Below the pieces are notes generated by a model. That model saw only the letters and a program-made list of their open reading frames with translations. It was not told the origin of the DNA and did not search any database. A DNA stretch of 64,000 nucleotides from a virus. Made by a program: the position numbers and the translations under genes. Below, piece by piece: positions 1 through 64,000 of this stretch. Where the stretch lies: the IMG/VR virus record IMGVR_UViG_3300031369_000002, positions 24,666-88,665 of that record; one strand, written 5' to 3'. How positions within the stretch are numbered: position 1 is the stretch's first letter; each line of letters starts with the position of its first letter.

Positions 1-2841
1 ATTCTTATCAGCACATTTAGGACAAAAATCAACACTTAAAGATTTATCTAAAAAGTTTACAGGAATAGTTTTCCCGCACTCCACACAAGAAGGTCTAAAA
101 AAATCAGCCTGTATATCCTTAAAAGAAACAAAACTATCAACTCTTAAAATATTATGCTTATAAGCAGCACCAAACACCTTATTAAATAAAGCATTATATA
201 CTTCAAAAGGAGACGCTTTACCTTTAACAAATAATTTAAGCTTTACCTCTAATCCTTCTCTCACAGCCCATATATCACTAACAAAATCCTTAGCATTACA
301 TTCAATAACATTAAGCCCAGCCCTATAAACAACCTCTCTAATTTTCATAGTGATTTTTTCAGCCTTATGCCAATAATTAAGGGCATTAATAACAGACATT
401 TCGGTTTTATCCGTATCTATTTGATATAAAGAATATCCTTTTTGTTTCTTTAAACTTTCCATAGAAGAGGGTACTTTAATACCATCTAAAAGCTCAATAC
501 CAAAATGAGTTAATTCTTTATTCATCTCACTTATTAAGTTTATTAAATCTGTCTCATTTTTAATAAACTTTTCTAATAAACCAAATTCTACATAATCGAT
601 CCCATACAACCAATTTTTAAATTTAATATTATCAGACACAAACCTAATACTTCTTTTAGTAATAGGTATATCAGCTTTCCAAGCAGCTCGCCTAATTAAA
701 CATTTCCAGTAAACATTTTCTACATACTTATATTTTTCATGTATACAAATTTTTAATCTCACTTTTTCTCTTATAGTTGATTCATCCTTACGCTTTAAAG
801 AGGATAAATTTTTTAAACTAATATCTTTTTCTCTAGCCTTATAAGACTCCTGGACCTTTTTTGCTTCTACAGGACTACAAGCCCCACAAGTACTACAACC
901 ATGTAGACACTTTTTAACAAGAAAACCATTTTTATTAGGTCCTCTATGATCTTCTCCTAACTCTGTATTAAGCATAAAATCACAAGACTTTTTATACAAC
1001 CTATAAATATAATCTTTAGTTACTCCTATATCAATATGATCCCAACCAAAAATATAATCCCAAGGTTTTTCTTTAAAATAATACTCATAAGACACTCCAT
1101 ATTTCTGCAGGTTCTTTTCTAAAGTTTCTTTCATTTTACTATTTACGGCTCCTATATAAACAGCATCTAATTCATCATAAGAATCCACCAGAGCATAACC
1201 GCCAAGCCTATCACATAAATGAGCTACTTGAGTACTCCACAAATAATCCTCTTTTGTTTTTTTGCCTAGTGTAAATTCTATACCTAAATCTCTTAATTTT
1301 TGAAAAACACCAGTTAACATCTTTTCTCCTAAAGTAACCCTATGCCATTGAAAAGGAGTCCAGGATTCAATTAATAAAGGTGTAAAAGAAACCCTAACAC
1401 CTATAGCGGACCCCATAGAATTCTTTAAATCTACAATTTTTTTACACAACTCTAAAAAATCTTCTATATCTTTATCAGACTCAAAAGGCAAGTTAGCTAT
1501 CATATAAAGTTTTAATTTTTTATATCCACCTTTTATAACATTTTCACAAGCTTTTAATATAATTTCCTTAGTAGCCCCTTTATTTACAAAAGTCCTTAAT
1601 CTCTCTGAGCTTCCTTCTACTCCTACGGCCAATTGATTCATGCCACCCTCACCAGATATTAAAGAAAAATTAGCGTCCTCAGCCATACTATCAATCCTCT
1701 GAGACTGAGAATCAAAAGTATCAGACACTTCCTCTAAGATAGTCTTAGTTAATAAATTCTTTTGAGTATATCCAGTATACTCAAAAGCTGTTGGAAAAGC
1801 ATAAATAGAACCAGAATTTTTAATATTAGCTTTTAAAGCTTTAACCATATAAGAAATAGACCTTTCCCTATATGGCCTATATCGATACCCTACAGCACAA
1901 AAAGAACAATTACCAGCATTACAACCCCTAGCCAATTCAACCTCTCCTAAACCCATCTCAGGAAAAATCCAAGGTACTGGAGGAGCATCCACACAAGGCA
2001 CATTATTTAAATCCTTAACATGTCTTTTTTTAATCCTCTTAGGTATATCATCATATTTAGCCGCAAAACAATCTATTTTAAGCTCATTATTCACCTTTTT
2101 ATATTTAGGGTATAAAAACTTAGGCATATATAAGAAGTCGTATTCTTTAGCTAAAAAATGCAGTAATTCTTCACGTCCTTCTTTAGTATAATAAAAACTC
2201 TCAGCTTCCTTTTTAAAAGAGTTAATATCTTCTAATACAGCCATTAAACCAGGAGACCCTTTTTCATCCTCAGCCTCTCCAATAAACATAAAATCTACTA
2301 TAGGACTCCAAATCTCAGGACTCCCAAAAGTCGAACCTCCTGAAATAATCAAAGGATAATTTTCTTTCATTTCTTCTCTGTCTTTCCATCTTACAGGAAC
2401 ACCAGACATCTTTAATATTTTAACTACATTCGCTAAAAATGGAGGGAATCCCAAAGAAAAGCCTACCACATCAAACTCACCCATAGGCCTCTTAGACTCC
2501 AAACCAAACACAGGAATCCCCTCAAAATATCTTAATTCTTTATGACTAATAGGCATAAAAGACCTTTCAGCTTTAAAGGGTCTTATACCATCCGATCTCC
2601 TATACTCATTAATCAATTTATATAATAAAGGTCCTCCTTGATTACCAACAAAATCTCTATAGCCCCAAGGATTTGCTATTAAAAATTTTAACTCAGCAGC
2701 ATCCCATTCTTTATAAAATAAATCTTTTCCCCATTCTCCATAAGTATTACACTCACAACCTAAAAAAGCCTCAGGCATTTCCATTTTAGGCATAATTGAA
2801 GTTAAAAATTTTTCTATTTGTATTTTCGTCATTTCCACCAT
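1..2841 (-). CDS. Radical SAM protein, TIGR03960-like, fused to a TIGR03936/DUF2344-like domain and a C-terminal zinc ribbon (3' end runs off the window)
   Basis: Manual translation, not in the ORF track because there is no stop in the window. ATG at 2841 after AGGAGG; segments checked at the start, middle and end are in one frame. N-terminus IPVFGLESKRPMGEFDVVGFSLG...YPLIISGG...FIGEAED; ELARGCNAGNCSFCAVGYRYRPYRER (Cys motif 1897-1923); CLHGCSTCGAC (877-909); KVRLKICIHEKYKYVENVYWKCLIRRAAWKADIP; CVECG...CPKC at the edge. Confidence 0.85.
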   Translation of the reverse strand, partial: MVEMTKIQIEKFLTSIMPKMEMPEAFLGCECNTYGEWGKDLFYKEWDAAELKFLIANPWGYRDFVGNQGGPLLYKLINEYRRSDGIRPFKAERSFMPISHKELRYFEGIPVFGLESKRPMGEFDVVGFSLGFPPFLANVVKILKMSGVPVRWKDREEMKENYPLIISGGSTFGSPEIWSPIVDFMFIGEAEDEKGSPGLMAVLEDINSFKKEAESFYYTKEGREELLHFLAKEYDFLYMPKFLYPKYKKVNNELKIDCFAAKYDDIPKRIKKRHVKDLNNVPCVDAPPVPWIFPEMGLGEVELARGCNAGNCSFCAVGYRYRPYRERSISYMVKALKANIKNSGSIYAFPTAFEYTGYTQKNLLTKTILEEVSDTFDSQSQRIDSMAEDANFSLISGEGGMNQLAVGVEGSSERLRTFVNKGATKEIILKACENVIKGGYKKLKLYMIANLPFESDKDIEDFLELCKKIVDLKNSMGSAIGVRVSFTPLLIESWTPFQWHRVTLGEKMLTGVFQKLRDLGIEFTLGKKTKEDYLWSTQVAHLCDRLGGYALVDSYDELDAVYIGAVNSKMKETLEKNLQKYGVSYEYYFKEKPWDYIFGWDHIDIGVTKDYIYRLYKKSCDFMLNTELGEDHRGPNKNGFLVKKCLHGCSTCGACSPVEAKKVQESYKAREKDISLKNLSSLKRKDESTIREKVRLKICIHEKYKYVENVYWKCLIRRAAWKADIPITKRSIRFVSDNIKFKNWLYGIDYVEFGLLEKFIKNETDLINLISEMNKELTHFGIELLDGIKVPSSMESLKKQKGYSLYQIDTDKTEMSVINALNYWHKAEKITMKIREVVYRAGLNVIECNAKDFVSDIWAVREGLEVKLKLFVKGKASPFEVYNALFNKVFGAAYKHNILRVDSFVSFKDIQADFFRPSCVECGKTIPVNFLDKSLSVDFCPKCADKN

Positions 2842-2865
2842 AAATAATATAACCTCCTACAAAGT

Positions 2866-2962
2866 AAAAGCCCCTGATAAATAGATTGGTAATATCAGAG
2901 GCTTTTTATTAAATTATGACTATCTCTTTCTTTATTGTAACGTAAAATCAGTTAAAAATCAA
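2866..2962 (-). promoter_or_regulatory. sigmaA-like promoter plus terminator-like hairpin in the radical SAM gene leader
   Basis: TTGATT(2957-2962)-17-TACAAT(2934-2939); hairpin AAAAGCCUCUGAUA...UAUCAGGGGCUUUU (2866-2907) with a G-U pair on the minus strand. Confidence 0.6.
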
Positions 2963-3338
2963 TCTCCTTTTTCCAACAAGGTAAAGCAGACACATGGGCA
3001 TCCCACGCCACTCCAAAACATAAATTTTCTTTTAAACATGTTACGGTATAGTCAATCTTACCACTTAAAATTGAATGTGCTTTACTAAAATCCTTAGCAT
3101 ATTTACAATACCAGCATTTAAACATTTTAGGATTTGCATCAGTATAACTTTTATTATTCATAGCAATCTTATGGGCTTTATTCAACCTAGAAGAATACTC
3201 TAAAATGTCTTTCTTATTAATATCCTCAGAAGATTTAATATTAACTATCTTTCTCTTATCATAGAGCTTACACCAATCAATATACTCTAATAATGTAAGC
3301 CCTCTTTCAATATCTTTTTCCTTTAATAAGTTAATCAT
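2952..3338 (-). CDS. hypothetical protein with Cys motifs
   Basis: ORF with CWYC motif, translationally coupled to the upstream gene. Confidence 0.7.
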   Translation of the reverse strand: MINLLKEKDIERGLTLLEYIDWCKLYDKRKIVNIKSSEDINKKDILEYSSRLNKAHKIAMNNKSYTDANPKMFKCWYCKYAKDFSKAHSILSGKIDYTVTCLKENLCFGVAWDAHVSALPCWKKEIDF

Positions 3339-3727
3339 GATAAAACCTTCAACTTAGTATAATCATAATTTAATATATTACAAAATTCTTTTAATGAGGA
3401 ATCTGATAACCTATGAGTACCAGCCTCCACCTTAGCATAAGTACTAAGAGACATACCCAAAGCTTTAGCAATCTCTCTTTGTGTCCATCCTCGCCATACT
3501 CTTATCTTACGTATTGTACTAAAACTTTTCTCGCTCACTATACTCAACCTCTTATAAGGTTTATATACTTTTTTAGTCTTTCTTTTTTCATAAGCATCCG
3601 TAGCCCATTCTAAAAAAACGTCAACCACTTCATCCATATTTAAAGGGTTTTCCTCAGCAACCTTTTTTAATTTTTCTAAAGTGGAATTTTTTATTAAAAA
3701 TCTACAAGTACTACGCAAAACTTTCAC
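3335..3727 (-). CDS. XRE-family HTH transcriptional regulator with possible N-terminal RHH-like domain
   Basis: IRKIRVWRGWTQREIAKALGMSLSTYAKVEAG HTH_3 pattern. Confidence 0.85.
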   Translation of the reverse strand: MKVLRSTCRFLIKNSTLEKLKKVAEENPLNMDEVVDVFLEWATDAYEKRKTKKVYKPYKRLSIVSEKSFSTIRKIRVWRGWTQREIAKALGMSLSTYAKVEAGTHRLSDSSLKEFCNILNYDYTKLKVLS

Positions 3728-3745
3728 TCCTTTCTATTATCCCAT

Positions 3746-3940
3746 TTAGGACATATAAATTTTTACTACTTTTATAGTCAGTCTATACATATAAAGCCAA
3801 ATAAAGAAAATACCTAAAAGCAACCAACTTTTACAGGTATAATCTCTTTCATATATAATAAATATCATATGAGTCCCAGCTATTAAAAGAACAAACAAAC
3901 TATAAACCATTCCAATTAAAGTCCAGACCAAATTAAACAC
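3746..3940 (-). CDS. small membrane protein
   Basis: Two hydrophobic segments; RBS and class II promoter upstream. Confidence 0.6.
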   Translation of the reverse strand: MFNLVWTLIGMVYSLFVLLIAGTHMIFIIYERDYTCKSWLLLGIFFIWLYMYRLTIKVVKIYMS

Positions 3941-3989
3941 CTCCTAAAATTATACCTACAAAAAACCAAAAAAGCATGTACACATAAAA

Positions 3990-4083
3990 ATAAAATAAGC
4001 CCCTGAAAAAGGAGCTTACTTCTTAAAAGGCATAATATGTAGTAAATTACTTATATTATATCAGCCTCAGAGATTACAATCAA
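3990..4083 (-). ncRNA. candidate sRNA unit (~55 nt) with its own promoter and terminator
   Basis: TTGATT(4078-4083)-17-TATAAT(4055-4060); terminator 3996-4018 plus U-rich tail; no ORF; a new promoter follows at 3950-3980. Confidence 0.5.
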
Positions 4084-4278
4084 ATCTAAAATTTTAATTT
4101 GATTAAAAGACTTCAAGCATAAATTATCATCATAGGCATTTAACAAATACTCGGCCTTTTTCTCTAACCCATTATAATTAATTATGGTCTCGATCTCTTT
4201 ACTGGGTAACTGGACCGCAGTTACAATCATTTTTTTATTAGGTTTCTTTAATTTACTCTCATAAGAAGCTCTATTCAT
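4051..4278 (-). CDS. hypothetical phage protein
   Basis: ORF with RBS AGGAGG. Confidence 0.7.
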   Translation of the reverse strand: MNRASYESKLKKPNKKMIVTAVQLPSKEIETIINYNGLEKKAEYLLNAYDDNLCLKSFNQIKILDLIVISEADII

Positions 4279-4292
4279 TTCTTAGCTTCCTC

Positions 4293-5276
4293 CTAAAATA
4301 AAGCATATGTATTCGCCAAATCAATGATCACACTATTATTATCCCTTACAATAGCGGACTCATTTAATAAAAATAATTTCTTTATCCATTCAATAGACTG
4401 CTCAAAGTATTTAATATCTTTCTCTATACCTATAAAAAATCTCTTAGTATTTGCACAAGCTATTCCAGTACCGCCCGACCCAAAACAAAAATCTAAAACA
4501 GTATCACCCTCATTACTAAAAGTTGTTATTATATCCTCCAATAATCTTATAGGCTTTTGCGTAGGATGTACTTTAGCATAATCCTTTTTATAATAAAACA
4601 CACTGCCTTTAAAATTACCTTTGATATTAAAAGTTTTATTATGTCTTGCAAATCTATCACATACTTTAGCATAAGGCCAAAAGTTAGGAGCTTTATCAAT
4701 ATGGAATACATTAATAAGCTCCTGATATATATCCTCAGAACATAATTCAAATTGTAGAGTATCCCACCTTAAAAAGTGTTCTGCTTTTCTATGTCCTAAG
4801 ATATGATTTATTTTAGTCCTATTAACATTTATATAAGACATTAAGTATTTTACATACAATCTAACAGGGTTATTATGGTTGCTATCATATTTCTTACAAA
4901 AAATACTTATGTCCTCATGATATTTAACCAAAGCTTTTTTAGCTATTAAATTATTTGCAAAATGATCCTTAACCCATACAGCATCATATAAAAAGAACAA
5001 ATTTTCATGTTTATAACTTCTTAATTGTGAAGTATAAGGCTCCTGGGAAAACACTATTAAATAACCCTTAACTCTCAGCAACTTATTACAATGATTAAAA
5101 AATTTGTCCATGTCTAACCTATCATCCCAGGACGTATCCTGATTAGAATAACCTTTTAATTCAATATCTTTAATCGTTCCATAAGGAGGGTCCACCAAAA
5201 TTAAATCTAGCTCCTTATGGATTTTAGTCATCTCTTCAAAACAATCACCATTATATAAAAGCATAATTCCTCCCAT
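4293..5276 (-). CDS. DNA N6-adenine/N4-cytosine methyltransferase (beta class)
   Basis: DPPY catalytic motif, HPTQKP, VLDFCFGSGGTG SAM-binding motif, FIGIEKD. Confidence 0.92.
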   Translation of the reverse strand: MGGIMLLYNGDCFEEMTKIHKELDLILVDPPYGTIKDIELKGYSNQDTSWDDRLDMDKFFNHCNKLLRVKGYLIVFSQEPYTSQLRSYKHENLFFLYDAVWVKDHFANNLIAKKALVKYHEDISIFCKKYDSNHNNPVRLYVKYLMSYINVNRTKINHILGHRKAEHFLRWDTLQFELCSEDIYQELINVFHIDKAPNFWPYAKVCDRFARHNKTFNIKGNFKGSVFYYKKDYAKVHPTQKPIRLLEDIITTFSNEGDTVLDFCFGSGGTGIACANTKRFFIGIEKDIKYFEQSIEWIKKLFLLNESAIVRDNNSVIIDLANTYALF

Positions 5277-5280
5277 AAAT

Positions 5281-5493
5281 TAAAGCCCTTTAAAAAAATA
5301 AAGAGCTTTAAACAAATATATTAAACTACACAGCAACAATAATAATAAATAACTTCTATATTGAGTATAGCATAAGGCTATACAAATGTAAACATTAAAA
5401 TAAGCCCCATACAGAGCTTATTTTAAAGTCAATAACAGTTCCATTATGAAAAAACTATACAACTATTATAAAATACCATTTTACTTTAGTCAA
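5281..5493 (-). promoter_or_regulatory. Two tandem sigmaA promoter-hairpin units; the upstream one is a candidate ~60 nt sRNA
   Basis: TTGACT(5488-93)-17-TATAAT(5465-70) then terminator 5395-5426; TTTACA(5387-92)-17-TATACT(5364-69) then hairpin 5281-5310 before the MTase RBS. Confidence 0.6.
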
Positions 5494-5651
5494 TTATTTC
5501 TCATCTTCCAAACTATTAACCATAGCCTCATGTTCTACCACAACTTTTTTAATCCTGCTTATTAACCAAACACCTACTACATAACATACAACAAAGATTA
5601 AATAAGCAAACATCAACACATAAATTCCAGCTAACCTACTCATAATTTCAC

Positions 5652-5873
5652 CTACCCTGTAATCTCAGGAGTTATAATTGTAGGTAAAGTAACATCAGGA
5701 GTTATAGTCGGTGTTGGCGTAGGAGTATGAGAAATAGGCGTATAAGATTTAAAAGTCCTACGTATATTTGCCTTTTCAAGCTCCTTTTTATTACCATTTT
5801 CATTGTTGGAAGCCAACAATAAACCAACGATACAAAATCCTAAAACAATCAAAACTAAAACTACTTTTTTCAA
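5652..5873 (-). CDS. small secreted/membrane-anchored protein with Pro/Thr-rich tail
   Basis: N-terminal hydrophobic helix; TPTPTPTITP. Confidence 0.65.
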   Translation of the reverse strand: MKKVVLVLIVLGFCIVGLLLASNNENGNKKELEKANIRRTFKSYTPISHTPTPTPTITPDVTLPTIITPEITG

Positions 5874-6165
5874 AAGAATCCCCCTCCTTTCTTACTTTTT
5901 AATAACCAACTTTTCCCAATTACGACACTTACTATTCTTGGGATTTGCACAGACCCATCTAGTCCATTTATTAGTATCTTCTATACAAGTGGCTTTATCG
6001 CCACACTCTGCACAATACATAATCTTAATCCTCCCTTTCTTAGCTTCCTTTTATAGAAGCTCTAACAACTTTAGTAATCATAGGGAACCATACTACACTA
6101 GTACTCCCTAATAACAAACATGCACTAATTATAACAGTTTTCAATAAAATTCCTCCTCTCCTAAG

Positions 6166-6831
6166 TTAATCGAAAAAATCACTAGTCTTATCAAAAAGGT
6201 CATAAGCATTATACTTATCTCTGAGAGCATCGAATTTTTTCTCTCTATCTTTTAATCTATTAATTAAATCTTTAACTGTAAACCCACAATCTCGTAGTCT
6301 CATCATACTAAAGTCATCCTCCAAAAGAGCAATAAGAGACTCTTTTGCATTTTGTAACAAATCCCTATAAATTTCTATCTCAGCCTCTAGACAATTGTAC
6401 ACATAATCATATACAATCTTACACAAATCTGACAAACTGAGTTGAAATACAAGAACCTCGGCCCCACTATCAAAAGCCTCAAAAACAAAATCCTCTTCTT
6501 GTATAAAGCACTCTATAGGAAACCTTATTTTATAATTATCAGGTTTAAAAGAATCCTGATAAAAATATTTTACTTTGCGTAAATAATCCAAGCATTTATT
6601 TTCTAATAAAGAATACTCTATCTCTATCTTTTTTATAATGCCATCCTCATCATAAACATTATCTATTTTCACATTCTCAGCATCACAAATCCAAGTTATT
6701 TTTGGAGTCTTTTGTAACTGTCCAAACTCAGTTATTCCTAGACGTTCCAAATCCTCGACTTTTAAATCTTCCACTATAAAATCAAAACTTAATTCTACTA
6801 CCATAATTATGCCTCCTAATAAATTATACAC
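6166..6831 (-). CDS. hypothetical acidic protein
   Basis: Long ORF; probable start at the MVVEL ATG after AGGAGG. Confidence 0.75.
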   Translation of the reverse strand: MYNLLGGIIMVVELSFDFIVEDLKVEDLERLGITEFGQLQKTPKITWICDAENVKIDNVYDEDGIIKKIEIEYSLLENKCLDYLRKVKYFYQDSFKPDNYKIRFPIECFIQEEDFVFEAFDSGAEVLVFQLSLSDLCKIVYDYVYNCLEAEIEIYRDLLQNAKESLIALLEDDFSMMRLRDCGFTVKDLINRLKDREKKFDALRDKYNAYDLFDKTSDFFD

Positions 6832-7314
6832 TCATCCAAAAACAGCCTCTTCATAATCTTTTAAAGCTTTTATATACACCTCTCCCATATAGGTGTATTC
6901 AATTTTTTTATCATACACATTAGCTTTAAAATATCCCACAAAAGCATCTTTTAGCTCTGGCTTAATATATTTCTCAAAAGCTTTATTAGCTACTTTAAGA
7001 TATGCACCGTAGCTATTAAAATTTTTAAACATTAAATGCCTATACTTATCATAAAACTCCCTTTTAAATACAATAGAAGAATAGTCTAGAAAAACCTCCT
7101 CAATATAAATAGTACTATTAAAGTCTTTTGCTAACTCAAATAATCTAGTTTTACTTAAATCCTCAGAATTAGCACAAATATCAATCTCAGAACTAAGACA
7201 AATATCAAGTACAGGATATTTATCTTTAAACTCCTTTCTTAGTTCAGTTAAATTAACCACCTTTAATTGTTTTCTCTTAGCTTCCTCTATAAAATCTTTT
7301 ATTTCCTTAACCAT
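6832..7314 (-). CDS. hypothetical protein
   Basis: ORF with RBS AGGAGG. Confidence 0.75.
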   Translation of the reverse strand: MVKEIKDFIEEAKRKQLKVVNLTELRKEFKDKYPVLDICLSSEIDICANSEDLSKTRLFELAKDFNSTIYIEEVFLDYSSIVFKREFYDKYRHLMFKNFNSYGAYLKVANKAFEKYIKPELKDAFVGYFKANVYDKKIEYTYMGEVYIKALKDYEEAVFG

Positions 7315-7754
7315 AAATACCTCCTAATAAACTATACTCTCATACCACATAACTTTGCCACATCTAGAGCATTTATGTTCGTATAATAGAATACCTGAGA
7401 AGTCCTCAGTTTTTCCCGTATACTCAAAATACCCTATGCAATGAAACCTATCACATTTTACTGCCATACTAAAATCCTTTCTTATAATATTATACAGCCT
7501 CATATTTAAAAAGACTGTACTTAAATTTATTTTAAAACAAAGCGGGGAAATATTCCCTACTCTATTATAAATTTTCCCCAGTTGTTAACCACTGACTCAT
7601 ACAGTTCATTACAACTATCAAACTTATTCATGTCTATCATATAGTTATCAAGTTCCCATTGAGAGAACTCAATTCCTCTGTCCATCAACCTACTTGCAAT
7701 TATTTTTTTAGCTATAACACTTAACATCTTAACGTCCTCCTCAAAATTTATTAT

Positions 7755-7800
7755 TTATCTTATGTTCTTATTATATAATAATCCTTTACATGTGTCAAGC
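7755..7800 (-). promoter_or_regulatory. Class I (early) sigmaA promoter with palindromic -35 and CATAAGATAAA start motif
   Basis: TTGACA(7793-98)-17-TATAAT(7770-75). Confidence 0.85.
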
Positions 7801-7816
7801 ATAAAGCTAAAAATTT

Positions 7817-8059
7817 TTAACTTAAATTTCTTATAAAATGCAGTATACCCAAGGACTCCAAATCATTTAAAAATCCCTCTGCATTAACTCTTATTTTTAT
7901 GCCTTTTAAAATATTAACTCGATCTCGGACCTGACACATATATATCAAGTCCGACTTATCATTACAATAAGCTGCCTTTTTCATTTCCTGGACCACTTCA
8001 AGACAAGTATCCCCAGAAAATATGTTTTTATCATCTCTATATTTTAACATTCTATTCAC
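7817..8059 (-). CDS. hypothetical protein downstream of amidoligase
   Basis: ORF with RBS AGGAGG. Confidence 0.7.
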   Translation of the reverse strand: MNRMLKYRDDKNIFSGDTCLEVVQEMKKAAYCNDKSDLIYMCQVRDRVNILKGIKIRVNAEGFLNDLESLGILHFIRNLS

Positions 8060-8077
8060 CTCCTGACACTATTAGCC

Positions 8078-8920
8078 CTAAGAGGCTAATAATGCTTTTC
8101 TTCCAGTATAGAATTTCACTACACTGGCTTCAACCTCTGCGGTATACATCAAAGACTCAAACCATTTATTTTGATTTGGTCTTTTAGCTACGACTTTTTT
8201 AGCCCTGGCCCCTCTTTCTACTAAACCCTGAGTTAATAATAACCAGTTTAAGATTTTTTCAAACTCTACAGTACCACTATGATGACGAAACTCAATAGTG
8301 CCGTAAACAGCATAACTGTTTACATTTAATTTTCTATATCTAGCTCTATAAGTGTCTGTGAATACTTCAAGCAAGTCACTGACTGTACTTTTAGAGTCGA
8401 TCAAATCAAATTTAGCTTTTAAATTCATACCTGATAAAGTTCCAACATCTGAGAAGTTTAAGCAATACATATTAGCATTGCCTTTTCTTGAGAGAGGCAT
8501 AAAATTATCAATTTCATCCTCAAACTTTAAATAGGCCTTAGTTAGCGTTTTCCAGCTATCCAAGGTATAATCAATAATTTCATGATGGATATGCAAGCCA
8601 CAAGACTTGTTAACAGTGGCTCCTATGGTATCTAATACAGCACATACAGCCTTTAACTGATTAACACCATCTTTACCAGATAACGGCGGCGATACTAACT
8701 CATAACCTTTAAAATTAACTGTTTTAATTGATTCCTCAGGCTTTATGGAACAGTCAGTAACAACTTTCCAACAGTTATTTAATACTTCATGAGTATAACC
8801 AGCATACACACAAGGTATACCTTCACTCATTAAAACATCTGCTATAGCTCTACCAGTATACTGCTGAGGTACCAACATTTCTATTTCAATCCCAAACTTT
8901 CTACCAGTTAATTTTTTCAT
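8078..8920 (-). CDS. putative amidoligase (COOH-NH2 ligase, Amidoligase_2-like)
   Basis: FGIEIE, WKVVTDCSI, ELVSPPL, NKSCGLHIH, RYRKLN, GTIEFRHHSGT motifs. Confidence 0.9.
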   Translation of the reverse strand: MKKLTGRKFGIEIEMLVPQQYTGRAIADVLMSEGIPCVYAGYTHEVLNNCWKVVTDCSIKPEESIKTVNFKGYELVSPPLSGKDGVNQLKAVCAVLDTIGATVNKSCGLHIHHEIIDYTLDSWKTLTKAYLKFEDEIDNFMPLSRKGNANMYCLNFSDVGTLSGMNLKAKFDLIDSKSTVSDLLEVFTDTYRARYRKLNVNSYAVYGTIEFRHHSGTVEFEKILNWLLLTQGLVERGARAKKVVAKRPNQNKWFESLMYTAEVEASVVKFYTGRKALLAS

Positions 8921-8949
8921 TTTTAAAATCCCCCTTAAATTTGTTATGA

Positions 8950-8996
8950 TTTATCTTATGTTTACATTATATAATAAACCTTTACACATGTCAAGG
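8950..8996 (-). promoter_or_regulatory. Class I promoter
   Basis: TTGACA tgtgtaaaggtttatta TATAAT gtaaaCATAAGATAAA. Confidence 0.9.
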
Positions 8997-9039
8997 AGGA
9001 TTTTAAAATTTTTATGTTAATATTTAATTTTTTTATTTT

Positions 9040-9681
9040 CTACAGAGAATCAATATACCTTCTTTCCCTATGAAAGATAGGCCATAAATCCTTCTCAGCT
9101 TCCTTTATAGTATTACCAAAAGAGTAATAGTTGCAATCAGCTAAATAATCCCATACTGACATTTTCTGAGTTCTTTCCACATCAGCCACCTTTTCAGTAG
9201 CAATAAACTCAAAATTAGGACTGATAAAGCTCACATATGGGATATGTGACCCTATTTCCTCCAAATCATTATAAAACTCATTAAATGAATTAACAAACCC
9301 GCTGGACATATAGCTGCAGACCTCTCCTAATGTCAAAGGTAAAGCCTTATAATTCTTATCATAGATGACATTTAAACCATCTATAAAATAACCCTCATAA
9401 AAGGTCTTTTTTAACTTATACACTTCATTATTAAGCTTTTTTCTACTTGGCATAACATCTAATAAATCCTGGGCCTGCAAACCCAAGTGATAATTTTCTA
9501 CTGAATATTTAAACGTATATTTATTAACTTTAGACACCATAGTAAGTTCCTCCTTAGTATTATCAGCACTATCCACACACTCCATTTCTTGCTCAGAGTC
9601 CACTCTATCATTATACTCACAATAACCGTTTACATTATACACACACGCACCATAAGCGTCACAAGGTACATAATCACACAT
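9040..9681 (-). CDS. hypothetical early protein (Cys-rich N-terminus)
   Basis: ORF directly after a class I promoter. Confidence 0.7.
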   Translation of the reverse strand: MCDYVPCDAYGACVYNVNGYCEYNDRVDSEQEMECVDSADNTKEELTMVSKVNKYTFKYSVENYHLGLQAQDLLDVMPSRKKLNNEVYKLKKTFYEGYFIDGLNVIYDKNYKALPLTLGEVCSYMSSGFVNSFNEFYNDLEEIGSHIPYVSFISPNFEFIATEKVADVERTQKMSVWDYLADCNYYSFGNTIKEAEKDLWPIFHRERRYIDSL

Positions 9682-9705
9682 AATTGTCTCCTCCTAAAAA
9701 TATAA

Positions 9706-9752
9706 TTTATCTTATGATTTAATTATATACCTATGCTTTACACATGTCAAGG
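9706..9752 (-). promoter_or_regulatory. Class I promoter
   Basis: TTGACA(9745-50)-17-TATAAT(9722-27), then CATAAGATAAA. Confidence 0.85.
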
Positions 9753-12700
9753 ATTATTTTTTATTTCTTCTAAAACTTCATCATCTAAACTGCAGTGATA
9801 ACATAAACCCTCATAATGCTTTACAACTCCACACTTAGGACACTTTAAAAGAGCCTCAGCAGAAGCATCTTTTTTAAACTTCTCTATAAATCTTTTATAT
9901 CTGGCTTCTAATATAGAGGCCTTATCTTTTCTATTAAAATAAGCCTCCAACAATATATAAAGATCAGCCATCTCAGCTTCCCATTTATCGCTAACCTTCA
10001 TATACTTATATTCATGATCGTATAAAAAAGAAACTTCTCGAACATGATCCATAATACCCAGCTTATTAAAATACTCCTTAGCATATATTTTAGCTATCTC
10101 AGCCACATATTGAAACTTTTCAAACATAAATATTCCTCCAAACGAAATAAAGGCGACCAACAAAAGGCCACCTTATTTTTTACAATCCCTACATGTTTTA
10201 GTTTTATCATCCCAGCATTTAGGACAAACCAACTTATCACAAGTAGGACAATAAATCATATCTTTTTTTATATGCATATTGATACACAAATCACAATTAC
10301 ACATATAAGTATAGCGTTTTTCTGGCTTTTCTTCCATAATAAAAACCTCCTCATAGATAAAAGGGAGACATAATCTCCCTAAGTTTACTTACCTTTTTTA
10401 TATTTATCTCGTCTTTTTTGGTGATAATCTTTCACTTTCTGATTACCTGGCTTAGTAGTATCACAAGGACAATCTTTTCCAGGCGGTAACCCACAAACAG
10501 GGCCACCTTTTAAAGTCTCACAATACCAATCACAGCCTATCTGAGTACACCTTTTAGATATCTCAGTCATTTAATTCCTCCTTTAAAAAGCGTTTAAATG
10601 AGTTTCAAAAGCTGTCTTAGCTTCCTCCTCTGTGCCTGTAAAAATAAAACAATGGTTAAGTCTATTAGAAGACACATAAGCAAAATCATCTTTTGTCTTT
10701 AGGGCTTCTACAAAACTTACAGGAAAAGTTTTTCTAATTCTTACAGTAGTATGCCCAGTGACATCATCATAACTAAAACTAACTTTTTTCTTCCACATAT
10801 CAACGCCTCCAAATATAATTTATCTTACATTCTTATTGTATAATATTCCTTGACATATGTCAAGCTTTTATTTAAAATAATTTATAAATATTAGGCTGTT
10901 TATAAAAGCATTCAAACTTAATATCATCTAAACTTATTCTAAATTGCATTCCATTTTTACAGATAAGCATTTCATTAGAATCATTAAAAGTAACTGAGTA
11001 ATAATTTCCTTCTTTATCAGTACCCCTATATAATCCATCATCTTCATAAGCTTTATTTATAGCCTGAATAAAATGCATTTAATCACTCCTTACAGCTCTT
11101 ACATGTTTTAGTTTTGCTATCCCAACAATCATCACAAACATTATGCAAACAAGGGTAACAATAGTTACCCTTTTCATTTTCTTTCAATATGATAAGCTTT
11201 TTGCAACAACCACAATGCACCATAACTCCAGCACAATTATAACTGTTAACACTGAAAAAAGAAGGTCCTTTATCTTTCTTTTTTCCAAACATTTAAAACA
11301 ACTCCTACTCTTTTATGTAAAATTCACACTATCAAACGAAACATTACAGATTTCATTTTCCCCAGGTTTTATAATAAACACTCCCCCAGTTAAGCCCTTA
11401 TTTAGCCACTTAATTCCGTCCTGTATAGCTGCATGATTAACATCATTTAAATTTACCTTATACTCATATAAATCTCCAAAACTTAAAAGGTATACAGGCT
11501 TATCCCCATACAAATCTTTATCTATATCAACAGTACATAAAACGCTTTTAGTTTCAAATACGCTGATATCATCCTCATATTTCACACAAACACGCATAAT
11601 TCTCAGCCTCCTTCCTTATCTACATTTATTGCATAAACCATTAGAATAACAGTTAATACAAACCATATTTCCGCATTTAGTACAGGTATAGAGCCTAAAT
11701 ACATAGGCTCCACAACCAGCACAAACTAACACTCCAGTCATACTTTATCCCTCCTAAAAACTATCTGATTTCTGTAATCTCCCATGTACGACCACATTTA
11801 TTACATTGATGATAAACTACGACTTTCTTTCTTCTCTGATTATTAATAACTATTTCCTCCGTAGATTTTACGGCCGATATTTTATGCCTACTATCACAAT
11901 TACATTCTTTCATAAATAAACATATCCTCCCTTTACAAGTTTTATACTAAATTCATTATGACAGTTATAACAGATGGAATCATAAAACACATTCCCACCT
12001 CTATAAACAGAGATAACAAATTGATTAGTATTACATTTAAGACACTTAGGCTCCTCCATAAGAACCTCCTACAAATTTTCTAAAAAAGCAGCTAACACCA
12101 TTAGCCAGCCACTTACACGATTTATAATTTTCATTAAATAACCTCCATATTAGGCTTTATTATAATTCCATTTATGACCGCATTTAGTACATTCCAAAGG
12201 GATAGAATCCACTGGTCCAACAGGAGCAGTGAAATAAACTTTTTCTCCACACATAGGACAAACCGCCACAGAAATAGCCATAAGACACACCACCTTTCCT
12301 TTAAAAATTACCTTTCTCATCACAACTAATAATAAACTCATGTTGACATTTAATACATACAACTTTAATATGCCAACCATCAAACATCTTTACAGGCTCA
12401 GCACCTACAGCAGGTACTAAGAGGCCACCACAGCCAACTGCTCTACATACTTCCATTTCTTAGCTTCCTCTCTAATTTTCAGCAAATAAATCAATGCCAA
12501 GAAGTTGTCCATCTCTTTTACTTTTATCACAATAATCTCGATACTTACCCTCTATTCTACCAAAGACTACAGTAACAGCATGATGCAGCTTAGTTTTATT
12601 TAAATAGTTGTCTAAATAAATAACCCATATTTCACTATCAAAAGTAGCCTCTAGTAAATCAAGAGTAGAATCATCAATAAGCTTTTCACTTATTAACACA

Positions 12701-13771
12701 TTCATTTTATCATTAAACTTAAACACATAAGCATAAGTTGATTTCTTAGCTTTAAGCCAACTAGATAAAATAACATGTCTTACTAAACCTTTACTACTAT
12801 TTTTAAGCTCTCTCATAATATCACCTCAGATATTATACCTAAAAATAATTAAAAAAGCCTGTTAATCTTCTAATAAATTTAAAGTATGTCTAACAGCTTC
12901 ATAATGAGTAAAAGGCTCTTTCCTTTCTTTTCGATCAGTGACAAAACCCATAAACAAACTTTTAAATTTATTTATATCAGTCTTAAATAACCTTCTACTT
13001 CCTCTATAATAAGACTTACCAACTTCTATAGCATAATCTACAGCGGACCAGTTAACACCCTCTTTAGACTTATACTTCAAAGGTTCTCCTCTATCTCTTC
13101 TTTTCTTATTTCCTCTACTCATAACCATTCCTCCTATAAATATTATTTATTCATATAGCCAACTTGCCATCTATTAAGCCAAACCAATAAACAGCCATCA
13201 ACTAACACCATCTTATCAATAGCAGCAGCAGCCACATAAATATCACCCTGCAAAGCTGTTTTAGTTTTAACCTCATCAGAGTAACAAATAACTAAACCCT
13301 TCCCATCTAAGATCACTTTATCATGAGAAGTATATGACTTACTCTGATTACCAAAATAACAAGTTACGCTCTTAATATTAATACTCTCCATAAAATTCCC
13401 CTTTCACGCACTAAAGGATATTCCTTTAGGGAATACCCTCAACGCTGTTTAATTAATTAATATTGCCAATTACAAATATGATTATACACATATTATATAA
13501 ACAGCCCATACACTTGTCAAGTCTCATCTACCCAATAAGAAGCTATACTATCATCATCAGCTAACTTATTCAAAATTCTTTTGTATCTAAAAACACTAAT
13601 CTGATGTTTAAAATACATATCATATAAGCTCTGGGTAGTATGATACATATAATTTTCTACTATTAACATTTTAATAAAATAATGCTTGAGATATACCCAA
13701 ATGACAAGCCCTAGACTTAGGGCCACAGAACAAAACCCTATAAATAGAATTAATTTAACAATTTTAATCAT
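9747..13771 (-). other. Cluster of small hypothetical genes, many with CxxC zinc-ribbon motifs (including several <60 aa ORFs not in the track)
   Basis: Densely packed minus-strand ORFs with RBSs (9747,10385,10583,10872,11083,11313,12150,12472,12862,13143,13517). Confidence 0.75.
10819..10865 (-). promoter_or_regulatory. Class I promoter with perfect palindrome CTTGACATATGTCAAG
   Basis: TTGACA(10858-63)-17-TACAAT(10835-40). Confidence 0.85.
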
Positions 13772-13782
13772 CTCCTTACACC

Positions 13783-13887
13783 AAAAAAGATTATACCCCA
13801 GACAGTATAATCTTTAACAAATTTAGAAGGCTTTTTAGTTCTTCCCCTCATAACCATTATACCTTAAAAACTAAAAGATAACAAGTT
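13783..13887 (-). ncRNA. candidate sRNA/attenuator (~70 nt) from a class II promoter
   Basis: AACTTG-20-TATAAT(13856-61); terminator AAAGAUUAUAC...GUAUAAUCUUU UUU (13786-13815). Confidence 0.45.
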
Positions 13888-13902
13888 ACAAAGAAATTAT
13901 TC

Positions 13903-14292
13903 TCAGCTTCCTTGCTTATCTTTCTTTTGCCAGGATTTAAACTCTTCTATCTTTTCAGCTAAAGTAAACCCATTACCATCGAAACAGATTGCCCTATCAT
14001 CTATAGTCAAATAAGCTGCCTTCTTATGTGCTGATATTTCATCATAATAAATATTATGCTCAGTACAATAATCCTTAATAGCTTGTATACCTTCCTTATG
14101 AGTACACCTTGAGGAATAAATAACTATCTCATACCTTCCACTATCTTTTAACCCATCTATACACTCTTTCATGCCTTCAACAACAGGATCAGGAGCCATA
14201 TCAACTCCATGCCAGCCACTAGTATAAGAATGTATAACTCCATCAAAATCAAACAACAATCTTAATTTATTCATTTCTTTTTTAGTCTCCAT
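13903..14292 (-). CDS. HAD-superfamily phosphatase-like protein
   Basis: LFDFDGVIH motif I, IYSSR motif II, TIDDRA motif IV. Confidence 0.8.
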   Translation of the reverse strand: METKKEMNKLRLLFDFDGVIHSYTSGWHGVDMAPDPVVEGMKECIDGLKDSGRYEIVIYSSRCTHKEGIQAIKDYCTEHNIYYDEISAHKKAAYLTIDDRAICFDGNGFTLAEKIEEFKSWQKKDKQGS

Positions 14293-14330
14293 AAAGACCT
14301 CCTATAAAATAATATTCTTAGCTTCCTTAG

Positions 14331-14491
14331 ATAAAGAAATAGCAGGATGTTTATCCCACTATTTCCCCCATTAATTACATTTAATTATTTGCTTTCAAAC
14401 ATGGATATAAAATATTAAATTAACATATATTATTATTTTAAGGTCATTACCTTAATAAAAAGAGATTACCACAGTTAATTACATGTGTCAA
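14331..14491 (-). ncRNA. candidate sRNA/leader (~125 nt)
   Basis: TTGACAcaTGTAA...-17-TAATCT (14463-14491); terminator-like hairpin 14336-14365; no ORF. Confidence 0.45.
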
Positions 14492-14507
14492 GCCTACACC
14501 TTTATAC

Positions 14508-14906
14508 TTACTTTAACCAAGCTTCTTGTAGCCAAACATTTTTAAAAACGCCCTCTTTAAAACATACTGTCATCTCAAAACCTTCCTCACCTTTTACATT
14601 AGGAGTCCCAGCTCTTAAAATAACATGGCATTCATCAGCAACACTTTTATCGACCACATAACAAACATTCCAGCTCTCCAATAACTGAATAAAGCTATCT
14701 TTATCCGCAATAGCAGTCCTAAAATTCTCTGTGCTGCCAAGCATAAACTTTTCTATGTATTCCCTATCCGTAGGAATGGGATAACTACAATATTTAGTAC
14801 AATAAGGAGCCATATTTTTAATATTTTCCTTATCCTTTTGGCTTAATATAACCATAATAGGCTCCTCTTCACTATCATAAATCGTATTTCCTATCTTAAC
14901 TTTCAT
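14508..14906 (-). CDS. two-domain hypothetical protein; C-terminal domain paralogous to the 19073 ORF
   Basis: FIQLLESWNVCY...VKGEEGFEMTVCFKEGVF versus FIALLNNWGVAY...VEGYTCFETVVYFVDGKF. Confidence 0.7.
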   Translation of the reverse strand: MKVKIGNTIYDSEEEPIMVILSQKDKENIKNMAPYCTKYCSYPIPTDREYIEKFMLGSTENFRTAIADKDSFIQLLESWNVCYVVDKSVADECHVILRAGTPNVKGEEGFEMTVCFKEGVFKNVWLQEAWLK

Positions 14907-15016
14907 TTCTTAGCCTCCTCTATTTGTCAATTATATTATATTTTTTATGTTGTCTTGTCTCCTCGCAATGAAAAAATCCCAGGGATTAGTAAAAACCTAG
15001 TCAGCAAAACACTACA

Positions 15017-16274
15017 TTATATACAAACCTCAACTTTTTTTAAATTTCCAGGAATACTTACAGTCAAACCACAAAGTAGACAGTTAATATTTGTATACAT
15101 AGATTTTTCATAAGACACCTTAGAACTCTCTACTTTAGAAGGTATAACCTCCTTTTTCTCTATAAAAAGTTTATGTCTAGTATTGCACTGAGGACATACA
15201 AAAGTCATATTACTATTAGACTCATCAATTCTAATTTCACCTGTTATCAAAAATAATAAAAACTTACTTATAGAATAGCCAGTTACTTTCTCGAACTCTT
15301 CCACATCTCTTCTTAAACCTTCAATAGTAAACTCATCTATTAAGGCTTTTCTTTTACCATCATCTTTTAAAGCCTCCTTAAAATCGTTTAATAACTTTTC
15401 TTTTTCATCCATAAATATCTCCTCCTATAATACACTCATTTTTTACCTTTTAAACACCTTTTATTTTACCTTATTAATAATATAACACCCTTACCTATTA
15501 GATTAATTTAAACCATAATTTTAGGTTAATTTTAGGCTGATTTTACCCAAAAACCATTGAGCTGTCTTAAAGTAAAATTAATGTTTATTCAAGTTATCAT
15601 AAAATAAATTAATAATCATGTCTTACAAATAATTCTCTACATTCTGTACAATACTCCATTGCTATAGAGACACCTATGCTTCTCTTATAATTCACACCGA
15701 CCTTACTAACCCTTAAATCCTTATATTTATTGGTATACAAAGGAGTCTTACACTCTGGACATTCTTTCAGCCAATAACTCTTAGACCTGTATATCTTGCC
15801 CCTCGTTATAGCAGTAAACTTCTCCATACTGCACACGACCTTTCTATCTTAGTATTTAATTAAAGCAACCATTTAATCCTTTTTAAGTATTTTCTATAGC
15901 ACCATACTTTTAATTGCATACAGTTAATACAATAAATATACCCATCCCCTTTATTGACCTCATTACACTTAGCTATTAACCAATAAACATATAACCTTAT
16001 TCGTATGTACTTAAAGCGTCTTTTTATTTTTCTCTTACAATTATTTATTCTCATTCTTATTACTCTCAAAATATAAGTTATGCTCATCCTTAAAAGATAG
16101 TTTATTAAATAGCTCCTCAGTTACATACAACATAGAATCTCCTACAGTAGTACCATTAACGTCCATCTTAACATATAATCTGAAGCTTGCAGGTAAAGCC
16201 TCTTTCTTATATATCCTAAATTTAATCTCTGACATAACAACACTCCTTTTTATCTTAGCATTTAAAATCATCAT
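15017..16274 (-). other. small hypothetical genes (two zinc-ribbon proteins and others)
   Basis: ORFs 15017-15412 (CPQC/CLLC), 15609-15836 (CPEC/CTEC), 15860-16087, 16041-16274. Confidence 0.65.
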
Positions 16275-16851
16275 CCAAAAGAGTCATAGCATAAGGAAAG
16301 CCCTCCCAGTTATCCACTCCCGCATTTTCTAAAGCATTAAGCGTGGCCTCAGACTTTCTTAAACCCTTAACTTCCTTTTCTAACCTCTCTATCCACTCCA
16401 TATGAGTGAATTTAGCATTTAAAAGCTCTTTATTATTAGACCTTAACACCAGATTATCCTCTCTTACTTTTTGATAGCTTTCTATTAAAGCCTCATCTAA
16501 AACAGTTAAGTCTTTAAGCTCTAATACTATCTGAATAAACATGGCATCCTTTAATTTTTGAAATATATTTAATTCAGCAAAAGGAACCAAACAAGCATGT
16601 TGTTTCTTTTCTCGATCAGTGACAGGAGAATACTCCCAACCATCTTTTAATTTGGCCTCCATCCACACATCATGGGCCTCATAAACAGTAATCTTAGGAT
16701 TATCTAAAACCTCTTCCACAGTATATATTACCTGACTCTTTCTTTCCTCAGACAAATTATCATAAGTCTCAATACAATCCTCACTATTATAAATACGTAT
16801 AACCTGTAACAAATTAAAAGCTATCTTTGCTATATATTCTTTATCCATCAA
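16255..16851 (-). CDS. RyR-domain protein
   Basis: HDVWMEAKLKDGWEYSPVTDREKKQHACLVPFAEL...QKLKD RyR repeat; C-terminal LENAGVDNWEG phage motif. Confidence 0.8.
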   Translation of the reverse strand: MMDKEYIAKIAFNLLQVIRIYNSEDCIETYDNLSEERKSQVIYTVEEVLDNPKITVYEAHDVWMEAKLKDGWEYSPVTDREKKQHACLVPFAELNIFQKLKDAMFIQIVLELKDLTVLDEALIESYQKVREDNLVLRSNNKELLNAKFTHMEWIERLEKEVKGLRKSEATLNALENAGVDNWEGFPYAMTLLDDDFKC

Positions 16852-17631
16852 TAAAATTTCCCCTTATACTTTATATTTTGTGTAGCGGTAATAATACTAT
16901 TACCCTTACCACAATTAATCTGTCCTATATTATTTTTATGATTGACGACTACTTTTCCATCTTCCATAGTTTCATTGATATTATCTATAATCTCATCAAC
17001 TAAAATAATCTCAGACTTAAGCTCTGCAATTTCCAGAGCTTCATTTACAGTCTTTAACATACTTATAATTTCTCTCTTCATTTCATCTTTTTTAACCATT
17101 TTAGCACTCCTTTTATTTAATTTTTCTATCACACAGAGGACAATAATAACTTCCCTCTTTTAAGAGCATACAACTATTATGGATATTTGCCCCACAATCA
17201 CAGATTCCAAAAACAGTATCATGCAATAGACCATCACAAGCATTACATATTAAAAATCCATCTTTATCAAACATATCCATATTAAAGCTCCTTTCTATCT
17301 TAACATTTTAAAACCCTAATTCTTTCTTAAAACAGGATATACAAAACTCTGCAAACTGATCCTCGTCTAAATCATCTTTTAAATAAGCTTTATAATACAA
17401 ACAATTATCTAAAAAATCAAAGTCGTTATCAGTTAAAATCTCTTTAATACATTTAGATACTACAAGCTCATTAAAGAAACTTGACTCCTTTAATAACCAC
17501 TCAAAAAACTTTTTATTATTCTTCTCAGCTTCACTCTCTACGATATATTTTTTACACTCAGGACACCATTTCATAGGTTTATTCTCTAAAACAGTATCAC
17601 AAGCAGAACAAACCTTTTTATCCTTATTCAT
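16848..17631 (-). other. small hypothetical genes
   Basis: ORFs 16848-17132 and 17308-17631 (CSAC/CPEC), plus short Cys ORFs. Confidence 0.6.
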
Positions 17632-17777
17632 TTAATCATCCCTTTCCATAACTTCCCTTGCATAATCCTCAAACTCTGCCTCATCTGAAATATAAGTCTG
17701 ACATACAGGACACCAGCCACTGCCATCATCAATAATAAAGTCACAATAAGGACACTCTTCACTAAAAAAATCCATGT

Positions 17778-18623
17778 TTAAACACCTCCTCTTAATATTT
17801 TCTCCATTAAATCGACTATACCTATAGCTTTAGCAAACTCATAACTTTTAGGCTCTAAAAATTCAAGTCTATCAATCTTATTAGGTCTTTTCTCAAAATG
17901 TATTCCATACAGGCAAAACTTACAGCCTGTACGAAGTTCATACTTATAAATATCACATAATTTTATATTATGGTACATGATATATTTATTGACTAATTCA
18001 TCAGACCATAATCTTAATGGAACACATTTATTAGGCATTATACAGGTATTGTATTTTTGCTTTCTTAAAATACTCTCACTTATACGCTCCCCAGTAAAAT
18101 AATAATGCCCTAATCTTTTTAATGGAGCTTTTTTTAAATGATAACAACACTTATCACTAATTTTTATATTTGTATCCAACAGCCATCTCCATTTATTAGA
18201 TATTCTAAAATTACCGTTCCCTAATCTAATATCCTTTGTCTTTTGACAACACTTAGGATTCCTAACATCTGATATATATCTGGATTGCTCTTTTGATATA
18301 ATAGGATAACCATAATCTTTTATTACACCTACAAAGGATTTTTTAGGTTTTACTATTTCAACATTATCAAAACTTTTAACAAAATCAACTATAGAATTAT
18401 ACTCAACGCCAGTATTACAAAAGATAGGCTTTATTCCTGTCAACACACTATCAATTAAATGCTTTAATACTGTACTATCCTTACCACCACTAAAACTCAA
18501 TGCTATATCATCTTTCCCCATAAAGGCTATAACACTAAATATCTTTATTTGTGCTTTTTCTATCAACATTTTTTCATAATCAGTAAACACTTGCTTAAAC
18601 CTCCTATCCTTTTTCTCTATCAA
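17778..18623 (-). CDS. phosphoadenosine phosphosulfate reductase family protein
   Basis: SFSGGKDS PP-loop, FCNTGVEY, CCYHLKK, RTGCKFC. Confidence 0.88.
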   Translation of the reverse strand: MIEKKDRRFKQVFTDYEKMLIEKAQIKIFSVIAFMGKDDIALSFSGGKDSTVLKHLIDSVLTGIKPIFCNTGVEYNSIVDFVKSFDNVEIVKPKKSFVGVIKDYGYPIISKEQSRYISDVRNPKCCQKTKDIRLGNGNFRISNKWRWLLDTNIKISDKCCYHLKKAPLKRLGHYYFTGERISESILRKQKYNTCIMPNKCVPLRLWSDELVNKYIMYHNIKLCDIYKYELRTGCKFCLYGIHFEKRPNKIDRLEFLEPKSYEFAKAIGIVDLMEKILRGGV

Positions 18624-18694
18624 TAGGTAAAGGTTCAGTAGTTTCTTTAGGCTTCTCAGGAATATAATTTTCTCCTTCTACCATAACACCCCTC

Positions 18695-20028
18695 CTAAAA
18701 TATAAGATGAGGACAACTAAAAGCCGCCTCTACTTCAATTAATATAATAAAATCACCTGACTGTATACCAGGTAAAATCTCATTAATTTTTTTAACTGTA
18801 ACCTCAGCGGCAATACTTACCATATCACTACAAGAGGTATTATAATAACCCTCTGAGTAATACTTACCGCTCCTTTTAAAGTAAGTTAATTTCACTCTAT
18901 ACATTTCCTTTTTCTCCCCTTTACAGCAATGACAATGCATATATTTTTTTATATATTCACAATAATAAGTCAATTCTCCGCATTTTTCACATCCACCAGA
19001 AAAACACCTATTATCAGCTAAAGAAATACTCTTGGGTATACTTAATATTTTAAAGCAATCAGCCATAAACACCTACTCCCATAATCCAAACTTTACAAAC
19101 TTGCCATCCACAAAATAGACCACAGTCTCAAAACATGTATAGCCTTCAACCTTTTTAGTATCAGCCGATAAAACCACATTTTCTCCTTCTTTACTATAGG
19201 CTACACCCCAATTATTCAACAATGCTATAAACTTATCAAAATCAGACAAGACCAACACCTCCTTTAATATTATACCTACCATTAAACAAAAAAGCATGTA
19301 CAATTTAAAAATTATACATGCTATAACTATTAAATTAATCCTGACCAATTATTATAAGTTCTACCATTATCATTAGCGAATAATATATAACAGTTTAACT
19401 CAGTATCCCATATAAATTTAGAATTAAAGTAACCCTGACCAGTCTTTAAAGTGCCAGTTATACATTTAAAGTCTGGCACCTTTTTAGTCACCTTATATCT
19501 AGCCTCTAAATAATCCACCAGATCATATACATCATCTAAGAATATACCTCTGGATAAATTTTGTATTCTCTTATCATCAGCAAAAAACTTTCTCTCAACC
19601 CTATTCTCACACACCATTACTTTTAGTTCTTTCATTCCCATTCCCTCCTTATCACACCATTAACCTATACACTCAGCAAACCCTTTAATAGCTGCCTGAA
19701 ACAAATCTCTTTCTAAATCTTCAAAGCTTTCTATTTCAGTACACTTAAATGTTCTTTTTAACTTCACTAAATCACCTTTAACACCACTTTTAACAGTCTT
19801 TACAGTGTTATCAGAATAATCTGATAACTTAGTATATCTCCAAGAAGAATCAATCTTTTTTTGAGCTTTTACCCATTTTCTATAGGCTTGCTTTTCATGC
19901 AAAGCCTTTTTAGAAATATGCCGAAAACACTTAACTTTATCACCTTTTATCTCTTTTATGGTCCAGGGTAAAAATAAACCCCTGACCTTACTTTCTAAAA
20001 CTAAATCACCTTTATTAAAATCACTCAT
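18695..20028 (-). other. small hypothetical genes
   Basis: ORFs 18695-19072, 19073-~19250 (true start TTG after AAGGAGG), 19330-19641, 19660-20028. Confidence 0.65.
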
Positions 20029-20053
20029 ACAATAATTCCTCCTCCTAAAAATT

Positions 20054-20100
20054 TTTATCTTATGATTTAATTATACACCTATCCTTGACACATGTCAAGC
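20054..20100 (-). promoter_or_regulatory. Class I promoter preceded by a terminator
   Basis: TTGACA(20093-98)tgTGTCAAG...-17-TATAAT(20070-75); terminator hairpin about 20110-20141. Confidence 0.85.
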
Positions 20101-20151
20101 TTTAATATAAAAAGAGAGGATAATTAAATAACCTCTCTTTTCTCAGCTTCC

Positions 20152-20646
20152 TTAATCATACATGGATTTTACAAACCTGTTAGTCTTAGCACAAATAACT
20201 TGCAATGTGCTAGGCTCAAATTTATAATCCCTTAAAAGCAAACCATCTTTTAATTTAGTGACCTCCATTACATAATCATAACTATCCTTGAAAAAATACT
20301 TATTTATATAACTTTCTACAGAATATAAAACCGTCCAATCATGACTGCTAAAAACATCACTTAAAGGCAAATCATTACCTGCATTTTTAAGGACCGTATC
20401 AAAAGAGGCAAACTCATCATTATAGATAATTAAAGAAATTAACTGGTACCTATCCTCATACAAATAATATTTATTGGTGTCTACCTCTTTAATTTTCTCC
20501 TCTATTTTAACCTTTTCCCGCACTTTAATAACCGTTTTTGGTTTTAAACAAGTAGACACTAGCCAAAGGTTAAAAAGCACTATGCCTACTAAAACAATGA
20601 AATAAATTAATATAATTTTTATATGTAACCTCAACCATTTAATCAT
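20152..20646 (-). CDS. membrane-anchored hypothetical protein
   Basis: N-terminal transmembrane helix. Confidence 0.7.
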   Translation of the reverse strand: MIKWLRLHIKIILIYFIVLVGIVLFNLWLVSTCLKPKTVIKVREKVKIEEKIKEVDTNKYYLYEDRYQLISLIIYNDEFASFDTVLKNAGNDLPLSDVFSSHDWTVLYSVESYINKYFFKDSYDYVMEVTKLKDGLLLRDYKFEPSTLQVICAKTNRFVKSMYD

Positions 20647-21506
20647 TATGAATCCCCTTTAAGATTATATTTTTCTACCAGTTCTAAAAGCCTGGTATCT
20701 AACTTAGCCTTATTTTTTTCACCACTATAAATCACTAAATAGTAGTTGGTCTCATCTATATTACTAAGAGCATTATAACTATCCCAATAATGCTCTTTTA
20801 TCAGAACAGCGTAAGTATTACTTAATGTAAAATTAGGCTTGCATTCTTCTTCCTCAGGAGTTTCAGTGTCTCCATTATTTGAGTACTCATAATAATATTC
20901 AAATCCACAATGAAGATCATCACCATATAATATAGTATCCTCCTGCAATTTCCCTTCTTCTCCTGCCCATGAGTGCTTTCTTGTATAATCTACAAGAGTC
21001 ATTCTTTTAGCAAATTCCTCATAATCAGTTATAAATTCAACTTCTATATCCATAATAGATAAATCTATATTATCCACTACGGCATGTATAAAATTTTCAT
21101 CTTCTATATTAGAAGCTCTGATAATTTTCTCTGTCAATCTGGCTTTCTTTTCTGTCTCCGTTAAAGCCAGATAATTATTATATTCCTCTTCCTTCTCAGA
21201 CACATAATCTCTCCATCTATGAGAGACATAGATATAATCTTTATCAACATAATCGATATAATATCTATGAACCTCATCCTCAGACACATAAACATTCCTG
21301 CCTCTGGCAAGAGGTAAAGGATACTCAGGTTTATAAATCTTGATAAACTCAGATTTATGATCTCTAAAGGTATCAGAGACAAACTCCAACACATCCTTTT
21401 CAAAGATCGCATTTATTTCTATAACATCAAGACCAGTTAACTGGCCTATAATTTCTTTTTGTAAAATTTTCATACTATTATCCTCCTTAAAAGTACTCCA
21501 CCACAA
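20646..21506 (-). CDS. hypothetical acidic protein
   Basis: Long ORF; probable start at MKILQ after AAGGAGG. Confidence 0.75.
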   Translation of the reverse strand: MWWSTFKEDNSMKILQKEIIGQLTGLDVIEINAIFEKDVLEFVSDTFRDHKSEFIKIYKPEYPLPLARGRNVYVSEDEVHRYYIDYVDKDYIYVSHRWRDYVSEKEEEYNNYLALTETEKKARLTEKIIRASNIEDENFIHAVVDNIDLSIMDIEVEFITDYEEFAKRMTLVDYTRKHSWAGEEGKLQEDTILYGDDLHCGFEYYYEYSNNGDTETPEEEECKPNFTLSNTYAVLIKEHYWDSYNALSNIDETNYYLVIYSGEKNKAKLDTRLLELVEKYNLKGDS

Positions 21507-22029
21507 ATTTTAATTTAGTATCATCATAAAAAGCCCATACGTTACATAAAGTTTCTTTTGAAAACACTAACATATAAGACCCATCAAATTTACCTTTACT
21601 AGTAAAATAAATATAGTTAGCGTTAACAGTTTGAAAAATATTATATAATTCTAAATGAATAATATACGTTTTACTATGCTCAGGTTTCATTACAGGCTCT
21701 TGCTTATATCTAAGAACATCTAATAAATCCCTTAATTGAACCAAAGTTTCAAACTTATCACCAGCTACATTATCTTGGGCATCTTCTCTTTGCATTTCAA
21801 AAGACACCTCATGAGTATTAAAATACTCTATATCTTCCTCAGAGATATTCAATTCATCAATAATTTTATTGATAGACATACCCTGGGCTTTATAAATTCT
21901 AGCCAAAGAAGCTCTAGCAGCCTTATACTTTATCAACTCTTTAACTACAGCCCTTCTAGTAATACCCTCAGGCTCTTTAACACCATCTAAATTTTTATAT
22001 TCCTCTAACAAATCTTTATAATTTTTCAT
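21487..22029 (-). CDS. hypothetical early protein with possible HTH
   Basis: YKAQGMSINKIIDELNISEE; follows class I promoter 22055-22100. Confidence 0.65.
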   Translation of the reverse strand: MKNYKDLLEEYKNLDGVKEPEGITRRAVVKELIKYKAARASLARIYKAQGMSINKIIDELNISEEDIEYFNTHEVSFEMQREDAQDNVAGDKFETLVQLRDLLDVLRYKQEPVMKPEHSKTYIIHLELYNIFQTVNANYIYFTSKGKFDGSYMLVFSKETLCNVWAFYDDTKLKFVVEYF

Positions 22030-22719
22030 ATGATCTCTCCTTCAAAAAATTTTATTTATCTTATGGTTATATATTATCATGACACTTTACACATGTCAAG
22101 GATAAATATAAAAAAATAAGAGAGTATCTTAAATACCCTCTCAGCTTTATTACTTCTAATCAATTTTCTTTATATCCTGCCAATTCAAAACATACACATC
22201 TAACTTATACTCATATTTATCCTTAGCATTCTTAATTTTAGTTTTCTTATACCATATAATATTAGCCATAGGAATAGTTATTTCATCTATAGTAATGCCT
22301 ATAGAATTAATAATACACTCAGCTGTACCCGATTCTAAAAGATCACCCTTATAAAAACTATCTACATAGGCATTAAATTTATCAAACATTTAATCATCCT
22401 TTCTATTCAAATACATACTATCAGTTACTATATCTACAACAGCAACCAACTCTATAGACCCTACAATTGCCCCAGCACCTTCGACAACCCGTCCACCAAT
22501 TACACATTTAAAGTTATTATTCTCCATAACTTCCTCCTATTAAGCATCCTTTCTTATAAAACATATTCCTCATAAAAATCCTCAATGGAATAAGTCTCCC
22601 AGGAATCACCATTATTAACCTCAACACAATCCCCATGACAAACAAAATTGCTAGGGTCTACCTTACAAAAAGTCTCTACCATATCCAACATACTACTCAT
22701 AATATTCCTCCTCTTTTAT

Positions 22720-23472
22720 TTAATTAAAAAATTCTTCTAAATCAATATCATAACAATTATACCAGGCATCTGCATGATAACAATTAACGCTGCCATAATT
22801 AACATCAGGTACCTTTTTAATTTCCACCTCATACTTTTTAGAGTAATCCTTCAAAGGTTTCCATCTAAACTTACGATTAGTAAACATCTCAACTTTTTTA
22901 ATGGTAGCATGTTTTTTATTAAATCCTACCTCTTCTCTTAACTTATTAACTTCTCTACTAAGATGAGAAGCAGTCACCATAGCTGTAGCAGTTTTCTTAT
23001 CTGATATCCAGGCTTTAGTTCTAATAGCCTCATCTCTTTCTCCTATAACTACAGCCTTTTCACCCTCTAATTTTTCAATAGATAATTGCTTTTCAGCAGC
23101 TAACATTAAAGCTTCCCCATAAGTTTTAGGTACATTTAAACTATAGCTGCCAGTCTTTCTAATTGAGGGCAATACTTCACTAGTAACCCACTTCTTAAAT
23201 TTCTTAGCTTCCTCTTTCTTACTTGATAAAATTAAGGAATATAACCCAGATTCATTAATGATAGTTACACTATTTGTCCCTAATTCTTGAATTGAGAGAG
23301 TGGCTCTGTCATCTTCATCAACATGTCTTATCAAAGCGTTATACGTATTAGAATAATCTAAAATATGAGCTACATCCACGCCAATAAACCAAGGCTCCCC
23401 TTCAATCTCTAAAGACCTAATTTCAAATCCTAACCCTTTATCATCTTTCCAAACTTGTAACGCACTGTTCAT
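22720..23472 (-). CDS. Bro-N domain antirepressor-like protein
   Basis: EPWFIGVDVAHILDYSN...IINESGLYSLILSSKKEEAKKFKKWVTSEVLPSIRKTGSY. Confidence 0.92.
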   Translation of the reverse strand: MNSALQVWKDDKGLGFEIRSLEIEGEPWFIGVDVAHILDYSNTYNALIRHVDEDDRATLSIQELGTNSVTIINESGLYSLILSSKKEEAKKFKKWVTSEVLPSIRKTGSYSLNVPKTYGEALMLAAEKQLSIEKLEGEKAVVIGERDEAIRTKAWISDKKTATAMVTASHLSREVNKLREEVGFNKKHATIKKVEMFTNRKFRWKPLKDYSKKYEVEIKKVPDVNYGSVNCYHADAWYNCYDIDLEEFFN

Positions 23473-23492
23473 AAAACTCCTCCTAAATATAC

Positions 23493-23629
23493 AAAGCCCC
23501 TATATACCACCAAGTCCGACCTCAGTTATATAGGGGCTTTTACCTTATTATTTAGGTTTTTTAGTTTGGGTCGGATTCAAACCAAAAAACCTACTCAGGT
23601 ATAATATCAAATTTTAGATTTATAGTCAA
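23493..23629 (-). ncRNA. structured 5' leader: two hairpins with complementary loops (kissing loop) upstream of the Bro-N gene
   Basis: TTGACT(23624-29)-17-TATTAT(23601-06); hairpin 23553-23593 loop AAUCCGACC; hairpin 23493-23540 loop contains GGUCGGA. Confidence 0.7.
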
Positions 23630-23964
23630 CCTCTTAATCTTTTTCCTTCATCAATTCCTCTGCACACTCCGCACAAACATTTAAAACCTGCTTTGTTTTT
23701 TTATGCGTCATTTCAATTAAAAAATAATGTACAGTCTTACTACATTTCTCACACTTAGCAGTATATACAGGCCTCACTATATCCCTCCTTTCTACCATTT
23801 TTCGAGTTTACCGTCAATCATCCAGCCATACTTACAGCGACTACAGTAGCACTTTTTAACCTTTACGGTACCACCTTTAACAAACTGGGTATTTTCATCC
23901 ACCTTATCAGACTTGCCACACTGCGGACATACTTCTTTAACAGCCATATCAATCCCTCCTCATA

Positions 23965-24300
23965 CTATACATTAGGAGCATTAGTCCTTAGAACATAACA
24001 TTCAGGAGCAGGCTCCCAGCAAAAAAACATATTATCCTCATTAATTAACCTATCAATAAATACCTGATAATAACCTAAATGCAAACAAACATTATAGCCA
24101 CCAGCTTTGACCGCACTATCCATAGTATCAGCCAATAAATCATATTTTTCTAAGAGTTCTTTTTTAGGTCCAGTTAACTTAAAGTCAAAAGGAGCAAAAG
24201 ATATCCAAACTACCTTTGATTTCTCAGCAACATTACACATTACTTTTGCTGGCTTAATAGAAATCAAAACATTACTTCTATCTAACAATGTAAATCTCAT
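23965..24300 (-). CDS. hypothetical protein
   Basis: ORF with RBS AAGGAGG after a structured leader. Confidence 0.7.
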   Translation of the reverse strand: MRFTLLDRSNVLISIKPAKVMCNVAEKSKVVWISFAPFDFKLTGPKKELLEKYDLLADTMDSAVKAGGYNVCLHLGYYQVFIDRLINEDNMFFCWEPAPECYVLRTNAPNV

Positions 24301-24315
24301 TTCATTCCTCCTTAG

Positions 24316-24610
24316 AATAAATAAAGCCTCTTATTTTATGTTAAAAGTCAGAGTAACATAAAACAAAAGACTATTTTCATCATGTATTATTATATTTAAG
24401 GTTTTAAACTTGACTCTGACAACAACTTTAAAACCTTAGATACTTTAAATAAAATAAGCCTTCTCCTTGCCTATAGTTGTGATAGGACACGCATTTTCGT
24501 CGAAGCAGAAAACTTAAAGACCGCAAGTGGTTTACACAAGCTAGATTACTAAAATCTCTTCGATAACTTCATCCTAAAAACAATATAACACAAAATGATG
24601 TATCAGTCAA
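24316..24610 (-). ncRNA. ~260 nt structured RNA leader ending in a kissing-loop hairpin pair and terminator
   Basis: TTGACT(24605-10)-17-TATATT(24582-87); hairpin 24397-24438 loop UUGUCAGAGU; 19-bp hairpin 24325-24372 (3 G-U pairs) loop CUCUGACUUU. Confidence 0.7.
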
Positions 24611-24619
24611 GCATAAATT

Positions 24620-24773
24620 AAAAACACCCTAGAAAATTCTAGGATGCTAAAACCTGCAACACATTATAAATTATAAGAAAAGTAAAACTAATATTTATCA
24701 CTTATTATCCAGCACATAATAAATGAACCATTCGACTTAAAAGAAGTATAACATATTAAATCATGCCATGCAA
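24620..24773 (-). ncRNA. candidate sRNA (~115 nt)
   Basis: TTGCAT-17-(TGt)TATACT(24745-50); terminator 24624-24647 plus U tract; a new promoter follows. Confidence 0.4.
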
Positions 24774-25103
24774 CTGACAACGAATTTTAATATCACAAGG
24801 ATTAGCTCCAATATTTTTAGCCACTAATCTAAAAGAATAGCCTTGAGGGCCTCCGTTACGATAAGTAGTATATTGACCAAAAGCCGCACTCATAGGAACA
24901 TTAAAAGGCATATTAGGCACATCCTCAACAAGTTCCGAATCTCTTCTTTGAAAATCAATTTCTATATCCTCAGTATTAGTGATCATCATTAAAACATCTC
25001 TAACAAATTGAATATCATTAAACCAACCAGATTTAACAACGCCACCAACATTAAGTCCAGATACATCAATAACTAGACCCTTATCAATATAATTTGTATC
25101 CAT
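24756..25103 (-). CDS. hypothetical beta-rich protein (start MDTNY)
   Basis: GGAGG RBS before the ATG at 25103; the track start (25160) overlaps a terminator. Confidence 0.65.
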   Translation of the reverse strand: MDTNYIDKGLVIDVSGLNVGGVVKSGWFNDIQFVRDVLMMITNTEDIEIDFQRRDSELVEDVPNMPFNVPMSAAFGQYTTYRNGGPQGYSFRLVAKNIGANPCDIKIRCQLHGMI

Positions 25104-25160
25104 AAAATACCTCCAAAATATTAGTATATTTCCATAATAGCATACTCTTTTTACTAACAC

Positions 25161-25294
25161 AAAAAATAGAAGCTTTTGGCTTCTATTTGTATTTATGGTG
25201 TAATCCTCTATATAAATCCGTAAACTTATTTATAGGAAGGAATGACTAAAAGTATTTATAGACACATTATACTTTAGTCATTCACCAAAGTCAA
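25161..25294 (-). ncRNA. candidate sRNA (~95 nt) with anti-SD segment
   Basis: TTGACT(25289-94)-17-TATAAT(25266-71); UUUUAGUCAUUCCUUCCU near the 5' end; internal hairpin; terminator 25164-25188 plus U tract. Confidence 0.55.
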
Positions 25295-25958
25295 ACTTTC
25301 TTCTCAATAATGATTTTAACTTTCTTAGAAACATCCTCTACCAGATCACAATTAAATAAATCTTTTAATTTATTTAAAGCCTGGCCATCCACCCCAGAAT
25401 ATTCCCTATAATCTTCTATCTCATAAAGCACATCATTTAAAACATCCAACTCCGCATAAGATAGAATAGTTTCCTCAGGATATATTTTATCTTTTAATTC
25501 CTCTTTATCATCCTTATCAGGCTCCAAAGAACCATCAAGCCAAAAATATCCCTTTACTTCAACATAAGTTTGATTTTTTAAACCTAATAAATTAATTAAT
25601 ATTGCTTTTAAATGACCCATATGCATCTCATCAGGCCCAACCTTAGAGCCTATTATAGCAGTACATTGCATATGACTTGTCATAAGCTCAGACCTAATAT
25701 AAAACTCTACACTATAATTATATATCTTTTCCATTCTCATTCCTCCACTATAAATACTTTTTGAACCATAATATAAGTACCATCTTTTAAATTTAATAAG
25801 CTTTCTAAAACAGACTCAAGATAACTAAAGGACACCTCATCAGGCCCAACTTTAGATTGGATTGTATCTGAAGATAAAATTCTAGTATTTATAAAATCTG
25901 ACTCAATAGTATATTTGACCACATAATCATAAAATTTATCCATCTTCATTCCTCCCAT
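25291..25958 (-). CDS. tandem paralogous hypothetical genes (25291-25740, 25737-25958)
   Basis: Shared SKVGPDE...L..LL.LK..TY segment. Confidence 0.7.
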
Positions 25959-26181
25959 AAAGCTATTTTAGTATTTCATATCTAAATATAATTTTTTTAA
26001 TTCTTCCAATGACTTATCGGCATAGTCTTTATAACTGCATATAATACTTATAAATTGTTCGCCTAAACTTGCAACTTGATCATTGCAAAAAGTAATTCTA
26101 ACTTGATTATCTTCTATTATCGATATACTAAAAAAATCATATCTTAATGTCATAACCTTATTCCTCCCATAAAGCTATTTT
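25948..26181. repeat. 22-bp direct repeat flanking the 61-aa ORF 25968-26153
   Basis: attcctcccataaagctatttt at 25948-25969 and 26160-26181. Confidence 0.9.
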
Positions 26182-26356
26182 TTATCCAATCCAATTATAT
26201 AATCTCTGATAATATACACAGACTTTTTAAGCATTGTATTATTGCCAAAAGACACTAACCAGACAGCAAAAGCAATTAACCAACCTACTTTAAAACCTAA
26301 AATAATTAAGCCCACAAGCCAAAAAATAAAACCTATACAAATATACTTATTATATT

Positions 26357-26884
26357 TCATTTCTGATCCTCCACTTTTTCCTTAGCTCCAAACTCACTAA
26401 TATGACAACTATTTAATTTATTATTTAAAAAATCAAAGTCGCTTTCAAAACCACCAATATAATCTAATACTCCTAAAACTGTTACTATATCACCAACTTT
26501 TACTTTTAATAATTCTTTATCCGTACTAAAGTTACAATTAAAATAATATGCCTCAATACCATTAACATCATCTTTAGGACTATAAAACTCTATTTCATTC
26601 CAACCATCTATAATATCGTTTATTTCACCAGTTATTCTATATTTTTTCCCTATATACTTATTTTTGGCTACTATCTCATTAAAATGATAATCTTTCATTA
26701 TAGAGGCAAATTCTACATTATCTAAAAGTTTATATTCTTTTATATTCTCCATATAAGAAGGACTTTCAGAGTTATAATCAGGAGTAGCCACCAACCAGCC
26801 AACTACTAAAGACAAAATAATTATGAAAAATATACCTCCTACAATACTAAAACCAATAATTAACAATATTTTATTTATACTCAT
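26357..26884 (-). CDS. membrane-anchored OB-fold (tRNA_anti-like) protein flanked by 14-bp direct repeats
   Basis: N-terminal TM; YHFNEIVAKNKYIGKKYRITGEI...VKVGDIVTVLG; tcatttctgatcct at 26357 and 26881. Confidence 0.7.
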   Translation of the reverse strand: MSINKILLIIGFSIVGGIFFIIILSLVVGWLVATPDYNSESPSYMENIKEYKLLDNVEFASIMKDYHFNEIVAKNKYIGKKYRITGEINDIIDGWNEIEFYSPKDDVNGIEAYYFNCNFSTDKELLKVKVGDIVTVLGVLDYIGGFESDFDFLNNKLNSCHISEFGAKEKVEDQK

Positions 26885-28848
26885 TTCTGATCCTTCCTTT
26901 TCTTGGAGCAATCTCCGCAAACTATAAAACTAAACTCTATATCTTTATTACAATCTTGGCACTTATGGCCTACTATGGTAACTCTAGGCTCCTCAGGTTT
27001 ACCAGTAAAAATCCTCTGACCTACAAAAGGCTTATAATGCAATTGCCTAGTATCCAACTGCCATGCTGTATGCAACATATTAGGCATGGTACCTTCCTCA
27101 TGACACACTCGACAAGCTATACAAAAAGGAACTACACCGTCTCTAGAGTTCCAAAGAATTTCTAAAGCTCCGCAAGCCTTACACCTATACAACATCAAAC
27201 AATAAGCCTCGTTGTATTTATTTTTTTCAATCATTCCTCTACCTCCACTATTAACTGATAATCATCTAAAGACTTATCAGTTTTTATATTTAATACTCTT
27301 TCAAGAGTTCTAAGAACCCATCTTAATTCCCCATATATAGCTAAATTAGCCTCTAATCTTGGCCTATCAAATTGAATCAAATCATATCTCTCTTTAGAAG
27401 CTTTAAAAGCAATCTGTTCTTTTGCCACATGATAAGCACTTAAAAAATCCTCTCTACACTTATAATACAAAGTAACCAGGTCCTCTGTCTCCTGAGAAGA
27501 TAACACATAATTTCTATCCTTGCATTCTTTTCTTTTTTCCTGAAAATTAATAGCCATTAATAACCTCCTTAACCTATAATCATCTTTTTACCCGTAGGCC
27601 CGCATTTAGGGCAATAATTAAACCAGCATCTAAAATCATCAGAGTGTATATTCCACCAATGATAATCTTTGCTGGCTTTAACTGCCTCTTTATGGGTCTT
27701 ACGCTTAATCAGCAGCCCACAGAGATCACATCTTAATTCCCAAAAATTATTAGTATTCTTTAAACTCATAGTTGGCCTCATCATTTAAACAAATATTTAA
27801 CCCTTCCTCAGAACATAAGGCACCATCTTTGAATTTAATTTTAACTTCACCAGAACCATCTAGCTTAGTAACCCAAGCTATACCACTAGCTCCGTTATTC
27901 ATAGAATTTAAACGATTAATCTGCCCCTCTACTTTTTTACCATTAATAATTAAGTTTACTTTTCTTCTAAGAAGAGGATGATCAGCCAATAAATCCTCTA
28001 CAGGGCTATCTAGAAACTTAATGCTATCAGCCTCCACCACAACCACCTGACCGATCATTAATTCCACTATAGCCATAGGGTAAGGGTAAATCCCGTCCAT
28101 ATCAGAAGAACTAGCAGGGGAAAAGCCATGAAACCATCCAACCACATCATAAGTATATTGGCTATTAATATACACCTTTTCAACTAAAACCTTTCTAGGT
28201 TTCTTACCATCTTTACTCATCCTTAAACCTCCCAGGTAGTTTAATATTATGTATGCCATTAATTAATCTTAAGGCATACTCTAAGATTTCATCATCAGAA
28301 GTATTTAACTCAGCAAATACCTTTTTAACTTTTTTCAACTCATACAATGTTTTAACAGACACAGCCAATAACACCTTTTTATCATTCTTAGCACTCATAT
28401 CCTTCTTATCATTCATAATCATTCCTCCTATACCTACACTATATATAAATTCACTTTTGCCCCTAACAAGGTATTATACCGCCGAAGGGGCAAAGTTTAC
28501 TGTTATTTTAAAAAATTTTTAAACTTTTTTATTATACGCTCATATACTTATAAAATTATTATATGCGATTAAATCAGACCTGATTGATTTTAAAGCCTTT
28601 AAGTTAGCTTTAAAGCTATTTAACATATCAGATAAAGTGCCTTCATCCAATAAGGCTAATTGATTAATACTAACCCATAAGGTATACATATAAATATCAG
28701 CGTATTTATACTTAACCTTCAAAGAATCATAAAAACGATTCTTATTTAATCTATTGCCTCTGAGTTTGCTAATAGCATTCTCAATATTAAGGCAATTTTT
28801 AGCTAATAATGACACTTCCATACAAAGTTCTAAATGCATTTTATTCAT
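26881..28848 (-). other. small hypothetical genes (zinc-ribbon and others)
   Basis: ORFs 26881-27234, 27231-27557, 27569-27784, 27750-28259, 28213-28422, 28540-28848. Confidence 0.65.
28441..28510 (-). repeat. dispersed ~70-bp element containing a class II promoter; second copy at 45594-45662
   Basis: atatataaattca...cctaaca(a)ggtattatacc...aaagtttactgttatttt in both copies. Confidence 0.75.
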
Positions 28849-28870
28849 TTAATCATCCTCCAAAAATTAA

Positions 28871-28917
28871 TTTATCTTATGTATCTATATTAACATTATC
28901 CTTTACATATGTCAAGG
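28871..28917 (-). promoter_or_regulatory. Class I promoter preceded by a terminator
   Basis: TTGACA(28910-15)-17-TAATAT, CATAAGATAAA; terminator AATAGATAGGG...CCCTATCTATT about 28931-28958. Confidence 0.8.
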
Positions 28918-28957
28918 AAAAATATAAAAAAATAGATAGGGCATAAACCCTATCTAT

Positions 28958-29179
28958 TTATACTCTATGATTCCAAATCTTAACCGCAGTATCCAAATCC
29001 AAATAAGAAAAAGTATTCACCGCTATTACCTTCTCACTTTTACAATTCTCACAACTCACAGAATAATGATATATTTTTTCAATTTCATTAACTAACCACC
29101 TATCTACGCCCTTAGGTACAGTACCACAAAAAGGGCAACTCTTAATAGGTATCTTAGACTCTATTAACTCATAATCCAT
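28958..29179 (-). CDS. Lar-family restriction alleviation-like zinc protein
   Basis: KSCPFCG...VSCENC...AVKIWNHR. Confidence 0.7.
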   Translation of the reverse strand: MDYELIESKIPIKSCPFCGTVPKGVDRWLVNEIEKIYHYSVSCENCKSEKVIAVNTFSYLDLDTAVKIWNHRV

Positions 29180-29844
29180 TATTTCATCTTTTCAATTACA
29201 GTCTTATATTTAGGTTTGCTGAACCTATAAACCCGATCAGCATAATCAATAAACTCTTTTTGATGAGTTACAAGAATTATCTGCAGGTCCTTTCCTAACT
29301 CAGTAACTAATTTATTAATCACCTTAGCAATTAAAGGTACATACTCAGCCGATAAATTAGCAAAGCTTTCATCTAAAAATAAAACAGGTCTATATTTTTT
29401 AGACTGAAATACCAGGACTAATAATTTCAATAAGAACCCTACTATATTACTTACACCACCACCATGAGACGACATAATATCTGTAGTGACTTCTTTATCC
29501 TCATACATAAAAGTTAAGACAGGTTTAATAGTAAATTGATTTCTTTCTATACTGTTAATAAATTTAAAACTTTTGAACTGTCCTTCAAAAATAATTGATA
29601 AAGCGTAAGATATCAACATTTCAAATTTATCTTGTATATTTCTATGTTCTCTTTCACTAAATTTTTGGAATAGTCTAGCCACCTCTTCCAATATACTAGT
29701 ATCAAATTTAAGCTCTTCCACAACTTTATCCAGATCAGCAATCCTGCTATTTAAATCTTTTAATAATACCTCTTCTCTATTGACCGAAAATTCAAAGGTA
29801 TCAATAGCATTTGATAAAATACCTAATTTATTCATCATTCCCAT
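29179..29844 (-). CDS. SbcC/Rad50-like ATPase, C-terminal half
   Basis: Coiled coil, signature-like SHGGG, Walker B LFLDESFANLS, ILVTHQ H-loop. Confidence 0.85.
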   Translation of the reverse strand: MGMMNKLGILSNAIDTFEFSVNREEVLLKDLNSRIADLDKVVEELKFDTSILEEVARLFQKFSEREHRNIQDKFEMLISYALSIIFEGQFKSFKFINSIERNQFTIKPVLTFMYEDKEVTTDIMSSHGGGVSNIVGFLLKLLVLVFQSKKYRPVLFLDESFANLSAEYVPLIAKVINKLVTELGKDLQIILVTHQKEFIDYADRVYRFSKPKYKTVIEKMK

Positions 29845-29853
29845 TACAACCTC

Positions 29854-30954
29854 CTAATCAAAATCAATTTGTAATTGATTTATAATAGCTAAATTATTAT
29901 CATGCTCAAATAATAAAGGAGCTTTTCTAGTTTTCTTATCATCCCCTAATAAAATCTCTAAGTTAGGATTGTCTATACAAGAAATAGCCCCTAATATATG
30001 CTCATGATTAACTCCTATAGTTCGATCAGCATATGACCAGGACACATCTATTACCTCAGTAGCCATATTACCGTATCTATCCTTAGCCCGCAAAATTAAA
30101 CTATTCTTTTTTAAAGCCAATAAAACTCCTTTTGTATTTTCATCCGCAGTAATCCGCACTCTCCTAATACCCGCTCGCAAAGCTGCCTTATCCACAGATA
30201 ATTTATATTTATTCTTCCTTGCGGGTTCAACTAATAAAGCTTCGACATCAGGATAATCCACATTATTCTTAGTTATTAAAAAGCAATCAATACCTGAGAA
30301 TACTAATATATGGTCCTCAGTCTCCCCAATACCGATATTTTCTGTCTCAGTATTTTTAAGCATTTTTATTAAATCTTCTACAGCTCCAACAGGAAACTGC
30401 AAAGATATATCCTTCAAAGCTTCTAATTTAACCTGTCTAAATATAGCTCCATCAGAAGCCATCACCGACCCTTTAACTACATTAATCATCTGCAAAGCAG
30501 GTCTAACAGATTCCTTAGCAGCAGCCCCTTTTACTTTTAATAAAGCACTTATTAAAGCCAATCTAGGTACATCTATTTTAGTACAAGATTCAATCTTAGG
30601 AATCTCAGGATAATCATCAGGATTCATTAAATGTATAGACCACTCAGCCCCAGCACACTTAATTAAGGCTTTATCATCAGCCACAGAGATTAAAACTATA
30701 TCATCCTCACAACCATTAATAATCTCTTTTAAGGTTTTACCAGGAAATATGGCCTTACCTGAGGACTCTATTTCAATTAAATCACTAGAAGCCCTGATAG
30801 AAAGTTCTAAATCAGTAGCTATTATTTCAATGTCTTTATCTACTTTTATATGAAAGTTTTTAAGTATTGGCATAAAATCGCCTTTTGACAATAATACTGC
30901 AGAGGCCTTATTTAATAAAGCCTCTAATACAAATTTTTTAATCCTAAATTTCAT
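29854..30954 (-). CDS. dnaN: DNA polymerase III beta sliding clamp
   Basis: 366 aa; MPILKNFHI, IATDLELSI, DDYPEIP, RPALQMIN, MASDG, DYPDVE. Confidence 0.88.
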   Translation of the reverse strand: MKFRIKKFVLEALLNKASAVLLSKGDFMPILKNFHIKVDKDIEIIATDLELSIRASSDLIEIESSGKAIFPGKTLKEIINGCEDDIVLISVADDKALIKCAGAEWSIHLMNPDDYPEIPKIESCTKIDVPRLALISALLKVKGAAAKESVRPALQMINVVKGSVMASDGAIFRQVKLEALKDISLQFPVGAVEDLIKMLKNTETENIGIGETEDHILVFSGIDCFLITKNNVDYPDVEALLVEPARKNKYKLSVDKAALRAGIRRVRITADENTKGVLLALKKNSLILRAKDRYGNMATEVIDVSWSYADRTIGVNHEHILGAISCIDNPNLEILLGDDKKTRKAPLLFEHDNNLAIINQLQIDFD

Positions 30955-31220
30955 AGTAATCCTCCTGCTTTTAATTTAGCTTCTATATCATTTAATTCTT
31001 TTTCTATCTCTGCCTCTAAAATTTCTTTTTTCTTAACTAGATCATCATAATCCTTAATTCCAAATTTCTCTTTAGCACCAGTTAACAACTCATTATAAGA
31101 ATTACTATTAATTTCTAATTCTCTCTCAGCTACAGCCAATTTTCTCTTACCATCTTCAACAGCAATTTTACACTTTTCATATCTTTTAGTTAAATCTGTC
31201 ATATCTAAACAACTCCTCAT
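30951..31220 (-). CDS. coiled-coil protein (possible third SbcC piece)
   Basis: All-helical heptad pattern, located within the SbcCD cluster. Confidence 0.55.
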   Translation of the reverse strand: MRSCLDMTDLTKRYEKCKIAVEDGKRKLAVAERELEINSNSYNELLTGAKEKFGIKDYDDLVKKKEILEAEIEKELNDIEAKLKAGGLL

Positions 31221-31392
31221 TAAATTTTTTAAACTACTTTAGTTTTGCACTGAGGACAATACCACTCGCCCTTTATTTTTTCATAGCATTTATTATGAAC
31301 ATCAGCCCCACAACCTTGACATGTAGAATAAATATAACCCTCAACAGGCTCATTACATATATCACAAATGACATAACCATTTAAATCTTTGC

Positions 31393-32271
31393 TCATAATT
31401 TAATTCTCCCATCTTCCATAGGTCTATCAATAGGCTTTTCCGCTTCTTTAGCAGCAGGACAAAAAGCCTTTACGGGGCATTGATAGCAATTAGTTTTATC
31501 ATAATTCAAAAGCCATTTACCAGTATGAAGAGAACTACCTATCACCCCTATAGCTTTTTTAACTCTCTCATATAACTTTTTAAAATCCTCACTTTCAAAA
31601 GACAAAGTAACTACCTTATCTTTTCTTAAAGGTACGATAAAACCACATTTAGTCACTTTCCACCCTGCCAAAGTACCCATCATGGTATAATAACAGATTT
31701 GATCCTCATCCATAAATCTGGCTGAACTGGTAACTTTAAGATCATAAACTACTTTATCATCCTCATCGTACAAATCTAAAACACCAGTTAAGAAAACATT
31801 TTTATAAGCTTTTAATTTTATTTTCCATTTAGTTTCATTTCTTAAAGCCTTCTCAGTAAAACCAAAATCAATAAAAACATCCTCTATAGCCTGAGCATTA
31901 ACTACAGACTTCTCTCGCATATTATTAATATCCTGAGCATTTAAAGGAATAACATTATGCTTTTTTAAATACAAATCAAATAGCTTTGTAGCTATAGACT
32001 GCATATAGCCTATAATTAAGTTACCATCTTCATCTCTACCATTAGCAAGCCATTCCTCAAGACAAGAATGGCCTACAGAACCTAAACAAAAATTCCTCTC
32101 ATTAAAATCCTTAGGCTTCCAATACATTATATTTTGCATAAAATATCTACCTGGACAATACTCCAAAGACTTAAAAGAACTATAAGACAACTTTAAAGGT
32201 CTATTATTAAAATAATTTATCTTATAATTATAATCTTTAGAATCTAAATTTTTTACCTCTAAATACACCAA
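31393..32271 (-). CDS. PD-(D/E)XK nuclease (AddB/Cas4-like, Fe-S Cys)
   Basis: LSYSS...CP, GSVGH, LTGVLD, VYDLK, QICYY, CYQCPVKAFC. Confidence 0.88.
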   Translation of the reverse strand: MVYLEVKNLDSKDYNYKINYFNNRPLKLSYSSFKSLEYCPGRYFMQNIMYWKPKDFNERNFCLGSVGHSCLEEWLANGRDEDGNLIIGYMQSIATKLFDLYLKKHNVIPLNAQDINNMREKSVVNAQAIEDVFIDFGFTEKALRNETKWKIKLKAYKNVFLTGVLDLYDEDDKVVYDLKVTSSARFMDEDQICYYTMMGTLAGWKVTKCGFIVPLRKDKVVTLSFESEDFKKLYERVKKAIGVIGSSLHTGKWLLNYDKTNCYQCPVKAFCPAAKEAEKPIDRPMEDGRIKL

Positions 32272-32272
32272 A

Positions 32273-33355
32273 TCACCCCTTTACCTTTTCTAATATTTCT
32301 ACAGCTTTTTCCTTTACTGCATGATAAAATTCTAGAGCCTGATCCTCAGACGCAGGATCAATCTCAGGATTATAAGCCTCAAATAATATTTCCTCTCCTA
32401 TAGCTTTAATAGCCTCCTCAGTAGAAAAAATACCAAAAGAGGTCTCATTAACATTATCTAATAAAGTTTTGATAGACTCATCAATTTTATTATCAGAGCT
32501 TTCCTCTTTAAATACATCCTCTACTACAGGGATTTCCACTTCTTTATAACTTAAACTTATCTTCTTATTTTTATTGGTTACATCAAACAACAAAAATTTA
32601 GGCTTTCTTCCCTTATCATCTATAGAAGTTCTGGAAACACTTCCTACTTGTGCAAAAGTAGTAGTTTTATTATTTAAAGTACTTTCCCATATGCCCTTAT
32701 CATCATGCATATGGGCTATTAAACCTAAATCAAACTCCCCCGCTAAATCATCAGCAGGAATCACCTCATAAGGATAAACTTTCTTATCCTTAACAATAGG
32801 CTGATGTAATAAAGCAATATCATAATACTTTCCAGTAAAAGAATTAATAGCACTTGATTTTTTATACTCTTTAATTTTATTTAAGACTTCATCAGTTTTA
32901 TTATAGGTATCACTTAAAGGCAATACCCTAATTAATAACTCTGTATCCTCATCAACTATCTCAAAATCAGGGTTTATTATATAAGGTTCTTCTAAAAATC
33001 TAACCATAGGATGTTTTAAAATAGTACCTATAGGCCTTTTATTTATAGTTTCTAATCTCCCATAACTAATGTCATGAGAACCCACTATAAATAATATAGG
33101 GCATGGAAATTCATCTAAAACCTTTAAAATTTTATTGACTAAACCATGCGATATTTTAGAAGCTATTTTAGAATGAAATAAATCCCCACCAAAAACAACA
33201 TACTCAGCATTAACCTTAAGGCAAGTCTGAGCTATAAATAACAACTTTTCTATTATTGCATCACTATAAGATTCATCCTTACGAGATGCAGGAGCGACAT
33301 CCGCAAGATGGACATCGCTAAACCAACAAAATATCATTAAGACAACCCCTTTCAA
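32273..33355 (-). CDS. SbcD/Mre11-like metallophosphoesterase nuclease
   Basis: SDVH, GGDLFH, GSHD, AHMH, VGS motifs. Confidence 0.9.
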   Translation of the reverse strand: MKGVVLMIFCWFSDVHLADVAPASRKDESYSDAIIEKLLFIAQTCLKVNAEYVVFGGDLFHSKIASKISHGLVNKILKVLDEFPCPILFIVGSHDISYGRLETINKRPIGTILKHPMVRFLEEPYIINPDFEIVDEDTELLIRVLPLSDTYNKTDEVLNKIKEYKKSSAINSFTGKYYDIALLHQPIVKDKKVYPYEVIPADDLAGEFDLGLIAHMHDDKGIWESTLNNKTTTFAQVGSVSRTSIDDKGRKPKFLLFDVTNKNKKISLSYKEVEIPVVEDVFKEESSDNKIDESIKTLLDNVNETSFGIFSTEEAIKAIGEEILFEAYNPEIDPASEDQALEFYHAVKEKAVEILEKVKG

Positions 33356-33781
33356 AATTTAACTGAATTCATCCTCTGACTCCCATTTAGTAGCGTTACA
33401 TTTAGAGCATTCAAACTCATACTCTACTTTTCCATTGCTATTGCTAATCCTGGTATTCCCAGTTTCTAACCATAAGTGCGAACATGCCATTAATCACACC
33501 TCCTTATCTATATTAATCTTCTTCTACCCATTTAACTATATGACACTTAGAGCATTCTACCTCAAACTCATTTTTACCAGTAGACTTATTAACTCTAACC
33601 TCACCAGTCTCTTGCCAATCATGAGAACAACCCATAATTAAACCTCCTAATATTTCTCTATAACTACTTTCTCCTCATTGCAATTATCACATTTATAAGT
33701 ACAAATATGATCTTCGCCTTTATCCTCTATATCAGTTAAGATCATATCCTTGCCACAGCATACAGGAGTATCCGCCATAAG

Positions 33782-35017
33782 TCACACCTCCTCATTATCT
33801 AATGGCTTATTACATACAGGACACAAAGGATTTTCTTTTATAAAATCCCTTAAGGCTATTTTTCTTTTGTCTAGCTCCACCATAACAACATCTTTCTTAT
33901 CTCTGGACTTACTTAAAAGCTTCTCAGTTCTATCTATTTGTGCAATAGCCCTTTTACTATCAAGATAAGAAGAAATATCAGGCAACTTAATAAGATTAAT
34001 AACATTTAACTTGGCTAAACTATCCTCAGAAACTTTTACTTTTTGAGAAATTACCACCAAATTTTTAATTATCTCAATTAGTTTATTATACCGATCAACC
34101 ATATTAAAAAGCCTGTTAATTTCAATATTTTCTGTATTTCTCCAATGAGCAACTTCATCATAAGTCTTATCCATAAATACTTTTAATTGCTCTAATTTTA
34201 AGGTTATATCACTAAAAACATTTACAGCAAATAATTTATCATTTAATACTTTTAAATTAGTTTCTAACCCCTTTAAAGTTGTTTTAAGATTATGCACAAC
34301 TACAGCATTATTTTTCATTGACTGAGAATAGACAATTAAATTTTTCTCTATCTCAGCCAAAGCCTCTAAAGCCTTAATTTTATTTTGTACTTTTTCTCTA
34401 GAGTCTTTTAAAACCTCTAAAAACTTCCTTTTACTTTCTAACTGTGAATATTGCTCTTTGTCTCCTCTTAATACAATTAAATCTTTTTCTCTAATAAGTT
34501 TCAATTTATTTTTATTTACTTTTTCCTTATTAGCCTCTTTATTAGCAGCTATTAGAAGATTTACATTAGTAATCTCCCCTAATATTTTTGCTACCATAGA
34601 GCCAGAAGCATCACAAAGAAAAGGTAAGTCAAACTGTCTATCAAAATTAACTAAAAACTTACTGCCATCAATAGAAATTTCACTCATCTGCAAAAAATGA
34701 GTTACTTCCTCAGGACAACCCCTGCCAACATTTTTCAAGAGTTCACCATCAACAGCATAATTATTTATATTTTTACCTTTGACCCATTCCACCACATGAC
34801 CATCTAAAGTCATAGAAATATGAGTCTTATTAGACCCAGCAGGTAAATAAGACCAATCTGAACCACACACAGCACTATTAGTGACCATAGACTCCAAAGC
34901 ACGAATTAAGGCACTTTTCCCGCAATTTGATTGTCCAATAATAGCAGTAAATTTACCAGGCTCTATAACAACATCAGATAAAGACTGGTAATTTTTTATA
35001 TCTATTCTTTCCAGCAT
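33782..35017 (-). CDS. SbcC/Rad50-like ATPase, N-terminal half ending at the zinc hook
   Basis: IKNYQS, Walker A GQSNCGKS, Q-loop, long coiled coil, terminal CPVC. Confidence 0.88.
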   Translation of the reverse strand: MLERIDIKNYQSLSDVVIEPGKFTAIIGQSNCGKSALIRALESMVTNSAVCGSDWSYLPAGSNKTHISMTLDGHVVEWVKGKNINNYAVDGELLKNVGRGCPEEVTHFLQMSEISIDGSKFLVNFDRQFDLPFLCDASGSMVAKILGEITNVNLLIAANKEANKEKVNKNKLKLIREKDLIVLRGDKEQYSQLESKRKFLEVLKDSREKVQNKIKALEALAEIEKNLIVYSQSMKNNAVVVHNLKTTLKGLETNLKVLNDKLFAVNVFSDITLKLEQLKVFMDKTYDEVAHWRNTENIEINRLFNMVDRYNKLIEIIKNLVVISQKVKVSEDSLAKLNVINLIKLPDISSYLDSKRAIAQIDRTEKLLSKSRDKKDVVMVELDKRKIALRDFIKENPLCPVCNKPLDNEEV

Positions 35018-35314
35018 AAGACTCCTCCTAATCTTTTTTTATACCATTAAAACTTATAAGCATATCATTAGCCTTTTTATCAATCATAACTCTCACATTA
35101 TTTTTATTAATCTCTTCTAACTCATCCAACCCCTTTAATAAAATCCCTTTATAACTTTTAACGACCTGACATCTTATCAGGTCATTAAAAGCACTATTTT
35201 TTACTACATTTACTTTATTATATAAAGACTTACTACAGACTTTTAAAAGTATAATCTGAATAAGCATCCATAATAAAGTTACTCCTACCACTACACATAA
35301 GATATAGAATTGCA

Positions 35315-36340
35315 TTAATCTACATCCAATAAACTCTGGCAAGTAGGGCAAAAAGTAGAATGTTCAGCTACGCCACTAGCTAACATTTGAAGGGATTGCG
35401 TCATATTAGGATTGTCTACAAATTCACCAGAATTAGCTGCAGAGGTTATAGCATTAAAAACATCATACATATTTTTAATTTCCCCCGCATTTATAATCTC
35501 ATCAGTTATGGCCTCTCTTAATTTAGAGGACACACTAAACTCGCTAAATATATTTCTTAATAGAACAGAACCATGATCATTAATAGGAATCTCTTGTAAA
35601 TGCTTAATTCTTTCAAACTCAGAAGTAATCTCCGTCTGAGCTTGCGTAACACTATTTTTTACCCATTCTTCCAAATGTTCGCTATTAGAACGCCTTGACC
35701 ATTTAGATAGAATATTTTGCGATATCATACCGTTAGAACAAACTAAACGATATACATAGCCTGAAATAGTAAAAACCTTTTCTCCAAGAATATGATCTTG
35801 CACAGAAATACCACCTCTAACTACATCACCTACATTCATAGCCTCTTCTTGATTTGAGACTACAGAGTAATACAATCCTCTATCAAAGCTATGATGCACC
35901 TTATCATAAAGCAAATTATCTTTTTCCAAACTAGTAGGAGCCAAAGTATCCTCAATAATTTCAAGGACCTTAACCCTACTATAATAATCAGTTGAGCCTT
36001 TAATAAAAGACACCACATTATCCCCAGCAATTAATAATTTTCCATCATCTGACTTAGTATTAAACCAATGATTAAAATGAGGATTCATTAAATGTAAAGA
36101 TTCATCATTGAATTTTTTTACATAAGTAGCAGGTACACCGCAAATCCTAGAAGCTTTAATAAAAGCCTCCTTAGACAATTTAAATTCATTATTATCCAAA
36201 CGGAATAACATATTATTCGCACTGTCTTTAGTAAACTCTATCTTATTACTACCCATTCTAAAGGGTACTTCTTTAAAGCCATCAGTAGGCTTTAATAATT
36301 TAACCACGTCATCTCTAGAAAAAACTTTATCATTTCTCAT
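35315..36340 (-). CDS. DUF932/DUF945-like protein
   Basis: YRLVCSNGM motif; NMYDVFNAIT. Confidence 0.75.
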   Translation of the reverse strand: MRNDKVFSRDDVVKLLKPTDGFKEVPFRMGSNKIEFTKDSANNMLFRLDNNEFKLSKEAFIKASRICGVPATYVKKFNDESLHLMNPHFNHWFNTKSDDGKLLIAGDNVVSFIKGSTDYYSRVKVLEIIEDTLAPTSLEKDNLLYDKVHHSFDRGLYYSVVSNQEEAMNVGDVVRGGISVQDHILGEKVFTISGYVYRLVCSNGMISQNILSKWSRRSNSEHLEEWVKNSVTQAQTEITSEFERIKHLQEIPINDHGSVLLRNIFSEFSVSSKLREAITDEIINAGEIKNMYDVFNAITSAANSGEFVDNPNMTQSLQMLASGVAEHSTFCPTCQSLLDVD

Positions 36341-36383
36341 ATAACAACCTCCATTTTTTTATTAAATATTATACCTATAAAAT

Positions 36384-37607
36384 CTATAAAGAGACTGTTT
36401 TATTTTTATTATTTGTCTCTTCTAATAATTCCTCAGGCAACTCTTGAATCGGTCCATCTTCGACTAAAGCGTAACTATCCTCTATTTCCGTTCTAGTCTC
36501 CATATACTTCATATCTTTATCAATGGCATCTTGTAAATCCTTTGATAAAACTTTAAAACCTTTAACCCCAGCCTCTCTAAAATATGTGCATACTTTTTCC
36601 AAGCCTTGAATATTTTTTTCCTCTTTATCATGCCTATATTTAGCAGGCACTTTTAAAAAGGCTCCATTCTTTTTAATCATTTTTCTATCAATAGCCACAA
36701 GTATAATAGACATTACATCATCTACACCTATACCATAGCGAATAATAAACTCACAAGACCTAAAAGGCGGGGCAACTTTATTTTTAATAAGTTCACATTT
36801 AATTTTAGTGGCCACTAATCCATCTTCCCACTCACCTTTTATCGCATTAAATATTTTACCTTTTACTCCACCTATCTTAGTAAATTTTAATCTCATAGTA
36901 GAATAAAATTTTAAAGCAGACCCACCAGGAGTCGTCTCTTTTTTAATTCCCTTTGCCTTTTCAAAAGGAGTCATAGGCAAGCCAATCCTCAATTGATTTA
37001 TAAAAGCAAAAGCTACATTAGTAGTTGAACATATACCCGCCAACTTCTTTAAAGTCTGAGCCATAATCCTAGCACCATGAGCGACACCACCTGCAGTAGG
37101 ATCACCAATCTCCCCTTCCATTTCAGCCTGAGTCTTCATAGCTGCAACGGAATCAGCTATAACCAACCCTATAAACCCAGTTTTCATATAGAACTCAGCT
37201 ATACGAAATCCTTGCTCCATATATGTTGGTTGTACATAAATAAACTTATCATCCGATAAATCTACTCCTTGAGCGATCATATATTTTTTATCAAGAGCAT
37301 GCTCATAATCTAAATACAACACAGCTTTTTTTAAAACCTTTTGACATTGTACAGCACAACTACTCATCACCGTAGTCTTACCCGAACTCTCTAGACCATA
37401 ACATTCTATAATACGGCCTAAAGGTATGCCTCCAATACCAGTTATATAATCTATTAAAAAGCTACCTGTAGAAATATGAGGCATAGGTTTAACTTTGCCC
37501 TCCAAAGATATTATAGTGTCATCACCCTCAATACCTAAAATATGTTTTTTAGCATCGTCCAAAGTTTTTATAACAGTTTTAGCCATTACTATCCTCCTCT
37601 TTAACAC
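36384..37607 (-). CDS. recA: RecA recombinase
   Basis: ISTGS, GGIPLGRIIECYGLESSGKTT, DSVAAM, FINQLR, TPGGSALKFY, KNKVAPPF. Confidence 0.95.
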   Translation of the reverse strand: MLKRRIVMAKTVIKTLDDAKKHILGIEGDDTIISLEGKVKPMPHISTGSFLIDYITGIGGIPLGRIIECYGLESSGKTTVMSSCAVQCQKVLKKAVLYLDYEHALDKKYMIAQGVDLSDDKFIYVQPTYMEQGFRIAEFYMKTGFIGLVIADSVAAMKTQAEMEGEIGDPTAGGVAHGARIMAQTLKKLAGICSTTNVAFAFINQLRIGLPMTPFEKAKGIKKETTPGGSALKFYSTMRLKFTKIGGVKGKIFNAIKGEWEDGLVATKIKCELIKNKVAPPFRSCEFIIRYGIGVDDVMSIILVAIDRKMIKKNGAFLKVPAKYRHDKEEKNIQGLEKVCTYFREAGVKGFKVLSKDLQDAIDKDMKYMETRTEIEDSYALVEDGPIQELPEELLEETNNKNKTVSL

Positions 37608-37934
37608 AATCCTTAATTCCTTGATAATTACATGTGCCTACTTGAGTCAGATCATACTTACTTTTAGGTCCATATCTAAAATAAGTACATCCCGAACATT
37701 TAGCCCAGCACTCTTGTATTTCTCCTAAATCTCTACCCATTAATAACAACTCCTCATTTATCAAACTCCTTCTTACAATCAGGACAATATTCTGCCCAAT
37801 CGTCAGAATTAATCCCTACTTTTATACTTTTCCAACCGTTATCTTTCTTATAGTCCACAGCTTCCCCAAAAGAATCTACTTCTACTCTCAGACCACAGCC
37901 ATCACACTCTAAAAAGTACTGCCCTCTAATATTA

Positions 37935-38621
37935 TCAATCATTATTTTTCACCTCCAAAAGACTATATAAAACATCATCATTTAACAATAAATCCTTATT
38001 ATCCATTAATCCATTTTTAGTTTTAGGATTAACAAATATCTTTTTCCTAATTGGAGACAATATATCCATAGAAACACCCATTAAGAAAAAACAATAATAA
38101 ACTCCTATTACACCATGTACAAAAGCATCAGTACAATCAGACCTTTCCTTCGCATAATGCCTGGTTGACTCATACTTAAACTCTTTTTTAACCCACTCAA
38201 CAATAAGCCTCTTAGCAGCTCCACCTTTAGGAGCTTTCTTGCCATCAGCAATAAAACTTCTAAACTTAGCAGGATTATTTAAAAGCATACTAAATTTACG
38301 CTCATAATGAAAAGCCCTGATAATACCATTAAACTCTGCTATAGAAAAGGCTACATGACTCATATTGTTAATGTAATCCTCATTAACTATTAAATCTATG
38401 CCATTATATTTCTCATCCATAGCCCAGGTAAACTCAAAAACACCCTCAGCATTCTTATACCTAGATTTAAAATTATTCTCTATAGTAAAAGACTTCTCAG
38501 CTAAAGATTTAAATTTTATATCATTTCCAGTAAATTCACCTCTAACTAAGTTCAAACCTGAACTAATAGAGGCTATATCCTGGCCCACTACATAAACAAA
38601 TTTTTTCATTTTATCCTCCAA
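37935..38621 (-). CDS. RuvC-like Holliday junction resolvase
   Basis: VGQDIASISSG, IVNEDY, DCTDA acidic residues; next to recA. Confidence 0.7.
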   Translation of the reverse strand: MEDKMKKFVYVVGQDIASISSGLNLVRGEFTGNDIKFKSLAEKSFTIENNFKSRYKNAEGVFEFTWAMDEKYNGIDLIVNEDYINNMSHVAFSIAEFNGIIRAFHYERKFSMLLNNPAKFRSFIADGKKAPKGGAAKRLIVEWVKKEFKYESTRHYAKERSDCTDAFVHGVIGVYYCFFLMGVSMDILSPIRKKIFVNPKTKNGLMDNKDLLLNDDVLYSLLEVKNND

Positions 38622-38670
38622 AAAATTTAAAGCCTATATAAATAAACTATATAGGCTTTATAATATAAAA

Positions 38671-39837
38671 CTATGAATTTAATAAGCTATCAAAATCCAC
38701 CGTATCCGCTTTAACATTATCAGCAGGATTACTACCAATATTATCAAGCAAATCAGGCACATTATTAGTAGCAGGGGCATTATTGCTAAGTACATTATTA
38801 TCCACTTTAGATAAATCTTTTGCCCCTCCATTAGTAACTAGCCCAGGATTTTGACCTTGATTATTGCTAGGTACATTATTGCCTAATAAATCATCAAAAT
38901 TAGTGCTAGATACATTATTATTAGCAACATTAGTAGGCCCACTATTTGAAACATTAGGCACATTAATCGCAGGAGTCTGGTTTTGAACATTAGGCACATT
39001 ATTAACAGGAGTTTGATTTTGTACATTAGGCACAACATTATTAACAGGAGCCGTATTATTACCTAGCAAAGCAGAAAAATCTGTATTAGCAGGAATATTA
39101 GGCTGACCTTGATTAACAGGAGGAGTAACACCCTGAGCAGCACCATTCAATATACTATTAATATCCGTATTAGCATATTGAGGCACAGTAGTAGAAGAAC
39201 CAACAGCATCATTTATAACTTTGTCTATCTCTTCTAATTTGCTAACATCTCGACCTAATAATCTCCTCATATCACCACCATATTTATGCATGATATTTTT
39301 ATACTCCGCTACAACCTGAGCCTTTAGATTAGCATCACTAAGCCATAAAGCCTCAGGTAAAACATCCATTCTAAATTTTTGGTACTGTTTACCCAAACAC
39401 TCAACAAGGATATCTCTTAATCTCAAATCTCCCCATTGCTCTTTCTTATTAACTAAGTCATTAAATTTATCATCCCCAAAAAGCCAAGGGATAATCTCAA
39501 AGCTTATAGGAGGACCTATAGGCATACCCGCTTTATTTGTTCTATACGATACTAACCAAGTAACAAATCTTCTCCTGGCAGGTTTAACAGCTTTACTATT
39601 CTCAGCAGCTTTGCAAAAACGACATTTTCCATCACTGCCAGTGTCTAGCAAAGTTTGATAATCACCATGACAAATAACATACCCAAACTCCTCAACCCAA
39701 TGGGTATACTCAACCTCAATATCTTGCTCAATCAAGGCTATTCTTGCTTTATAATCTTTATCAAGTTTAAAATTCTCCAAATCAAAAATATTATTTGATT
39801 TTTGACTTTCATTAAAGCCTACTTTCATATAAAACAC
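38671..39837 (-). CDS. single-stranded DNA-binding protein (gp32-like) with long Asn/Pro/Val-rich tail
   Basis: THWV...C...CRFC zinc-site-like residues, position in the recombination cluster, acidic/hydrophobic C-terminal motif DFDSLL. Confidence 0.7.
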   Translation of the reverse strand: MFYMKVGFNESQKSNNIFDLENFKLDKDYKARIALIEQDIEVEYTHWVEEFGYVICHGDYQTLLDTGSDGKCRFCKAAENSKAVKPARRRFVTWLVSYRTNKAGMPIGPPISFEIIPWLFGDDKFNDLVNKKEQWGDLRLRDILVECLGKQYQKFRMDVLPEALWLSDANLKAQVVAEYKNIMHKYGGDMRRLLGRDVSKLEEIDKVINDAVGSSTTVPQYANTDINSILNGAAQGVTPPVNQGQPNIPANTDFSALLGNNTAPVNNVVPNVQNQTPVNNVPNVQNQTPAINVPNVSNSGPTNVANNNVSSTNFDDLLGNNVPSNNQGQNPGLVTNGGAKDLSKVDNNVLSNNAPATNNVPDLLDNIGSNPADNVKADTVDFDSLLNS

Positions 39838-39843
39838 CTCTCC

Positions 39844-40338
39844 TCATTTTAATTCTAAATTATTATACCCCAAGCGAATTAAATTAGACTGTAAAAGTAA
39901 ATCATTTTTACAAGATTCTAAATATTTCATTCTACTTACAGCTATATCTAAAAACATAACCAGATCAGCCACAGCATTTTCAAAAGTCTTAAGTCTAATC
40001 CTATAGTCCAAAAGACTTGGGTCACTTCTATAAGTAGCCTCTCTTTCATGATAAGAATAACCTTTATTTATCATTCCTTGAGGTTTAACCTTTAATTTGT
40101 CTAGGCCCTCCTCATAAAGAGCCTTAATTTCCTCAGCCCTTACAATAAACTTTCTTTTAATGTATTTAGCCTCAGATAATAAAAACTCTAAACGGCTCAT
40201 AAAGCCTCTTACTTTTTCTACTTCACTAAAAAGTACCTCATAACCTTTAGCACTAAAATCCGCCGAAGAGTTAAAAGTCATGCCTCTTATTTCATCATAC
40301 CATTTAGCGATTAAAGCCTCTAAATTTTCTTTGTCCAT
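39844..40338 (-). CDS. UvsY-like recombination mediator (helical)
   Basis: Helical protein, EREATYRSDP segment, adjacent to SSB. Confidence 0.5.
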   Translation of the reverse strand: MDKENLEALIAKWYDEIRGMTFNSSADFSAKGYEVLFSEVEKVRGFMSRLEFLLSEAKYIKRKFIVRAEEIKALYEEGLDKLKVKPQGMINKGYSYHEREATYRSDPSLLDYRIRLKTFENAVADLVMFLDIAVSRMKYLESCKNDLLLQSNLIRLGYNNLELK

Positions 40339-40350
40339 ATAATCAATCCT

Positions 40351-41133
40351 CTATCCAAAATAATTACCTAACTCCCAATTACTTTCAACTCTACATTGCC
40401 AATAATCTGCCATATGCAAAGCCAATCCTAAAGGAGTCTCAGCCTGAGCAACATGCTTACCCTCTGGAACATACATGCCATCATGATAGGCTATAGCAGC
40501 CCATATCTCAGGAGACGGCTTCCAAATATCACTTAAAACCATAGCTATAAAATGGAGACTTCCCAAAGGTACTGACATGCGGGTTATAAAATTCTTATCC
40601 TTATTCCTTTCATACTTAAATTCCCCAGGCTTAGTTTTCAAAGCTTTTTTAAGATAATAAGGACTAACCCACAAATCATTTTTATCCTCTGACTTTATCT
40701 CCCTTTCAACTCCCGCACCCTTCAAATATTTAATTTGCACTTGCCCAGCTTTACCAAGATCGTGAAGCATAGCAGCCAAAACAACATCTAATAAATTGTT
40801 AGCATTAATAATGCCATAAGCTCCATCAAGAGCTAATAATCTAAATGTAACACCTAAAGAATGCCTAAATAAACCTAAAGGCACATTTAAATGAAACTTA
40901 CAAGAAGCAGGAGCCAAAAAGAAATCCGAATACTTCCCAACTCTATCCATCACCTTATCAAAAACTGAATTTGCTACAATTTCAGTTTTCAAATACTTAT
41001 AACTATCAAACAAATCCGTTTCCTTCATAGCTGGACATAAGTCCGCCATAACTTTATATGACCTCTTATTCAAATTATTACTACCTTCTTTAATATTACA
41101 CATATAATTTCCTCCTAGTTTTAATTTCAACAT
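40351..41133 (-). CDS. HD-domain phosphohydrolase
   Basis: APASCKFH, GLFRHS, LHDLGK, YHDG, LHMAD. Confidence 0.88.
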   Translation of the reverse strand: MLKLKLGGNYMCNIKEGSNNLNKRSYKVMADLCPAMKETDLFDSYKYLKTEIVANSVFDKVMDRVGKYSDFFLAPASCKFHLNVPLGLFRHSLGVTFRLLALDGAYGIINANNLLDVVLAAMLHDLGKAGQVQIKYLKGAGVEREIKSEDKNDLWVSPYYLKKALKTKPGEFKYERNKDKNFITRMSVPLGSLHFIAMVLSDIWKPSPEIWAAIAYHDGMYVPEGKHVAQAETPLGLALHMADYWQCRVESNWELGNYFG

Positions 41134-42007
41134 TTTCCTAATTCCAATAAAGAATCAATAATTCTTTTTTGTTCTTGATATTCCACAGAATCCTGCCGTA
41201 AATACCCTATAGCAACTTTAAATAAAAGTAGCTGCAATAAAGCTTTACCCTGCAAATATTTTAATTGCACATCAGGATCACGCCCATTAATAATAGGATA
41301 ATCATTACTATCTATTTCAACATGAAACTCCATCATCTCATATTGCTTACCTATATTGCATTTACAACCCATACTAATAGTCATAAAACCACTCCTACCT
41401 TTTACTTATATTAATTACATTATATTTAATCTCCTCCTTACAATGAGGACAAACAGCCACTATAGAAAAACTTCCCTTCCTATAAAATTCCCTCCTGTCT
41501 ATAGTGGTCAATGTCATAATAAAAGTATACTTTTTAACATCAGCAGGTAATTTATCACACATATGATCTCTTACCAACTTAGAAGGAAATTTCTTAAGTC
41601 TAACAATCTTTACTTGCATTAAAAAGCTCCTTTTTCTTTTCACACTCAGGACAAAAACACCCTTTATCCTCAAGCCAAACCCACTCATTATCTAAAATTG
41701 GAGTCTGATTACAATTATTAAAACCTCTAACATCCATACCCATAGAACATATATTTTTATTCATCTATCATAACCTCCATCAAAATTTATAATAATAATT
41801 TCCTTTGCTGCCTCTTCCATAGTCCTATAATATTCTTCTAAAGATACCTGACAAAGAGAACATATTTCTCTATCCTCATTTTTACACTCAGGATTCAAAG
41901 GACATTTCAAATCCTCCATAAATTCCCCTCCCTTTTTCTAACTAAAATATTATACCTATAAAAATAGAAAAAAGACAGTTAAGATTAAAAAATCTTAACC
42001 GCAAACA

Positions 42008-44509
42008 TTATAATTTCAAACCAGTAGTTAAAGCCTTACCACTAATAGACTTAGAATCTAAAGTTAATTTACAAGTACAAATCATTTGAAATTTAGACTC
42101 ATCATCTAAACCTAAACTTGTAGTTATATTAATAGGCACCTCAGCACCAGGAAAATCTATAATTATTTTATTTTGTCCAGGATAAGCAGCTATTAAATTT
42201 TTTATAGCAGAAGCTTCCACAGGATTTAATTCCTTAGGTATAACTACTCTTAAAATAACAGGAGATTTATTAATAACTTTATTTTCATCAGAAACCACAT
42301 TTAAATCAACTTTTTTATCTTCCTCAGGGTTTTTATCTGGAATATCTTTAGACCCTTTATCCGCAAAAAACTCGCCAAATCCAAAATCATCTTTTCCAGT
42401 ATCAAAAGATTTTTCTATTCCTTCTCCCCAATCTAATAACTCACCATAAGAAGGTCCAACCTGAAAATCCATTTTAATATGAGGAAAATTAGTAATAGGA
42501 ATCTCACAAGCTTTCCGCATAGCAGCCATTAATTTAACCACATCAACGGACCTATGTATATAAAAAGCAAAGGAGTCATGAGTAGTTAATATAGGTTTAA
42601 TAACATCATTAAACCGAGGCCCAAAATCTTTTAAAAGAGTCTGTCCTAATCTATACATGGCAATACGCATAATATCTGCAGCAGTACCTTGCACAGTAAT
42701 ATTAAAAGCTTCTCGCTCAGCCTTAAACCTTAATTTACTATTATCACTTCTAAACTCAGGCATATGAGCAATACGCCCAAAATGAGTCACTACATAACAA
42801 TTTCTTTTTGCCCCATCAGTAATATCTTTGATATGTTGAACTCCCTCAGGAATAGCCTGAAAGTAGTTATTAACATATTTCTGACACTCCGCTTTTGCTA
42901 TCCCAATTCTTTTAGAAATACCCATCGCCCTCATACCATACATAATACCAAAAGAAAAAGTTTTACCATCAGACCTTAATTTCTTTGTAACCTGAGCCTC
43001 TGGCACTTGGAAAATCATAGAAGCATTTTTAGTATGCATATCAACACCATGCCTATAACCTTCCAATAAAGCTCTGGACTGAGAACGTCCAGCAAATACC
43101 CTATACTCTACCTGAGAAAAGTCACCCTCTAAGACATAAAAATCCTTAGGCGGTACATAACACTTTCTCACATTACAGCTAATCTCATAATCATCTCCAT
43201 AAGGGTTATAAATTTCCCAACTGGCTTTCTTAGGCTGATTTTGCATATTAGGGTCATAAGAAGCAAAACGACCACTTATAACATGAGCCGTAGCGTAAGA
43301 AGTATGAATCCTATTAGTAATATTATTAATATACTCCTGCATACCATTAAAGAAATCCTCAGCATGTTTACGAATAGATCGCCAATAAAGAATATTCTTA
43401 ACAATAGGATAATCTTTAGCCATTGCCTCAAGCACAGTGGCATTAGTTGAAGGTTTACCAGTCTTAGCAGACCTTTCCTGAACTGGATAACCTAATCGCT
43501 CAAATAAAATTCTACCGACTTGAGCAGAAGAACCTAAATCAAAAGTAATTTTAGCTCCCACTTTATCAGAAACAAACTCATAAATTAAAGTCTGTAATCT
43601 GACATTCTCCGAAGTTAAGGCTTTATATTGTCTTTTCATTTCTTCAATATCACATAGCACACCATTTAACTCCATCAACTTAACCAATGGAATTATACCT
43701 TGATCGACCTTTAATAAAAACATATCTTTAACTTGAGGATATAATTTATTAAATAGTCTTAAGGTCATATCACAATCAGCACAGCCATATTGATAAGGAC
43801 TAACCAAATCTCCACCAGGTAAAGGGATTTCTTCTCTTGGGTCCAAAGTCTCAAATCTGATAAGGTTAGCCTTTTTAGCCTTAGCTTTTTTACCAACACT
43901 TTTCTTATCAGGGTCAACCCCAAATAATTGCTCTATCTGAACCATTTGAATCCCTAACTCAGATAAGACTATCTTTTTAAGACTAGCCGTTGAGCTACCC
44001 GTTCCAATATTCATATAACGGCCTGTTAAATAGGCCATAGCCATAGTATCAAACTTAACAAAACAATTAATACCAAGCTTTTTAAATAAGGTAGGTTGCC
44101 ATTGAATACCCATTTCTTTATGAAAAATAGACAACCACAAATCAGTGGCATAATTAGGATTATTCTTTATAAAATCATCTGTCAAGTAAGAAGCTCCTAG
44201 AAGAGTTTGATCAAACTTTCTATTGTGGGCTACATAACAAATATTTTCATTTTCCAAACAAGGTTTTAAAAGCTCTAAAGCCTTATCATAATCAATATTT
44301 TTCCCTTTCTCATGATTAACAGGAATATACACCCCAGTTCCTTCTTGCCAGGATAAACCTATCCCAACTATATAATCATCATAAACAGACAAGCCGCTTG
44401 TTTCCAAGTCTATAGAACAAACGGACACATCTTTTAAAACGTTTATTACTGCATTTAATTTCTCTTCCTCATCAATACACTGATAAATTACATCTTGAAA
44501 TATAGGCAA
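42008..44509 (-). CDS. polA: family A DNA polymerase with 3'-5' exonuclease and C-terminal extension
   Basis: DLETSG, HNRKFD, YGCAD exonuclease motifs; SGRFASYDPNMQN, DFSQVEYR, KTFSFGIMYG, QGTAADI, THDS. Confidence 0.95.
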   Translation of the reverse strand: MPIFQDVIYQCIDEEEKLNAVINVLKDVSVCSIDLETSGLSVYDDYIVGIGLSWQEGTGVYIPVNHEKGKNIDYDKALELLKPCLENENICYVAHNRKFDQTLLGASYLTDDFIKNNPNYATDLWLSIFHKEMGIQWQPTLFKKLGINCFVKFDTMAMAYLTGRYMNIGTGSSTASLKKIVLSELGIQMVQIEQLFGVDPDKKSVGKKAKAKKANLIRFETLDPREEIPLPGGDLVSPYQYGCADCDMTLRLFNKLYPQVKDMFLLKVDQGIIPLVKLMELNGVLCDIEEMKRQYKALTSENVRLQTLIYEFVSDKVGAKITFDLGSSAQVGRILFERLGYPVQERSAKTGKPSTNATVLEAMAKDYPIVKNILYWRSIRKHAEDFFNGMQEYINNITNRIHTSYATAHVISGRFASYDPNMQNQPKKASWEIYNPYGDDYEISCNVRKCYVPPKDFYVLEGDFSQVEYRVFAGRSQSRALLEGYRHGVDMHTKNASMIFQVPEAQVTKKLRSDGKTFSFGIMYGMRAMGISKRIGIAKAECQKYVNNYFQAIPEGVQHIKDITDGAKRNCYVVTHFGRIAHMPEFRSDNSKLRFKAEREAFNITVQGTAADIMRIAMYRLGQTLLKDFGPRFNDVIKPILTTHDSFAFYIHRSVDVVKLMAAMRKACEIPITNFPHIKMDFQVGPSYGELLDWGEGIEKSFDTGKDDFGFGEFFADKGSKDIPDKNPEEDKKVDLNVVSDENKVINKSPVILRVVIPKELNPVEASAIKNLIAAYPGQNKIIIDFPGAEVPINITTSLGLDDESKFQMICTCKLTLDSKSISGKALTTGLKL

Positions 44510-44934
44510 AATAAAACAACTCCTTTCAATTTTAAATATTATACCTCAAAAATAAATTAAAAGCATGTGCAATTTTATTTTTGCATAGCTTCTTTTTTAC
44601 AATCATCACATAAATCTTTTCCTGCAATATAGGACCTCTCAACCCTAGCATTACAATGCTTACAAAGGATTTTATTACAAACTTCACACTTAACATATAA
44701 ATCCTTAAAATGCAACCCTTCACCACAGGAAGGGCAATACTTATCATATTCAATTTTTTTAGCCATAAACTCCCCCTAACCCATAATAGAACCGCAACCA
44801 CGACAAACCCATTTTTTAATAGACTCATCCCAATCCCAGTCCCTCATTCTTAAACATTTAATGCAATAATTAAATTTAACTGCCATAACTCCCTCCTTAA
44901 ACGGTAAAACCCGCCTTTAAGCGGGTACTTTAGT

Positions 44935-45291
44935 CTATACTTTTATTTCTTTATTAGCGATTTTCGCTAATTGATTACTATATTTTAAAAGTTTTACTCT
45001 TAAATTAGCTACCTCCATCTTAGTTAATCCTCTTTTGCTTATAACTCTCTCAGCTATTTTAGTCATATATGGAGCGTCATAGGCTGAGAATCCAACTCCA
45101 TTAGACTCATTAGTATGCTTATAAGCTTTCTCGTCGGCTGTTTGTAACTTATATAAAGTCACAACACCTTTCAAGACTGCATTTGAATTTCTAAGAAGTA
45201 AATTCCTTATCATTTCACCTGACCATACCTTGCTAGTTTGGTCTTTCTTTAAAACCTTAACATCTGTATTTAATAATGCAAATCTACTCAT
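44935..45291 (-). CDS. conserved phage early protein
   Basis: LYKLQTADEK...NGVGFSAYDA; follows class I promoter 45320-45366; terminator 44909-44927. Confidence 0.75.
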   Translation of the reverse strand: MSRFALLNTDVKVLKKDQTSKVWSGEMIRNLLLRNSNAVLKGVVTLYKLQTADEKAYKHTNESNGVGFSAYDAPYMTKIAERVISKRGLTKMEVANLRVKLLKYSNQLAKIANKEIKV

Positions 45292-45383
45292 AATCGAATC
45301 CTCCTAAAAAATTTAATAATTTATCTTATGTTTATATAATACCATAGTCCTATACATATGTCAAGGAAAACCATTAAATTTAT

Positions 45384-45552
45384 AAAAAAATAGGTAGAAA
45401 CTTTTTAAGCTCCTACCACAATCTTTTAATTTCATATCATTATTTAAGGGAGTTCTAACTGAAATAATTCCAACATCCACCAACTAGATATCCTAAACTA
45501 TTATCAGACAAGAACATTATATTATACCTACAAAAGAGTAAAATTTACTGTT
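45384..45552 (-). ncRNA. candidate sRNA (~130 nt) from a class II promoter
   Basis: AACAGT(45547-52)-20-TATAAT(45521-26); terminator 45393-45417 plus U7; AACUCCCUUA anti-SD; a class I promoter follows. Confidence 0.5.
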
Positions 45553-45654
45553 ATTTTAAAATAAACATTAAATTATCATCATTACCCTTATGTATATATA
45601 AATTCATTTCCGCTCCTAACAGGTATTATACCTCTAAAAGAATAAAGTTTACTG

Positions 45655-45984
45655 TTATTTTTTAATTTTTTTAAAATTATTTTTTAACTTTTCTTCACAA
45701 ACCCCGCAAACTACATATTGATCCCACTCACCCAAATTCTTTTTATCTACAAACTCTTCATTTGAAATATCTCGGACACAATCGTCACAAAAGAAATTTA
45801 AACATTTTTGACATTCGTACATACAATCATTACAGTACTCATTGCCACAATCATAACAAGTATCAATATGATCCGTTGCACATTCTTCACAATAGCCTAC
45901 CCCACAATCACCACAATAACTAACTACTCCTTCCTCTTCCATTTCAGTAGTTAATTCTACATTACATTTTTCACAATAATTCAT
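45655..45984 (-). CDS. Cys-rich protein with eight CxxC pairs
   Basis: 16 Cys arranged as CxxC. Confidence 0.75.
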   Translation of the reverse strand: MNYCEKCNVELTTEMEEEGVVSYCGDCGVGYCEECATDHIDTCYDCGNEYCNDCMYECQKCLNFFCDDCVRDISNEEFVDKKNLGEWDQYVVCGVCEEKLKNNFKKIKK

Positions 45985-45996
45985 ATTTTCCTCCTA

Positions 45997-46644
45997 TTAA
46001 AAATAAATTTTACTTTTTAAAAAACTATTCCACAACTCAGACTTATATTTTAAATATAAATCATAAGGATCAACACCACCAGATAATAAAACATATCCTA
46101 ATCTAACACCTAAGTCAGCCTCTTTTAATTTAGAGATCACATTATCTTTAGCCCTCTGACCAGCTTTATCCCCATCAAAAATAACTATTATAGTTTTAGC
46201 CCACCTTGCTATTAATTGAGCTTGATATTTAGTCGCAGCTACACCCATAGAAGAAACAGTATTATATAAACCAGACATCTGCATCCCTATAACATCTGTA
46301 AAGCCTTCTACTATAAAACACACTCTAGATTTTGCTATATGAGGCATAGCTATATTAAGTCCATAAACATTTTTAGATTTCTCAAAACCTGGCTTATTTA
46401 AAACCAAATATTTAATACCTTTATCTATAGATCGACTAGCAAAAGAGACACAGTCATTTTGCCAATTATAAATAGGAAAAACAAGCCTTTTATATAAAAC
46501 CTCAAAACCTGTTAATTTTTGCTTGCAATAACCTAAATTATAATAATCTAAAGTATAATCATTTATGCCTCTGCTTAATAAATAATTATAAGCCTCAGGT
46601 TGTCTCTTTAAAGTATATTTAAAATTATTGACCAGATTTTCCAT
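45997..46644 (-). CDS. DnaG-type primase catalytic core/Toprim (no zinc finger)
   Basis: AYNYLLSRGI, RLVFPI, KYL, IVEGFTDV, FDGDKAG, DPYD. Confidence 0.9.
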   Translation of the reverse strand: MENLVNNFKYTLKRQPEAYNYLLSRGINDYTLDYYNLGYCKQKLTGFEVLYKRLVFPIYNWQNDCVSFASRSIDKGIKYLVLNKPGFEKSKNVYGLNIAMPHIAKSRVCFIVEGFTDVIGMQMSGLYNTVSSMGVAATKYQAQLIARWAKTIIVIFDGDKAGQRAKDNVISKLKEADLGVRLGYVLLSGGVDPYDLYLKYKSELWNSFLKSKIYF

Positions 46645-46788
46645 TTAGCTCCCTCCTTCTTTTTAAAGCTTCTCTTTCTATATCAGCCTGAACCACTTTA
46701 TAATAACAAGCCTGGCCATAAGCAAAACCTTTATAAAACTTCTCATTTCCTTCTTTTAAAAGTTTCTTACACCTCCAACATCTATGAA

Positions 46789-47715
46789 CTACCATAATAT
46801 CAAGAACCTTTCCAAAGCTCCTATAATATTCCCTTTTCTATAAGACACATCTAAATTAGCTAATAATTTTATTCTCCTTAGAATAGTCTCCTCAGACACT
46901 CCTTTACACAAAAAGAATAGTTTATTAACTAAAAATAAAGGTACCCCAGATATTGTCGCCATATCTTTAAATCCTCTATCATTACTTCTATACTTAATAA
47001 TTAAAAGCATATTAAGTAAATAATACTCTATACCTGCTATAATCAAAGGTATATCTTTTTCTTGTATTAAAGACACCATATCTAAAGTATAAGTCCGCTC
47101 AAACAACTTATTCACAAAGTTATCATTTATACTTACATTAACAAACTCAGCTACTAATTCCTTAGTAATCTTCTTACCAAGATAATTTAATTTTTCAATC
47201 TCATTTAAAATTTTAGATAGATTACCTCCACAAGCTACATATAATGTATTCCTTGCGTCATGAGTAAAACTACCTTTCATAGATATAAGCTCTAAAGTTT
47301 GCTCCAAACTCAGCTCTTTACATTCTATAAATTTACCACTATCCCTCTTTTCTATAAAAGGTCTATATCGGTCCTCCTTAGTCTGAGGAAATACCTCATT
47401 TCCTACACAAATTAAACTAGTCTTTCTCATATGTATTAAGTTAGTCCATTTAATAACAAAACTAAAATCTTTAATTTGATCGGCATTTTTAAGAAGAATC
47501 AATCTATCATTATTCCCATATTGCTTTAACTCAGCATCTATATTAACAATACTATCCTTGGCCCCATCTAATTTAATTAAACCTAAATCAGAAACATTAC
47601 GACTAGCCATCTCAGCTTTTAACACTTCATTAACTAAAATCCTTTCTTTTCCACAAATGTATACAAGTCTTTTCCTCTCAGGAAATTTATTTAGCCATTG
47701 CAAAAAATAAGCCAT
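46789..47715 (-). CDS. DNA polymerase III delta (HolA)-like clamp loader subunit
   Basis: VYICGKERIL, RLILLKNAD, GGNLSKILNEIEKL, LDVSYRKG. Confidence 0.75.
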   Translation of the reverse strand: MAYFLQWLNKFPERKRLVYICGKERILVNEVLKAEMASRNVSDLGLIKLDGAKDSIVNIDAELKQYGNNDRLILLKNADQIKDFSFVIKWTNLIHMRKTSLICVGNEVFPQTKEDRYRPFIEKRDSGKFIECKELSLEQTLELISMKGSFTHDARNTLYVACGGNLSKILNEIEKLNYLGKKITKELVAEFVNVSINDNFVNKLFERTYTLDMVSLIQEKDIPLIIAGIEYYLLNMLLIIKYRSNDRGFKDMATISGVPLFLVNKLFFLCKGVSEETILRRIKLLANLDVSYRKGNIIGALERFLILW

Positions 47716-47719
47716 TAAT

Positions 47720-48511
47720 TCACTTCCTCTCCTTACACCTAATACCTATATAAACCATTTTTAAAGAGACTTTTAAAGGTAAAGCCAGCCACTTTAAAAC
47801 CTTATCTTTATCAAATAAAACCGTATTAGCCAGACTTAAATCATCTTTAGAAAATAAAAGTCTAGGACTTATATGCATTACTAAAACATTCTCCACTAAA
47901 ATCCTAAAATATTTTACCTCTTCCTCAGTCCAACTTTTAACAATCTCATATAACCTCTCTATCTTTCCATTACTTAATGTTGAAATATAGAGCATGATAT
48001 TATTTAATAGTGTGTCGGCCTTCATAAGCTCCTCTAATTTCATAAAAGAACCACCAGCATAACAAGCCTTTCCAAAAGGCACTTTAACATTATATTTCTC
48101 CTCATATTTAACCATTAACTCATATTCACTTAAAGGAGAAATATGAAGGACTTTACACCTAGATATAATAGTCTCAGGTACACCTAAATCAATATTCCCA
48201 GTCAATATAAAACGGCTTCTATTAGGAGTCTCCTCCAAAACTTTTAATAAGGCTTGTGCTGCATTATTAGATATCTCATCTATATTCAGTATAACAATTT
48301 TATACTCTGAACCAAAAGGCCTCACATTAACAAACTTTATAATATCCCTTATTACATCTATAGTACATTTATTAACACTTTTAATATCATAGCTTTTTGA
48401 GTATTTTAAAGCTACTTTTAAAGCTATTTCAAATTTTCCTATACCAGGAATACCAGACAATAAATAATTGCCTGGATTTTTAAACTCAGACAAAAATTCC
48501 TTATATCTCAT
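47720..48511 (-). CDS. DNA polymerase III delta' (HolB)-like clamp loader subunit
   Basis: GIPGIGK, KIVIL, AQALLKVLEE, ETIISRC. Confidence 0.82.
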   Translation of the reverse strand: MRYKEFLSEFKNPGNYLLSGIPGIGKFEIALKVALKYSKSYDIKSVNKCTIDVIRDIIKFVNVRPFGSEYKIVILNIDEISNNAAQALLKVLEETPNRSRFILTGNIDLGVPETIISRCKVLHISPLSEYELMVKYEEKYNVKVPFGKACYAGGSFMKLEELMKADTLLNNIMLYISTLSNGKIERLYEIVKSWTEEEVKYFRILVENVLVMHISPRLLFSKDDLSLANTVLFDKDKVLKWLALPLKVSLKMVYIGIRCKERK

Positions 48512-48573
48512 AAAACCTCCTATAAAAAAATAATGATAGAGGCTTTAAACTCTACCATTATTTTATATTTATT

Positions 48574-49266
48574 TTAATAAGTAATTCCTAAGTCATCTTT
48601 TAAAACTACTCTCAATTTATTTAACATATAAGATACACCTGTAGTGGAAATACCCAAATCTTTAGCTAAGACACTTAAGTTCAAACCTGACTTAGTTTTA
48701 AATTCCCTTTTAGTTTTTCCACCAGAAAAGACATGTTCCATAATTTTATCAAAGAATAAAGGGAAATTATTCCCTAAAGAAGTTACTTTTCTTTCTTTCA
48801 ATCCTTCCTTTATATAATCTACCAGCTCTTTAAACTCTAATTGATAATTATCTGCCACAGCCCCTAAACTGTCTAAAAAGGTTGTGGTATTATCAGAATC
48901 GGAGATCAGTTTATTGGTAGACAAACCCTCTGCCCAAAAAAGTCTTTTATAAGCATCTCTTTTACCGAGAAGCTTTTTATTAGTCCAACTATATAAAAAC
49001 GTAGAAAATTTAACTTTTGACATTTCTCCCGTTCTTTTATTGAGAAATATCTTATCAGGGTCAAACTTATTTAAATAATCCCCCTCAAAAAAATCCGTCA
49101 TTAATTCCTGTGTGACATCTTCTATAATATCATCTGGAAAATACCCCTTATAATATATATGAGTTCTAATTTTAGGAAACCATATTTTATAAAAATCCGA
49201 GTAATTTTTTGGAGCAATGCTCAAAATATTCTTACTACTATTACCCTTATCTAATCTTATTTTCAT
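48574..49266 (-). CDS. phage RNA polymerase sigma-like factor
   Basis: Region 2-like EDVTQEL...FDP...KFSTFLYSW; region 4-like HTH NLSVLAKDLGISTTGVSYMLNKLR. Confidence 0.72.
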   Translation of the reverse strand: MKIRLDKGNSSKNILSIAPKNYSDFYKIWFPKIRTHIYYKGYFPDDIIEDVTQELMTDFFEGDYLNKFDPDKIFLNKRTGEMSKVKFSTFLYSWTNKKLLGKRDAYKRLFWAEGLSTNKLISDSDNTTTFLDSLGAVADNYQLEFKELVDYIKEGLKERKVTSLGNNFPLFFDKIMEHVFSGGKTKREFKTKSGLNLSVLAKDLGISTTGVSYMLNKLRVVLKDDLGITY

Positions 49267-49294
49267 TTTTAAAAATCCCCCTTAAATATTTAAT

Positions 49295-49333
49295 ATAAAC
49301 ATATAATACACTAAGGTTAGACACATGTCAAGG
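49295..49333 (-). promoter_or_regulatory. Class I promoter of the sigma gene
   Basis: TTGACA(49326-31)tgtgtc-17-TATTAT(49303-08). Confidence 0.75.
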
Positions 49334-49349
49334 AAAATTTAAAAAAATG

Positions 49350-49877
49350 TTACACATCCTCAGCCTTACTCTTAGTAGGCCTACGCCTTTTTTTCTTGGG
49401 CAAAATAATGCCACAATAACCTAAACAAGTTTTGCCTACAGTATAAATATCACCTGAATCATCCACAAGCTCATAACCATACTTACCTTTACCACCACAA
49501 ATACATTTAAAAGGCTCCTCTTTAGGCTCAGGAGACACTAAAACTAAATTTTTATCTTTTATAAAAGCCTCTACCTTTTCCTTAGTTGTTATACGTTTTT
49601 TAGAGCTTTTAGTTTGCACCTCTTTATCTTTTTTAGATTCTATCTCTTTAACCTCATCTACCTTTTTAAATTTATTTCTATCCTCAGGTTTTATAGGCTT
49701 TCTTTTATTTACCTTAGTATCTTTTACAACCTTATCAGATTTTTCAGTCATTTTTATATTATCTTCCTTAGTCTCAGGAACAGGCTTTTTCTCCTTTGTA
49801 GTATTTACTTTTTCCTTTTCTTCCTCTACCTCAGGTAAAAAAACTACATCTGTTAATCTTGATTGTTTTCTTGCCAT
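49350..49877 (-). CDS. Lys/Glu-rich protein with C-terminal zinc-binding motif
   Basis: Low-complexity N-terminus; CICG...VGKTC. Confidence 0.65.
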   Translation of the reverse strand: MARKQSRLTDVVFLPEVEEEKEKVNTTKEKKPVPETKEDNIKMTEKSDKVVKDTKVNKRKPIKPEDRNKFKKVDEVKEIESKKDKEVQTKSSKKRITTKEKVEAFIKDKNLVLVSPEPKEEPFKCICGGKGKYGYELVDDSGDIYTVGKTCLGYCGIILPKKKRRRPTKSKAEDV

Positions 49878-49900
49878 TAATATTCTCCTCTCCTTTTTAA

Positions 49901-51118
49901 TTAATCTATATCAAAAATACAAGACTCAGGACTCCTATCATCCCGCCACCTAAATAAAACAGCATGTCTATATCTTTTATTTTTAGTTAGCTCCTGCCCT
50001 TTTACTTCAATAACTTTATCTAAATACTCCTTTTTTAAACTACCATCCTCAGCGGTTAAATTATGCCTTAACTCTAAAGACATTTGACTGACCGCAGCTA
50101 TTTCATGTATATCACCATTAGACAAATACACACTAACTAATAAACTACCTACCATACCTTTAAAATTATTCTTACCTGGAATATAACCAGTTATGAAACC
50201 CTCAAAAGATTCAAACTTTTTAAGCTTCCACATATCTGCAGACTTTTTACCCTCAGCATACTTACCCACTATCTTTTTAAACATAAGACCCTCACCACCT
50301 TTAGCAGTAATAGTCTCAAAAGTTTTCTTTAAATCTTCGCAGACTTCCCCACAAACCCCATCTAAATATAAATCTTCTATAACCTCTTTTTTATCACTCA
50401 TAGGCATAGTTATTTTTAAATAAGGGTTATAATTTTTTAAAATAAGAAAAACTCCTTCTAACATTCGTCTTCTAACATACCAAGGAAATTGCGTAATATC
50501 TCTACCTTTATACCTTATAATATCAAATAAATAATATTCACAAGGCCCATAAACTTCTTGTAATTTAATTGCCTTATCTACATCAGAACCAATAACCGCC
50601 ATAGTAGTGGTCAAAGTACCTTTAGTTATAGAACCTTTTTTTCCTTTAGGGTCTAATATTTTAGTGTCAATACTATCAACAGGCATCAGAAATTCACCAT
50701 CTAAAACAGTGTCATTAAATTCTCTTAAATCAGCTCTCCCATTAAAATGAGGAAATTTATGTGTATTCTCAGTATACACATAATTTACATCAGACCTAGC
50801 TCGTGTATCAAAACGCCATTTATTATTTAAAATATGGCCTTTCATACGTACACCGTCTAATTTAACCTCAGCAATCCAAGCAGGATTATTCCAAAACCTT
50901 TTATTCATTTCATCAGTATCCCAAGGTTTTCCTTTAGAATAATCTAAAAACTTTTTTGCATCCTGAGCGGACATAGTTGCTATTTGATTACTAATATAAC
51001 CCTCAGGAGCTTTAACAACCATTAATTTGTCCATTAACTCACTTATAGACTCATTCCCTTCTAAGGAAATCTTAAGTTCCTTAGCTTCCTTTAATAAATA
51101 TTCTTTATTTCTTGCCAT
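49901..51118 (-). CDS. ATP-dependent DNA ligase
   Basis: EVKLDGVR, LDGEF, LFDII, EGLMFK, WKLKK, RWRDDR. Confidence 0.93.
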   Translation of the reverse strand: MARNKEYLLKEAKELKISLEGNESISELMDKLMVVKAPEGYISNQIATMSAQDAKKFLDYSKGKPWDTDEMNKRFWNNPAWIAEVKLDGVRMKGHILNNKWRFDTRARSDVNYVYTENTHKFPHFNGRADLREFNDTVLDGEFLMPVDSIDTKILDPKGKKGSITKGTLTTTMAVIGSDVDKAIKLQEVYGPCEYYLFDIIRYKGRDITQFPWYVRRRMLEGVFLILKNYNPYLKITMPMSDKKEVIEDLYLDGVCGEVCEDLKKTFETITAKGGEGLMFKKIVGKYAEGKKSADMWKLKKFESFEGFITGYIPGKNNFKGMVGSLLVSVYLSNGDIHEIAAVSQMSLELRHNLTAEDGSLKKEYLDKVIEVKGQELTKNKRYRHAVLFRWRDDRSPESCIFDID

Positions 51119-51201
51119 AAAGCACCTCCATTTTTTATTGAATATTATACCTGCAAAACATTAAAAAAGCATGTACAATAAAAAATAAAAGACCTTGCGG
51201 C

Positions 51202-51441
51202 CTAAATATCAGATATATCAGTTAATTCCTGTAATTCCTCTTGAATTCTTTTGACTCCCTCTTCCGATATAAGTAAAAACTTTTTTGCTCCTATATATCG
51301 TAATTCCTCTGGCTTAAATTTAGACTCTTCAATCATCTGATGTATACGAGTCCTTTTTCTATATAAAATATCTGCCACATCAGCGACAGTATACCACCCG
51401 CTTAAAGGCAATATCTTACTCTTGTCAAAACGTTCTATCAT
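51202..51441 (-). CDS. small HTH DNA-binding protein
   Basis: YTVADVADILYRKRTRIHQMIE. Confidence 0.7.
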   Translation of the reverse strand: MIERFDKSKILPLSGWYTVADVADILYRKRTRIHQMIEESKFKPEELRYIGAKKFLLISEEGVKRIQEELQELTDISDI

Positions 51442-51444
51442 GAC

Positions 51445-51969
51445 TCATCCTCCTATAAATTTTTTACACTTCTCCAACCAATCTATATAAACTTTATTAG
51501 ATGTCTTTCCTTTATCCAATAAATCTTTAATCAACCAACAACGATTAATTTTATTAATTTTAGCACGAAACTGGTCATTTGTCAATGTGCCTAAAAACTC
51601 TCTAAACATCCTCTCTACTACATCAGAGTAATCTCCCGTAAAAGAAACAGTATTTTTAATCTTATAAAACCTCTCCTCATAATCTTCCATTTGTATATTA
51701 ATACTAAACCTTTTAATTAATAAGTTACATGCCGATCCAAAAGACATATCTTCCATTTCTTTAACAAACTCTATAACATCCCAAACCTTATCACAGGTCC
51801 AACAAAAAACAGTGTTTGTATCAGGATAAATACGAGCAGACTTTTTAACATCCGCTCCATGAAAAGGACAATTAATTTGCTCCTTAGCACCACCCATATA
51901 AGATATTTTATATATATCTAAAACATTATAGATGGACACATTACTTTTTATAGCTTCTACCAAATCCAT
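51445..51969 (-). CDS. stand-alone CHC2 zinc-finger (primase zinc-binding) protein
   Basis: CPFH...FCWTC...DVIEFVKEMEDMSFGSA; start MDLVE after GGAGG. Confidence 0.85.
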   Translation of the reverse strand: MDLVEAIKSNVSIYNVLDIYKISYMGGAKEQINCPFHGADVKKSARIYPDTNTVFCWTCDKVWDVIEFVKEMEDMSFGSACNLLIKRFSINIQMEDYEERFYKIKNTVSFTGDYSDVVERMFREFLGTLTNDQFRAKINKINRCWLIKDLLDKGKTSNKVYIDWLEKCKKFIGG

Positions 51970-52096
51970 TGACTTATACCCTCCAAAAAAGAGCCTAAAA
52001 ATACTAAAAACATTCCCCATAAATAAATAATTATAGGTACCCATAAAACCATAAGCATCATATAAAAAATAATACTAAACCAAGGTATTTTACGCA

Positions 52097-53596
52097 TTAT
52101 AAATCATCCCCATCATTATTATCTAATAAGTCTACTCGTTCTACTTCTTTACTTTTAATCACACAACAATCACTAATCCAATCTAAATAAAACTCATTAA
52201 TTTTATCATTACCATCTCTATATTTTAAAATCTGAGCTTTTATCTCATTAGGTCTATCAGGTACAACTAAATGAGATAAAATCAAATCCGCAGTTTTTTC
52301 AGCCTCAGAAGTCTCACTCATACAGGCCTTCGTATAAGTACCACTCTTAATAGCTTCCAACCAATTAGCTCTTGATATTTGATATGGAGCTAATAATAAA
52401 ACTCCTCTACTATCATCAAGATGCTTATGATTAACAGCCATTTGTTTAGACTCCATTATAATATCGTTTAATTCTTCCCTTCTAGACTGTCTACCTCTAG
52501 CCACACCAGCTAAACGAATCTCATCCCATACAGCCACATGAATAAAAAACTCATGTTCATATTTAACTAATAAAGAATTTATATAATTTACAGTACATTT
52601 ATTAGGTATTTGTTCAATCTTAAATAACCCATACTTCTTATTATTAGTCAAATCATCAACAACATCAAAAAATATTTTTTCCTCAGCAGGACTCAAAAGA
52701 CCTTTCTTAATATTATCCGCAGGTAAACCTTTAGGATAATTAAATTTAGGATGTATAGAATGTCGAGAAATTAATCTCCTTCTTACTTGATTTCTTAAAG
52801 TCTCTGCCGTACAAAACAAAGTATTCTTACCTTGCAACATAGCATTATAAGTAATATTAATACACTCAGTAGTTTTACCCTCACCAGAAAAACCTGCTAT
52901 AAACCACATTTCACCAGGACAACCACCACCAGTCAAATCATCAACTTCCTTAATACCTGTCATTACTCTAAAAAGAGAGCCATCCCCATGCTTAGCCTCT
53001 GCATATTCCTTCCTGATATCCTCAGATTCATCTTGAATATTACCAGTAGGTAAATCCAAACCACCAACCTTATCAATATCCGTTAAAGAAATATCATAAT
53101 ATTCCTTAGCCGCATGAAAACCCCTATATACTTTACCCTGAATAGTTTTACCACTAGTTAAAATTTGCATAGTATCAGCCAAAACACTGCCATATCTATC
53201 AATTTGAGTTTGCTTTCTTAAACGTTCTAAAGCATAAGCAAACTCCGAATTACTTATATAACCCTTACTTCCATCTGGTAAATTATTAACATCTACAATA
53301 GGCTCTCCAAAAACAAACTCTAAAAAAAGCTGTTGATATTCATATAATAAGGCCTCAGTCATATCATCAGAAACCTTAATAGAATCTATAAAATCATTTA
53401 TACTTATTAGATTATTAGTTAACCTAAAATATCTTACAACAATATTATAAACAATTTTATTTTTTCCAGTAAAATGATCATCACTCAAATAATGGACAAA
53501 ATCTTTTACTCTTTTATTACTTTCTATTTGGCTATTATTTTTATTAAATAAGCCAAACATTACTCTTTTTTCATAATACTCAGTATTTTCTAGCAT
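52097..53596 (-). CDS. DnaB-like replicative helicase
   Basis: TGIKEVDDLTGG, Walker A GFSGEGKT, QISR, EKTAD, ILKYRDG. Confidence 0.9.
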   Translation of the reverse strand: MLENTEYYEKRVMFGLFNKNNSQIESNKRVKDFVHYLSDDHFTGKNKIVYNIVVRYFRLTNNLISINDFIDSIKVSDDMTEALLYEYQQLFLEFVFGEPIVDVNNLPDGSKGYISNSEFAYALERLRKQTQIDRYGSVLADTMQILTSGKTIQGKVYRGFHAAKEYYDISLTDIDKVGGLDLPTGNIQDESEDIRKEYAEAKHGDGSLFRVMTGIKEVDDLTGGGCPGEMWFIAGFSGEGKTTECINITYNAMLQGKNTLFCTAETLRNQVRRRLISRHSIHPKFNYPKGLPADNIKKGLLSPAEEKIFFDVVDDLTNNKKYGLFKIEQIPNKCTVNYINSLLVKYEHEFFIHVAVWDEIRLAGVARGRQSRREELNDIIMESKQMAVNHKHLDDSRGVLLLAPYQISRANWLEAIKSGTYTKACMSETSEAEKTADLILSHLVVPDRPNEIKAQILKYRDGNDKINEFYLDWISDCCVIKSKEVERVDLLDNNDGDDL

Positions 53597-53608
53597 TAAA
53601 ACAACCCC

Positions 53609-55117
53609 TTACTTAAAAAGTGTTAATAAATCTTGTACAGACAACTCATTAAAAATATCTGAGTTTTCATTAAAAATATTATCATGCACAGCTTGTCTTT
53701 TTTCCAGTTTTTCTATTAATCTCTCCTCAAAAGTAGCACGAGACAATAACATAATGAAAAAAGCTGTTTTATACACCGACCCAGTTCGTCTAATTCTACC
53801 CACTAACTGAGACACTCTAGCTGGATTAGCTAAAACATCTACAGCAATTAAATATCTGGCACACTGCAAATTAGCACTACATTCAATCGCAGTGGTACCC
53901 AGCATAACCCTACAATCAGGATCATCCCAAAATCTTTTCTTATAAGCATGTTTTAAAGTCTTACTTTCTTCCCCAGTCATTAAGACATACTTAATTTTTA
54001 AAGCTTCTAATCTCTCACCCAACACTTTTAAAGTATCTTTATGCTGAGCAAAAATCACCACTTTATCCTGAGCCATAGGACCATTAAAACCTAACTCAGC
54101 ATTACTATATAATTGACTGATAATCCAATCAAATTTCCAACTATAGTCTTTGCCATCAGCCCCTATAGCTTTTGTACTATTCACAACTTTCTGCATATTA
54201 TGAATATGCTTTTTTGCTTCCACTTTTTGACCACTCTTTAACAACTCGACTACACCTTTTTGTAGTTCTTTGTATAATTTAGCCTGTACCTTATTCAAAT
54301 TACCCCATATTTTATCAGTCACCAAATCAGGCATTTCACTTTCAATATCCTCTATAGTCCTCCGCAAGAAAAAGGGTTCTATAATTCTTTTGAATTCATC
54401 TATATGCTTATAAGAAACTATATTATCCCTGGTAACTAACCTTTTACCATTTCTAAAATATAAAGTCTCTTCTTCACAATATCTCCTTCTAAAATGCCTT
54501 TCACTACTAAAAATACCTAGCCCTAAAATCTTCAATTGATTATATAAATCAATTAAAGATGTTTGTATAGGAGTAGCCGATAAAACATGAACTCTTGTAG
54601 CAGTCTCAGTCAATTTCCTAATAGCTCTAAAAGTTTTTGTATTTGAATTTCTAAAAATATGGGATTCATCCAAAAAGACTGTATCCCACTCCAATCCTCC
54701 TAAATATTCTAAATCTCTGCCTCTAATAATCTCATAGGAGACCATTAAAACATCCAACCAAGTATTATATAAAGACACTCGATTAGAAATATTTCCTACA
54801 GCGGCCCCAAAATCCAAAGAAGTAAATTTAGAAAACTCATCTACTTTAGCCAAGATATCAGCTGAAGGAACTAAATATAAACATCTACCCAACTCTTTTC
54901 TTTCTTTCAGAAGAGAAATCAATCCCATAATATGATGAGATTTACCACTACCACAAGTATCAAAAAGCCCACACTTAGGGCAAAAATACATATAAGCTAT
55001 ACCCTTCTTTTGAAAATCTTTAAAAGCTCCCTTATAAAATTTAGGCTCCTTTAATTCAATTCTAGGGATATTTTTAATTTTCAAAACTTTAGAAATATCT
55101 ATATCTTTATAATTCAT
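53609..55117 (-). CDS. SNF2-family helicase
   Basis: CGSGKS, LDESH, LSATP, FLRRT, QLVGRIRR. Confidence 0.9.
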   Translation of the reverse strand: MNYKDIDISKVLKIKNIPRIELKEPKFYKGAFKDFQKKGIAYMYFCPKCGLFDTCGSGKSHHIMGLISLLKERKELGRCLYLVPSADILAKVDEFSKFTSLDFGAAVGNISNRVSLYNTWLDVLMVSYEIIRGRDLEYLGGLEWDTVFLDESHIFRNSNTKTFRAIRKLTETATRVHVLSATPIQTSLIDLYNQLKILGLGIFSSERHFRRRYCEEETLYFRNGKRLVTRDNIVSYKHIDEFKRIIEPFFLRRTIEDIESEMPDLVTDKIWGNLNKVQAKLYKELQKGVVELLKSGQKVEAKKHIHNMQKVVNSTKAIGADGKDYSWKFDWIISQLYSNAELGFNGPMAQDKVVIFAQHKDTLKVLGERLEALKIKYVLMTGEESKTLKHAYKKRFWDDPDCRVMLGTTAIECSANLQCARYLIAVDVLANPARVSQLVGRIRRTGSVYKTAFFIMLLSRATFEERLIEKLEKRQAVHDNIFNENSDIFNELSVQDLLTLFK

Positions 55118-55205
55118 AAAACACCTCCACCTATTATACAGAAAAAATAGCTTACAAGCATGTAAACTATTTTTAATCTATAAATCTTTTTAATCTATCA
55201 ATATT

Positions 55206-55508
55206 TTAACTGTATAAAATATCTAATAAAACATCTACCGCCTCACTTAAGACTTTTAAATTTTTAAGGAAAACATCTTCCCATATTCTCAATTCTATAT
55301 TTGTAGGTTTCTTACCTACAAACATTCCATGATTCAAACTTAAATCATGCTCTTTTATATAAGCTATTGCCTTAACTCTACGAGAATCATCTGCAGGCAA
55401 CTTTTTAAACTCCATTTTTAAAACTTTTAATTCTTCCCATCTATTGCACTGCAATTTTAAAATTAAAGCCATATTCATTTTAACCACACTATTTTTAACA
55501 TATCCCAT
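55206..55508 (-). CDS. hypothetical early protein
   Basis: ATG after GGAGGAG; class I promoter 55535-55580. Confidence 0.65.
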   Translation of the reverse strand: MGYVKNSVVKMNMALILKLQCNRWEELKVLKMEFKKLPADDSRRVKAIAYIKEHDLSLNHGMFVGKKPTNIELRIWEDVFLKNLKVLSEAVDVLLDILYS

Positions 55509-55626
55509 AATATTCTCCTCCAAAAGTTAATGATTTATCTTATGGTTATATTATATAATATTCCTTTACATATGTCAAGTATAAAATTAAAAAAAGAGAG
55601 TATAAAATACTCTCTTTTAAAAACAT

Positions 55627-55941
55627 TTATTCATCAGATACAAACAAAGACATTATCTTCTTTCTTACATCCGCTACGTATTTAACTACTACAGCAGTAG
55701 CAGCCATATAAAAGAATGAAATAAAAAATACTCCTACAAACTCTGCGACTATTCCTAAAACAACCAATCCTCCGATATAAGGTACAACCCCAGTAACTAA
55801 AAATTTAGGAAGTAATTCAGGCTCAAATTCATTATTATGAACTTTTAATAAAATGCCTAAAACCACATCTACTAAAATAACTGAGATTACTATAATTAAA
55901 GCTGGTAAAACTTCCTTAGGTAAAGTTATAACGGACTCCAT
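55627..55941 (-). CDS. holin-like membrane protein
   Basis: Three hydrophobic segments, next to the endolysin. Confidence 0.7.
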   Translation of the reverse strand: MESVITLPKEVLPALIIVISVILVDVVLGILLKVHNNEFEPELLPKFLVTGVVPYIGGLVVLGIVAEFVGVFFISFFYMAATAVVVKYVADVRKKIMSLFVSDE

Positions 55942-55954
55942 TAAATCACCTCCT

Positions 55955-56512
55955 CTACCATCTAGCTCTAAAACCTCTACAGTCTACATGAGTAAATGTA
56001 CTATATTTACCCACACCACCACTAACATTATAAATATTACTTGAGGACCAAACAGCATAAGGAGAAATACCTTTAATAACTATATCAGCCGCATTACCAT
56101 ATAAATGCTGGCTCTTAGTACCTCCACCGACTGCATTATTATGCTTAGTACATCTATAACCTGAATTAATATGAACAGGTCGGCCACCAAACTTATATCT
56201 TAAAGCCTCTAATAAAATTAATAAGTTAATATGAATACCTGGGCCTAAACTTCCACAACAATGACATCTAAATTCAGCTTGCTTAAAATGAGCCACATTT
56301 ATAGCTCTCTTATTTACTGCTTTTAAAAGTTTCATAGTATACTCATGTGTCTTAGGTCCATAAATACCATCTACTTTTAACTTTCCAGCAGACTGCAAAC
56401 CCTTTAGCCAAAACAAAGTTTTTTTACCTTTAGCTCCATCTACTACAAGCTTAGCATTAAATTTGTTAAGCATTTTTTGAGTGTATCCTACAGTATAAGC
56501 CATATACAACAC
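55955..56512 (-). CDS. endolysin, peptidase M15 with peptidoglycan-binding domain
   Basis: VDGIYGPKT; HFKQAEFRC, INSGYRC, SQHLYGNAAD, FTHVDCR. Confidence 0.9.
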   Translation of the reverse strand: MLYMAYTVGYTQKMLNKFNAKLVVDGAKGKKTLFWLKGLQSAGKLKVDGIYGPKTHEYTMKLLKAVNKRAINVAHFKQAEFRCHCCGSLGPGIHINLLILLEALRYKFGGRPVHINSGYRCTKHNNAVGGGTKSQHLYGNAADIVIKGISPYAVWSSSNIYNVSGGVGKYSTFTHVDCRGFRARW

Positions 56513-56519
56513 CTCCTTT

Positions 56520-56786
56520 CTAATGTTTATCTATTATCCATTGGATTACTCCAAAAACAAATACAAAAATAGTAAAAGCAAATACAACAGCCCATCTTAA
56601 AAAAGACATTAATTCTTTTCTCTGTTCACAAACATTCTTAGTAATCTCTTTTTTAAAAGCTTCATATTCCTTCAACTTATTAGTATTAGTTAAGGTCTCA
56701 TCATTTAATTTTCTAACATCCTTTTGTAAACCATCAATAACAGCTTTAAATTCATCATGAAAAACACACTTACCATCACTAGCCAT
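56520..56786 (-). CDS. coiled-coil plus C-terminal TM protein (XhlA/holin-like)
   Basis: Architecture and position before the endolysin. Confidence 0.55.
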   Translation of the reverse strand: MASDGKCVFHDEFKAVIDGLQKDVRKLNDETLTNTNKLKEYEAFKKEITKNVCEQRKELMSFLRWAVVFAFTIFVFVFGVIQWIIDKH

Positions 56787-56798
56787 ATTAACACCCTC

Positions 56799-57398
56799 TT
56801 ATATTTTAATTACAGAAAAAAAGGTATTTAAAGGAGAGCTACCACCTAAATTTAAACTACTACCCGACGCTTGATAAGCATAAAATTGTAAATAATCATC
56901 TACGGCTAATTCTAATTTAACCGTAAACAAACCGCCCCAACGACCAGCACCATCCTCACCACTAGTAATACCAGTAACAGCCGCTCCATTATTATAAACA
57001 TAAAACAATCTACCATTAGAGCTATCACTTAAATACCTACTTCCCAAGGTAATATCATACCAGCCCGCATACTGTATTACAATAGAATCATTAGCATCAT
57101 TAAACATAGACATAGGATCATATTGCACATCAGAACTACTAAATGTTACCTTAGTAACAGCACCATTAGGAATAGACTGAACGGCATCCTTTTGAAGCAT
57201 ACATCTAGTAAAAACATCATCAGATATTATAGAGGTACCTATCAAAAGTTTACCAAATTTTTGTATTAATATACGTGAACCTAGCTTAATACCTGCCAAA
57301 GAGCTAGTAGCAACTACAGGTAATTCCGTATCCTCTGGCACTAATTGAACTTTTAAAGGATATAAAGTACTTACCGTACCTATTAAAGTATTATCCAT
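56799..57398 (-). CDS. minor tail/receptor-binding protein
   Basis: OB-like N-terminus plus C1q/TNF-like beta C-terminus (AGWYDIT...LAVDDYLQFYAYQASG). Confidence 0.65.
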   Translation of the reverse strand: MDNTLIGTVSTLYPLKVQLVPEDTELPVVATSSLAGIKLGSRILIQKFGKLLIGTSIISDDVFTRCMLQKDAVQSIPNGAVTKVTFSSSDVQYDPMSMFNDANDSIVIQYAGWYDITLGSRYLSDSSNGRLFYVYNNGAAVTGITSGEDGAGRWGGLFTVKLELAVDDYLQFYAYQASGSSLNLGGSSPLNTFFSVIKI

Positions 57399-59107
57399 TA
57401 TAAAACCACTTCCCTTATCTGTTGCATTGTAGTATTAACTAAACCCCCAGCCTTTAAATTAAAAACTTGTTTCTTTAATAAATATACTCCCTGATTAGCC
57501 TTATTATAAAAAGCATAAGCATCACCTTGATTAGGTAAACCATCAGCCCTACGAGTTACAAAAGCATGTTTAAACTCAATATCTTCCTGAACCTCTAACA
57601 TTTTATATAATTCTCTTTTAGCTCTTAAATCTAAATAACTCTGAGTCGAGGCCTCACTATCAAATTTACGAGTCCTATACCTGCTAATATTTGTATAAGA
57701 TAAAGGATGAGCAGACAACCCCACATCCTCCATAGTTTTAACACTAATTAAAGGCTCAGTATCAGCCTCAGCTTGATTAGCTACTAAAATAACTTTGTTA
57801 TAAATATCAATATAATTTTTAGTTCTCTTAAAATCACCCATATATAAACTATATTCATCATCTTTAAAAGTCCAGGTAATTTGCGGGTCCTCTTTCCATG
57901 CAATAGTCTTAAGGACTCCATAACCATTGGACCACAAAGGATAATAATTAATAGTATTAAGCAACCCATTTATAATAAACAATTTAGATCGTCCTATCTC
58001 ATAACTCATATCCTCAGATAAAGTGGCTGCATTATCTTGAATTTCATATCTAACCCAAGAACCTACAGAGGCTATTAAAGCTTTTACTAAAGTGATAACA
58101 TTATCACCCTTATAAGCAACATAAGAAGAATCAATCTTATCTTGTTCTAAAGCTTCTAATATATCCGTACCCTCTACACTATGAGAAGTAGCTCGATCAG
58201 TAACAGAATCCACAGGTTTATTTAAAAAATATGTACCCATAGGATATCTATCACCATTTATAATAAACCAGGGTCTTATTAAATCTGTTATATAATCAAT
58301 GGAACTATCATCTATCAAATCTAATTTCAAATCTCCAATTACATCTCGTGTAAAATCCATAGAGACTACACCCGAATTTCTTTTAACTAAATCTAATAAG
58401 CCAGCAGTTTTATAAATTCCCGCATTTAGTTTCAATAATTCATACTCCACAGTTACTAATCTATTATGATAAAAATGATCGTATTGAGGTAATATAGGAG
58501 TAGGTATAGGAGGCTCATCCCATTCAACCACTAACTCAACAATATTACCAGTCTCATAAAAATTATCGAAACCCTCAATGTAAATATCAGTATCAAAAGG
58601 ATCACTATGAGCAGAAGCTTGAGATAATAATATAGTTTGAACATTATTACCTTTGACCCAATCTCCCTGATCAATAATTTCCTGTAAAACAGAAGTAATA
58701 TCAACCTCCACCCACTCTTCCTCTTGATCTAAAACATTTAACTCACCGTAAGCCGTACTTAAATTAGCCGCACGACTTTCAAAATCAGCCGCATCTATTA
58801 TAGTACCAGAATTAGCCACCAATTCCATATAAGCTCTTATATCACAATCATAAGCCTCATCATAATTATGAACCACATATAATCGTAAAGTAGCTGAGTA
58901 TATAGTAGACCCTTTAGAAATATTTACATTCCTAAATCTAAAAAAACTATGTGCTATAGAATAAGCAGAACCATGCTCCCAATCTCCTAATATTATATCT
59001 TCATCATAATCAAAGAAAGTATCCTGATAAACTTCTGATATATAATTTTTAACTATAGTACCATCATCAAAAGAATGCGTAGGATAAAACGTACCATACT
59101 CAGACAT
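57398..59107 (-). CDS. minor tail/baseplate hub protein
   Basis: N-terminal beta-sandwich (SATLRLY...EVDITS), C-terminal hub-like region; tail module context. Confidence 0.65.
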   Translation of the reverse strand: MSEYGTFYPTHSFDDGTIVKNYISEVYQDTFFDYDEDIILGDWEHGSAYSIAHSFFRFRNVNISKGSTIYSATLRLYVVHNYDEAYDCDIRAYMELVANSGTIIDAADFESRAANLSTAYGELNVLDQEEEWVEVDITSVLQEIIDQGDWVKGNNVQTILLSQASAHSDPFDTDIYIEGFDNFYETGNIVELVVEWDEPPIPTPILPQYDHFYHNRLVTVEYELLKLNAGIYKTAGLLDLVKRNSGVVSMDFTRDVIGDLKLDLIDDSSIDYITDLIRPWFIINGDRYPMGTYFLNKPVDSVTDRATSHSVEGTDILEALEQDKIDSSYVAYKGDNVITLVKALIASVGSWVRYEIQDNAATLSEDMSYEIGRSKLFIINGLLNTINYYPLWSNGYGVLKTIAWKEDPQITWTFKDDEYSLYMGDFKRTKNYIDIYNKVILVANQAEADTEPLISVKTMEDVGLSAHPLSYTNISRYRTRKFDSEASTQSYLDLRAKRELYKMLEVQEDIEFKHAFVTRRADGLPNQGDAYAFYNKANQGVYLLKKQVFNLKAGGLVNTTMQQIREVVL

Positions 59108-61890
59108 TAACTCACCACCTTAGTAATAGTACAACTAAACTCATAATTCTTTTTATCTTTTTTCTTAAACTTTATATTAGAAAAACTGGCTTTAAACCAC
59201 CTGCCAAAATAATCTCTATAAAAGCCTCCTCCTGAATTACTCATTACAGTCTTCAAAGAATTATAATCCTCTATAGGCAAGTTAGCACTAAAATTAATAG
59301 TATGCTCCTGAAAATCTCCTTCAAACAAAACCGAATTTTCTCTCCCATCAAACTGAATTAATTCTCTGTCATAATCTACGGACTCCTCAATGGACAAATC
59401 ACCGTATAAAACTATGGCATCATTATAACCCTCTCCCGAATTTAAAGCCACTTTACCATTATAAACATTAACTACATCATATATATCACTCTGAATAGAT
59501 GTTCCCGTTTCCGAAAAAGCTACCACATAATAATAAGTAGTACCCACAAGTAAAGGCAAGTAATCAGTAACACCACTTTCAGGCTCTATATTATCTAAAG
59601 CTAACTCATAAGAAACCCCATCAATAGAACGATATAGTTTATTATAAGTAGTCTCCACAGCTTCTGGCACTATCTCCACAGTAACAAAAGCCTCATTACC
59701 TGAAACACTACCATCATAAAAATTATCATATACATCACTACCAGACGGTATTATAACTAACCCTTCAAAATCTGTAATGGTACCGTCTGCAATATCTTGA
59801 AGTAAAGAAGTAATATCCCATTCCTCAGTCTCCCCAGAAACATGCTCATGAGTACCATACTCCACAGAATCTAAACTAGGCAAAGTAGCATAAGTAACAG
59901 TATCTTCACTCCAAGAAGTAGTTATATATTTAACCAAACTATTAATAATACCTGATAAGGTATCTTTTCTATTTAATGTCAAAGTCGCAGAGTTTACAGT
60001 TTTGCCTATAATATCCGTAAAATCAAAATCTAATAATATATATTTAGAAGTTCCATTATCATATAAATCTAACTCCCCTATATCATCATAATTAATTCCC
60101 GTATTCGCTCCATCAACATAAGTATCTTGCGTAGCTTCAAAATTTAAATCCGTAGTAGGTAAAGGATTTTCAATCACAATCCCAGTAGAAGCATCATCCT
60201 CCGAAGCTGACAAAGACAAACCAGGTTTAACAGGCGGTAAAAACTCAACAGTGAAATCAGCGGACACCTCTACAGACCATAAACCACTAGAATCCGCTAC
60301 TAATCCTCTAACCTGATAACTTTCTCCATTCTCTAAAACCTTCTCAAAAGTAACACTCCCATCGGTACCATAACCCGATATATTTTCCAATAAAGTCAAA
60401 CCATCCGCAGTATATAAACCCACTGAATATTGAGATTGAGTATCACTATCTATATCACTAAAATCCCATGTGACAGTCAACTCAGACTCGCTTATTGTAC
60501 TCTCATTCTCAGGATAAGTAATAGCCATTTCAGGTTTTGTATTAGCTATAAAACTTGCCTCATCAGACCAACCAGAAGGATCAGGATCAGCCCCCCAGGT
60601 CTGTACTTGCCAATAATAAGTATCTCCTGAGTCAAAAGTAGATGCCGCAAACACATGATAAGAATCAGTGCTTACCTCTTCCTCAACTTGAGTGGCTCCA
60701 TAAGAACTGCTAGTCTTTGAATACCTTAAACTAAATTTAGTTTGCTCACTAGTATCTAAAGGGTTATGTTGCCAACTAAAAGTCTGAGGATTAGCCACAT
60801 CTATAACCTTCAAAGAAGATGGACTTAAATTAGTAGGAGGATTAGGTTCAACTATAGTAACTACCTCATTAGACAATACTTTAGCACTATTTAAACCCGC
60901 TGTATTACTAGCCCAAACTCTATATTTAACAATAGGAAAAGGATCAACATCCGTTATTTGCACCGCACTGCCCGACATAGCATAATCTAATTCACTAAAA
61001 TCCACCTCACCATAAGGAGGCACACCAACCTCAATTTTCATATTATCAGCTACAGCACTTGCAGGATTATTCCAAGTGATAACCACACCAGAACCCGAAC
61101 GAGTAGCTACTACATTTGTAGGAGCAGCAGGCGTAGTTTTAATTTCTCCTGTTTCATTATATCCAGAATATCCTGCCGCATTCCAGGCCCTTATTCTATA
61201 CTTATATTTATAATTAACCTTAACTCCCGTATCATTATAACTAGAGGCACTACCCGATAAATTACTTTTAATCTGACTCCAAGTATTAGTTACATTATTC
61301 CATCTTTCAATTTTTATATATGTATAGGGTCTATTTCCCGAAGCAACACGACTCCAAGATATACTCATTTTAGGGCCAGCTAGTCTTGATACACTGGCAC
61401 CAGTCACAGGACTTGGCTTTAAAATATAAGTAGCTCTAACAATAGGTTCTCTACCTGCATGAGTAGAATAACCACTCATTGATAAGACACTAGGAAAACT
61501 TCTTGTATTAGTTTTTCTATATCCATTACCTGAGCCATTATGTAAACCAAACACATGGGCTCCCTTTGGATTCCTATACAAACCTACCCACATATACTTA
61601 GCCGAAGAGATAGCATAAGGACTAATATTTTTAGACCTCCAAGACTGACCTCCTACAGACAAACTAGAAACACTTAAGGTAAAGGAACTCGATTGCCTAA
61701 CAGCCGAACCACCAGGAGACCACAAAACCAATCTAGCCGCTACACTAGAGCCTTTGGCTCCTGCATAAACTGATAAGCCTGTAATAGCACTATCCTTAGG
61801 TAAATCAACTCTAGCCGCATGTTGATTATATAAATTCAAAGCTGACCATGTATAACTATTTGCTCCCGTTGCACTATACTCATAAGCCAA
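59107..61890 (-). CDS. tail protein with FN3/Ig repeats and DNRLRE-like domain
   Basis: YKYRIRAWNAAGYS, YYWQVQTW, ATQDTYVD...SATLTL...WSEDTVTY. Confidence 0.75.
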   Translation of the reverse strand: MAYEYSATGANSYTWSALNLYNQHAARVDLPKDSAITGLSVYAGAKGSSVAARLVLWSPGGSAVRQSSSFTLSVSSLSVGGQSWRSKNISPYAISSAKYMWVGLYRNPKGAHVFGLHNGSGNGYRKTNTRSFPSVLSMSGYSTHAGREPIVRATYILKPSPVTGASVSRLAGPKMSISWSRVASGNRPYTYIKIERWNNVTNTWSQIKSNLSGSASSYNDTGVKVNYKYKYRIRAWNAAGYSGYNETGEIKTTPAAPTNVVATRSGSGVVITWNNPASAVADNMKIEVGVPPYGEVDFSELDYAMSGSAVQITDVDPFPIVKYRVWASNTAGLNSAKVLSNEVVTIVEPNPPTNLSPSSLKVIDVANPQTFSWQHNPLDTSEQTKFSLRYSKTSSSYGATQVEEEVSTDSYHVFAASTFDSGDTYYWQVQTWGADPDPSGWSDEASFIANTKPEMAITYPENESTISESELTVTWDFSDIDSDTQSQYSVGLYTADGLTLLENISGYGTDGSVTFEKVLENGESYQVRGLVADSSGLWSVEVSADFTVEFLPPVKPGLSLSASEDDASTGIVIENPLPTTDLNFEATQDTYVDGANTGINYDDIGELDLYDNGTSKYILLDFDFTDIIGKTVNSATLTLNRKDTLSGIINSLVKYITTSWSEDTVTYATLPSLDSVEYGTHEHVSGETEEWDITSLLQDIADGTITDFEGLVIIPSGSDVYDNFYDGSVSGNEAFVTVEIVPEAVETTYNKLYRSIDGVSYELALDNIEPESGVTDYLPLLVGTTYYYVVAFSETGTSIQSDIYDVVNVYNGKVALNSGEGYNDAIVLYGDLSIEESVDYDRELIQFDGRENSVLFEGDFQEHTINFSANLPIEDYNSLKTVMSNSGGGFYRDYFGRWFKASFSNIKFKKKDKKNYEFSCTITKVVS

Positions 61891-61904
61891 TTAAATAACC
61901 CCCT

Positions 61905-62408
61905 TTACTCTAAAATATTTACCACAGGGTCACTATTACTAAAAGCATAAAAACCTACATAAGTAACCTCATGATATATTCTTTCATTAAAATTAATCTC
62001 ATTATTTTCAATATTCAAAGCATTTTTTAAAGATATAGTTATGGAGTCGCCCCCATACTTACTACCTATAAAAGTTATATCCTCCAACAAATCACTAGAA
62101 TTATAAGAACTTCTTACAGAATATTTAGTAAAACTTCCATAGCCATCACTACCAGTATCTATATCAAAAGGCACCCCAGCAATTAAATTTTTTAGAGACC
62201 AACTATAATATTTTAAAGTTAACATTGAATTAATTTTTAAAATATCTTTGTCTCCAACAAAATTAAACCCATCAGTAACCCTCTTAATTTCTTTAAACTG
62301 TCTTACATCTTGAAATTTACCGTCTTCAACAATTCCTAAATAAGAACCCTCTAAATTAAAAAAATTCTTATATCCGACACCGCCTCCTAAAGGTATAACT
62401 AAAGCCAT
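61905..62408 (-). CDS. tail-tube-like protein
   Basis: DLLEDITFIG...ITISLKNAL resembles siphovirus tail tube proteins. Confidence 0.5.
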   Translation of the reverse strand: MALVIPLGGGVGYKNFFNLEGSYLGIVEDGKFQDVRQFKEIKRVTDGFNFVGDKDILKINSMLTLKYYSWSLKNLIAGVPFDIDTGSDGYGSFTKYSVRSSYNSSDLLEDITFIGSKYGGDSITISLKNALNIENNEINFNERIYHEVTYVGFYAFSNSDPVVNILE

Positions 62409-62419
62409 AAAAACACCTC

Positions 62420-63997
62420 CTACTCATACACATAAATATCTAATGGAGATTCGCCATCCTCAGAATAAGCTGTAAATACAGTCTTTTTAACAACTTTTTC
62501 ATATTGATTAAAAGCATGTTCTATAGCCCCATCATTTAAACATTTATTAAAAACTAATTTCACTCTTTTTTCATTTTTAGTATTACTAATCAATGTTATA
62601 TTATCCAAATAATCTGAAGCACTCAAAGAAGTAATAGGCACTAAAGTATTAATTCCTTCATCCACAGACAAAATAGCATAACCATTATTAATAGGCATAA
62701 TAGAAGCTTTATCACTCTCATACTTCAAATACATCTTATCAATAGTTAATTTACAAACAGTAGAATTACAAATAATTTTAGGCTCTCCATCAGGCCCTAA
62801 AGAATAATCCCCACCTGAATGATCAATTGAAATATTAGAAACATCCCTAATAATATCAAAACCACTTGCGGTCTCTCCTAACTCAATAACACCTAAATAT
62901 AATTCCTCAGCTAAACCATAATTAAAATACAATTCAAAATCTCCCGTAATAGCATCATCATCTATAGTAACATTTAATATTTCTTCCGTATCTTCACCAA
63001 TAACTATATCCGATAATAAATCTTCTAAACTAGGAGTCTTAGCCGATAATTCTAATATATTATCCTCAGGATAAGTCACATTATAATCCATCTTCAAAAT
63101 CCTAGTTTTTATATCTATTCCTAGGTCCTTATCAAAAACTTTAACATAATCCCCTAGCTTAAACACTTCATGAGACCAATCACCCAAAAACGATAAATCT
63201 GAGGCTTTAATAGTATATAAATAAGACTCTTTAGAAACCTCAGCCAATAACTCTATAGCTTTCTCCTTTAAATCCTCTGCATTAGTAAACCTTTCATCTG
63301 TTATAATACCCACTTTTACCTTACTATAATAAGTGTAATCCTCAACAAAAGGAACACCTCCATTAACTTCCGCTATAGATAATCCGTCTTTTCCATAAGG
63401 ATATAAACGAGTGATTACATCTGTGCTATCACTTTCAAGGGTAATTTCTTTCATGTTTTTCCCTGCCAAAATACCAACACCAGGATCGCCACCAACTTGA
63501 TTTAAAAAGTTAACTCTATAATTAATAAAATCAAACTCTAACTCTCCACCCCAAAAGTCAACAACAGATTTCAAGCACTCAAGAACATTCATATTACTAT
63601 TTACTTTAAAATCCCGTACTATATCTAAAAGCTCCTCAGAAATAATACCAACATCCCACTCAGTATTCCTTAATATATAAATTAAAGGAATAGCAGGATT
63701 AGAACTTTCCCAAGTAAATTCACTATAAACCCCATTCTCATCAAAGATAGATATAGGACTTATATTACCTAACTCATACCATACAGCCTCACAAAAAACA
63801 TCAACTTCCCCACCAAAATCTTTTAATTTAGATATTCTACGGATATAAAAATCTTTTCCATAAACCCTAACTTTTTTCTCATTTAAAACTTTAGATATAT
63901 TAACATCATTATAAGCTAAAGAAAAAGTAAGTTCTAAAATACCATTGACTTCCTCTTTAATAATAACATCCATAGCATATAATAAAATAAAATCCAT
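62420..63997 (-). CDS. phage tail spike/endopeptidase-like (Tal) protein, probably 5'-truncated by the window edge
   Basis: IKEEVNGILELTF, GKNMKEI, ITRLYPYGKDGLSI, NGGVPFVED, LGDYVKV. Confidence 0.85.
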   Translation of the reverse strand: MDFILLYAMDVIIKEEVNGILELTFSLAYNDVNISKVLNEKKVRVYGKDFYIRRISKLKDFGGEVDVFCEAVWYELGNISPISIFDENGVYSEFTWESSNPAIPLIYILRNTEWDVGIISEELLDIVRDFKVNSNMNVLECLKSVVDFWGGELEFDFINYRVNFLNQVGGDPGVGILAGKNMKEITLESDSTDVITRLYPYGKDGLSIAEVNGGVPFVEDYTYYSKVKVGIITDERFTNAEDLKEKAIELLAEVSKESYLYTIKASDLSFLGDWSHEVFKLGDYVKVFDKDLGIDIKTRILKMDYNVTYPEDNILELSAKTPSLEDLLSDIVIGEDTEEILNVTIDDDAITGDFELYFNYGLAEELYLGVIELGETASGFDIIRDVSNISIDHSGGDYSLGPDGEPKIICNSTVCKLTIDKMYLKYESDKASIMPINNGYAILSVDEGINTLVPITSLSASDYLDNITLISNTKNEKRVKLVFNKCLNDGAIEHAFNQYEKVVKKTVFTAYSEDGESPLDIYVYE

Positions 63998-64000
63998 TAC

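Follow-up and report, generated by a model that had tools for sequence, protein, structure and literature searches.

A phage radical SAM fusion protein with a predicted pseudouridine-synthase-like domain: a putative nucleic acid-modifying enzyme

The pair formed by TIGR03960 and TIGR03936/DUF2344 (PF10105) is among the most widespread of the radical SAM families that lack a function, with matches to 4,945 cluster representatives at E ≤ 0.001, and the family model has matches in both Synechococcus elongatus and Thermotoga maritima. Our literature search found no functional study of TIGR03960, TIGR03936, DUF2344/PF10105 or their linkage to RNase E/rplU/obg, and a preliminary description of the DNA considered here was thus right to regard the bacterial pair as having no assigned function. 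In the bacterial relatives, the gene for RNase E/G is directly downstream and on the same strand in 31 or more of 66 loci, with at least seven phyla represented, and in some of these loci it is followed by the genes for L21, L27 and Obg. Several better known radical SAM enzymes are also relevant. Those of class B bind cobalamin through a Rossmann-like N-terminal domain of the type described below, MgmA methylates a protein glutamine, and RimO modifies ribosomal protein S12. The literature search likewise found no functional study of radical SAM enzymes with a pseudouridine-synthase-like domain.

The gene analyzed here is from an uncultured salt-marsh phage whose record (88,665 bp with direct terminal repeats; CheckV 100%) represents a complete genome. 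In the window, by which we mean the whole 64,000-nucleotide stretch of DNA that was analyzed, the radical SAM fusion ORF occupies positions 1-2841 of the minus strand, with 947 codons without a stop, and it is open at the window edge. In the full record the gene has 951 codons (L001:1486-4341, minus strand) and is free of stops and frameshifts, such that the window encodes residues 1-947 while the final four codons and the stop are just beyond it (L001:1486-1500). A GGAGG sequence is located 8 nt upstream of the ATG, a hairpin also precedes the gene, and a terminator-like hairpin lies 3′ of the stop codon. Relatives of the 951-residue protein range from 95% down to about 25% identity and the codon differences from two 95% relatives are 90 synonymous-only and 51 non-synonymous, and for these reasons the ORF is judged to be a real gene under purifying selection. 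The same record encodes a DNA polymerase, helicases, ligase, portal and tail proteins. Hence, both the uninterrupted reading frame of more than 947 codons and the phage origin of the fusion, as originally proposed from the window, hold for the complete record. The AlphaFold2 model of the full-length protein has a pLDDT of 94.2 and a pTM of 0.93. From sequence and model the protein is seen to consist of four parts, a Rossmann-like domain of the class B, cobalamin-type kind, a radical SAM barrel, a divergent DUF2344 domain and a zinc ribbon. The fusion of a TIGR03960-like module, a DUF2344-like domain and an extra ribbon, which the preliminary description had put forward, is therefore confirmed by HMM and profile-profile comparisons, and the three cysteine motifs that it listed are all present in the translation.

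All of the features of the protein discussed below are encoded on the minus strand of the window. The TIGR03960-like region covers residues 16-621 (979-2796; NCBIfam E 5e-71) and spans positions 3-581 of the 605 in the TIGR03960 (rSAM_fuse_unch) profile, with a score of 239.9 bits that is below the curated cut-off of 462.3, and the N-terminal 620 residues are best classified as a divergent TIGR03960-type radical SAM module. Within it are the Rossmann-like PF19864 (Radical_SAM_N2) domain at residues 72-208 (2218-2628; Pfam E 1.9e-24, 86.3 bits against a cut-off of 29), which contains a D183..GEAE191 motif, and the PF04055 radical SAM core at residues 302-466 (1444-1938; 52.3 bits against a gathering score of 29.5). 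The residues C307, C312, F314, C315, E409, K421, K444, D458 and Q498 are invariant across the viral-type and bacterial relatives. A Pfam search found no match to the B12-binding domain PF02310 in the protein, and PF02310 is present in some of the bacterial relatives. A sequence search of the PDB with the complete protein matched no solved chain and a search of the ESM Atlas gave no usable match. Residues ~50-547 of the model superpose on MgmA with a Z score of 19.6 (rmsd 3.0 Å over 372 residues, 18% identity), and the same region also gives high scores with MiaB, MtaB and RimO (Z 16-18), OxsB (15.9), TsrM (15.0) and AprD4. The N-terminal Rossmann-like, cobalamin-type domain is thus modeled as packed on the barrel, as in class B radical SAM enzymes.

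The cluster-binding motif is CNAGNCSFC (1897-1923), in which C307-NAGN-C312-SF-C315 has CX4CX2C spacing, a one-residue insertion by alignment with the CX3CX2C of the nearest CX3 relatives. The three cysteines and the aromatic F314 before the last of them are invariant in 68 sequences. The preliminary description had proposed a search for a phage-specific clade characterized by CX4CX2C. A clade so far seen only in viral contigs does exist, but this spacing is not its hallmark, as most of its members retain CX3CX2C and the tree places the origin of CX4CX2C at least four times inside the clade. Where it occurs in the lineage of the present protein it is kept down to 47% identity. The B12-radical SAM enzyme OxsB, which has been crystallized, is active with the same CX4CX2C spacing (PMC9204698), which is also known from Megacluster-4-11 of RadicalSAM.org. 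Given its repeated origin within the clade and its presence in OxsB, the CX4CX2C spacing is therefore read, from sequence and by analogy, as a tolerated loop insertion and not as a new mechanism. As a recurrent variant with precedent it is by itself of little importance and is not the main novelty of the protein.

The C-terminal domain (residues ~689-908; 118-777) is the more unusual part. The family HMMs for TIGR03936/DUF2344 give no match at E ≤ 10 with this domain alone or in the genome, and no DUF2344/TIGR03936 match was obtained with PHROGs, Pfam or NCBIfam when either the whole protein or its C-terminal 262-322 residues were searched. Profile-profile comparison does detect the relationship. 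Using hhalign, the domain matches 11 standalone PF10105 proteins with a probability of 97.7% (E 2e-12, 209 columns) and fused DUF2344 proteins at 98.8% (E 1e-16), and an HMM built from the viral C-terminal domain matches P0055 at 2e-13. These profiles identify it as a divergent DUF2344 domain, as had been suspected from the window, even though the Pfam and NCBIfam HMMs miss it. Residues R705, R717, R718, A719, S736, D737, G747, D749 and Y750 are conserved, and the net charge of the domain is +11, whereas the other domains have net charges of −3 and −2. The predicted structure has a TruA-type pseudouridine-synthase fold: the match to TruA has a Z score of 12.5 (rmsd 3.2 Å over 196 residues), all of the top eight structural matches are to the TruA family (Z 10.6-12.5), and unrelated ferredoxin-like folds have Z scores of less than 8. 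A PDB sequence search with the C-terminal profile gave no match, nor was there a profile-level sequence match to pseudouridine synthases. The positional candidate for the catalytic aspartate, which is deduced from the order of secondary structure elements, is D737, but it is only 74% conserved, with E, N, R, S or G in its place in relatives, and so the domain is probably a binding module and not an isomerase.

Between and beyond these domains are two further cysteine motifs. CLHGCSTCGAC (C645, C649, C652 and C655; 877-909) is a candidate for the binding of an auxiliary Fe-S cluster or zinc. C645, C652 and C655 are invariant within the close clade and the motif is an intein insertion site in relatives. 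The preliminary description was correct that a second cysteine cluster is present, but the motif aligns with the C..C..CG.C of the bacterial family and is an ancestral feature common to that family and not special to the phage. The C-terminal CxxC...CxxC zinc ribbon (C919, C922, C940 and C943; 13-87) is conserved across relatives (100, 90, 94 and 70%, respectively); it is specific to the viral-type clade and is missing from both the bacterial relatives and a short viral subclade. Directly N-terminal of the ribbon is a conserved (Q)xD[FLM]F peptide, which in this protein is QADFF (residues 911-915; 97-111) and resembles the β-clamp-binding motif QL[SD]LF. Its D and F are conserved in 77% and 71% of relatives, respectively, the pattern Q..hh is found in 25 of 77, and the DFF peptide has a pLDDT of about 81 in the model. 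QADFF is possibly a clamp-binding peptide, but it could instead be a structural packing element. None of the phage's other replisome proteins has a clamp-binding-like pattern.

A branch with 100% SH-aLRT support separates 68 viral-type from 14 bacterial sequences, and the tree places the viral-type clade as sister to the bacterial TIGR03960/TIGR03936 pair and not nested within it. The clade is represented in at least 40 viral contigs and so far only in viral contigs. A scan of 185,579 prokaryote genomes with one peptide pattern, which is weak evidence of absence, found no viral-type relative. Inteins are inserted in relatives at eight or more sites, which include the active-site motifs, and this fits an important and conserved enzyme. 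The usual location of the viral-type gene is between those for the sliding clamp and the clamp loader, and in distant phages the gene order is SbcC, SbcD, PD-(D/E)XK nuclease, beta clamp, radical SAM fusion gene and clamp loader. In the phage analyzed here the clamp loader is 1 kb downstream of the fusion gene, and the gene for the beta sliding clamp that the phage itself encodes, a possible docking partner (29854-30954, minus strand; PF00712, E 4.8e-17, above cut-off), is 27 kb away. Single-linkage clustering that joins the clamp loader to the radical SAM proteins is an artefact, as Pfam assigns the loader to DNA_pol3_delta2. In none of 39 loci are RNA-related genes adjoining the viral-type gene, no conserved small partner gene that might encode a peptide substrate was seen beside it in these 39 loci, and the 64-kb window contains no tRNA genes.

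The habitat, represented by salt-marsh, marine-sediment and wetland metagenomes, makes anoxia possible but no more. The suggestion that a radical SAM gene implies an anaerobic host is rejected, as N-terminal relatives are present in a Microcystis phage and the family is carried by cyanobacteria. The cultured phages with the most similar DNA polymerases have less than 33% identity, and no host was assigned on that basis.

We propose that the protein is an intact radical SAM enzyme that modifies nucleic acid, most likely that synthesized during replication, and on the evidence of sequence and model we regard this as the probable explanation. The preliminary description had considered nucleic acid, protein or the envelope as targets, and the choice is now narrowed towards nucleic acid because of the pseudouridine-synthase fold, the net charge of +11, the replisome neighborhood and the link between the bacterial relatives and RNase E/G. 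In the proposed mechanism, C307, C312 and C315 would hold a [4Fe-4S] cluster at which reductive cleavage of SAM would generate a 5′-deoxyadenosyl radical, and the extra residue would only lengthen the cysteine loop, as in OxsB. The basic pseudouridine-synthase-like domain and the zinc ribbon would bind a polynucleotide and position a single nucleotide at the barrel, where the radical would start the modification. The simplest guess for this modification is C-methylation with a cofactor carried by the N-terminal domain. However, such a domain also occurs in AprD4, which is not a methylase, and cobalamin binding by the phage protein is putative.

As to which nucleic acid is modified, the DNA-side and RNA-side evidence diverge. 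Phage DNA at the replisome is our tentative choice, short of an even chance, and it is slightly favored over RNA, which is a somewhat less likely though still serious candidate. In the latter case the enzyme, like its bacterial relatives, would be RNA-specific and would modify or process tRNA, rRNA, mRNA or primer RNA, thereby altering the stability or translation of host or phage RNA, and the pseudouridine-synthase-like domain would serve as an RNA-binding and base-flipping module. That fold is known only in RNA enzymes, the bacterial linkage to RNase E/G, L21, L27 and Obg extends across phyla, and the three-part design resembles that of the RNA methylthiotransferases MiaB and MtaB, but the viral loci lack RNA-related neighbors and the window lacks tRNA genes, and the clade-specific ribbon and DFF peptide together with the clamp and clamp-loader neighborhood point to the replisome. 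More doubtful than either of these general assignments is the specific proposal that the viral-type enzymes act while attached to the sliding clamp and carry out a replication-coupled, radical-mediated DNA modification that has not been described, with the pseudouridine-synthase fold flipping out a deoxynucleotide. Proteins with the same fold need not act on the same substrate, and the gene order conserved in phages may be a matter of when the genes are expressed and not of what they do.

It is improbable that the enzyme is directed at a protein or small molecule, with the pseudouridine-synthase-like domain reused to bind a protein partner such as RNase E, a ribosomal protein or a component of the replisome. 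MgmA, which is the best structural match, and RimO both modify proteins, and the L21 and L27 genes are among the bacterial neighbors, but a highly basic domain with a nucleic-acid-enzyme fold and a zinc ribbon better suit a polynucleotide, and the viral-type gene has no conserved small partner gene next to it. Less likely still is that CX4CX2C disables the cluster site and that the protein survives as a degenerate, non-catalytic structural or regulatory accessory of the replisome. The non-canonical spacing and the TIGR03960 score under the curated cut-off are in keeping with degeneration, but they are set against the invariance of the three cysteines, the aromatic residue and the other core residues, the maintenance and repeated origin of the CX4 motif, the activity of OxsB and the purifying selection evident in the codon changes. 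An intact enzyme acting on nucleic acid thus remains the preferred reading. If the phage enzymes do modify DNA or RNA, this would be a new modification chemistry of relevance to phage-host conflict, and clamp-tethered DNA modification, if true, would be a phage DNA modification of a new class and would give the TIGR03960/DUF2344 superfamily its first function. The pseudouridine-synthase fold, the RNase E/G link and the viral branch in the replisome block with its possible clamp-binding peptide make this family testable.

Compared with known systems, the phage protein shares its predicted Rossmann-like domain and barrel with the class B enzymes MgmA (9ccb), OxsB (5ul3), TsrM (6wte), CysS and TokK, with the B12-dependent MgmA being the closest in fold for the N-terminal region, but none of these five has a pseudouridine-synthase-like domain. 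TruA, Pus1, PUS3 and PUS10 have the same fold as the C-terminal domain over ~200 residues (Z 10.6-12.5, rmsd 3.1-3.8 Å) at 7-14% identity, but the catalytic aspartate is invariant in true pseudouridine synthases while its counterpart in the phage clade is D737 at best. MiaB, MtaB and RimO have three analogous parts, an N-terminal flavodoxin-like domain, a radical SAM barrel and a C-terminal substrate-binding domain, but the phage protein lacks their conserved N-terminal three-cysteine auxiliary cluster and its C-terminal domain is pseudouridine-synthase-like and not TRAM. The bacterial TIGR03960 and TIGR03936/DUF2344 proteins, whether fused or paired, can be aligned with it over the full length at 22-29% identity and have the PF19864 N-terminal domain, radical SAM core, C..C..CG.C motif and DUF2344 in the same order. 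Relative to them, the phage protein has no PF10105 match and adds the zinc ribbon and the (Q)xDFF peptide, the viral-type proteins have FxSD...NW where the bacterial ones have a GF(N/H)PxP segment, inteins are frequent in the viral type, and the genomic context is that of a phage replisome for the viral-type gene and of RNase E/G for the bacterial family.

We propose, as the best explanation of the radical SAM fusion gene, that it encodes a predicted active radical SAM enzyme modifying a nucleotide within DNA or RNA. The polynucleotide would be held by a pseudouridine-synthase-like domain together with a zinc ribbon, a class-B-like N-terminal domain would possibly carry a second cofactor, and the target nucleotide would lie either in DNA at the replisome or in an RNA. 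The ORF is uninterrupted, as previously described: it occupies window 1..2841 on the minus strand (947 codons without a stop, open at the window edge) and extends to 951 codons in the full record (L001:1486-4341, minus strand, in full-record coordinates; protein P0002). Its ATG is preceded by a GGAGG box and a hairpin, and a terminator-like hairpin begins exactly at its stop codon. Hairpins with T-rich runs after them are present on both sides of the gene (window 2868-2900 and, immediately beyond the window edge, L001:1465-1487), so that the gene may form a separate transcription unit; upstream promoter-like matches are no commoner than chance. Compared with two 95%-identical relatives, 90 codons differ only synonymously and 51 non-synonymously, indicating that the gene is under purifying selection.

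The source record is an 88,665-bp IMG/VR virus with direct terminal repeats and is estimated to be complete; the window spans its bases 24,666-88,665. Within window 1-64000 the minus strand carries all but two of the ORFs of at least 100 aa, GC content is ∼31%, and the GC skew of −0.27 to −0.46 in every 2-kb bin reveals a strong and uniform strand asymmetry. The rest of the record is clearly that of a phage, as was first thought, encoding a DNA polymerase, DnaB-like and SF2 helicases, a ligase, a UvsX-like recombinase, tail proteins, a portal protein, a DNA methyltransferase and an amidoligase.

The protein is indeed a radical SAM fusion, in which Radical_SAM_N2 (PF19864, residues 72-208, E 1.9e-24) and Radical_SAM (PF04055, residues 302-466, E 9.5e-14) are recognized by Pfam and precede a C-terminal domain. 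The searches proposed in the preliminary description gave a mixed outcome in that PF04055 and TIGR03960 both matched, the latter being the best NCBIfam model (residues 16-621, E 5e-71) but at 240 bits falling below its curated cut-off of 462. All three reported cysteine motifs are present, namely CNAGNCSFC (CX4CX2C, residues 307-315), CLHGCSTCGAC (residues 645-655) and the zinc ribbon CVEC...CPKC (residues 919-943). For the C-terminal 260-320 residues, no model of Pfam, NCBIfam or PHROGs matches, whether they are searched within the protein or separately. Nevertheless, profile methods bear out the proposed DUF2344-like domain to which the family HMMs are blind. An HMM of 77 C-terminal domains from viral-type relatives (the clade of end-to-end relatives, met in viral contigs) matches PF10105-bearing bacterial proteins in the right place (P0055, 2e-13), and hhalign aligns the viral-type domain with the C-terminal part of fused bacterial proteins (98.8%, E 1e-16, 205 columns) and with 11 standalone bacterial DUF2344 proteins, the first of which scores PF10105 at 5.8e-60 (97.7%, E 2e-12, 209 columns, the whole domain). 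At the level of sequence profiles, these results show that the C-terminal domain is homologous to DUF2344, the partner half of a bacterial pair that, as stated before, has no firmly assigned function.

Neither the protein nor its C-terminal domain has a sequence-level match among solved chains. An AlphaFold2 model of the whole protein, computed from an alignment of 68 sequences, has very high confidence (pLDDT 94.2, pTM 0.93). In VIA-align, the top match for residues ∼50-547 is the B12-dependent methylase MgmA (Z 19.6, rmsd 3.0 Å, 372 residues), followed by MtaB, MiaB and RimO (Z 16-18), OxsB (15.9), CysS (15.4), AprD4 (15.1) and TsrM (15.0). When the C-terminal domain was modelled alone (pLDDT 90.3) and compared with 48,161 PDB representatives, the top eight matches were all TruA-family pseudouridine synthases, including TruA itself (Z 12.5, rmsd 3.2 Å over 196 residues), PUS10 (12.3), Pus1 (11.6) and PUS3 (10.6). 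TruD, Cbf5 and TruB came next (Z 8-8.7), unrelated ferredoxin-like, ACT and Cas6 folds remained below 8, and Foldseek gave the same pseudouridine-synthase result. By secondary-structure order rather than superposition, D737 in the 'FxSD' segment would be positioned like the catalytic Asp of the synthases; since it is conserved at just 74%, a role in binding is more likely for this domain than isomerase activity. The domain has a net charge of +11, compared with −3 and −2 in the two N-terminal parts, and the positions it conserves most strongly are basic (R705, R717 and R718, 92-97%).

Word-indexed and exhaustive HMMER searches recovered ∼100 cluster representatives (50% identity) of end-to-end relatives; the more distant bacterial TIGR03960 proteins, at 22-29% identity, number in the thousands. 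Full-length relatives occur in 40 IMG/VR viral contigs of 35-152 kb, and none of the viral type was found in 185,579 prokaryote genomes by a single-pattern scan, which is weak evidence. When the N-terminal 640 residues are placed in a tree, 68 viral-type rows separate from 14 bacterial rows along a branch with 100% support. The second Cys motif has an aligned bacterial counterpart, C..C..CG.C, and is therefore ancestral, and the zinc ribbon, rightly described as additional to the pair, is specific to the viral-type clade. A short viral subclade (P0017-P0034, ∼830-870 aa; loci L025-L029 and L035) has lost both, so neither metal site is indispensable to the core enzyme, and has retained the pseudouridine-synthase-like domain. 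A 289-aa protein, P0179, has only the C-terminal domain and ribbon (45% identical to residues 668-945); it may represent either the viral-type enzyme in split form or a piece of a larger gene. Inteins extend many relatives to 1,200-2,062 aa, with one to three per carrier and eight or more different sites in all (P0010, P0016, P0129-P0131, P0133-P0136, P0139-P0141, P0143, P0145, P0146, P0148-P0150, P0156, P0162, P0182, P0189, P0196 and P0224). Some lie inside the CxxxCxxC motif, directly before C307 or C312, others in the GxEG|SQR motif or before the third Cys of the second motif (...THN|TCGVC). Judged from these predicted insertions, the family is a hot-spot for inteins; none is present in the gene of the window.

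Across 39 viral loci, the majority with ≤35% identity to the query, the gene usually follows SbcC, SbcD, a PD-(D/E)XK nuclease, the beta clamp and an SbcC-like ATPase, and precedes small genes, the clamp loader, the large terminase subunit and the portal protein. Downstream of the gene studied here come the clamp loader, at 1 kb, and the portal gene, at 8.6 kb; the phage's own beta clamp gene is at window 29854-30954. A putative clamp-binding-like peptide, QADFF (residues 911-915), is in the linker before the zinc ribbon; conservation is 77% for its D and 71% for its F, the Q..hh pattern occurs in 25 of 77 relatives, and no other replisome protein of this phage has a similar pattern. An amidoligase-family gene (window 8078-8920, minus strand; phrog_2443, 1.5e-42) and the DNA methyltransferase (window 4293-5276, minus strand; phrog_67, 3e-56) are 1.5-6 kb upstream. 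In contrast to this replisome context, the bacterial neighbourhood points elsewhere: in no fewer than 31 of 66 loci (L083-L162) from at least seven phyla (Cyanobacteriota, Thermodesulfobacteriota, Bacillota, Actinomycetota, Myxococcota, Nitrospirota and others), RNase E/G comes after the TIGR03960(+DUF2344) gene or pair on the same strand, with L21, L27 and Obg next in some loci and RNase HII in cyanobacterial ones.

Near-identical DNA is found in salt-marsh metagenomes, with partial matches in marine-sediment and wetland metagenomes, and there is no close cultured phage, the DNA polymerase being <33% identical to that of any. The gene was earlier taken to imply an anaerobic host, but the family is carried by cyanobacteria and an N-terminal relative by a Microcystis phage; such a host is possible, though the gene does not imply it.

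The emphasis previously placed on CX4CX2C also needs tempering, as all bacterial and most viral-type relatives have CX3CX2C. The insertion is common to the query's four-member clade (P0002, P0004, P0005 and P0006; 99% support, identities down to 47%) but is not confined to it, recurring in P0147, P0164/P0169/P0188, P0167, P0177, P0211 and P0216. The tree needs five state changes, at least four of them forced by well-supported branches. A whole megacluster with this spacing is listed at RadicalSAM.org (PMC9477430), and it is present in the crystallised cobalamin-dependent enzyme OxsB (PMC9204698), which is among the closest structural matches of the query. Hence the motif is real but mechanistically unsurprising.

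Follow-up and report, generated by a model that had tools for sequence, protein, structure and literature searches.

The virus examined here is known from a complete 88,665-bp record of an uncultured phage with direct terminal repeats (IMGVR_UViG_3300031369_000002), of which bases 24666-88665, a stretch of 64,000 nucleotides, are referred to below as the window. DNA of this phage occurs in salt-marsh and wetland metagenomes. Open reading frames (ORFs) cover 70 kb on the minus strand against 1 kb on the plus strand, with all substantial ORFs on the minus strand, and the coding strand is strongly skewed in its composition (G 21.7%, C 9.6%). Among the genes recognised in the phage are those for a UvsX-like recombinase, a methyltransferase, a ligase, a family A polymerase, DnaB and helicases. 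tRNA and tmRNA genes were not found. Most of the proteins encoded next to the sites described below had no known family, and protein family searches in their vicinity returned nothing informative.

Among annotated phage records, no match was obtained at the DNA level, and the best protein match of the polymerase showed about 30% identity; there is no close annotated phage, and the lineage has no cultured member. Only two related contigs, with 91-95% identity, were present in IMG/VR, and our conservation comparisons rest on relatives of this identity range exclusively. More distant relatives of the polymerase (about 50% identity) were detected in metagenomes; since they have 45-59% G+C and lack promoters of the phage types, they were of no use for comparing non-coding DNA. 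It should be added that a search of IMG/VR with the early promoter-tag pattern (see below) produced matches in unrelated contigs only.

Along the minus strand of the window, the first-pass annotation had marked seven promoter-terminator units, here u1 to u7, and interpreted them as a suite of phage small RNA (sRNA) genes transcribed from two promoter classes. To place them in context, each promoter was matched to the terminator and the gene that come after it, and every intergenic region was printed. The distance from predicted start to terminator was about 57-125 nt across the units, in agreement with the earlier reading. The positions of the individual elements are collected in Table 1.

Table 1. 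Predicted promoters, terminators and hairpins at and around units u1 to u7, in window coordinates
Feature	Position	Strand	Description
u1 promoter, TTGATT-17-TG.TATAAT	4055..4083	-	Score 11.5; inside last codons of gene 4278-4051
u1 terminator	3992..4022	-	Tool call; 13 pairs, -14.8 kcal/mol; also ends gene 4278-4051
Promoter past u1 terminator	3981-3950	-	Class II
u2 promoter, TTGACT-17-TATAAT	5465..5493	-	11/12 of sigma70 consensus; -35 box directly after stop of gene 5643-5494
u2 terminator	5395..5426	-	Tool call; 14 pairs; A-tract, stem, U-tract
Promoter past u2 terminator, TTTACA-17-TG.TATACT	5364..5392	-	85-nt leader ends in hairpin 5306-5285, preceding methyltransferase gene
u3 promoter	13857..13888	-	Class II, motif WAC-N20-RGGTATAAT
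u3 hairpin and T6	13786..13815	-	Permissive scan only; 14 nt before start of gene 13771
u4 promoter, TTGACA-17-TG.TAATCT	14463..14491	-	Score 10.5; good match
u4 leader hairpin, tail TTTATCT	14336..14365	-	Permissive scan only; 43 nt before start of gene 14292
u5 terminator	24623..24648	-	Tool call; 108-132 nt past stop codon of gene 25103-24756
Promoter past u5 terminator	24610-24582	-	
u6 promoter, TTGACT-17-TATAAT	25266..25294	-	11/12 of sigma70 consensus; -35 box overlaps TGA stop of gene 25734-25291
u6 terminator	25164..25188	-	Tool call; 60 nt before start of gene 25103
u7 tandem promoters	45522..45657	-	Class II; two copies, 45657-45626 and 45553-45522
u7 terminator	45393..45417	-	Tool call; followed by class I early promoter
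Promoter past u7 terminator	45364-45336	-	Class I early
Untagged strong sigma70-like sites in window	25294, 24610, 23629, 14491, 13520, 5493, 5392, 4083	-	Two further sites upstream of window
Untagged sites upstream of window	-2471 and -6401		

Sigma70-like sites were searched for with a simple hexamer score. At scores of 11 or above, the minus strand has 19 sites, of which 16 are intergenic, and the plus strand two. The promoter of u1 is one of just three minus-strand sites in coding regions that reach this level; as coding DNA and the plus strand are nearly free of such sites, the promoters of u1, u2 and u6 are unlikely to be chance matches. The site proposed for u5 (TTGCAT-17-TGtTATACT) scores 9.5, a level attained by 133 matches on the minus and 122 on the plus strand, and therefore stands at chance level; a tool scan of the u5 region did not find any excess of promoters either. 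The promoter of u6 is flanked by an inverted repeat (25283-25272 / 25251-25240), whose half-site has no second copy elsewhere. The class II motif in its strict form occurs 10 times, always on the minus strand and always preceding genes. Both promoter classes are represented among the units, by the predicted sigma70-like promoters of u1, u2, u4 and u6 and the class II promoters of u3 and u7. It was also confirmed that the promoters of u1, u5, u6 and u7 reach into the final codons or the stop of the upstream gene, with the -35 box of u2 lying immediately behind the stop.

Promoters of the sigma70 type come in two designs. In the early design, nine promoters share a box, CTTGACAYRTGT, and a transcribed tag, CATAAGATAAA; the leaders of these tagged promoters measure 30-39 nt and contain no hairpin. 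The second design has no tag, and at every strong site of this kind a terminator-like hairpin precedes the next start codon.

Five of the seven units (u1, u2, u5, u6 and u7) have solid intrinsic terminators, called on the minus strand by a scanning tool that requires three G-C pairs and five T in eight; each consists of a G+C-containing stem-loop with a U-tract directly 3' of it on the transcribed strand. The stems of the u1 and u2 terminators resemble each other, with 13 nt identical, and the G-U pairs of the u5 terminator work on the minus strand only. The hairpins of u3 and u4 failed the tool's requirements and are absent from its list: the stem of u3 is composed almost entirely of A-U pairs, and the T tail of u4 is weak. 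As for the seven units proposed, the terminators consequently stood in five cases, while the hairpins of u3 and u4 and the promoter of u5 did not reach the mark. In each region scanned, terminator-like sites far exceeded those in shuffled sequences. Hairpins followed by a T-tract, at -11 kcal/mol or below, had a density of 2.2 per kb in intergenic versus 0.30 per kb in coding DNA (7x), and at -14 kcal/mol the ratio of intergenic to coding density rose to 24x.

When these elements are read together with the neighbouring genes, the units fall apart into different arrangements. Judging by the order of elements, u1, u2 and u7 are predicted to be true promoter-terminator-promoter units, in which the terminator of the unit is the sole one of the upstream operon and is then followed by a fresh promoter; the unit at -6401, outside the window, likewise has the sole terminator of its upstream operon and a fresh promoter after it. 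A new promoter immediately behind the terminator had been noted in four cases, and we recovered it in all of them (u1, u2, u5 and u7), so that at these four sites the gene behind the terminator is not free of a promoter of its own. In contrast to the former three, u3 and u4 are predicted 5' leaders of genes, because a ribosome-binding site (RBS) directly follows the hairpin with no promoter in between. A terminator or hairpin placed between promoter and gene, with no other promoter, was found at u3, at u4 and in the leaders at 5392, 13520, 23629 and 24610. The element called u5 belongs to gene 25103-24756, as its 3' UTR with the terminator. The status of u6 is ambiguous, either a leader-attenuator or a separate unit: a weak extended -10 element, TGCTATTAT, is the only promoter-like element between its terminator and gene 25103, and it makes u6 doubtful as a case of leader termination.

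ORFs led by an RBS were not found inside u1, u2, u4, u5 and u6, as had been claimed for all units; u7 contains a 40-codon TTG frame, which indels of 1 nt and 4 nt disrupt in relatives, and u3 a 27-codon ATG frame. A promoter and a terminator of its own, together with the absence of an ORF, thereby characterise u1, u2, u6 and u7, and not u3, u4 and u5. As these four all lack an ORF and have both a good promoter and a good terminator, production of short terminated RNAs is likely at u2, u6 and u7 and probable at u1, as far as can be predicted from the sequence. To this extent the first-pass interpretation found support; for a suite of sRNA genes it did not.

All units are present in every relative seen, and an 89-kb relative among contigs from metagenome runs retains u2 to u6, the units that were compared there. 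In these close relatives (91-95% identity), no unit was conserved above the neighbouring DNA. Relatives show no or almost no differences in u1 and u2, the terminator of u1 being identical, and the same is true of the entire methyltransferase module; over the 336 intergenic bases that surround these two units, divergence is slightly lower than in the adjacent coding DNA. The -35 box of the u2 promoter marks precisely a mosaic boundary with the relative L003, identity rising there from 27-83% to 98-100%, which indicates that the promoter-terminator pair of u2 travels with the downstream module. In the relative L006, the promoter and hairpin of u4 are kept, and the body has many substitutions and deletions of 2 and 7 nt. 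The terminator of u5 shows two G-U to A-U changes that keep the stem, with an altered loop; in that of u6 the change in a relative is confined to the loop; and in u7 two one-sided changes preserve pairs, and a 4-nt deletion in the relative L001 removes five pairs of the 5' hairpin. Indels were seen in the bodies of u4 and u5 and in the 5' part of u7 in the 91-95% identical relatives, and pair changes on both sides of a stem were found in none of the units at this identity. Given that the stems persist and the loops and RNA bodies vary, selection appears to be visible on the terminator stems and not on the RNA bodies. Furthermore, the phage and a relative differ by joints and indels of cassette size, and the combination of a terminator with a tagged early promoter recurs at least five times in the genome.

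Other sites bear on whether polymerase can pass such hairpins. At least three hairpins with a U-tract inside operons, at 48563-48528, 38660-38628 and 10380-10362, lie 16-24 nt before a start codon and leave no space for a promoter, so the polymerase must pass them to reach the genes behind. Since read-through must occur, terminators of this phage are leaky or overridden. Searches of the whole genome for the antiterminator families Phage_antitermQ, Antiterm and NusG gave no match. Similarly, Sigma70_r2 had no match in the genome, and the sole match to Sigma70_r4_2, a weak one, lies in gene 3718-3335.

In our reading, the seven units do not form a single RNA gene family but mark sites in a one-strand, cassette-built phage genome at which a promoter sits just upstream of an intrinsic terminator. 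The best explanation is promoter-proximal termination, yielding short leader or by-product RNAs along with gated read-through, to which we give an about even chance. A host-type polymerase at the sigma70-like sites, or a polymerase directed to class II sites, would initiate; most transcripts would halt 57-125 nt further on at the hairpin and U-tract, releasing a short leader RNA, and a fraction would continue into the next block of genes. At u3 and u4, and probably at u6, no promoter follows the hairpin, and read-through would be the sole route to the gene, the hairpins of these three serving as attenuators or structures of the leader. The terminators of u1, u2 and u7 would mainly close the upstream operon before the second promoter, and the short RNA would be a by-product or would feed the next unit as a second, conditional input. 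The sequence itself shows the elements with their bias in strand and towards intergenic DNA, the retention of stems in relatives and the lack of ORFs; we infer that transcription starts at the promoters, that the terminators stop only part of it and that passage beyond them is under regulation. Leader termination is favoured over separate RNA genes because all untagged promoters share this architecture, including those that lead into genes. What counts against promoter-proximal termination is that the genes downstream of u1, u2 and u7 have their own promoter, and read-through is not needed there; for the same reason a stand-alone function of these three is possible. Further points against it are the failure to find a known antiterminator family, the slightly lower divergence of the intergenic DNA at u1 and u2, and a unit of like build upstream of the window, described below, whose leader RNA could act in trans.

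A stand-alone function is the core of the alternative that at least u1, u2, u6 and u7 are genes for trans-acting sRNAs, which would pair with mRNAs of phage or host or titrate a protein. It would be consistent with their strong promoters, good terminators and lack of ORFs, with the fresh promoter after them, and with the module boundary at the -35 box of u2. The folding of the units is also far below that of shuffled controls (z-scores from -3.7 to -5.2), although these values mostly reflect the terminator hairpins. Comparison with Rfam, with the gathering threshold for the whole window and in E-value mode for 3900-5700 and 23400-25400, returned noise only. With blastn-short, no paralogues of the units were detected apart from the shared terminator stem of u1 and u2 and the duplicated class II promoters. 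Perfect antisense complementarity to phage transcripts extended over 13 nt at most (E about 0.06-0.1). When the 5' parts of the units were paired with 144 phage translation-initiation regions, the duplexes stayed within the shuffled range except for u6, whose best duplex (-32.2) compares with a shuffled mean of -26.7 (SD 2.2, z about -2.5, seven RNAs tested). In this duplex, CAUUCCUUCCUAUAAAU of u6 pairs with the Shine-Dalgarno region of gene 13122 at 16 of 17 positions, but it is a generic anti-Shine-Dalgarno stretch and the match is marginal; the suggested check for targets among phage mRNAs gave nothing else beyond shuffles. In the 91-95% identical relatives, moreover, seed conservation did not exceed that of the flanks, and the 5' hairpin of u7 loses pairs in L001 as described. 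A sister unit outside the window speaks for a role in trans, as the leader at window coordinate -2471 carries AAUUUAUCUUAU and UUCUCCUUU, which are complementary to the early tag and to the Shine-Dalgarno sequence. Because it contains the reverse complement of the early tag, this RNA might act in trans, and at least one such leader RNA could therefore do so. On the whole, we consider it unlikely that u1, u2, u6 and u7 are sRNA genes of this kind.

It is comparably improbable that cassette shuffling left the promoter-like sites upstream of the terminators as silent relics or chance matches, in which case the terminators would just end operons and no distinct RNA would be made. Such an origin would suit the chance-level promoter of u5, the location of the u1 site within coding DNA, and the promoter of u4, whose -10 box TAATCT is degenerate though its -35 region copies the early-promoter box. 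The promoters of u7, too, are duplicates of a class II promoter by which genes elsewhere are driven directly; in relatives, entire cassettes come and go where leaders and terminators join; and T4-type phages shuffle genes by means of composite promoter-terminator motifs (PMC4122927). Against relics stand the near absence of sites scoring 11 or above from coding DNA and the plus strand, and the retention of all units in every relative seen.

For u3 alone, a leaderless mRNA encoding a peptide of 27 residues (13851-13768), with translational coupling to gene 13771, is highly unlikely: its frame begins with an ATG at the predicted transcription start, 5-7 nt past the class II -10 box, includes the hairpin and closes in an ATGA overlap with the start codon of gene 13771, and the single in-frame substitution in L006 is synonymous, but this is just one informative substitution, the transcription start is a predicted one, and chance can yield a 27-codon frame in 80 nt.

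Promoter-proximal termination could also be extended to a genome-wide termination switch, in which at least 12 untagged promoters would be gated by leader terminators with a timed release by a putative phage factor or RNA, and some of the short RNAs would regulate early mRNAs in trans (candidates being u2, u6, u7 and the upstream anti-leader unit). We offer this extension tentatively and with low confidence.

Arrangements of a similar kind are known from other phages. In lambda, the constitutive promoter PR' runs into the nearby terminator tR' and gives rise to the short 6S RNA, with antitermination by Q. The phage described here resembles this system in that a promoter meets a near terminator and the genes downstream would be reached by read-through only; it differs in having many such sites instead of one, and no Q-like or other known antiterminator was found in it. 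The oop RNA of lambda has 77 nt, its own promoter and terminator, and is antisense to cII. It is likewise a stand-alone phage unit of promoter, short RNA and terminator; unlike oop, the units in our phage are intergenic, lie on the same strand as all genes and have antisense matches of 13 nt at most. The phenomenon of short RNAs is therefore one known from other phages (phiKZ-type, lambda 6S), and the units do not constitute a proven set of regulatory RNA genes.

In six Pseudomonas phages whose transcripts were mapped, about 25% of transcription units hold no feature, 42 terminators are located in 5' UTRs, and 29 candidate 5' UTR-derived RNAs were proposed, including phiKZ T102 and TU237; T102 halts more than 90% of transcripts and leaves a 71-nt RNA (PMC10914365). 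The units of our phage share with those RNAs a promoter, a terminator less than 250 nt further on and no ORF between them; the product in those phages is an abundant short RNA with minority read-through into the gene, and we regard the RNAs predicted here as objects of this kind. In contrast to the Pseudomonas phages, where units were mapped and confirmed by northern blots, those reported here are predicted from sequence, and both phages and hosts are unrelated; besides, three of the units (u1, u2 and u7) are followed by a second promoter and not by a gene directly. T4-type phages carry PeSL motifs, which are composite promoter/terminator cassettes flanking small accessory genes (PMC2839356, PMC4122927). 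Our phage recalls them in its repeated cassettes of a terminator and an early promoter around small accessory genes, which appear to coincide with indel or mosaic boundaries between close relatives; PeSLs are, however, described as recombination motifs made up of the terminator/promoter cassette, a promoter upstream of the terminator is not part of that description, and the sequences are not similar.

The chief yield for now is a refined annotation, obtained by separating the units u1, u2 and u7 from the leaders u3, u4 and perhaps u6, and from the 3' UTR u5. It also highlights that finding a terminator behind a promoter is insufficient for calling an sRNA gene when the genome is A+T-rich and built from cassettes. 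If the short RNAs exist and are regulated, the phage would be a compact case of leader termination used for temporal control, in a lineage that has neither cultured members nor a known antiterminator.

The pattern of the early promoters, which are sigma70-like with a shared box and a transcribed tag (TTGACAYRTGT-N23-CATAAGATAAA), was also found in the IMG/VR contigs L025, L026, L029 and L034, representing a single sequence family, and in L031. Since these contigs display no similarity to the phage beyond the early box and tag, the tag is not private to this phage. Furthermore, a promoter-terminator-promoter unit of the type of u2 (one of the candidate short-RNA units) is located in the genome upstream of the window, where a TTGACx promoter is followed after about 92 nt by a hairpin (-6499 to -6527) and then by a promoter at -6539.

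In several promoters of class II, the second promoter motif of the phage, the upstream box (GTACATGC or TAACTGT, then a T-rich spacer) doubles as a part of a terminator hairpin. A 27-codon frame, MRGRTKKPSKFVKDYTVWGIIFFGVRR, starts at the predicted start of a class II transcript, overlaps the following start codon as ATGA and is a candidate leaderless small protein. Unit u1 is followed by a class II promoter, and the gene immediately downstream of this promoter encodes a 127-residue product whose match to Sigma70_r4_2 was weak (E 7e-4, below cut-off). A 21-codon ORF with a ribosome-binding site, encoding the hydrophobic peptide MKIINRVSGWLMVLAAFLENL, harbours a terminator-like hairpin and is absent from the gene set because the minimum for gene calling was 40 codons.

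At the ambiguous unit u6, a 12-nt inverted repeat, GAATGACTAAAG ... CTTTTAGTCATTC, encloses the promoter's start site and -10 box; the repeat is kept in the related sequence L007, has no second copy in the window and could be an operator.

The 12-mer GGAAGCTRAGAA occurred 17 times at ≤1 mismatch (1.1 expected), always on the minus strand, between window positions 2198 and 51089. Its copies are often placed right at start codons, as GGAAGCTAAGAAATG, or span stop codons, as GGAAGCTGA; it could be a common translation-initiation or module-junction motif.

Coordinates of the features discussed (window numbering unless indicated)
Feature	Position	Strand
Class II upstream box as hairpin 3' arm and U-tract	19322-19293, 42002-41975	minus
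Class II upstream box as hairpin loop region	55173-55144	minus
u2-type unit outside the window	-6401 to -6567 (genome about 18100-18264)	
27-codon frame	13768-13851	minus
Gene of 127-residue product	3335-3718	minus
21-codon ORF	12060-12149	minus
Hairpin inside 21-codon ORF	12113-12087	
u6 inverted repeat	25240-25283	minus
GGAAGCTRAGAA, example copies (≤1 mismatch)	4279-4290, 12457-12468, 14315-14326, 13900-13911, 20140-20151	minus
Early box and tag in L031	L031:1151-1195	
Differences from X3 relative	15599-15856, 17784-18691, 19649-20048, 10158-10173	

Comparison with the related sequence L003 revealed a sharp mosaic boundary that coincides exactly with the u2 promoter's -35 box (5493, minus strand). 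The gene upstream of this boundary is hypervariable, with 27-83% identity to L003 and indels, and on the downstream side the methyltransferase module reaches 98-100% identity. Among the differences listed for the 89-kb relative from sequencing run X3 is the lack of entire small-gene cassettes, and this relative carries 1301 additional bases directly after the terminator 10174-10150. As judged from the sequences, these differences are cassette-level gain and loss at leader/terminator joints.

Follow-up and report, generated by a model that had tools for sequence, protein, structure and literature searches.

Pairing between RNA loops and sites of the same transcription unit controls the antirepressor or early operons of several phages, namely through the C4 RNA of P1 and P7 and the CI RNA of P4 (CA in N15), and the letters of the pairing loops co-vary. 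Both C4 and CI are processed from a leader (C4 by RNase P) and act in trans; the sites recognized by C4 cover the ribosome binding site (RBS), and CI uses one segment (seqB) that is complementary to two flanking sites (seqA and seqC). The pRNA of phi29 and the DIS of HIV-1 carry two complementary, co-varying loops on one RNA, which pair between molecules and serve the packaging motor and genome dimerization, respectively. The closest described mechanism for the locus reported here is that of the guanidine-IV riboswitch (mepA motif), in which two tandem hairpins are located in the 5' leader, the second of them being a terminator. Kissing of its hairpin 1 with the terminator hairpin competes with completion of the terminator stem, as the linker becomes too short, and leads to read-through (PMC7736828; PMC11611296). 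The loop nucleotides of this riboswitch are conserved, the pairing is weak and guanidine is required. The zipper-type attenuators of the pLS20 family are ligand-free leader attenuators of Gram-positive mobile elements, in which the sequences flanking a hairpin choose between terminator and antiterminator, and a nested helix extension consumes one terminator strand (PMC13401043). In the PR'-tR' units of lambdoid phages, a constitutive promoter is followed within about 100 to 200 nt by an intrinsic terminator and then by genes; the terminator is released by the protein Q, and the RNA that ends there can have a regulatory role of its own, as StxS does (PMC7547250).

The DNA analysed in this study (the window, 64,000 nucleotides) comprises bases 24666-88665 of the complete 88,665-bp genome of an uncultured phage with terminal repeats of 127 bp. 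In this genome, 130 of the 137 ORFs are encoded on one strand, nearly all genes being on the minus strand, and the composition of the sense strand is extreme (22% G and 10% C, whole genome). No tRNA or tmRNA was found, and a sigma-70 region-2 domain (Pfam PF04542) was not detected in the genome. GenBank phages gave zero DNA matches, the clamp protein shares at most 26% identity with that of any cultured phage, and a clamp scan of GTDB genomes returned remote cellular clamps only; judged by the first two comparisons, there is no close cultured phage. Contigs related to the phage occur in salt-marsh, wetland and marine-sediment metagenomes. The genome was compared with one relative, IMGVR_UViG_3300035152_000033, which is about 93% identical in the vicinity of the locus.

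The leader of the Bro-N gene

The element is located on the minus strand between a 54-aa zinc-ribbon ORF, the stop codon of which (23634) lies upstream of the leader promoter, and a gene encoding a 250-aa protein with a Bro-N domain (22720-23472, AUG at 23472; Pfam, E 2.4e-27, and PHROGs). An earlier note on this DNA had described a sigma-A promoter, two hairpins with complementary loops and an RBS in front of an antirepressor gene, and each of these sequence features was recovered. The predicted sigma-A-like promoter (23601-23629, consensus scan) is composed of TTGACT (-35, 23629-23624), a 17-nt spacer and TATTAT (-10, 23606-23601) preceded by TG-n, and its assignment is by consensus match alone (10 of 12 positions). 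Hairpin 1 (23553-23593), which begins 1-3 nt downstream of the predicted transcription start, was confirmed by folding and repeat search as a 16-bp stem including one G-U pair on the minus strand, closed by the 9-nt loop AAUCCGACC. Within this loop, the 7-mer UCCGACC (23569-23575) has a predicted probability of 0.98 of being unpaired. A linker of 12 nt separates hairpin 1 from the terminator-like hairpin 2 (23493-23540, likewise found by folding and repeat search), which has the apical loop GUCGGA, a weak inner stem of 6 bp and a perfect 14-bp stem (AAAGCCCCUAUAUA/UAUAUAGGGGCUUU) with a G+C-rich base (GCCCC/GGGGC). The complement search identified GGUCGGA in the loop of hairpin 2 (23515-23521) as the exact 7-nt partner of UCCGACC; the sense strand of the 88.7-kb genome contains a single copy of each. 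Downstream of hairpin 2 lie a U-rich tail (23492-23485; UUUGUAUAUUU if the final UUU of the stem is included) and the RBS AGGAGG (23479-23484), 8 nt past the hairpin and 6 nt before the AUG. The terminator scan omitted hairpin 2, the loop of which is longer than the limit of the scan.

The duplex of the two loops was calculated at -11 to -12 kcal/mol, or about -7 kcal/mol net of the opening cost. The leader has a fold z-score of -4.5, and its spacer shows the highest structure per nucleotide among the 47 spacers of the genome. Folding of the minus strand yields -52 kcal/mol compared to -40 kcal/mol for the plus strand; together with the G-U pairs in the stems, this favours a pairing in the sense RNA.

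Other designs were considered for this leader and rejected. A leader peptide is not encoded, as the leader contains no AUG; a switch by an anti-SD sequence does not fit an RBS that is free in every predicted fold; a classical terminator/antiterminator alternative would require a competing helix, which is missing; and a type III toxin-antitoxin system would have tandem direct repeats in front of the terminator, which are absent. A direct repeat family was not found in 23300-23800 beyond chance pairs of 9-11 nt. On the plus strand, a promoter-like site (TTCAAA, 18 nt, perfect TATAAT; 23576-23605) overlaps the minus-strand -10 box. Transcription from this site would run antisense to the 54-aa ORF; the site probably results from the AT-rich, palindromic nature of the -10 region.

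A second leader in the same genome

A paralogous double-hairpin leader of the same design, with its own 7-nt pair GUCAGAG/CUCUGAC, is located 800 nt upstream of the Bro leader. Hairpin A (24397-24438, minus strand; 12+3 bp, loop UUGUCAGAGU) carries GUCAGAG at 24420-24414 and is separated by a 24-nt linker from the terminator-like hairpin B (24325-24372, minus strand), which has 19 bp including three G-U pairs and presents CUCUGAC (24353-24347) in the loop CUCUGACUUU. Downstream of hairpin B, a U-rich tail and AAGGAGG precede the AUG at 24300 of an ORFan gene (23965-24300, minus strand; 111 aa), near-identical products of which are encoded in relatives of 87-89 kb. The nearest promoter-like site in the consensus scan (TTGACT, 17 nt, TATATT, with TG; 24582-24610, minus strand) lies so far upstream that this leader would be about 250 nt long, with the double hairpin at its 3' end. 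The 5' part of the leader (24444-24581, minus strand) also shows structure, and its conservation in the relative is about 94%.

Hairpin A resembles hairpin 1 in the base of the stem (AGGUUUU...AAAACCU) and in the spacer AAAUA that follows it, which suggests a common descent of the two with re-coded loops. The core hairpins of the second leader differ from those in the relative by one change in 90 nt, at a loop-closing base, compared to an overall divergence of 6.5%. The two codes of the genome also have a core in common, UCYGAC/GUCRGA, with a compensatory exchange of C-G for U-A and located on swapped hairpins, and GGUCGGA of the Bro leader (23515-23521) can form seven pairs including two G-U with UCUGACU of loop B (24345-24351). 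This may reflect cross-talk or a common origin.

Cassette exchange and a third leader

Homology with the relative extends from 25479 to 23624 and resumes at 22715; the borders are sharp, one just past the -35 box and the other just past the Bro stop codon (23624 to 22716; 16765-17647 of locus L192 in the relative). The whole cassette of leader and Bro gene (23623-22716) is replaced in the relative by a KilA-N cassette. Its promoter reads TTGACT, 17 nt, TGtTAGTAT, and it is followed by a hairpin 1' with the 9-nt loop AAGUGCAGC, a linker of 0-5 nt and a hairpin 2' with the apical loop CUGCACA. Past hairpin 2', a U-rich tail, GGAGGAG, an ORF of 33 codons and the KilA-N gene (Pfam E 7e-10) are found. 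The loops of this leader form a third 7-nt pair, GUGCAGC/GCUGCAC, of which 6 nt lie strictly within the minimal loops and the seventh uses the closing G. The 33-codon ORF (L192 16921-17022) holds a second promoter-like site (TTAACT, 16 nt, TATAAT; L192 16970-16997) right before the KilA-N gene; the leader of this cassette may serve the mini-ORF or be a stand-alone small RNA.

Further alleles were identified in contigs of other metagenomes, which depart from the genome at this point. A contig of run X10 carries the KilA-N cassette at the exchange site, a contig of run X4 bridges the cassette gap with 638 different letters, and a contig of run X8 diverges at 23604; no match was found for the start of the cassette in X8. 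At least four alleles thus occupy this site (Bro-N in the phage described here, KilA-N in the relative and X10, and two more in X4 and X8). The leader travels with its gene. A search with the 16-mer spanning the cassette junction returned 6 viral and 119 metagenome loci, the sole real one being the known relative.

Statistics and energetics of the loop pairing

When only stems of 14 bp or more are counted, the genome contains 65 hairpins and just two adjacent pairs, both of which have a 7-nt loop complement, while random hairpin pairs drawn from the same genome reach 7 nt with a probability of 0.0026. In the relative, at the same minimum stem length, loop complements (8 and 6-7 nt) are confined to the adjacent hairpin pairs of its two leaders; a third adjacent pair shows a complement of just 2 nt. 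As a background, unrelated loci from phages and metagenomes (2.29 Mb in total) were scanned on both strands, among them 118 that a stem-only pattern search had returned. None of the 246 adjacent strong hairpin pairs in this background reached 7 nt and six reached 6 nt, which bears out the statement of the earlier note that such complementary loops are unlikely by chance.

The cognate loop duplexes of the three leaders range from -11.0 to -12.9 kcal/mol (-7 to -10 kcal/mol net of opening); for the majority of non-cognate combinations, the predicted duplex is weaker than -6 kcal/mol. The exception is the duplex of the Bro-leader loop 2 with loop B of the second leader (-10.3 kcal/mol), so the addresses are not fully orthogonal. 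The occurrence of three leaders with three different complementary 7-mers, together with their rarity compared to the background, argues that the loop-loop pairing is real and under selection. Loop co-variation in related leaders, which the earlier note had proposed as a check, was thus found, its basis being three paralogous or allelic leaders. From the sequences at hand, the pairing is very probably the feature kept by selection while the letters change, and hence the functional core of the element.

A 6-nt loop complement (AAAGGU/ACCUUU) was also observed between two hairpins of 12-15 bp that are located 30 nt apart at 32301-32178 (minus strand), and it is present in the relative as well. 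This pair probably lies inside a gene, and by the background test its complement is at chance level.

Comparison with known RNA families and regulatory systems

An Rfam search (cmscan) of the whole window yielded no match at the gathering score, and in 22500-24800 at E up to 10 only chance-level hits were obtained (Phe_leader, PreQ1 and freshwater-2; E 0.9-10). Membership in the C4, IsrK/CI, guanidine-IV or pRNA families was rejected on this basis, and the kinship to P1 C4 and P4 CI that had been proposed for the leader found no support. The exact pattern of hairpin 1 has no match in IMG/VR, scans with the ORFan protein across viral and metagenome contigs returned one relative or nothing, and a kissing double-hairpin leader was found neither at 72 Bro loci nor at 23 KilA-N loci of other phages. 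In the literature, no described equivalent of a terminator leader with kissing loops was found. On the evidence of these loci, the device belongs to this phage lineage and not to Bro genes, and it looks like an uncatalogued RNA control element of phage leaders.

The pairing of loop 1 with the terminator loop, seen here as 7-nt complements in three leaders, is in common with the guanidine-IV riboswitch, and the resemblance is one of architecture only. In contrast to that riboswitch, the loop letters differ from copy to copy, the 7-bp pairing is G+C-rich, and neither a conserved aptamer-like core nor an Rfam match is present. With respect to C4 and CI, the pairing is one-to-one between the loop of the 5' hairpin and the terminator loop and is not tied to antirepressor genes. 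C4-like targeting of the RBS was not borne out: the partner 7-mer is located in the terminator loop, 31-37 nt upstream of AGGAGG, and no loop complements the RBS. P4 CI, N15 CA and IsrK differ from the element as well, since every 7-mer pairs with just one partner and there is only one copy of the C-rich 7-mer in the genome. Of the interpretation in the earlier note, selected RNA-RNA loop pairing was upheld by the three leaders with their three codes, whereas the connection to antirepressors and to the P1 C4/P4 CI family had to be given up, as the same device precedes the ORFan and the KilA-N gene and is missing from the Bro loci elsewhere.

The 9-nt loops, in which AA is combined with the pairing letters, are reminiscent of the loop layout of the HIV-1 DIS. 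In contrast to the roles of the DIS and of phi29 pRNA, the second hairpin is here terminator-like and placed before a gene; a pRNA is further disfavoured by the size of the genome (88.7 kb, with terminal repeats) and by the position of the element before accessory genes. The arrangement is similar to PR'-tR' units; its promoter matches the consensus, and hairpin 2 has a G+C-rich base and a U-rich tail but a loop too long for the terminator rule of the scan. It differs from the pLS20 zipper in that there is no alternative helix and the complementarity is confined to the loops.

A proposed kissing-loop gate on termination

That the element sets how the gene behind it is terminated or translated, as put forward in the earlier note, is the natural reading of the arrangement. 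Since hairpin 2 is terminator-like and lies downstream of a strong promoter but ahead of the RBS, the best-supported reading is that loop kissing gates termination. The support comes from the U-rich tail and the RBS directly after the second hairpin in all three leaders, from the exchange of the leader along with its gene, from the low divergence of the second-leader core hairpins, and from the published precedent of a kissing loop acting against a terminator via linker strain (PMC7736828; PMC11611296). We tentatively propose, with a confidence that falls just short of even, that the promoter-proximal leader of about 105 nt forms a 7-bp kissing complex which serves in cis as a gate on read-through past hairpin 2 into the cassette. 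The gate would set the share of transcripts from a strong host-type promoter that read through into the accessory-gene cassette, and each cassette would have its own loop address.

In this scheme, we infer where transcription starts, that it terminates at hairpin 2, in which direction the effect goes and that the element acts in cis. Hairpin 1 would fold first, and loop 2 would pair with loop 1 once the 5' arm and the loop of hairpin 2 have emerged. Owing to the short linker, the stiff kissing complex would then compete with the basal terminator pairs beside the U-tract, and read-through would be favoured, in line with what has been proposed for the guanidine-IV riboswitch. As the loop pairing is strong, a ligand would not be needed. 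Occupation of one loop, either by a factor or by earlier terminated copies of the same leader, would restore termination and thereby provide dose-dependent feedback. The absence of an alternative antiterminator helix from the leader counts against the gate. In addition, the linkers measure 12, 24 and 0-5 nt, so that no one geometry based on strain can accommodate the three leaders; by our own estimate, a kissing complex and a complete terminator could coexist with the 24-nt linker.

A more speculative possibility, which we consider rather doubtful, is that the leaders represent a class of ligand-free, address-coded attenuators. Leader copies that have terminated would titrate nascent ones with a matching code, cassettes would sense their own transcript or genome dose independently of each other, and the device would move with its cassette between phages. 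If the gate operates as proposed, it would be a transcription gate made of RNA only, with neither ligand nor protein, and seven loop letters would hold its specificity and allow it to be reprogrammed by paired mutations. Such a gate would be a new design among leader attenuators, would explain how mosaic phage cassettes bring their own expression control and might provide orthogonal, programmable terminator switches for synthetic biology.

Alternative explanations

A serious rival to the gate in cis, if a somewhat unlikely one, is loop pairing in trans. Transcripts would mostly stop at hairpin 2 and thus give a two-hairpin small RNA, the loops of which kiss those of other copies. These partners could be transcripts still being made, mRNAs that have read through, or another small RNA, joined head to tail into a closed dimer by two kissing complexes. 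The outcome would be a feedback, specific for each address, that acts on termination, translation (the AUG lies 20 nt past the end of hairpin 2) or decay by RNase III. The build of the RNA, opening with a stable hairpin and closing with a terminator hairpin, is the usual one of antisense RNAs, further units of promoter, short RNA and terminator are present in the genome, and StxS sets a precedent, being a phage transcript that is terminated early and works as a small RNA (PMC7547250). Stems of 16-24 bp with linkers down to 0-5 nt would probably make an intramolecular kissing helix of 7 bp sterically difficult. A closed dimer suits any linker length, and according to our own geometric estimate, a head-to-tail dimer is easier to reconcile with long stems and linkers of 0-24 nt than is the intramolecular kissing helix. 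Two leaders with different addresses in one genome, most non-cognate duplexes of which are weak, are in line with a limitation of cross-talk; the strong G-U-containing duplex of loop 2 with loop B speaks against this rival, as the two addresses are not fully separate.

It is unlikely that the element is solely one of structure, stability or processing, in which the 5' hairpin protects the mRNA and hairpin 2 with the kissing interaction is a target of RNase III or simply folds compactly. The 5'-terminal position of the hairpin, the long and near-perfect stems and an RBS free in all predicted folds are compatible with such a role. It leaves unexplained, however, why the stem of hairpin 2 is always G+C-rich or long and followed by a U-rich tail, and why the loops should need to pair with each other.

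Release of the hairpin 2 terminators by a protein antiterminator, of the type of lambda PR'-tR' with Q and with incidental loop complementarity, is quite improbable. The order of promoter, short RNA, terminator and gene recurs in the genome, as would be expected, but the three co-varying loop pairs would not be accounted for. Lambdoid PR'-tR' units are not known to have a kissing loop. A Q-type antiterminator (PF06530, PF03589) and a NusG-like protein (PF02357) were not found in the complete genome, a weak argument given that a divergent antiterminator is possible. Chance, or a feature of the DNA (for example, an inverted repeat bound by a protein, or a site at which cassettes recombine), is highly improbable, because the cassette boundary at 23624, although near the element, falls in the promoter and not in the hairpins, three different sequences rule out one common protein site, the G-U pairs make the stems strand-specific, and no background pair reached 7 nt.

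Other promoters in the window

Near-identical early-type promoters are found on the minus strand with -35 boxes starting at 7798, 8994, 10863, 20098, 22099, 28915, 45364, 49331 and 55578. They have a transcribed tag in common (TTGACAtgTGTAAAGG ... TATAAT ... ATAAGATAAAT) and are usually located right after a terminator. The TTGACT promoters at 23629, 24610 and 25294 are outside this family. The last of these (11 of 12 consensus positions) is strong and followed by a clean terminator about 75 nt on and, after 55 nt more, by the next RBS (25294-25164, minus strand). A convincing loop complement was not detected in this unit, which may encode a small RNA or serve as a further attenuator. The true start of the gene behind it is likely the ATG near 25103 and not the GTG at 25160.

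Follow-up and report, generated by a model that had tools for sequence, protein, structure and literature searches.

Adjacent Leader Hairpins with Complementary, Copy-Specific Loop Codes in an Uncultured Phage: Candidate RNA Gates of Transcription

This study describes a folded leader RNA in the 88.7-kb genome of an uncultured phage, lying on the minus strand in front of a small gene and made up of two adjacent hairpins whose apical loops contain exact 7-nt complements of each other (GUCAGAG and CUCUGAC). A sister copy in the same genome and another in a relative keep the pairing with different letters, from which it follows that the element is real; judged by its sequences, it is a selected RNA element with a predicted 7-nt loop–loop contact, and it belongs to an apparently uncatalogued class of phage leaders. 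The comparative basis is three codes in this one lineage rather than a point-by-point compensatory series. A function as a transcription gate is plausible, and the reading preferred here, at a probability of about 0.45, is that the leader would gate an intrinsic terminator by means of a kissing loop that is address-coded and needs no ligand.

Results

Genome and Promoter Classes

The window analysed, a stretch of 64,000 nt, corresponds to bases 24666–88665 of the 88,665-bp virus record IMGVR_UViG_3300031369_000002 and has 32% G+C. All sizeable ORFs are on the minus strand; positions given below are those of the window, and features are on the minus strand unless stated otherwise. The phage encodes a family A polymerase, DnaB-like and SNF2 helicases, RecA and a ligase. 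No close relative was found among isolated phages, against which blastn also gave no match, and contigs 90–99% alike are present in DNA runs from salt marsh, wetland and marine sediment; the sequencing runs listed included no RNA run, which has no bearing on expression. Over the whole genome the coding (minus) strand is extremely asymmetric in composition, with 22% G and 10% C.

The promoters of the phage are sigma-70-like and its ribosome-binding sites (RBS) are strong AGGAGG types. About ten near-identical strong promoters (TTGACATGTGTAAAGG...TATAAT), found for example at window positions 22099, 20098, 10863, 9750, 8994, 7798, 28915, 45364 and 55578, all lead into one and the same short leader (..CATAAGATAAAT..) with an RBS behind it. 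They form a class that differs from the TTGACT units with structured leaders. A TTGACT-17-TATAAT promoter also heads the unit at 25161–25294, which has a hairpin overlapping the −10 box and then a canonical terminator (GAAGC-CAAA-GCUUC followed by U6), and is conserved in the relative. Neither an ORF nor loop complementarity is present in this stand-alone unit, a candidate small RNA.

Leader of the 111-aa Gene

The leader in front of the 111-aa gene, designated copy B, is served by the promoter TTGACT-17-TATATT with a TG before the −10 box (24582–24610), which is conserved in the relative (L001) as TTGACA-17-TATATT. Between promoter and hairpins lie some 135 nt without a convincing ORF (24439–24581). 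This stretch is about 93% conserved in L001 despite a fold z of +0.81, which is no better than shuffled sequence, and by that score an aptamer-like domain within it, which had been considered, is unsupported.

Hairpin 1 (24397–24438; −13.9 kcal/mol) has 12 perfect base pairs, a G/G mismatch and three further pairs, and its loop UUGUCAGAGU contains the first code, GUCAGAG (24414–24420). An A/U-rich linker of 24 nt follows (24373–24396), which in relatives has two extra A residues inserted behind 24373. Hairpin 2 (24325–24372; −18.2 kcal/mol) is terminator-like, with 19 bp including three G-U pairs, and its loop CUCUGACUUU contains the second code, CUCUGAC (24347–24353). The two codes are exactly complementary (24420–24414 with 24353–24347) and form a duplex of −9.2 kcal/mol. 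Next come the U-rich tail UUAUUUAUUC (24315–24324; 8 U in 10 nt when the window starts with UUU, P = 0.0045 at strand composition), the RBS AAGGAGG (24307–24313) and, 6 nt further on, the ATG at 24300 of the 111-aa gene (23965–24300). The encoded protein has no family match; its sole match is its own 90% cluster of 8 members, and the gene is followed by those for two zinc-ribbon-like mini-proteins of 51 and 54 aa.

The minimum-energy fold of copy B consists of exactly hairpins 1 and 2, with −40.3 kcal/mol and z = −5.8 on the minus strand; the plus strand folds more weakly (z = −2.6). This difference, together with the G-U pairs, indicates that the folded species is the sense RNA. Both hairpins, the restriction of the three G-U pairs to the minus strand, the 7-nt loop complement, and the succession of tail, AAGGAGG and the 24300 start had been proposed by the sequence-only reading, and all are borne out by sequence and folding, the start codon opening the 111-aa ORF.

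Sister Copies and Exchange of Cassettes

It had also been proposed that the genome holds two copies of one architecture with different loop codes, and this stands: copy A lies about 830 nt downstream (23593–23493). Its promoter is TTGACT-17-TATTAT (23601–23629). Hairpin 1 (23553–23593; 16 bp, loop AAUCCGACC) coincides with the predicted transcript start, unlike copy B, which begins about 135 nt downstream of the predicted 5' end. After a linker of 12 nt comes the terminator-like hairpin 2 (23493–23540), which has a G/C-rich base and an apex GGUCGGA (23521–23515) complementary to UCCGACC in the first loop (23575–23569). The tail UUUGUAUAUUU, an RBS and a Bro-N domain gene (22720–23472) follow, and the product of this gene matches PHROG 'anti-repressor' families. 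The resemblance noticed earlier between the starts of the two first stems, UA(A)GGUUUU, is genuine, as the copy A stem begins UAGGUUUU. The hairpin 1 stems of A and B are paralogs of about 70% identity with U-A to A-U swaps, and have TA(A)GGTTTT...AAAACC(T)TA in common; the loops and hairpin 2 stems of these copies are unrelated.

The sole relative in IMG/VR, G001 (80 kb, proteins about 93% identical), has copy B nearly unchanged, one change at a closing pair lengthening the complement to 8 nt. Where the present phage has copy A, G001 carries a different element, copy C, with loops GUGCAGC (hairpin 1) and GCUGCAC (hairpin 2) and a linker of 5 nt. The stems of copy C are unrelated to those of A and B, have sense-strand G-U pairs in both hairpins, and lack the motif common to the first stems of the other two. 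Its tail is AUUUUAUUU, followed by an RBS, a 33-aa ORF and then a KilA-N domain gene. The loops of A, B and C have no letters in common, and the hairpin 2 stems of all three are unrelated in sequence. Neither the remainder of this genome nor that of the relative yielded further copies.

Homology between the two phages is lost right after the common −35 box of the copy A promoter (23624) and is regained past the stop codon of the Bro-N gene (22715), so that the leader moves with its gene as one cassette (22716–23623: promoter spacer and −10 box, leader A, Bro-N gene), replaced in the relative by leader C and the KilA-N gene (L074 8033–8915). The modularity suggested from the letters alone is thereby supported, leader and gene having been exchanged together, with a new code, between 93%-identical phages. 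In contigs from two further runs the break falls where it does in G001 and is followed by C-type sequence. In a wetland contig (run X8) the promoter is common up to 23604, and a fourth sequence then starts with CATCACTGGTATTGTATAGTTTGATTTGAT (sense strand), which is probably another allelic cassette; the loose end of this fourth allele is absent from IMG/VR. Small mosaic replacements relative to G001 also occur near the cassette, for example at window positions of about 26378–26848 and 17613–19254.

The stem motif common to A and B, and a cassette border that adjoins the element, would suit an action at the level of DNA, in which a phage protein binds palindromes or 7-bp inverted repeats, or recombination is concentrated where cassettes meet. 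This is highly improbable. The G-U pairs of copy B hairpin 2 and of copy C work only in the sense RNA, and the plus-strand z scores of B and C (−2.6 and −2.3) compare poorly with those of the sense strand (−5.8 and −4.8). One phage carries copies with different 7-mers, which a single protein could not read, and copy C does without the stem motif altogether. An IMG/VR search for the hairpin 1 stem (AGGTTTT...AAAACCT) returned 75 loci, with a true copy only in the known relative; apart from that relative, none of the 65 hairpin-forming matches has a partner loop. As far as these searches reach, the design is independent of the hairpin 1 stem motif.

Tests against Chance

When the loops were shuffled, a complement at least as long as that observed (at least 7 nt) arose with P = 0.00015 (B), 0.009 (A) and 0.002 (C), and random loops of genome composition gave P = 0.0015–0.006. 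Copy C provides a fair, unselected test (P of about 0.002–0.006), since it was located by position and not selected on its loops. The kissing duplexes of A, B and C are G/C-rich (−9.2 to −11.4 kcal/mol) on a sense strand with only 10% C, and the U-rich tails of the copies have P = 0.002–0.012. UCCGACC and GGUCGGA of copy A each occur once in the 88.7-kb genome, and CUCUGAC of copy B occurs once on its sense strand; no second target site for the codes was found elsewhere in the genome, the sole partner of each being the other loop. A strict scan of 507 kb on both strands detected adjacent long-stem hairpins with a loop complement of at least 7 nt only at these elements.

It might be argued that the loop complement has no function, the leader being a stabilising hairpin and a leaky terminator whose loops match by chance or as a relic of duplication. 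The region is A/T-rich and folds easily, and scans with relaxed criteria were noisy, giving many 6-nt A/T-rich chance matches and adding nothing convincing. Such an explanation would nevertheless have to accommodate three independent 7-nt G/C-rich matches, the joint probability of which is very low, one of them (copy C) unselected on its loops, and a duplication relic is contradicted by the unrelated hairpin 2 stems of A, B and C. Complements with at least three G/C are moreover enriched in independent phage DNA, as detailed below, and lack of function is very unlikely.

Occurrence in Unrelated Phage Contigs

The strict detector was also applied to 773 kb of unrelated IMG/VR contigs that had originally been fetched for other reasons, and the same design was found in the contigs L095, L083, L094 and L086/L087. 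These look-alikes have the layout of A, B and C, in which a promoter precedes a stable hairpin 1, a short A/U linker, a long terminator-like hairpin 2 with its U-rich tail, and an RBS. The L095 copy begins 5 nt after a −10 box with a hairpin whose 7-nt loop is GGACGAG; a linker of about 5 nt separates it from a terminator with CUCGUCC as its 7-nt loop, and U6, an RBS and a gene complete the unit. L083, L094 and L086/L087 have instead a 6-nt G/C-rich complement to an unpaired apical patch of a long, U-tailed terminator. The fold z scores of L095, L083, L094 and L086 are between −4.8 and −5.7.

Complements of at least 6 nt with at least three G/C were present in 5 of 219 distinct adjacent hairpin pairs, against 0.62 ± 0.77 expected when the loops were re-paired (300 trials, maximum 3), an enrichment of about 8 times. 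Within the sequences compared, the element is not unique to this phage. None of 72 Bro-N and 23 KilA-N homologues has the design as its own leader, which makes the design independent of those gene families; four KilA-N loci carry look-alikes elsewhere (L083, L086/L087, L094 and L095).

Discussion

Proposed Mechanism and Its Alternatives

In the preferred reading, the leader would be a cis-acting RNA made by a host-type RNA polymerase from a sigma-70-like promoter. As it emerges, the loop of hairpin 1 would kiss the loop of hairpin 2 through seven Watson–Crick pairs, and this kiss would compete with the completed basal part of the terminator stem that hairpin 2 is proposed to form directly before the RBS. 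A set fraction of polymerases would then read through into the gene behind the leader. From the geometry, the kiss would be expected to weaken termination rather than strengthen it.

In outline, hairpin 2 resembles an intrinsic terminator: its long stem is stable, with an A-rich stretch upstream and a U-rich tail downstream. In copy B the stem (−18.2 kcal/mol) and the 8 U in 10 nt fit this role, but the loop measures 10 nt and the tail is not continuous. The U tracts of the copies are likewise interrupted, and a simple terminator consensus scan did not call the hairpins, the loops of which exceed the limit of that scan. Copies A and C have no promoter between hairpin 2 and the adjoining RBS, so that their genes would be transcribed only by read-through. 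A classic antiterminator, in which the 3' arm of hairpin 1 would pair with the 5' arm of hairpin 2, was looked for by eye and is not present beyond the loops.

The argument for competition comes from distances. If the kissing complex is taken as straight and the breathing of A/U-rich basal pairs is ignored, a coaxial kiss requires about 120 (A), 118 (B) and 134 (C) Å between the stem bases, whereas the linkers reach about 72, 144 and 30 Å, respectively. Linkers of 5–12 nt stand against stems of 9–20 bp in A, C and four look-alikes (about 5–7 nt in L095, L083 and L094), and on the same assumptions a coaxial kiss could not coexist with both full stems in most copies. Coexistence would need 5–12 basal pairs to open, at a cost about equal to the gain from the kiss. 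Copy B is an exception, as its 24-nt linker permits the kiss and the full terminator together, and the steric argument is therefore inapplicable to it.

The same modelled geometry would fit equally well with pairing between molecules, hand in hand, where loop 1 of one RNA pairs with loop 2 of another and vice versa, and the RNA senses its own concentration. A variant would have a finished short leader pair with the nascent transcript of the same unit, giving feedback through the private code only. In its favour, short linkers would strain an intramolecular kiss in most copies, and two parallel rods, each formed by one hairpin 1 and one hairpin 2 and joined by short linkers, would be geometrically self-consistent at any stem length. 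The codes are private within the genome and differ between allelic cassettes, and in A and C the unit from promoter to tail would yield a stand-alone RNA of about 105–115 nt, beginning with a hairpin and ending with a terminator as stable small RNAs usually do. Against it, the linker of copy B permits a kiss in cis, and the genome offers no second target site elsewhere. On balance, pairing between molecules is considered fairly unlikely. A more specific idea, that each exchangeable accessory cassette carries a private 7-nt RNA 'address' by which its leader would recognise its own nascent transcripts between molecules and switch the terminator, is conceivable but unlikely.

The elements could alternatively govern the fate of the RNA rather than its synthesis. 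5' hairpins stabilise mRNAs in Gram-positive bacteria, and coaxially stacked loop–loop complexes are known substrates of RNase III, so that the kiss might compact the 5' leader and thereby protect the mRNA from decay that depends on the 5' end, or the long, quasi-continuous stacked helix might be an RNase III processing site just upstream of the RBS. Hairpin 1 is indeed located at the predicted 5' end in A, C and L095, and hairpin 2 ends 9–17 nt before the RBS in copies A and B. Neither the U-rich tails nor the great length of the stems would be explained in this way, and copy B has 135 nt before its hairpin 1, which leaves no 5'-terminal protector there. A role in RNA stability or processing is accordingly judged unlikely, and gating of a terminator is preferred.

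Comparison with Known Systems

The closest known system in its working is the guanidine-IV riboswitch (mepA). In the model published for it, the kissing complex is rigid and pulls the short linker taut, which keeps the outer terminator pairs from forming and gives read-through (PMC7736828); growth of the terminator stem is proposed to hinder the kiss sterically (PMC11611296). The likeness is architectural only: two adjacent hairpins with kissing loops, the second being a terminator stem with U residues, and then a gene. In guanidine-IV, conserved loops form a ligand pocket, the weak kiss needs guanidine, and the genes are those of exporters. The phage element has seven Watson–Crick pairs predicted to be strong without a ligand, its loop letters differ between copies, and the genes behind it specify the 111-aa protein, Bro-N and KilA-N proteins, with no guanidine exporter or detoxification genes. 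The guanidine riboswitch model gave no match even at E values up to 10. By model match, conserved loops and gene association, the sequences place the element outside that family.

Among phages, short boxes that pair within a transcription unit are known from the leader-encoded RNAs CI of P4 (seqB with seqA and seqC) and c4 of P1 and P7 (immI). Their boxes differ between related phages, giving each its own specificity, and the P1 system controls an antirepressor gene. These are processed, tRNA-like small RNAs of enterobacterial phages that act in trans on linear sites, by RBS occlusion and premature termination. The elements described here are similar in having private complementary boxes on one phage unit that vary between related phages, and one copy heads a Bro-N gene; the logic of pairing between molecules, as discussed above, also resembles that of CI or c4. 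They differ in that the boxes are the apical loops of neighbouring hairpins and that nothing pairs with the RBS, and the Rfam C4 model gave no match at its gathering threshold or at E values up to 10.

In the zipper attenuator cATT of pLS20, an upstream stem-loop is complementary to a terminator and its loop, and pairing between them decides between termination and read-through with no known ligand; a long central stem-loop is extended when the terminator pairs, through its loop and 5' arm, with the 3' arm of a weak stem-loop (PMC13401043). The phage leaders have no central stem-loop between the hairpins, their hairpin 1 is of high stability, and only the loops complement each other.

Loop–loop kissing also decides the fate of a leader terminator in the countertranscript attenuation systems of pT181, pIP501 and pAMbeta1, where an antisense RNA is made from the opposite strand; in the present element both loops are on the same RNA. 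An antisense promoter is unsupported, as the plus-strand sites overlapping copy B reach only 9 of 12 matches and all point away from hairpin 2. A plus-strand site at 23576–23605 (TTCAAA-18-TATAAT, 10 of 12) lies inside hairpin 1 of copy A, also points away, and probably arises from the nearly palindromic −10 box. The lambdoid PR' – 6S RNA – tR' unit has a promoter-proximal terminator that yields a short RNA unless Q protein and the qut site license read-through; it is alike in the position of the terminator and differs in having no loop–loop pairing. The pRNA of phi29 carries two complementary loops on one RNA, which pair between molecules through 4-nt contacts in the packaging motor, and has its own Rfam family. 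Together with retroviral dimerisation loops it is the model for pairing between molecules; the phage element has no pRNA match and a different genomic context.

The novelty claimed from the letters, which a match to a described Rfam family was to have removed, has held. At the gathering thresholds of Rfam 15 there was no match in the whole window or in six related or look-alike loci, and at E values up to 10 the region 23400–25350 gave only noise, the best hit being Phe_leader with 22.6 bits against a gathering score of 55. A full-text literature search on kissing loops and terminators in phage leaders found no description of such an element, and metagenome scans found nothing. A covariance model built from these elements would match any two hairpins, because the copies have almost no common sequence and the kiss is a pseudoknot, which such a model does not represent. 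That the design recurs in unrelated phages suggests, from the sequences at hand, that Rfam lacks a widespread class of RNA.

Control of a leader terminator by an alternative RNA fold has long been known. To our knowledge, however, only one riboswitch class, which depends on a ligand, uses a kissing loop to prevent the terminator stem from being completed. The present leaders would achieve this without a ligand pocket, through 7-nt codes that change freely and stand at the head of swapped, self-contained cassettes. Should the proposed gate operate, it would offer a simple means of dimming transcription that is both programmable and orthogonal, and would explain a low dose of possibly toxic accessory genes of the Bro-N and KilA-N types. 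If the codes were in fact read as addresses between molecules, the leader would be a circuit free of ligand and protein that senses the dose of its own RNA and moves between phages with its gene.

Two other arrangements of loops were observed in the contigs. In L165 (5195–5285), two adjacent hairpins of 9–10 bp have a 9-nt loop complement (ACCCAAUUU/AAAUUGGGU), with no clear U tail on the plus strand. In L088 and L090 (2400–2508), which are Bacteroidota-type phage contigs, the loop UAAAAGCAU of a leader hairpin complements 9 nt before the start codon of a KilA-N gene, and this may be a cousin of the design that acts at the level of translation.
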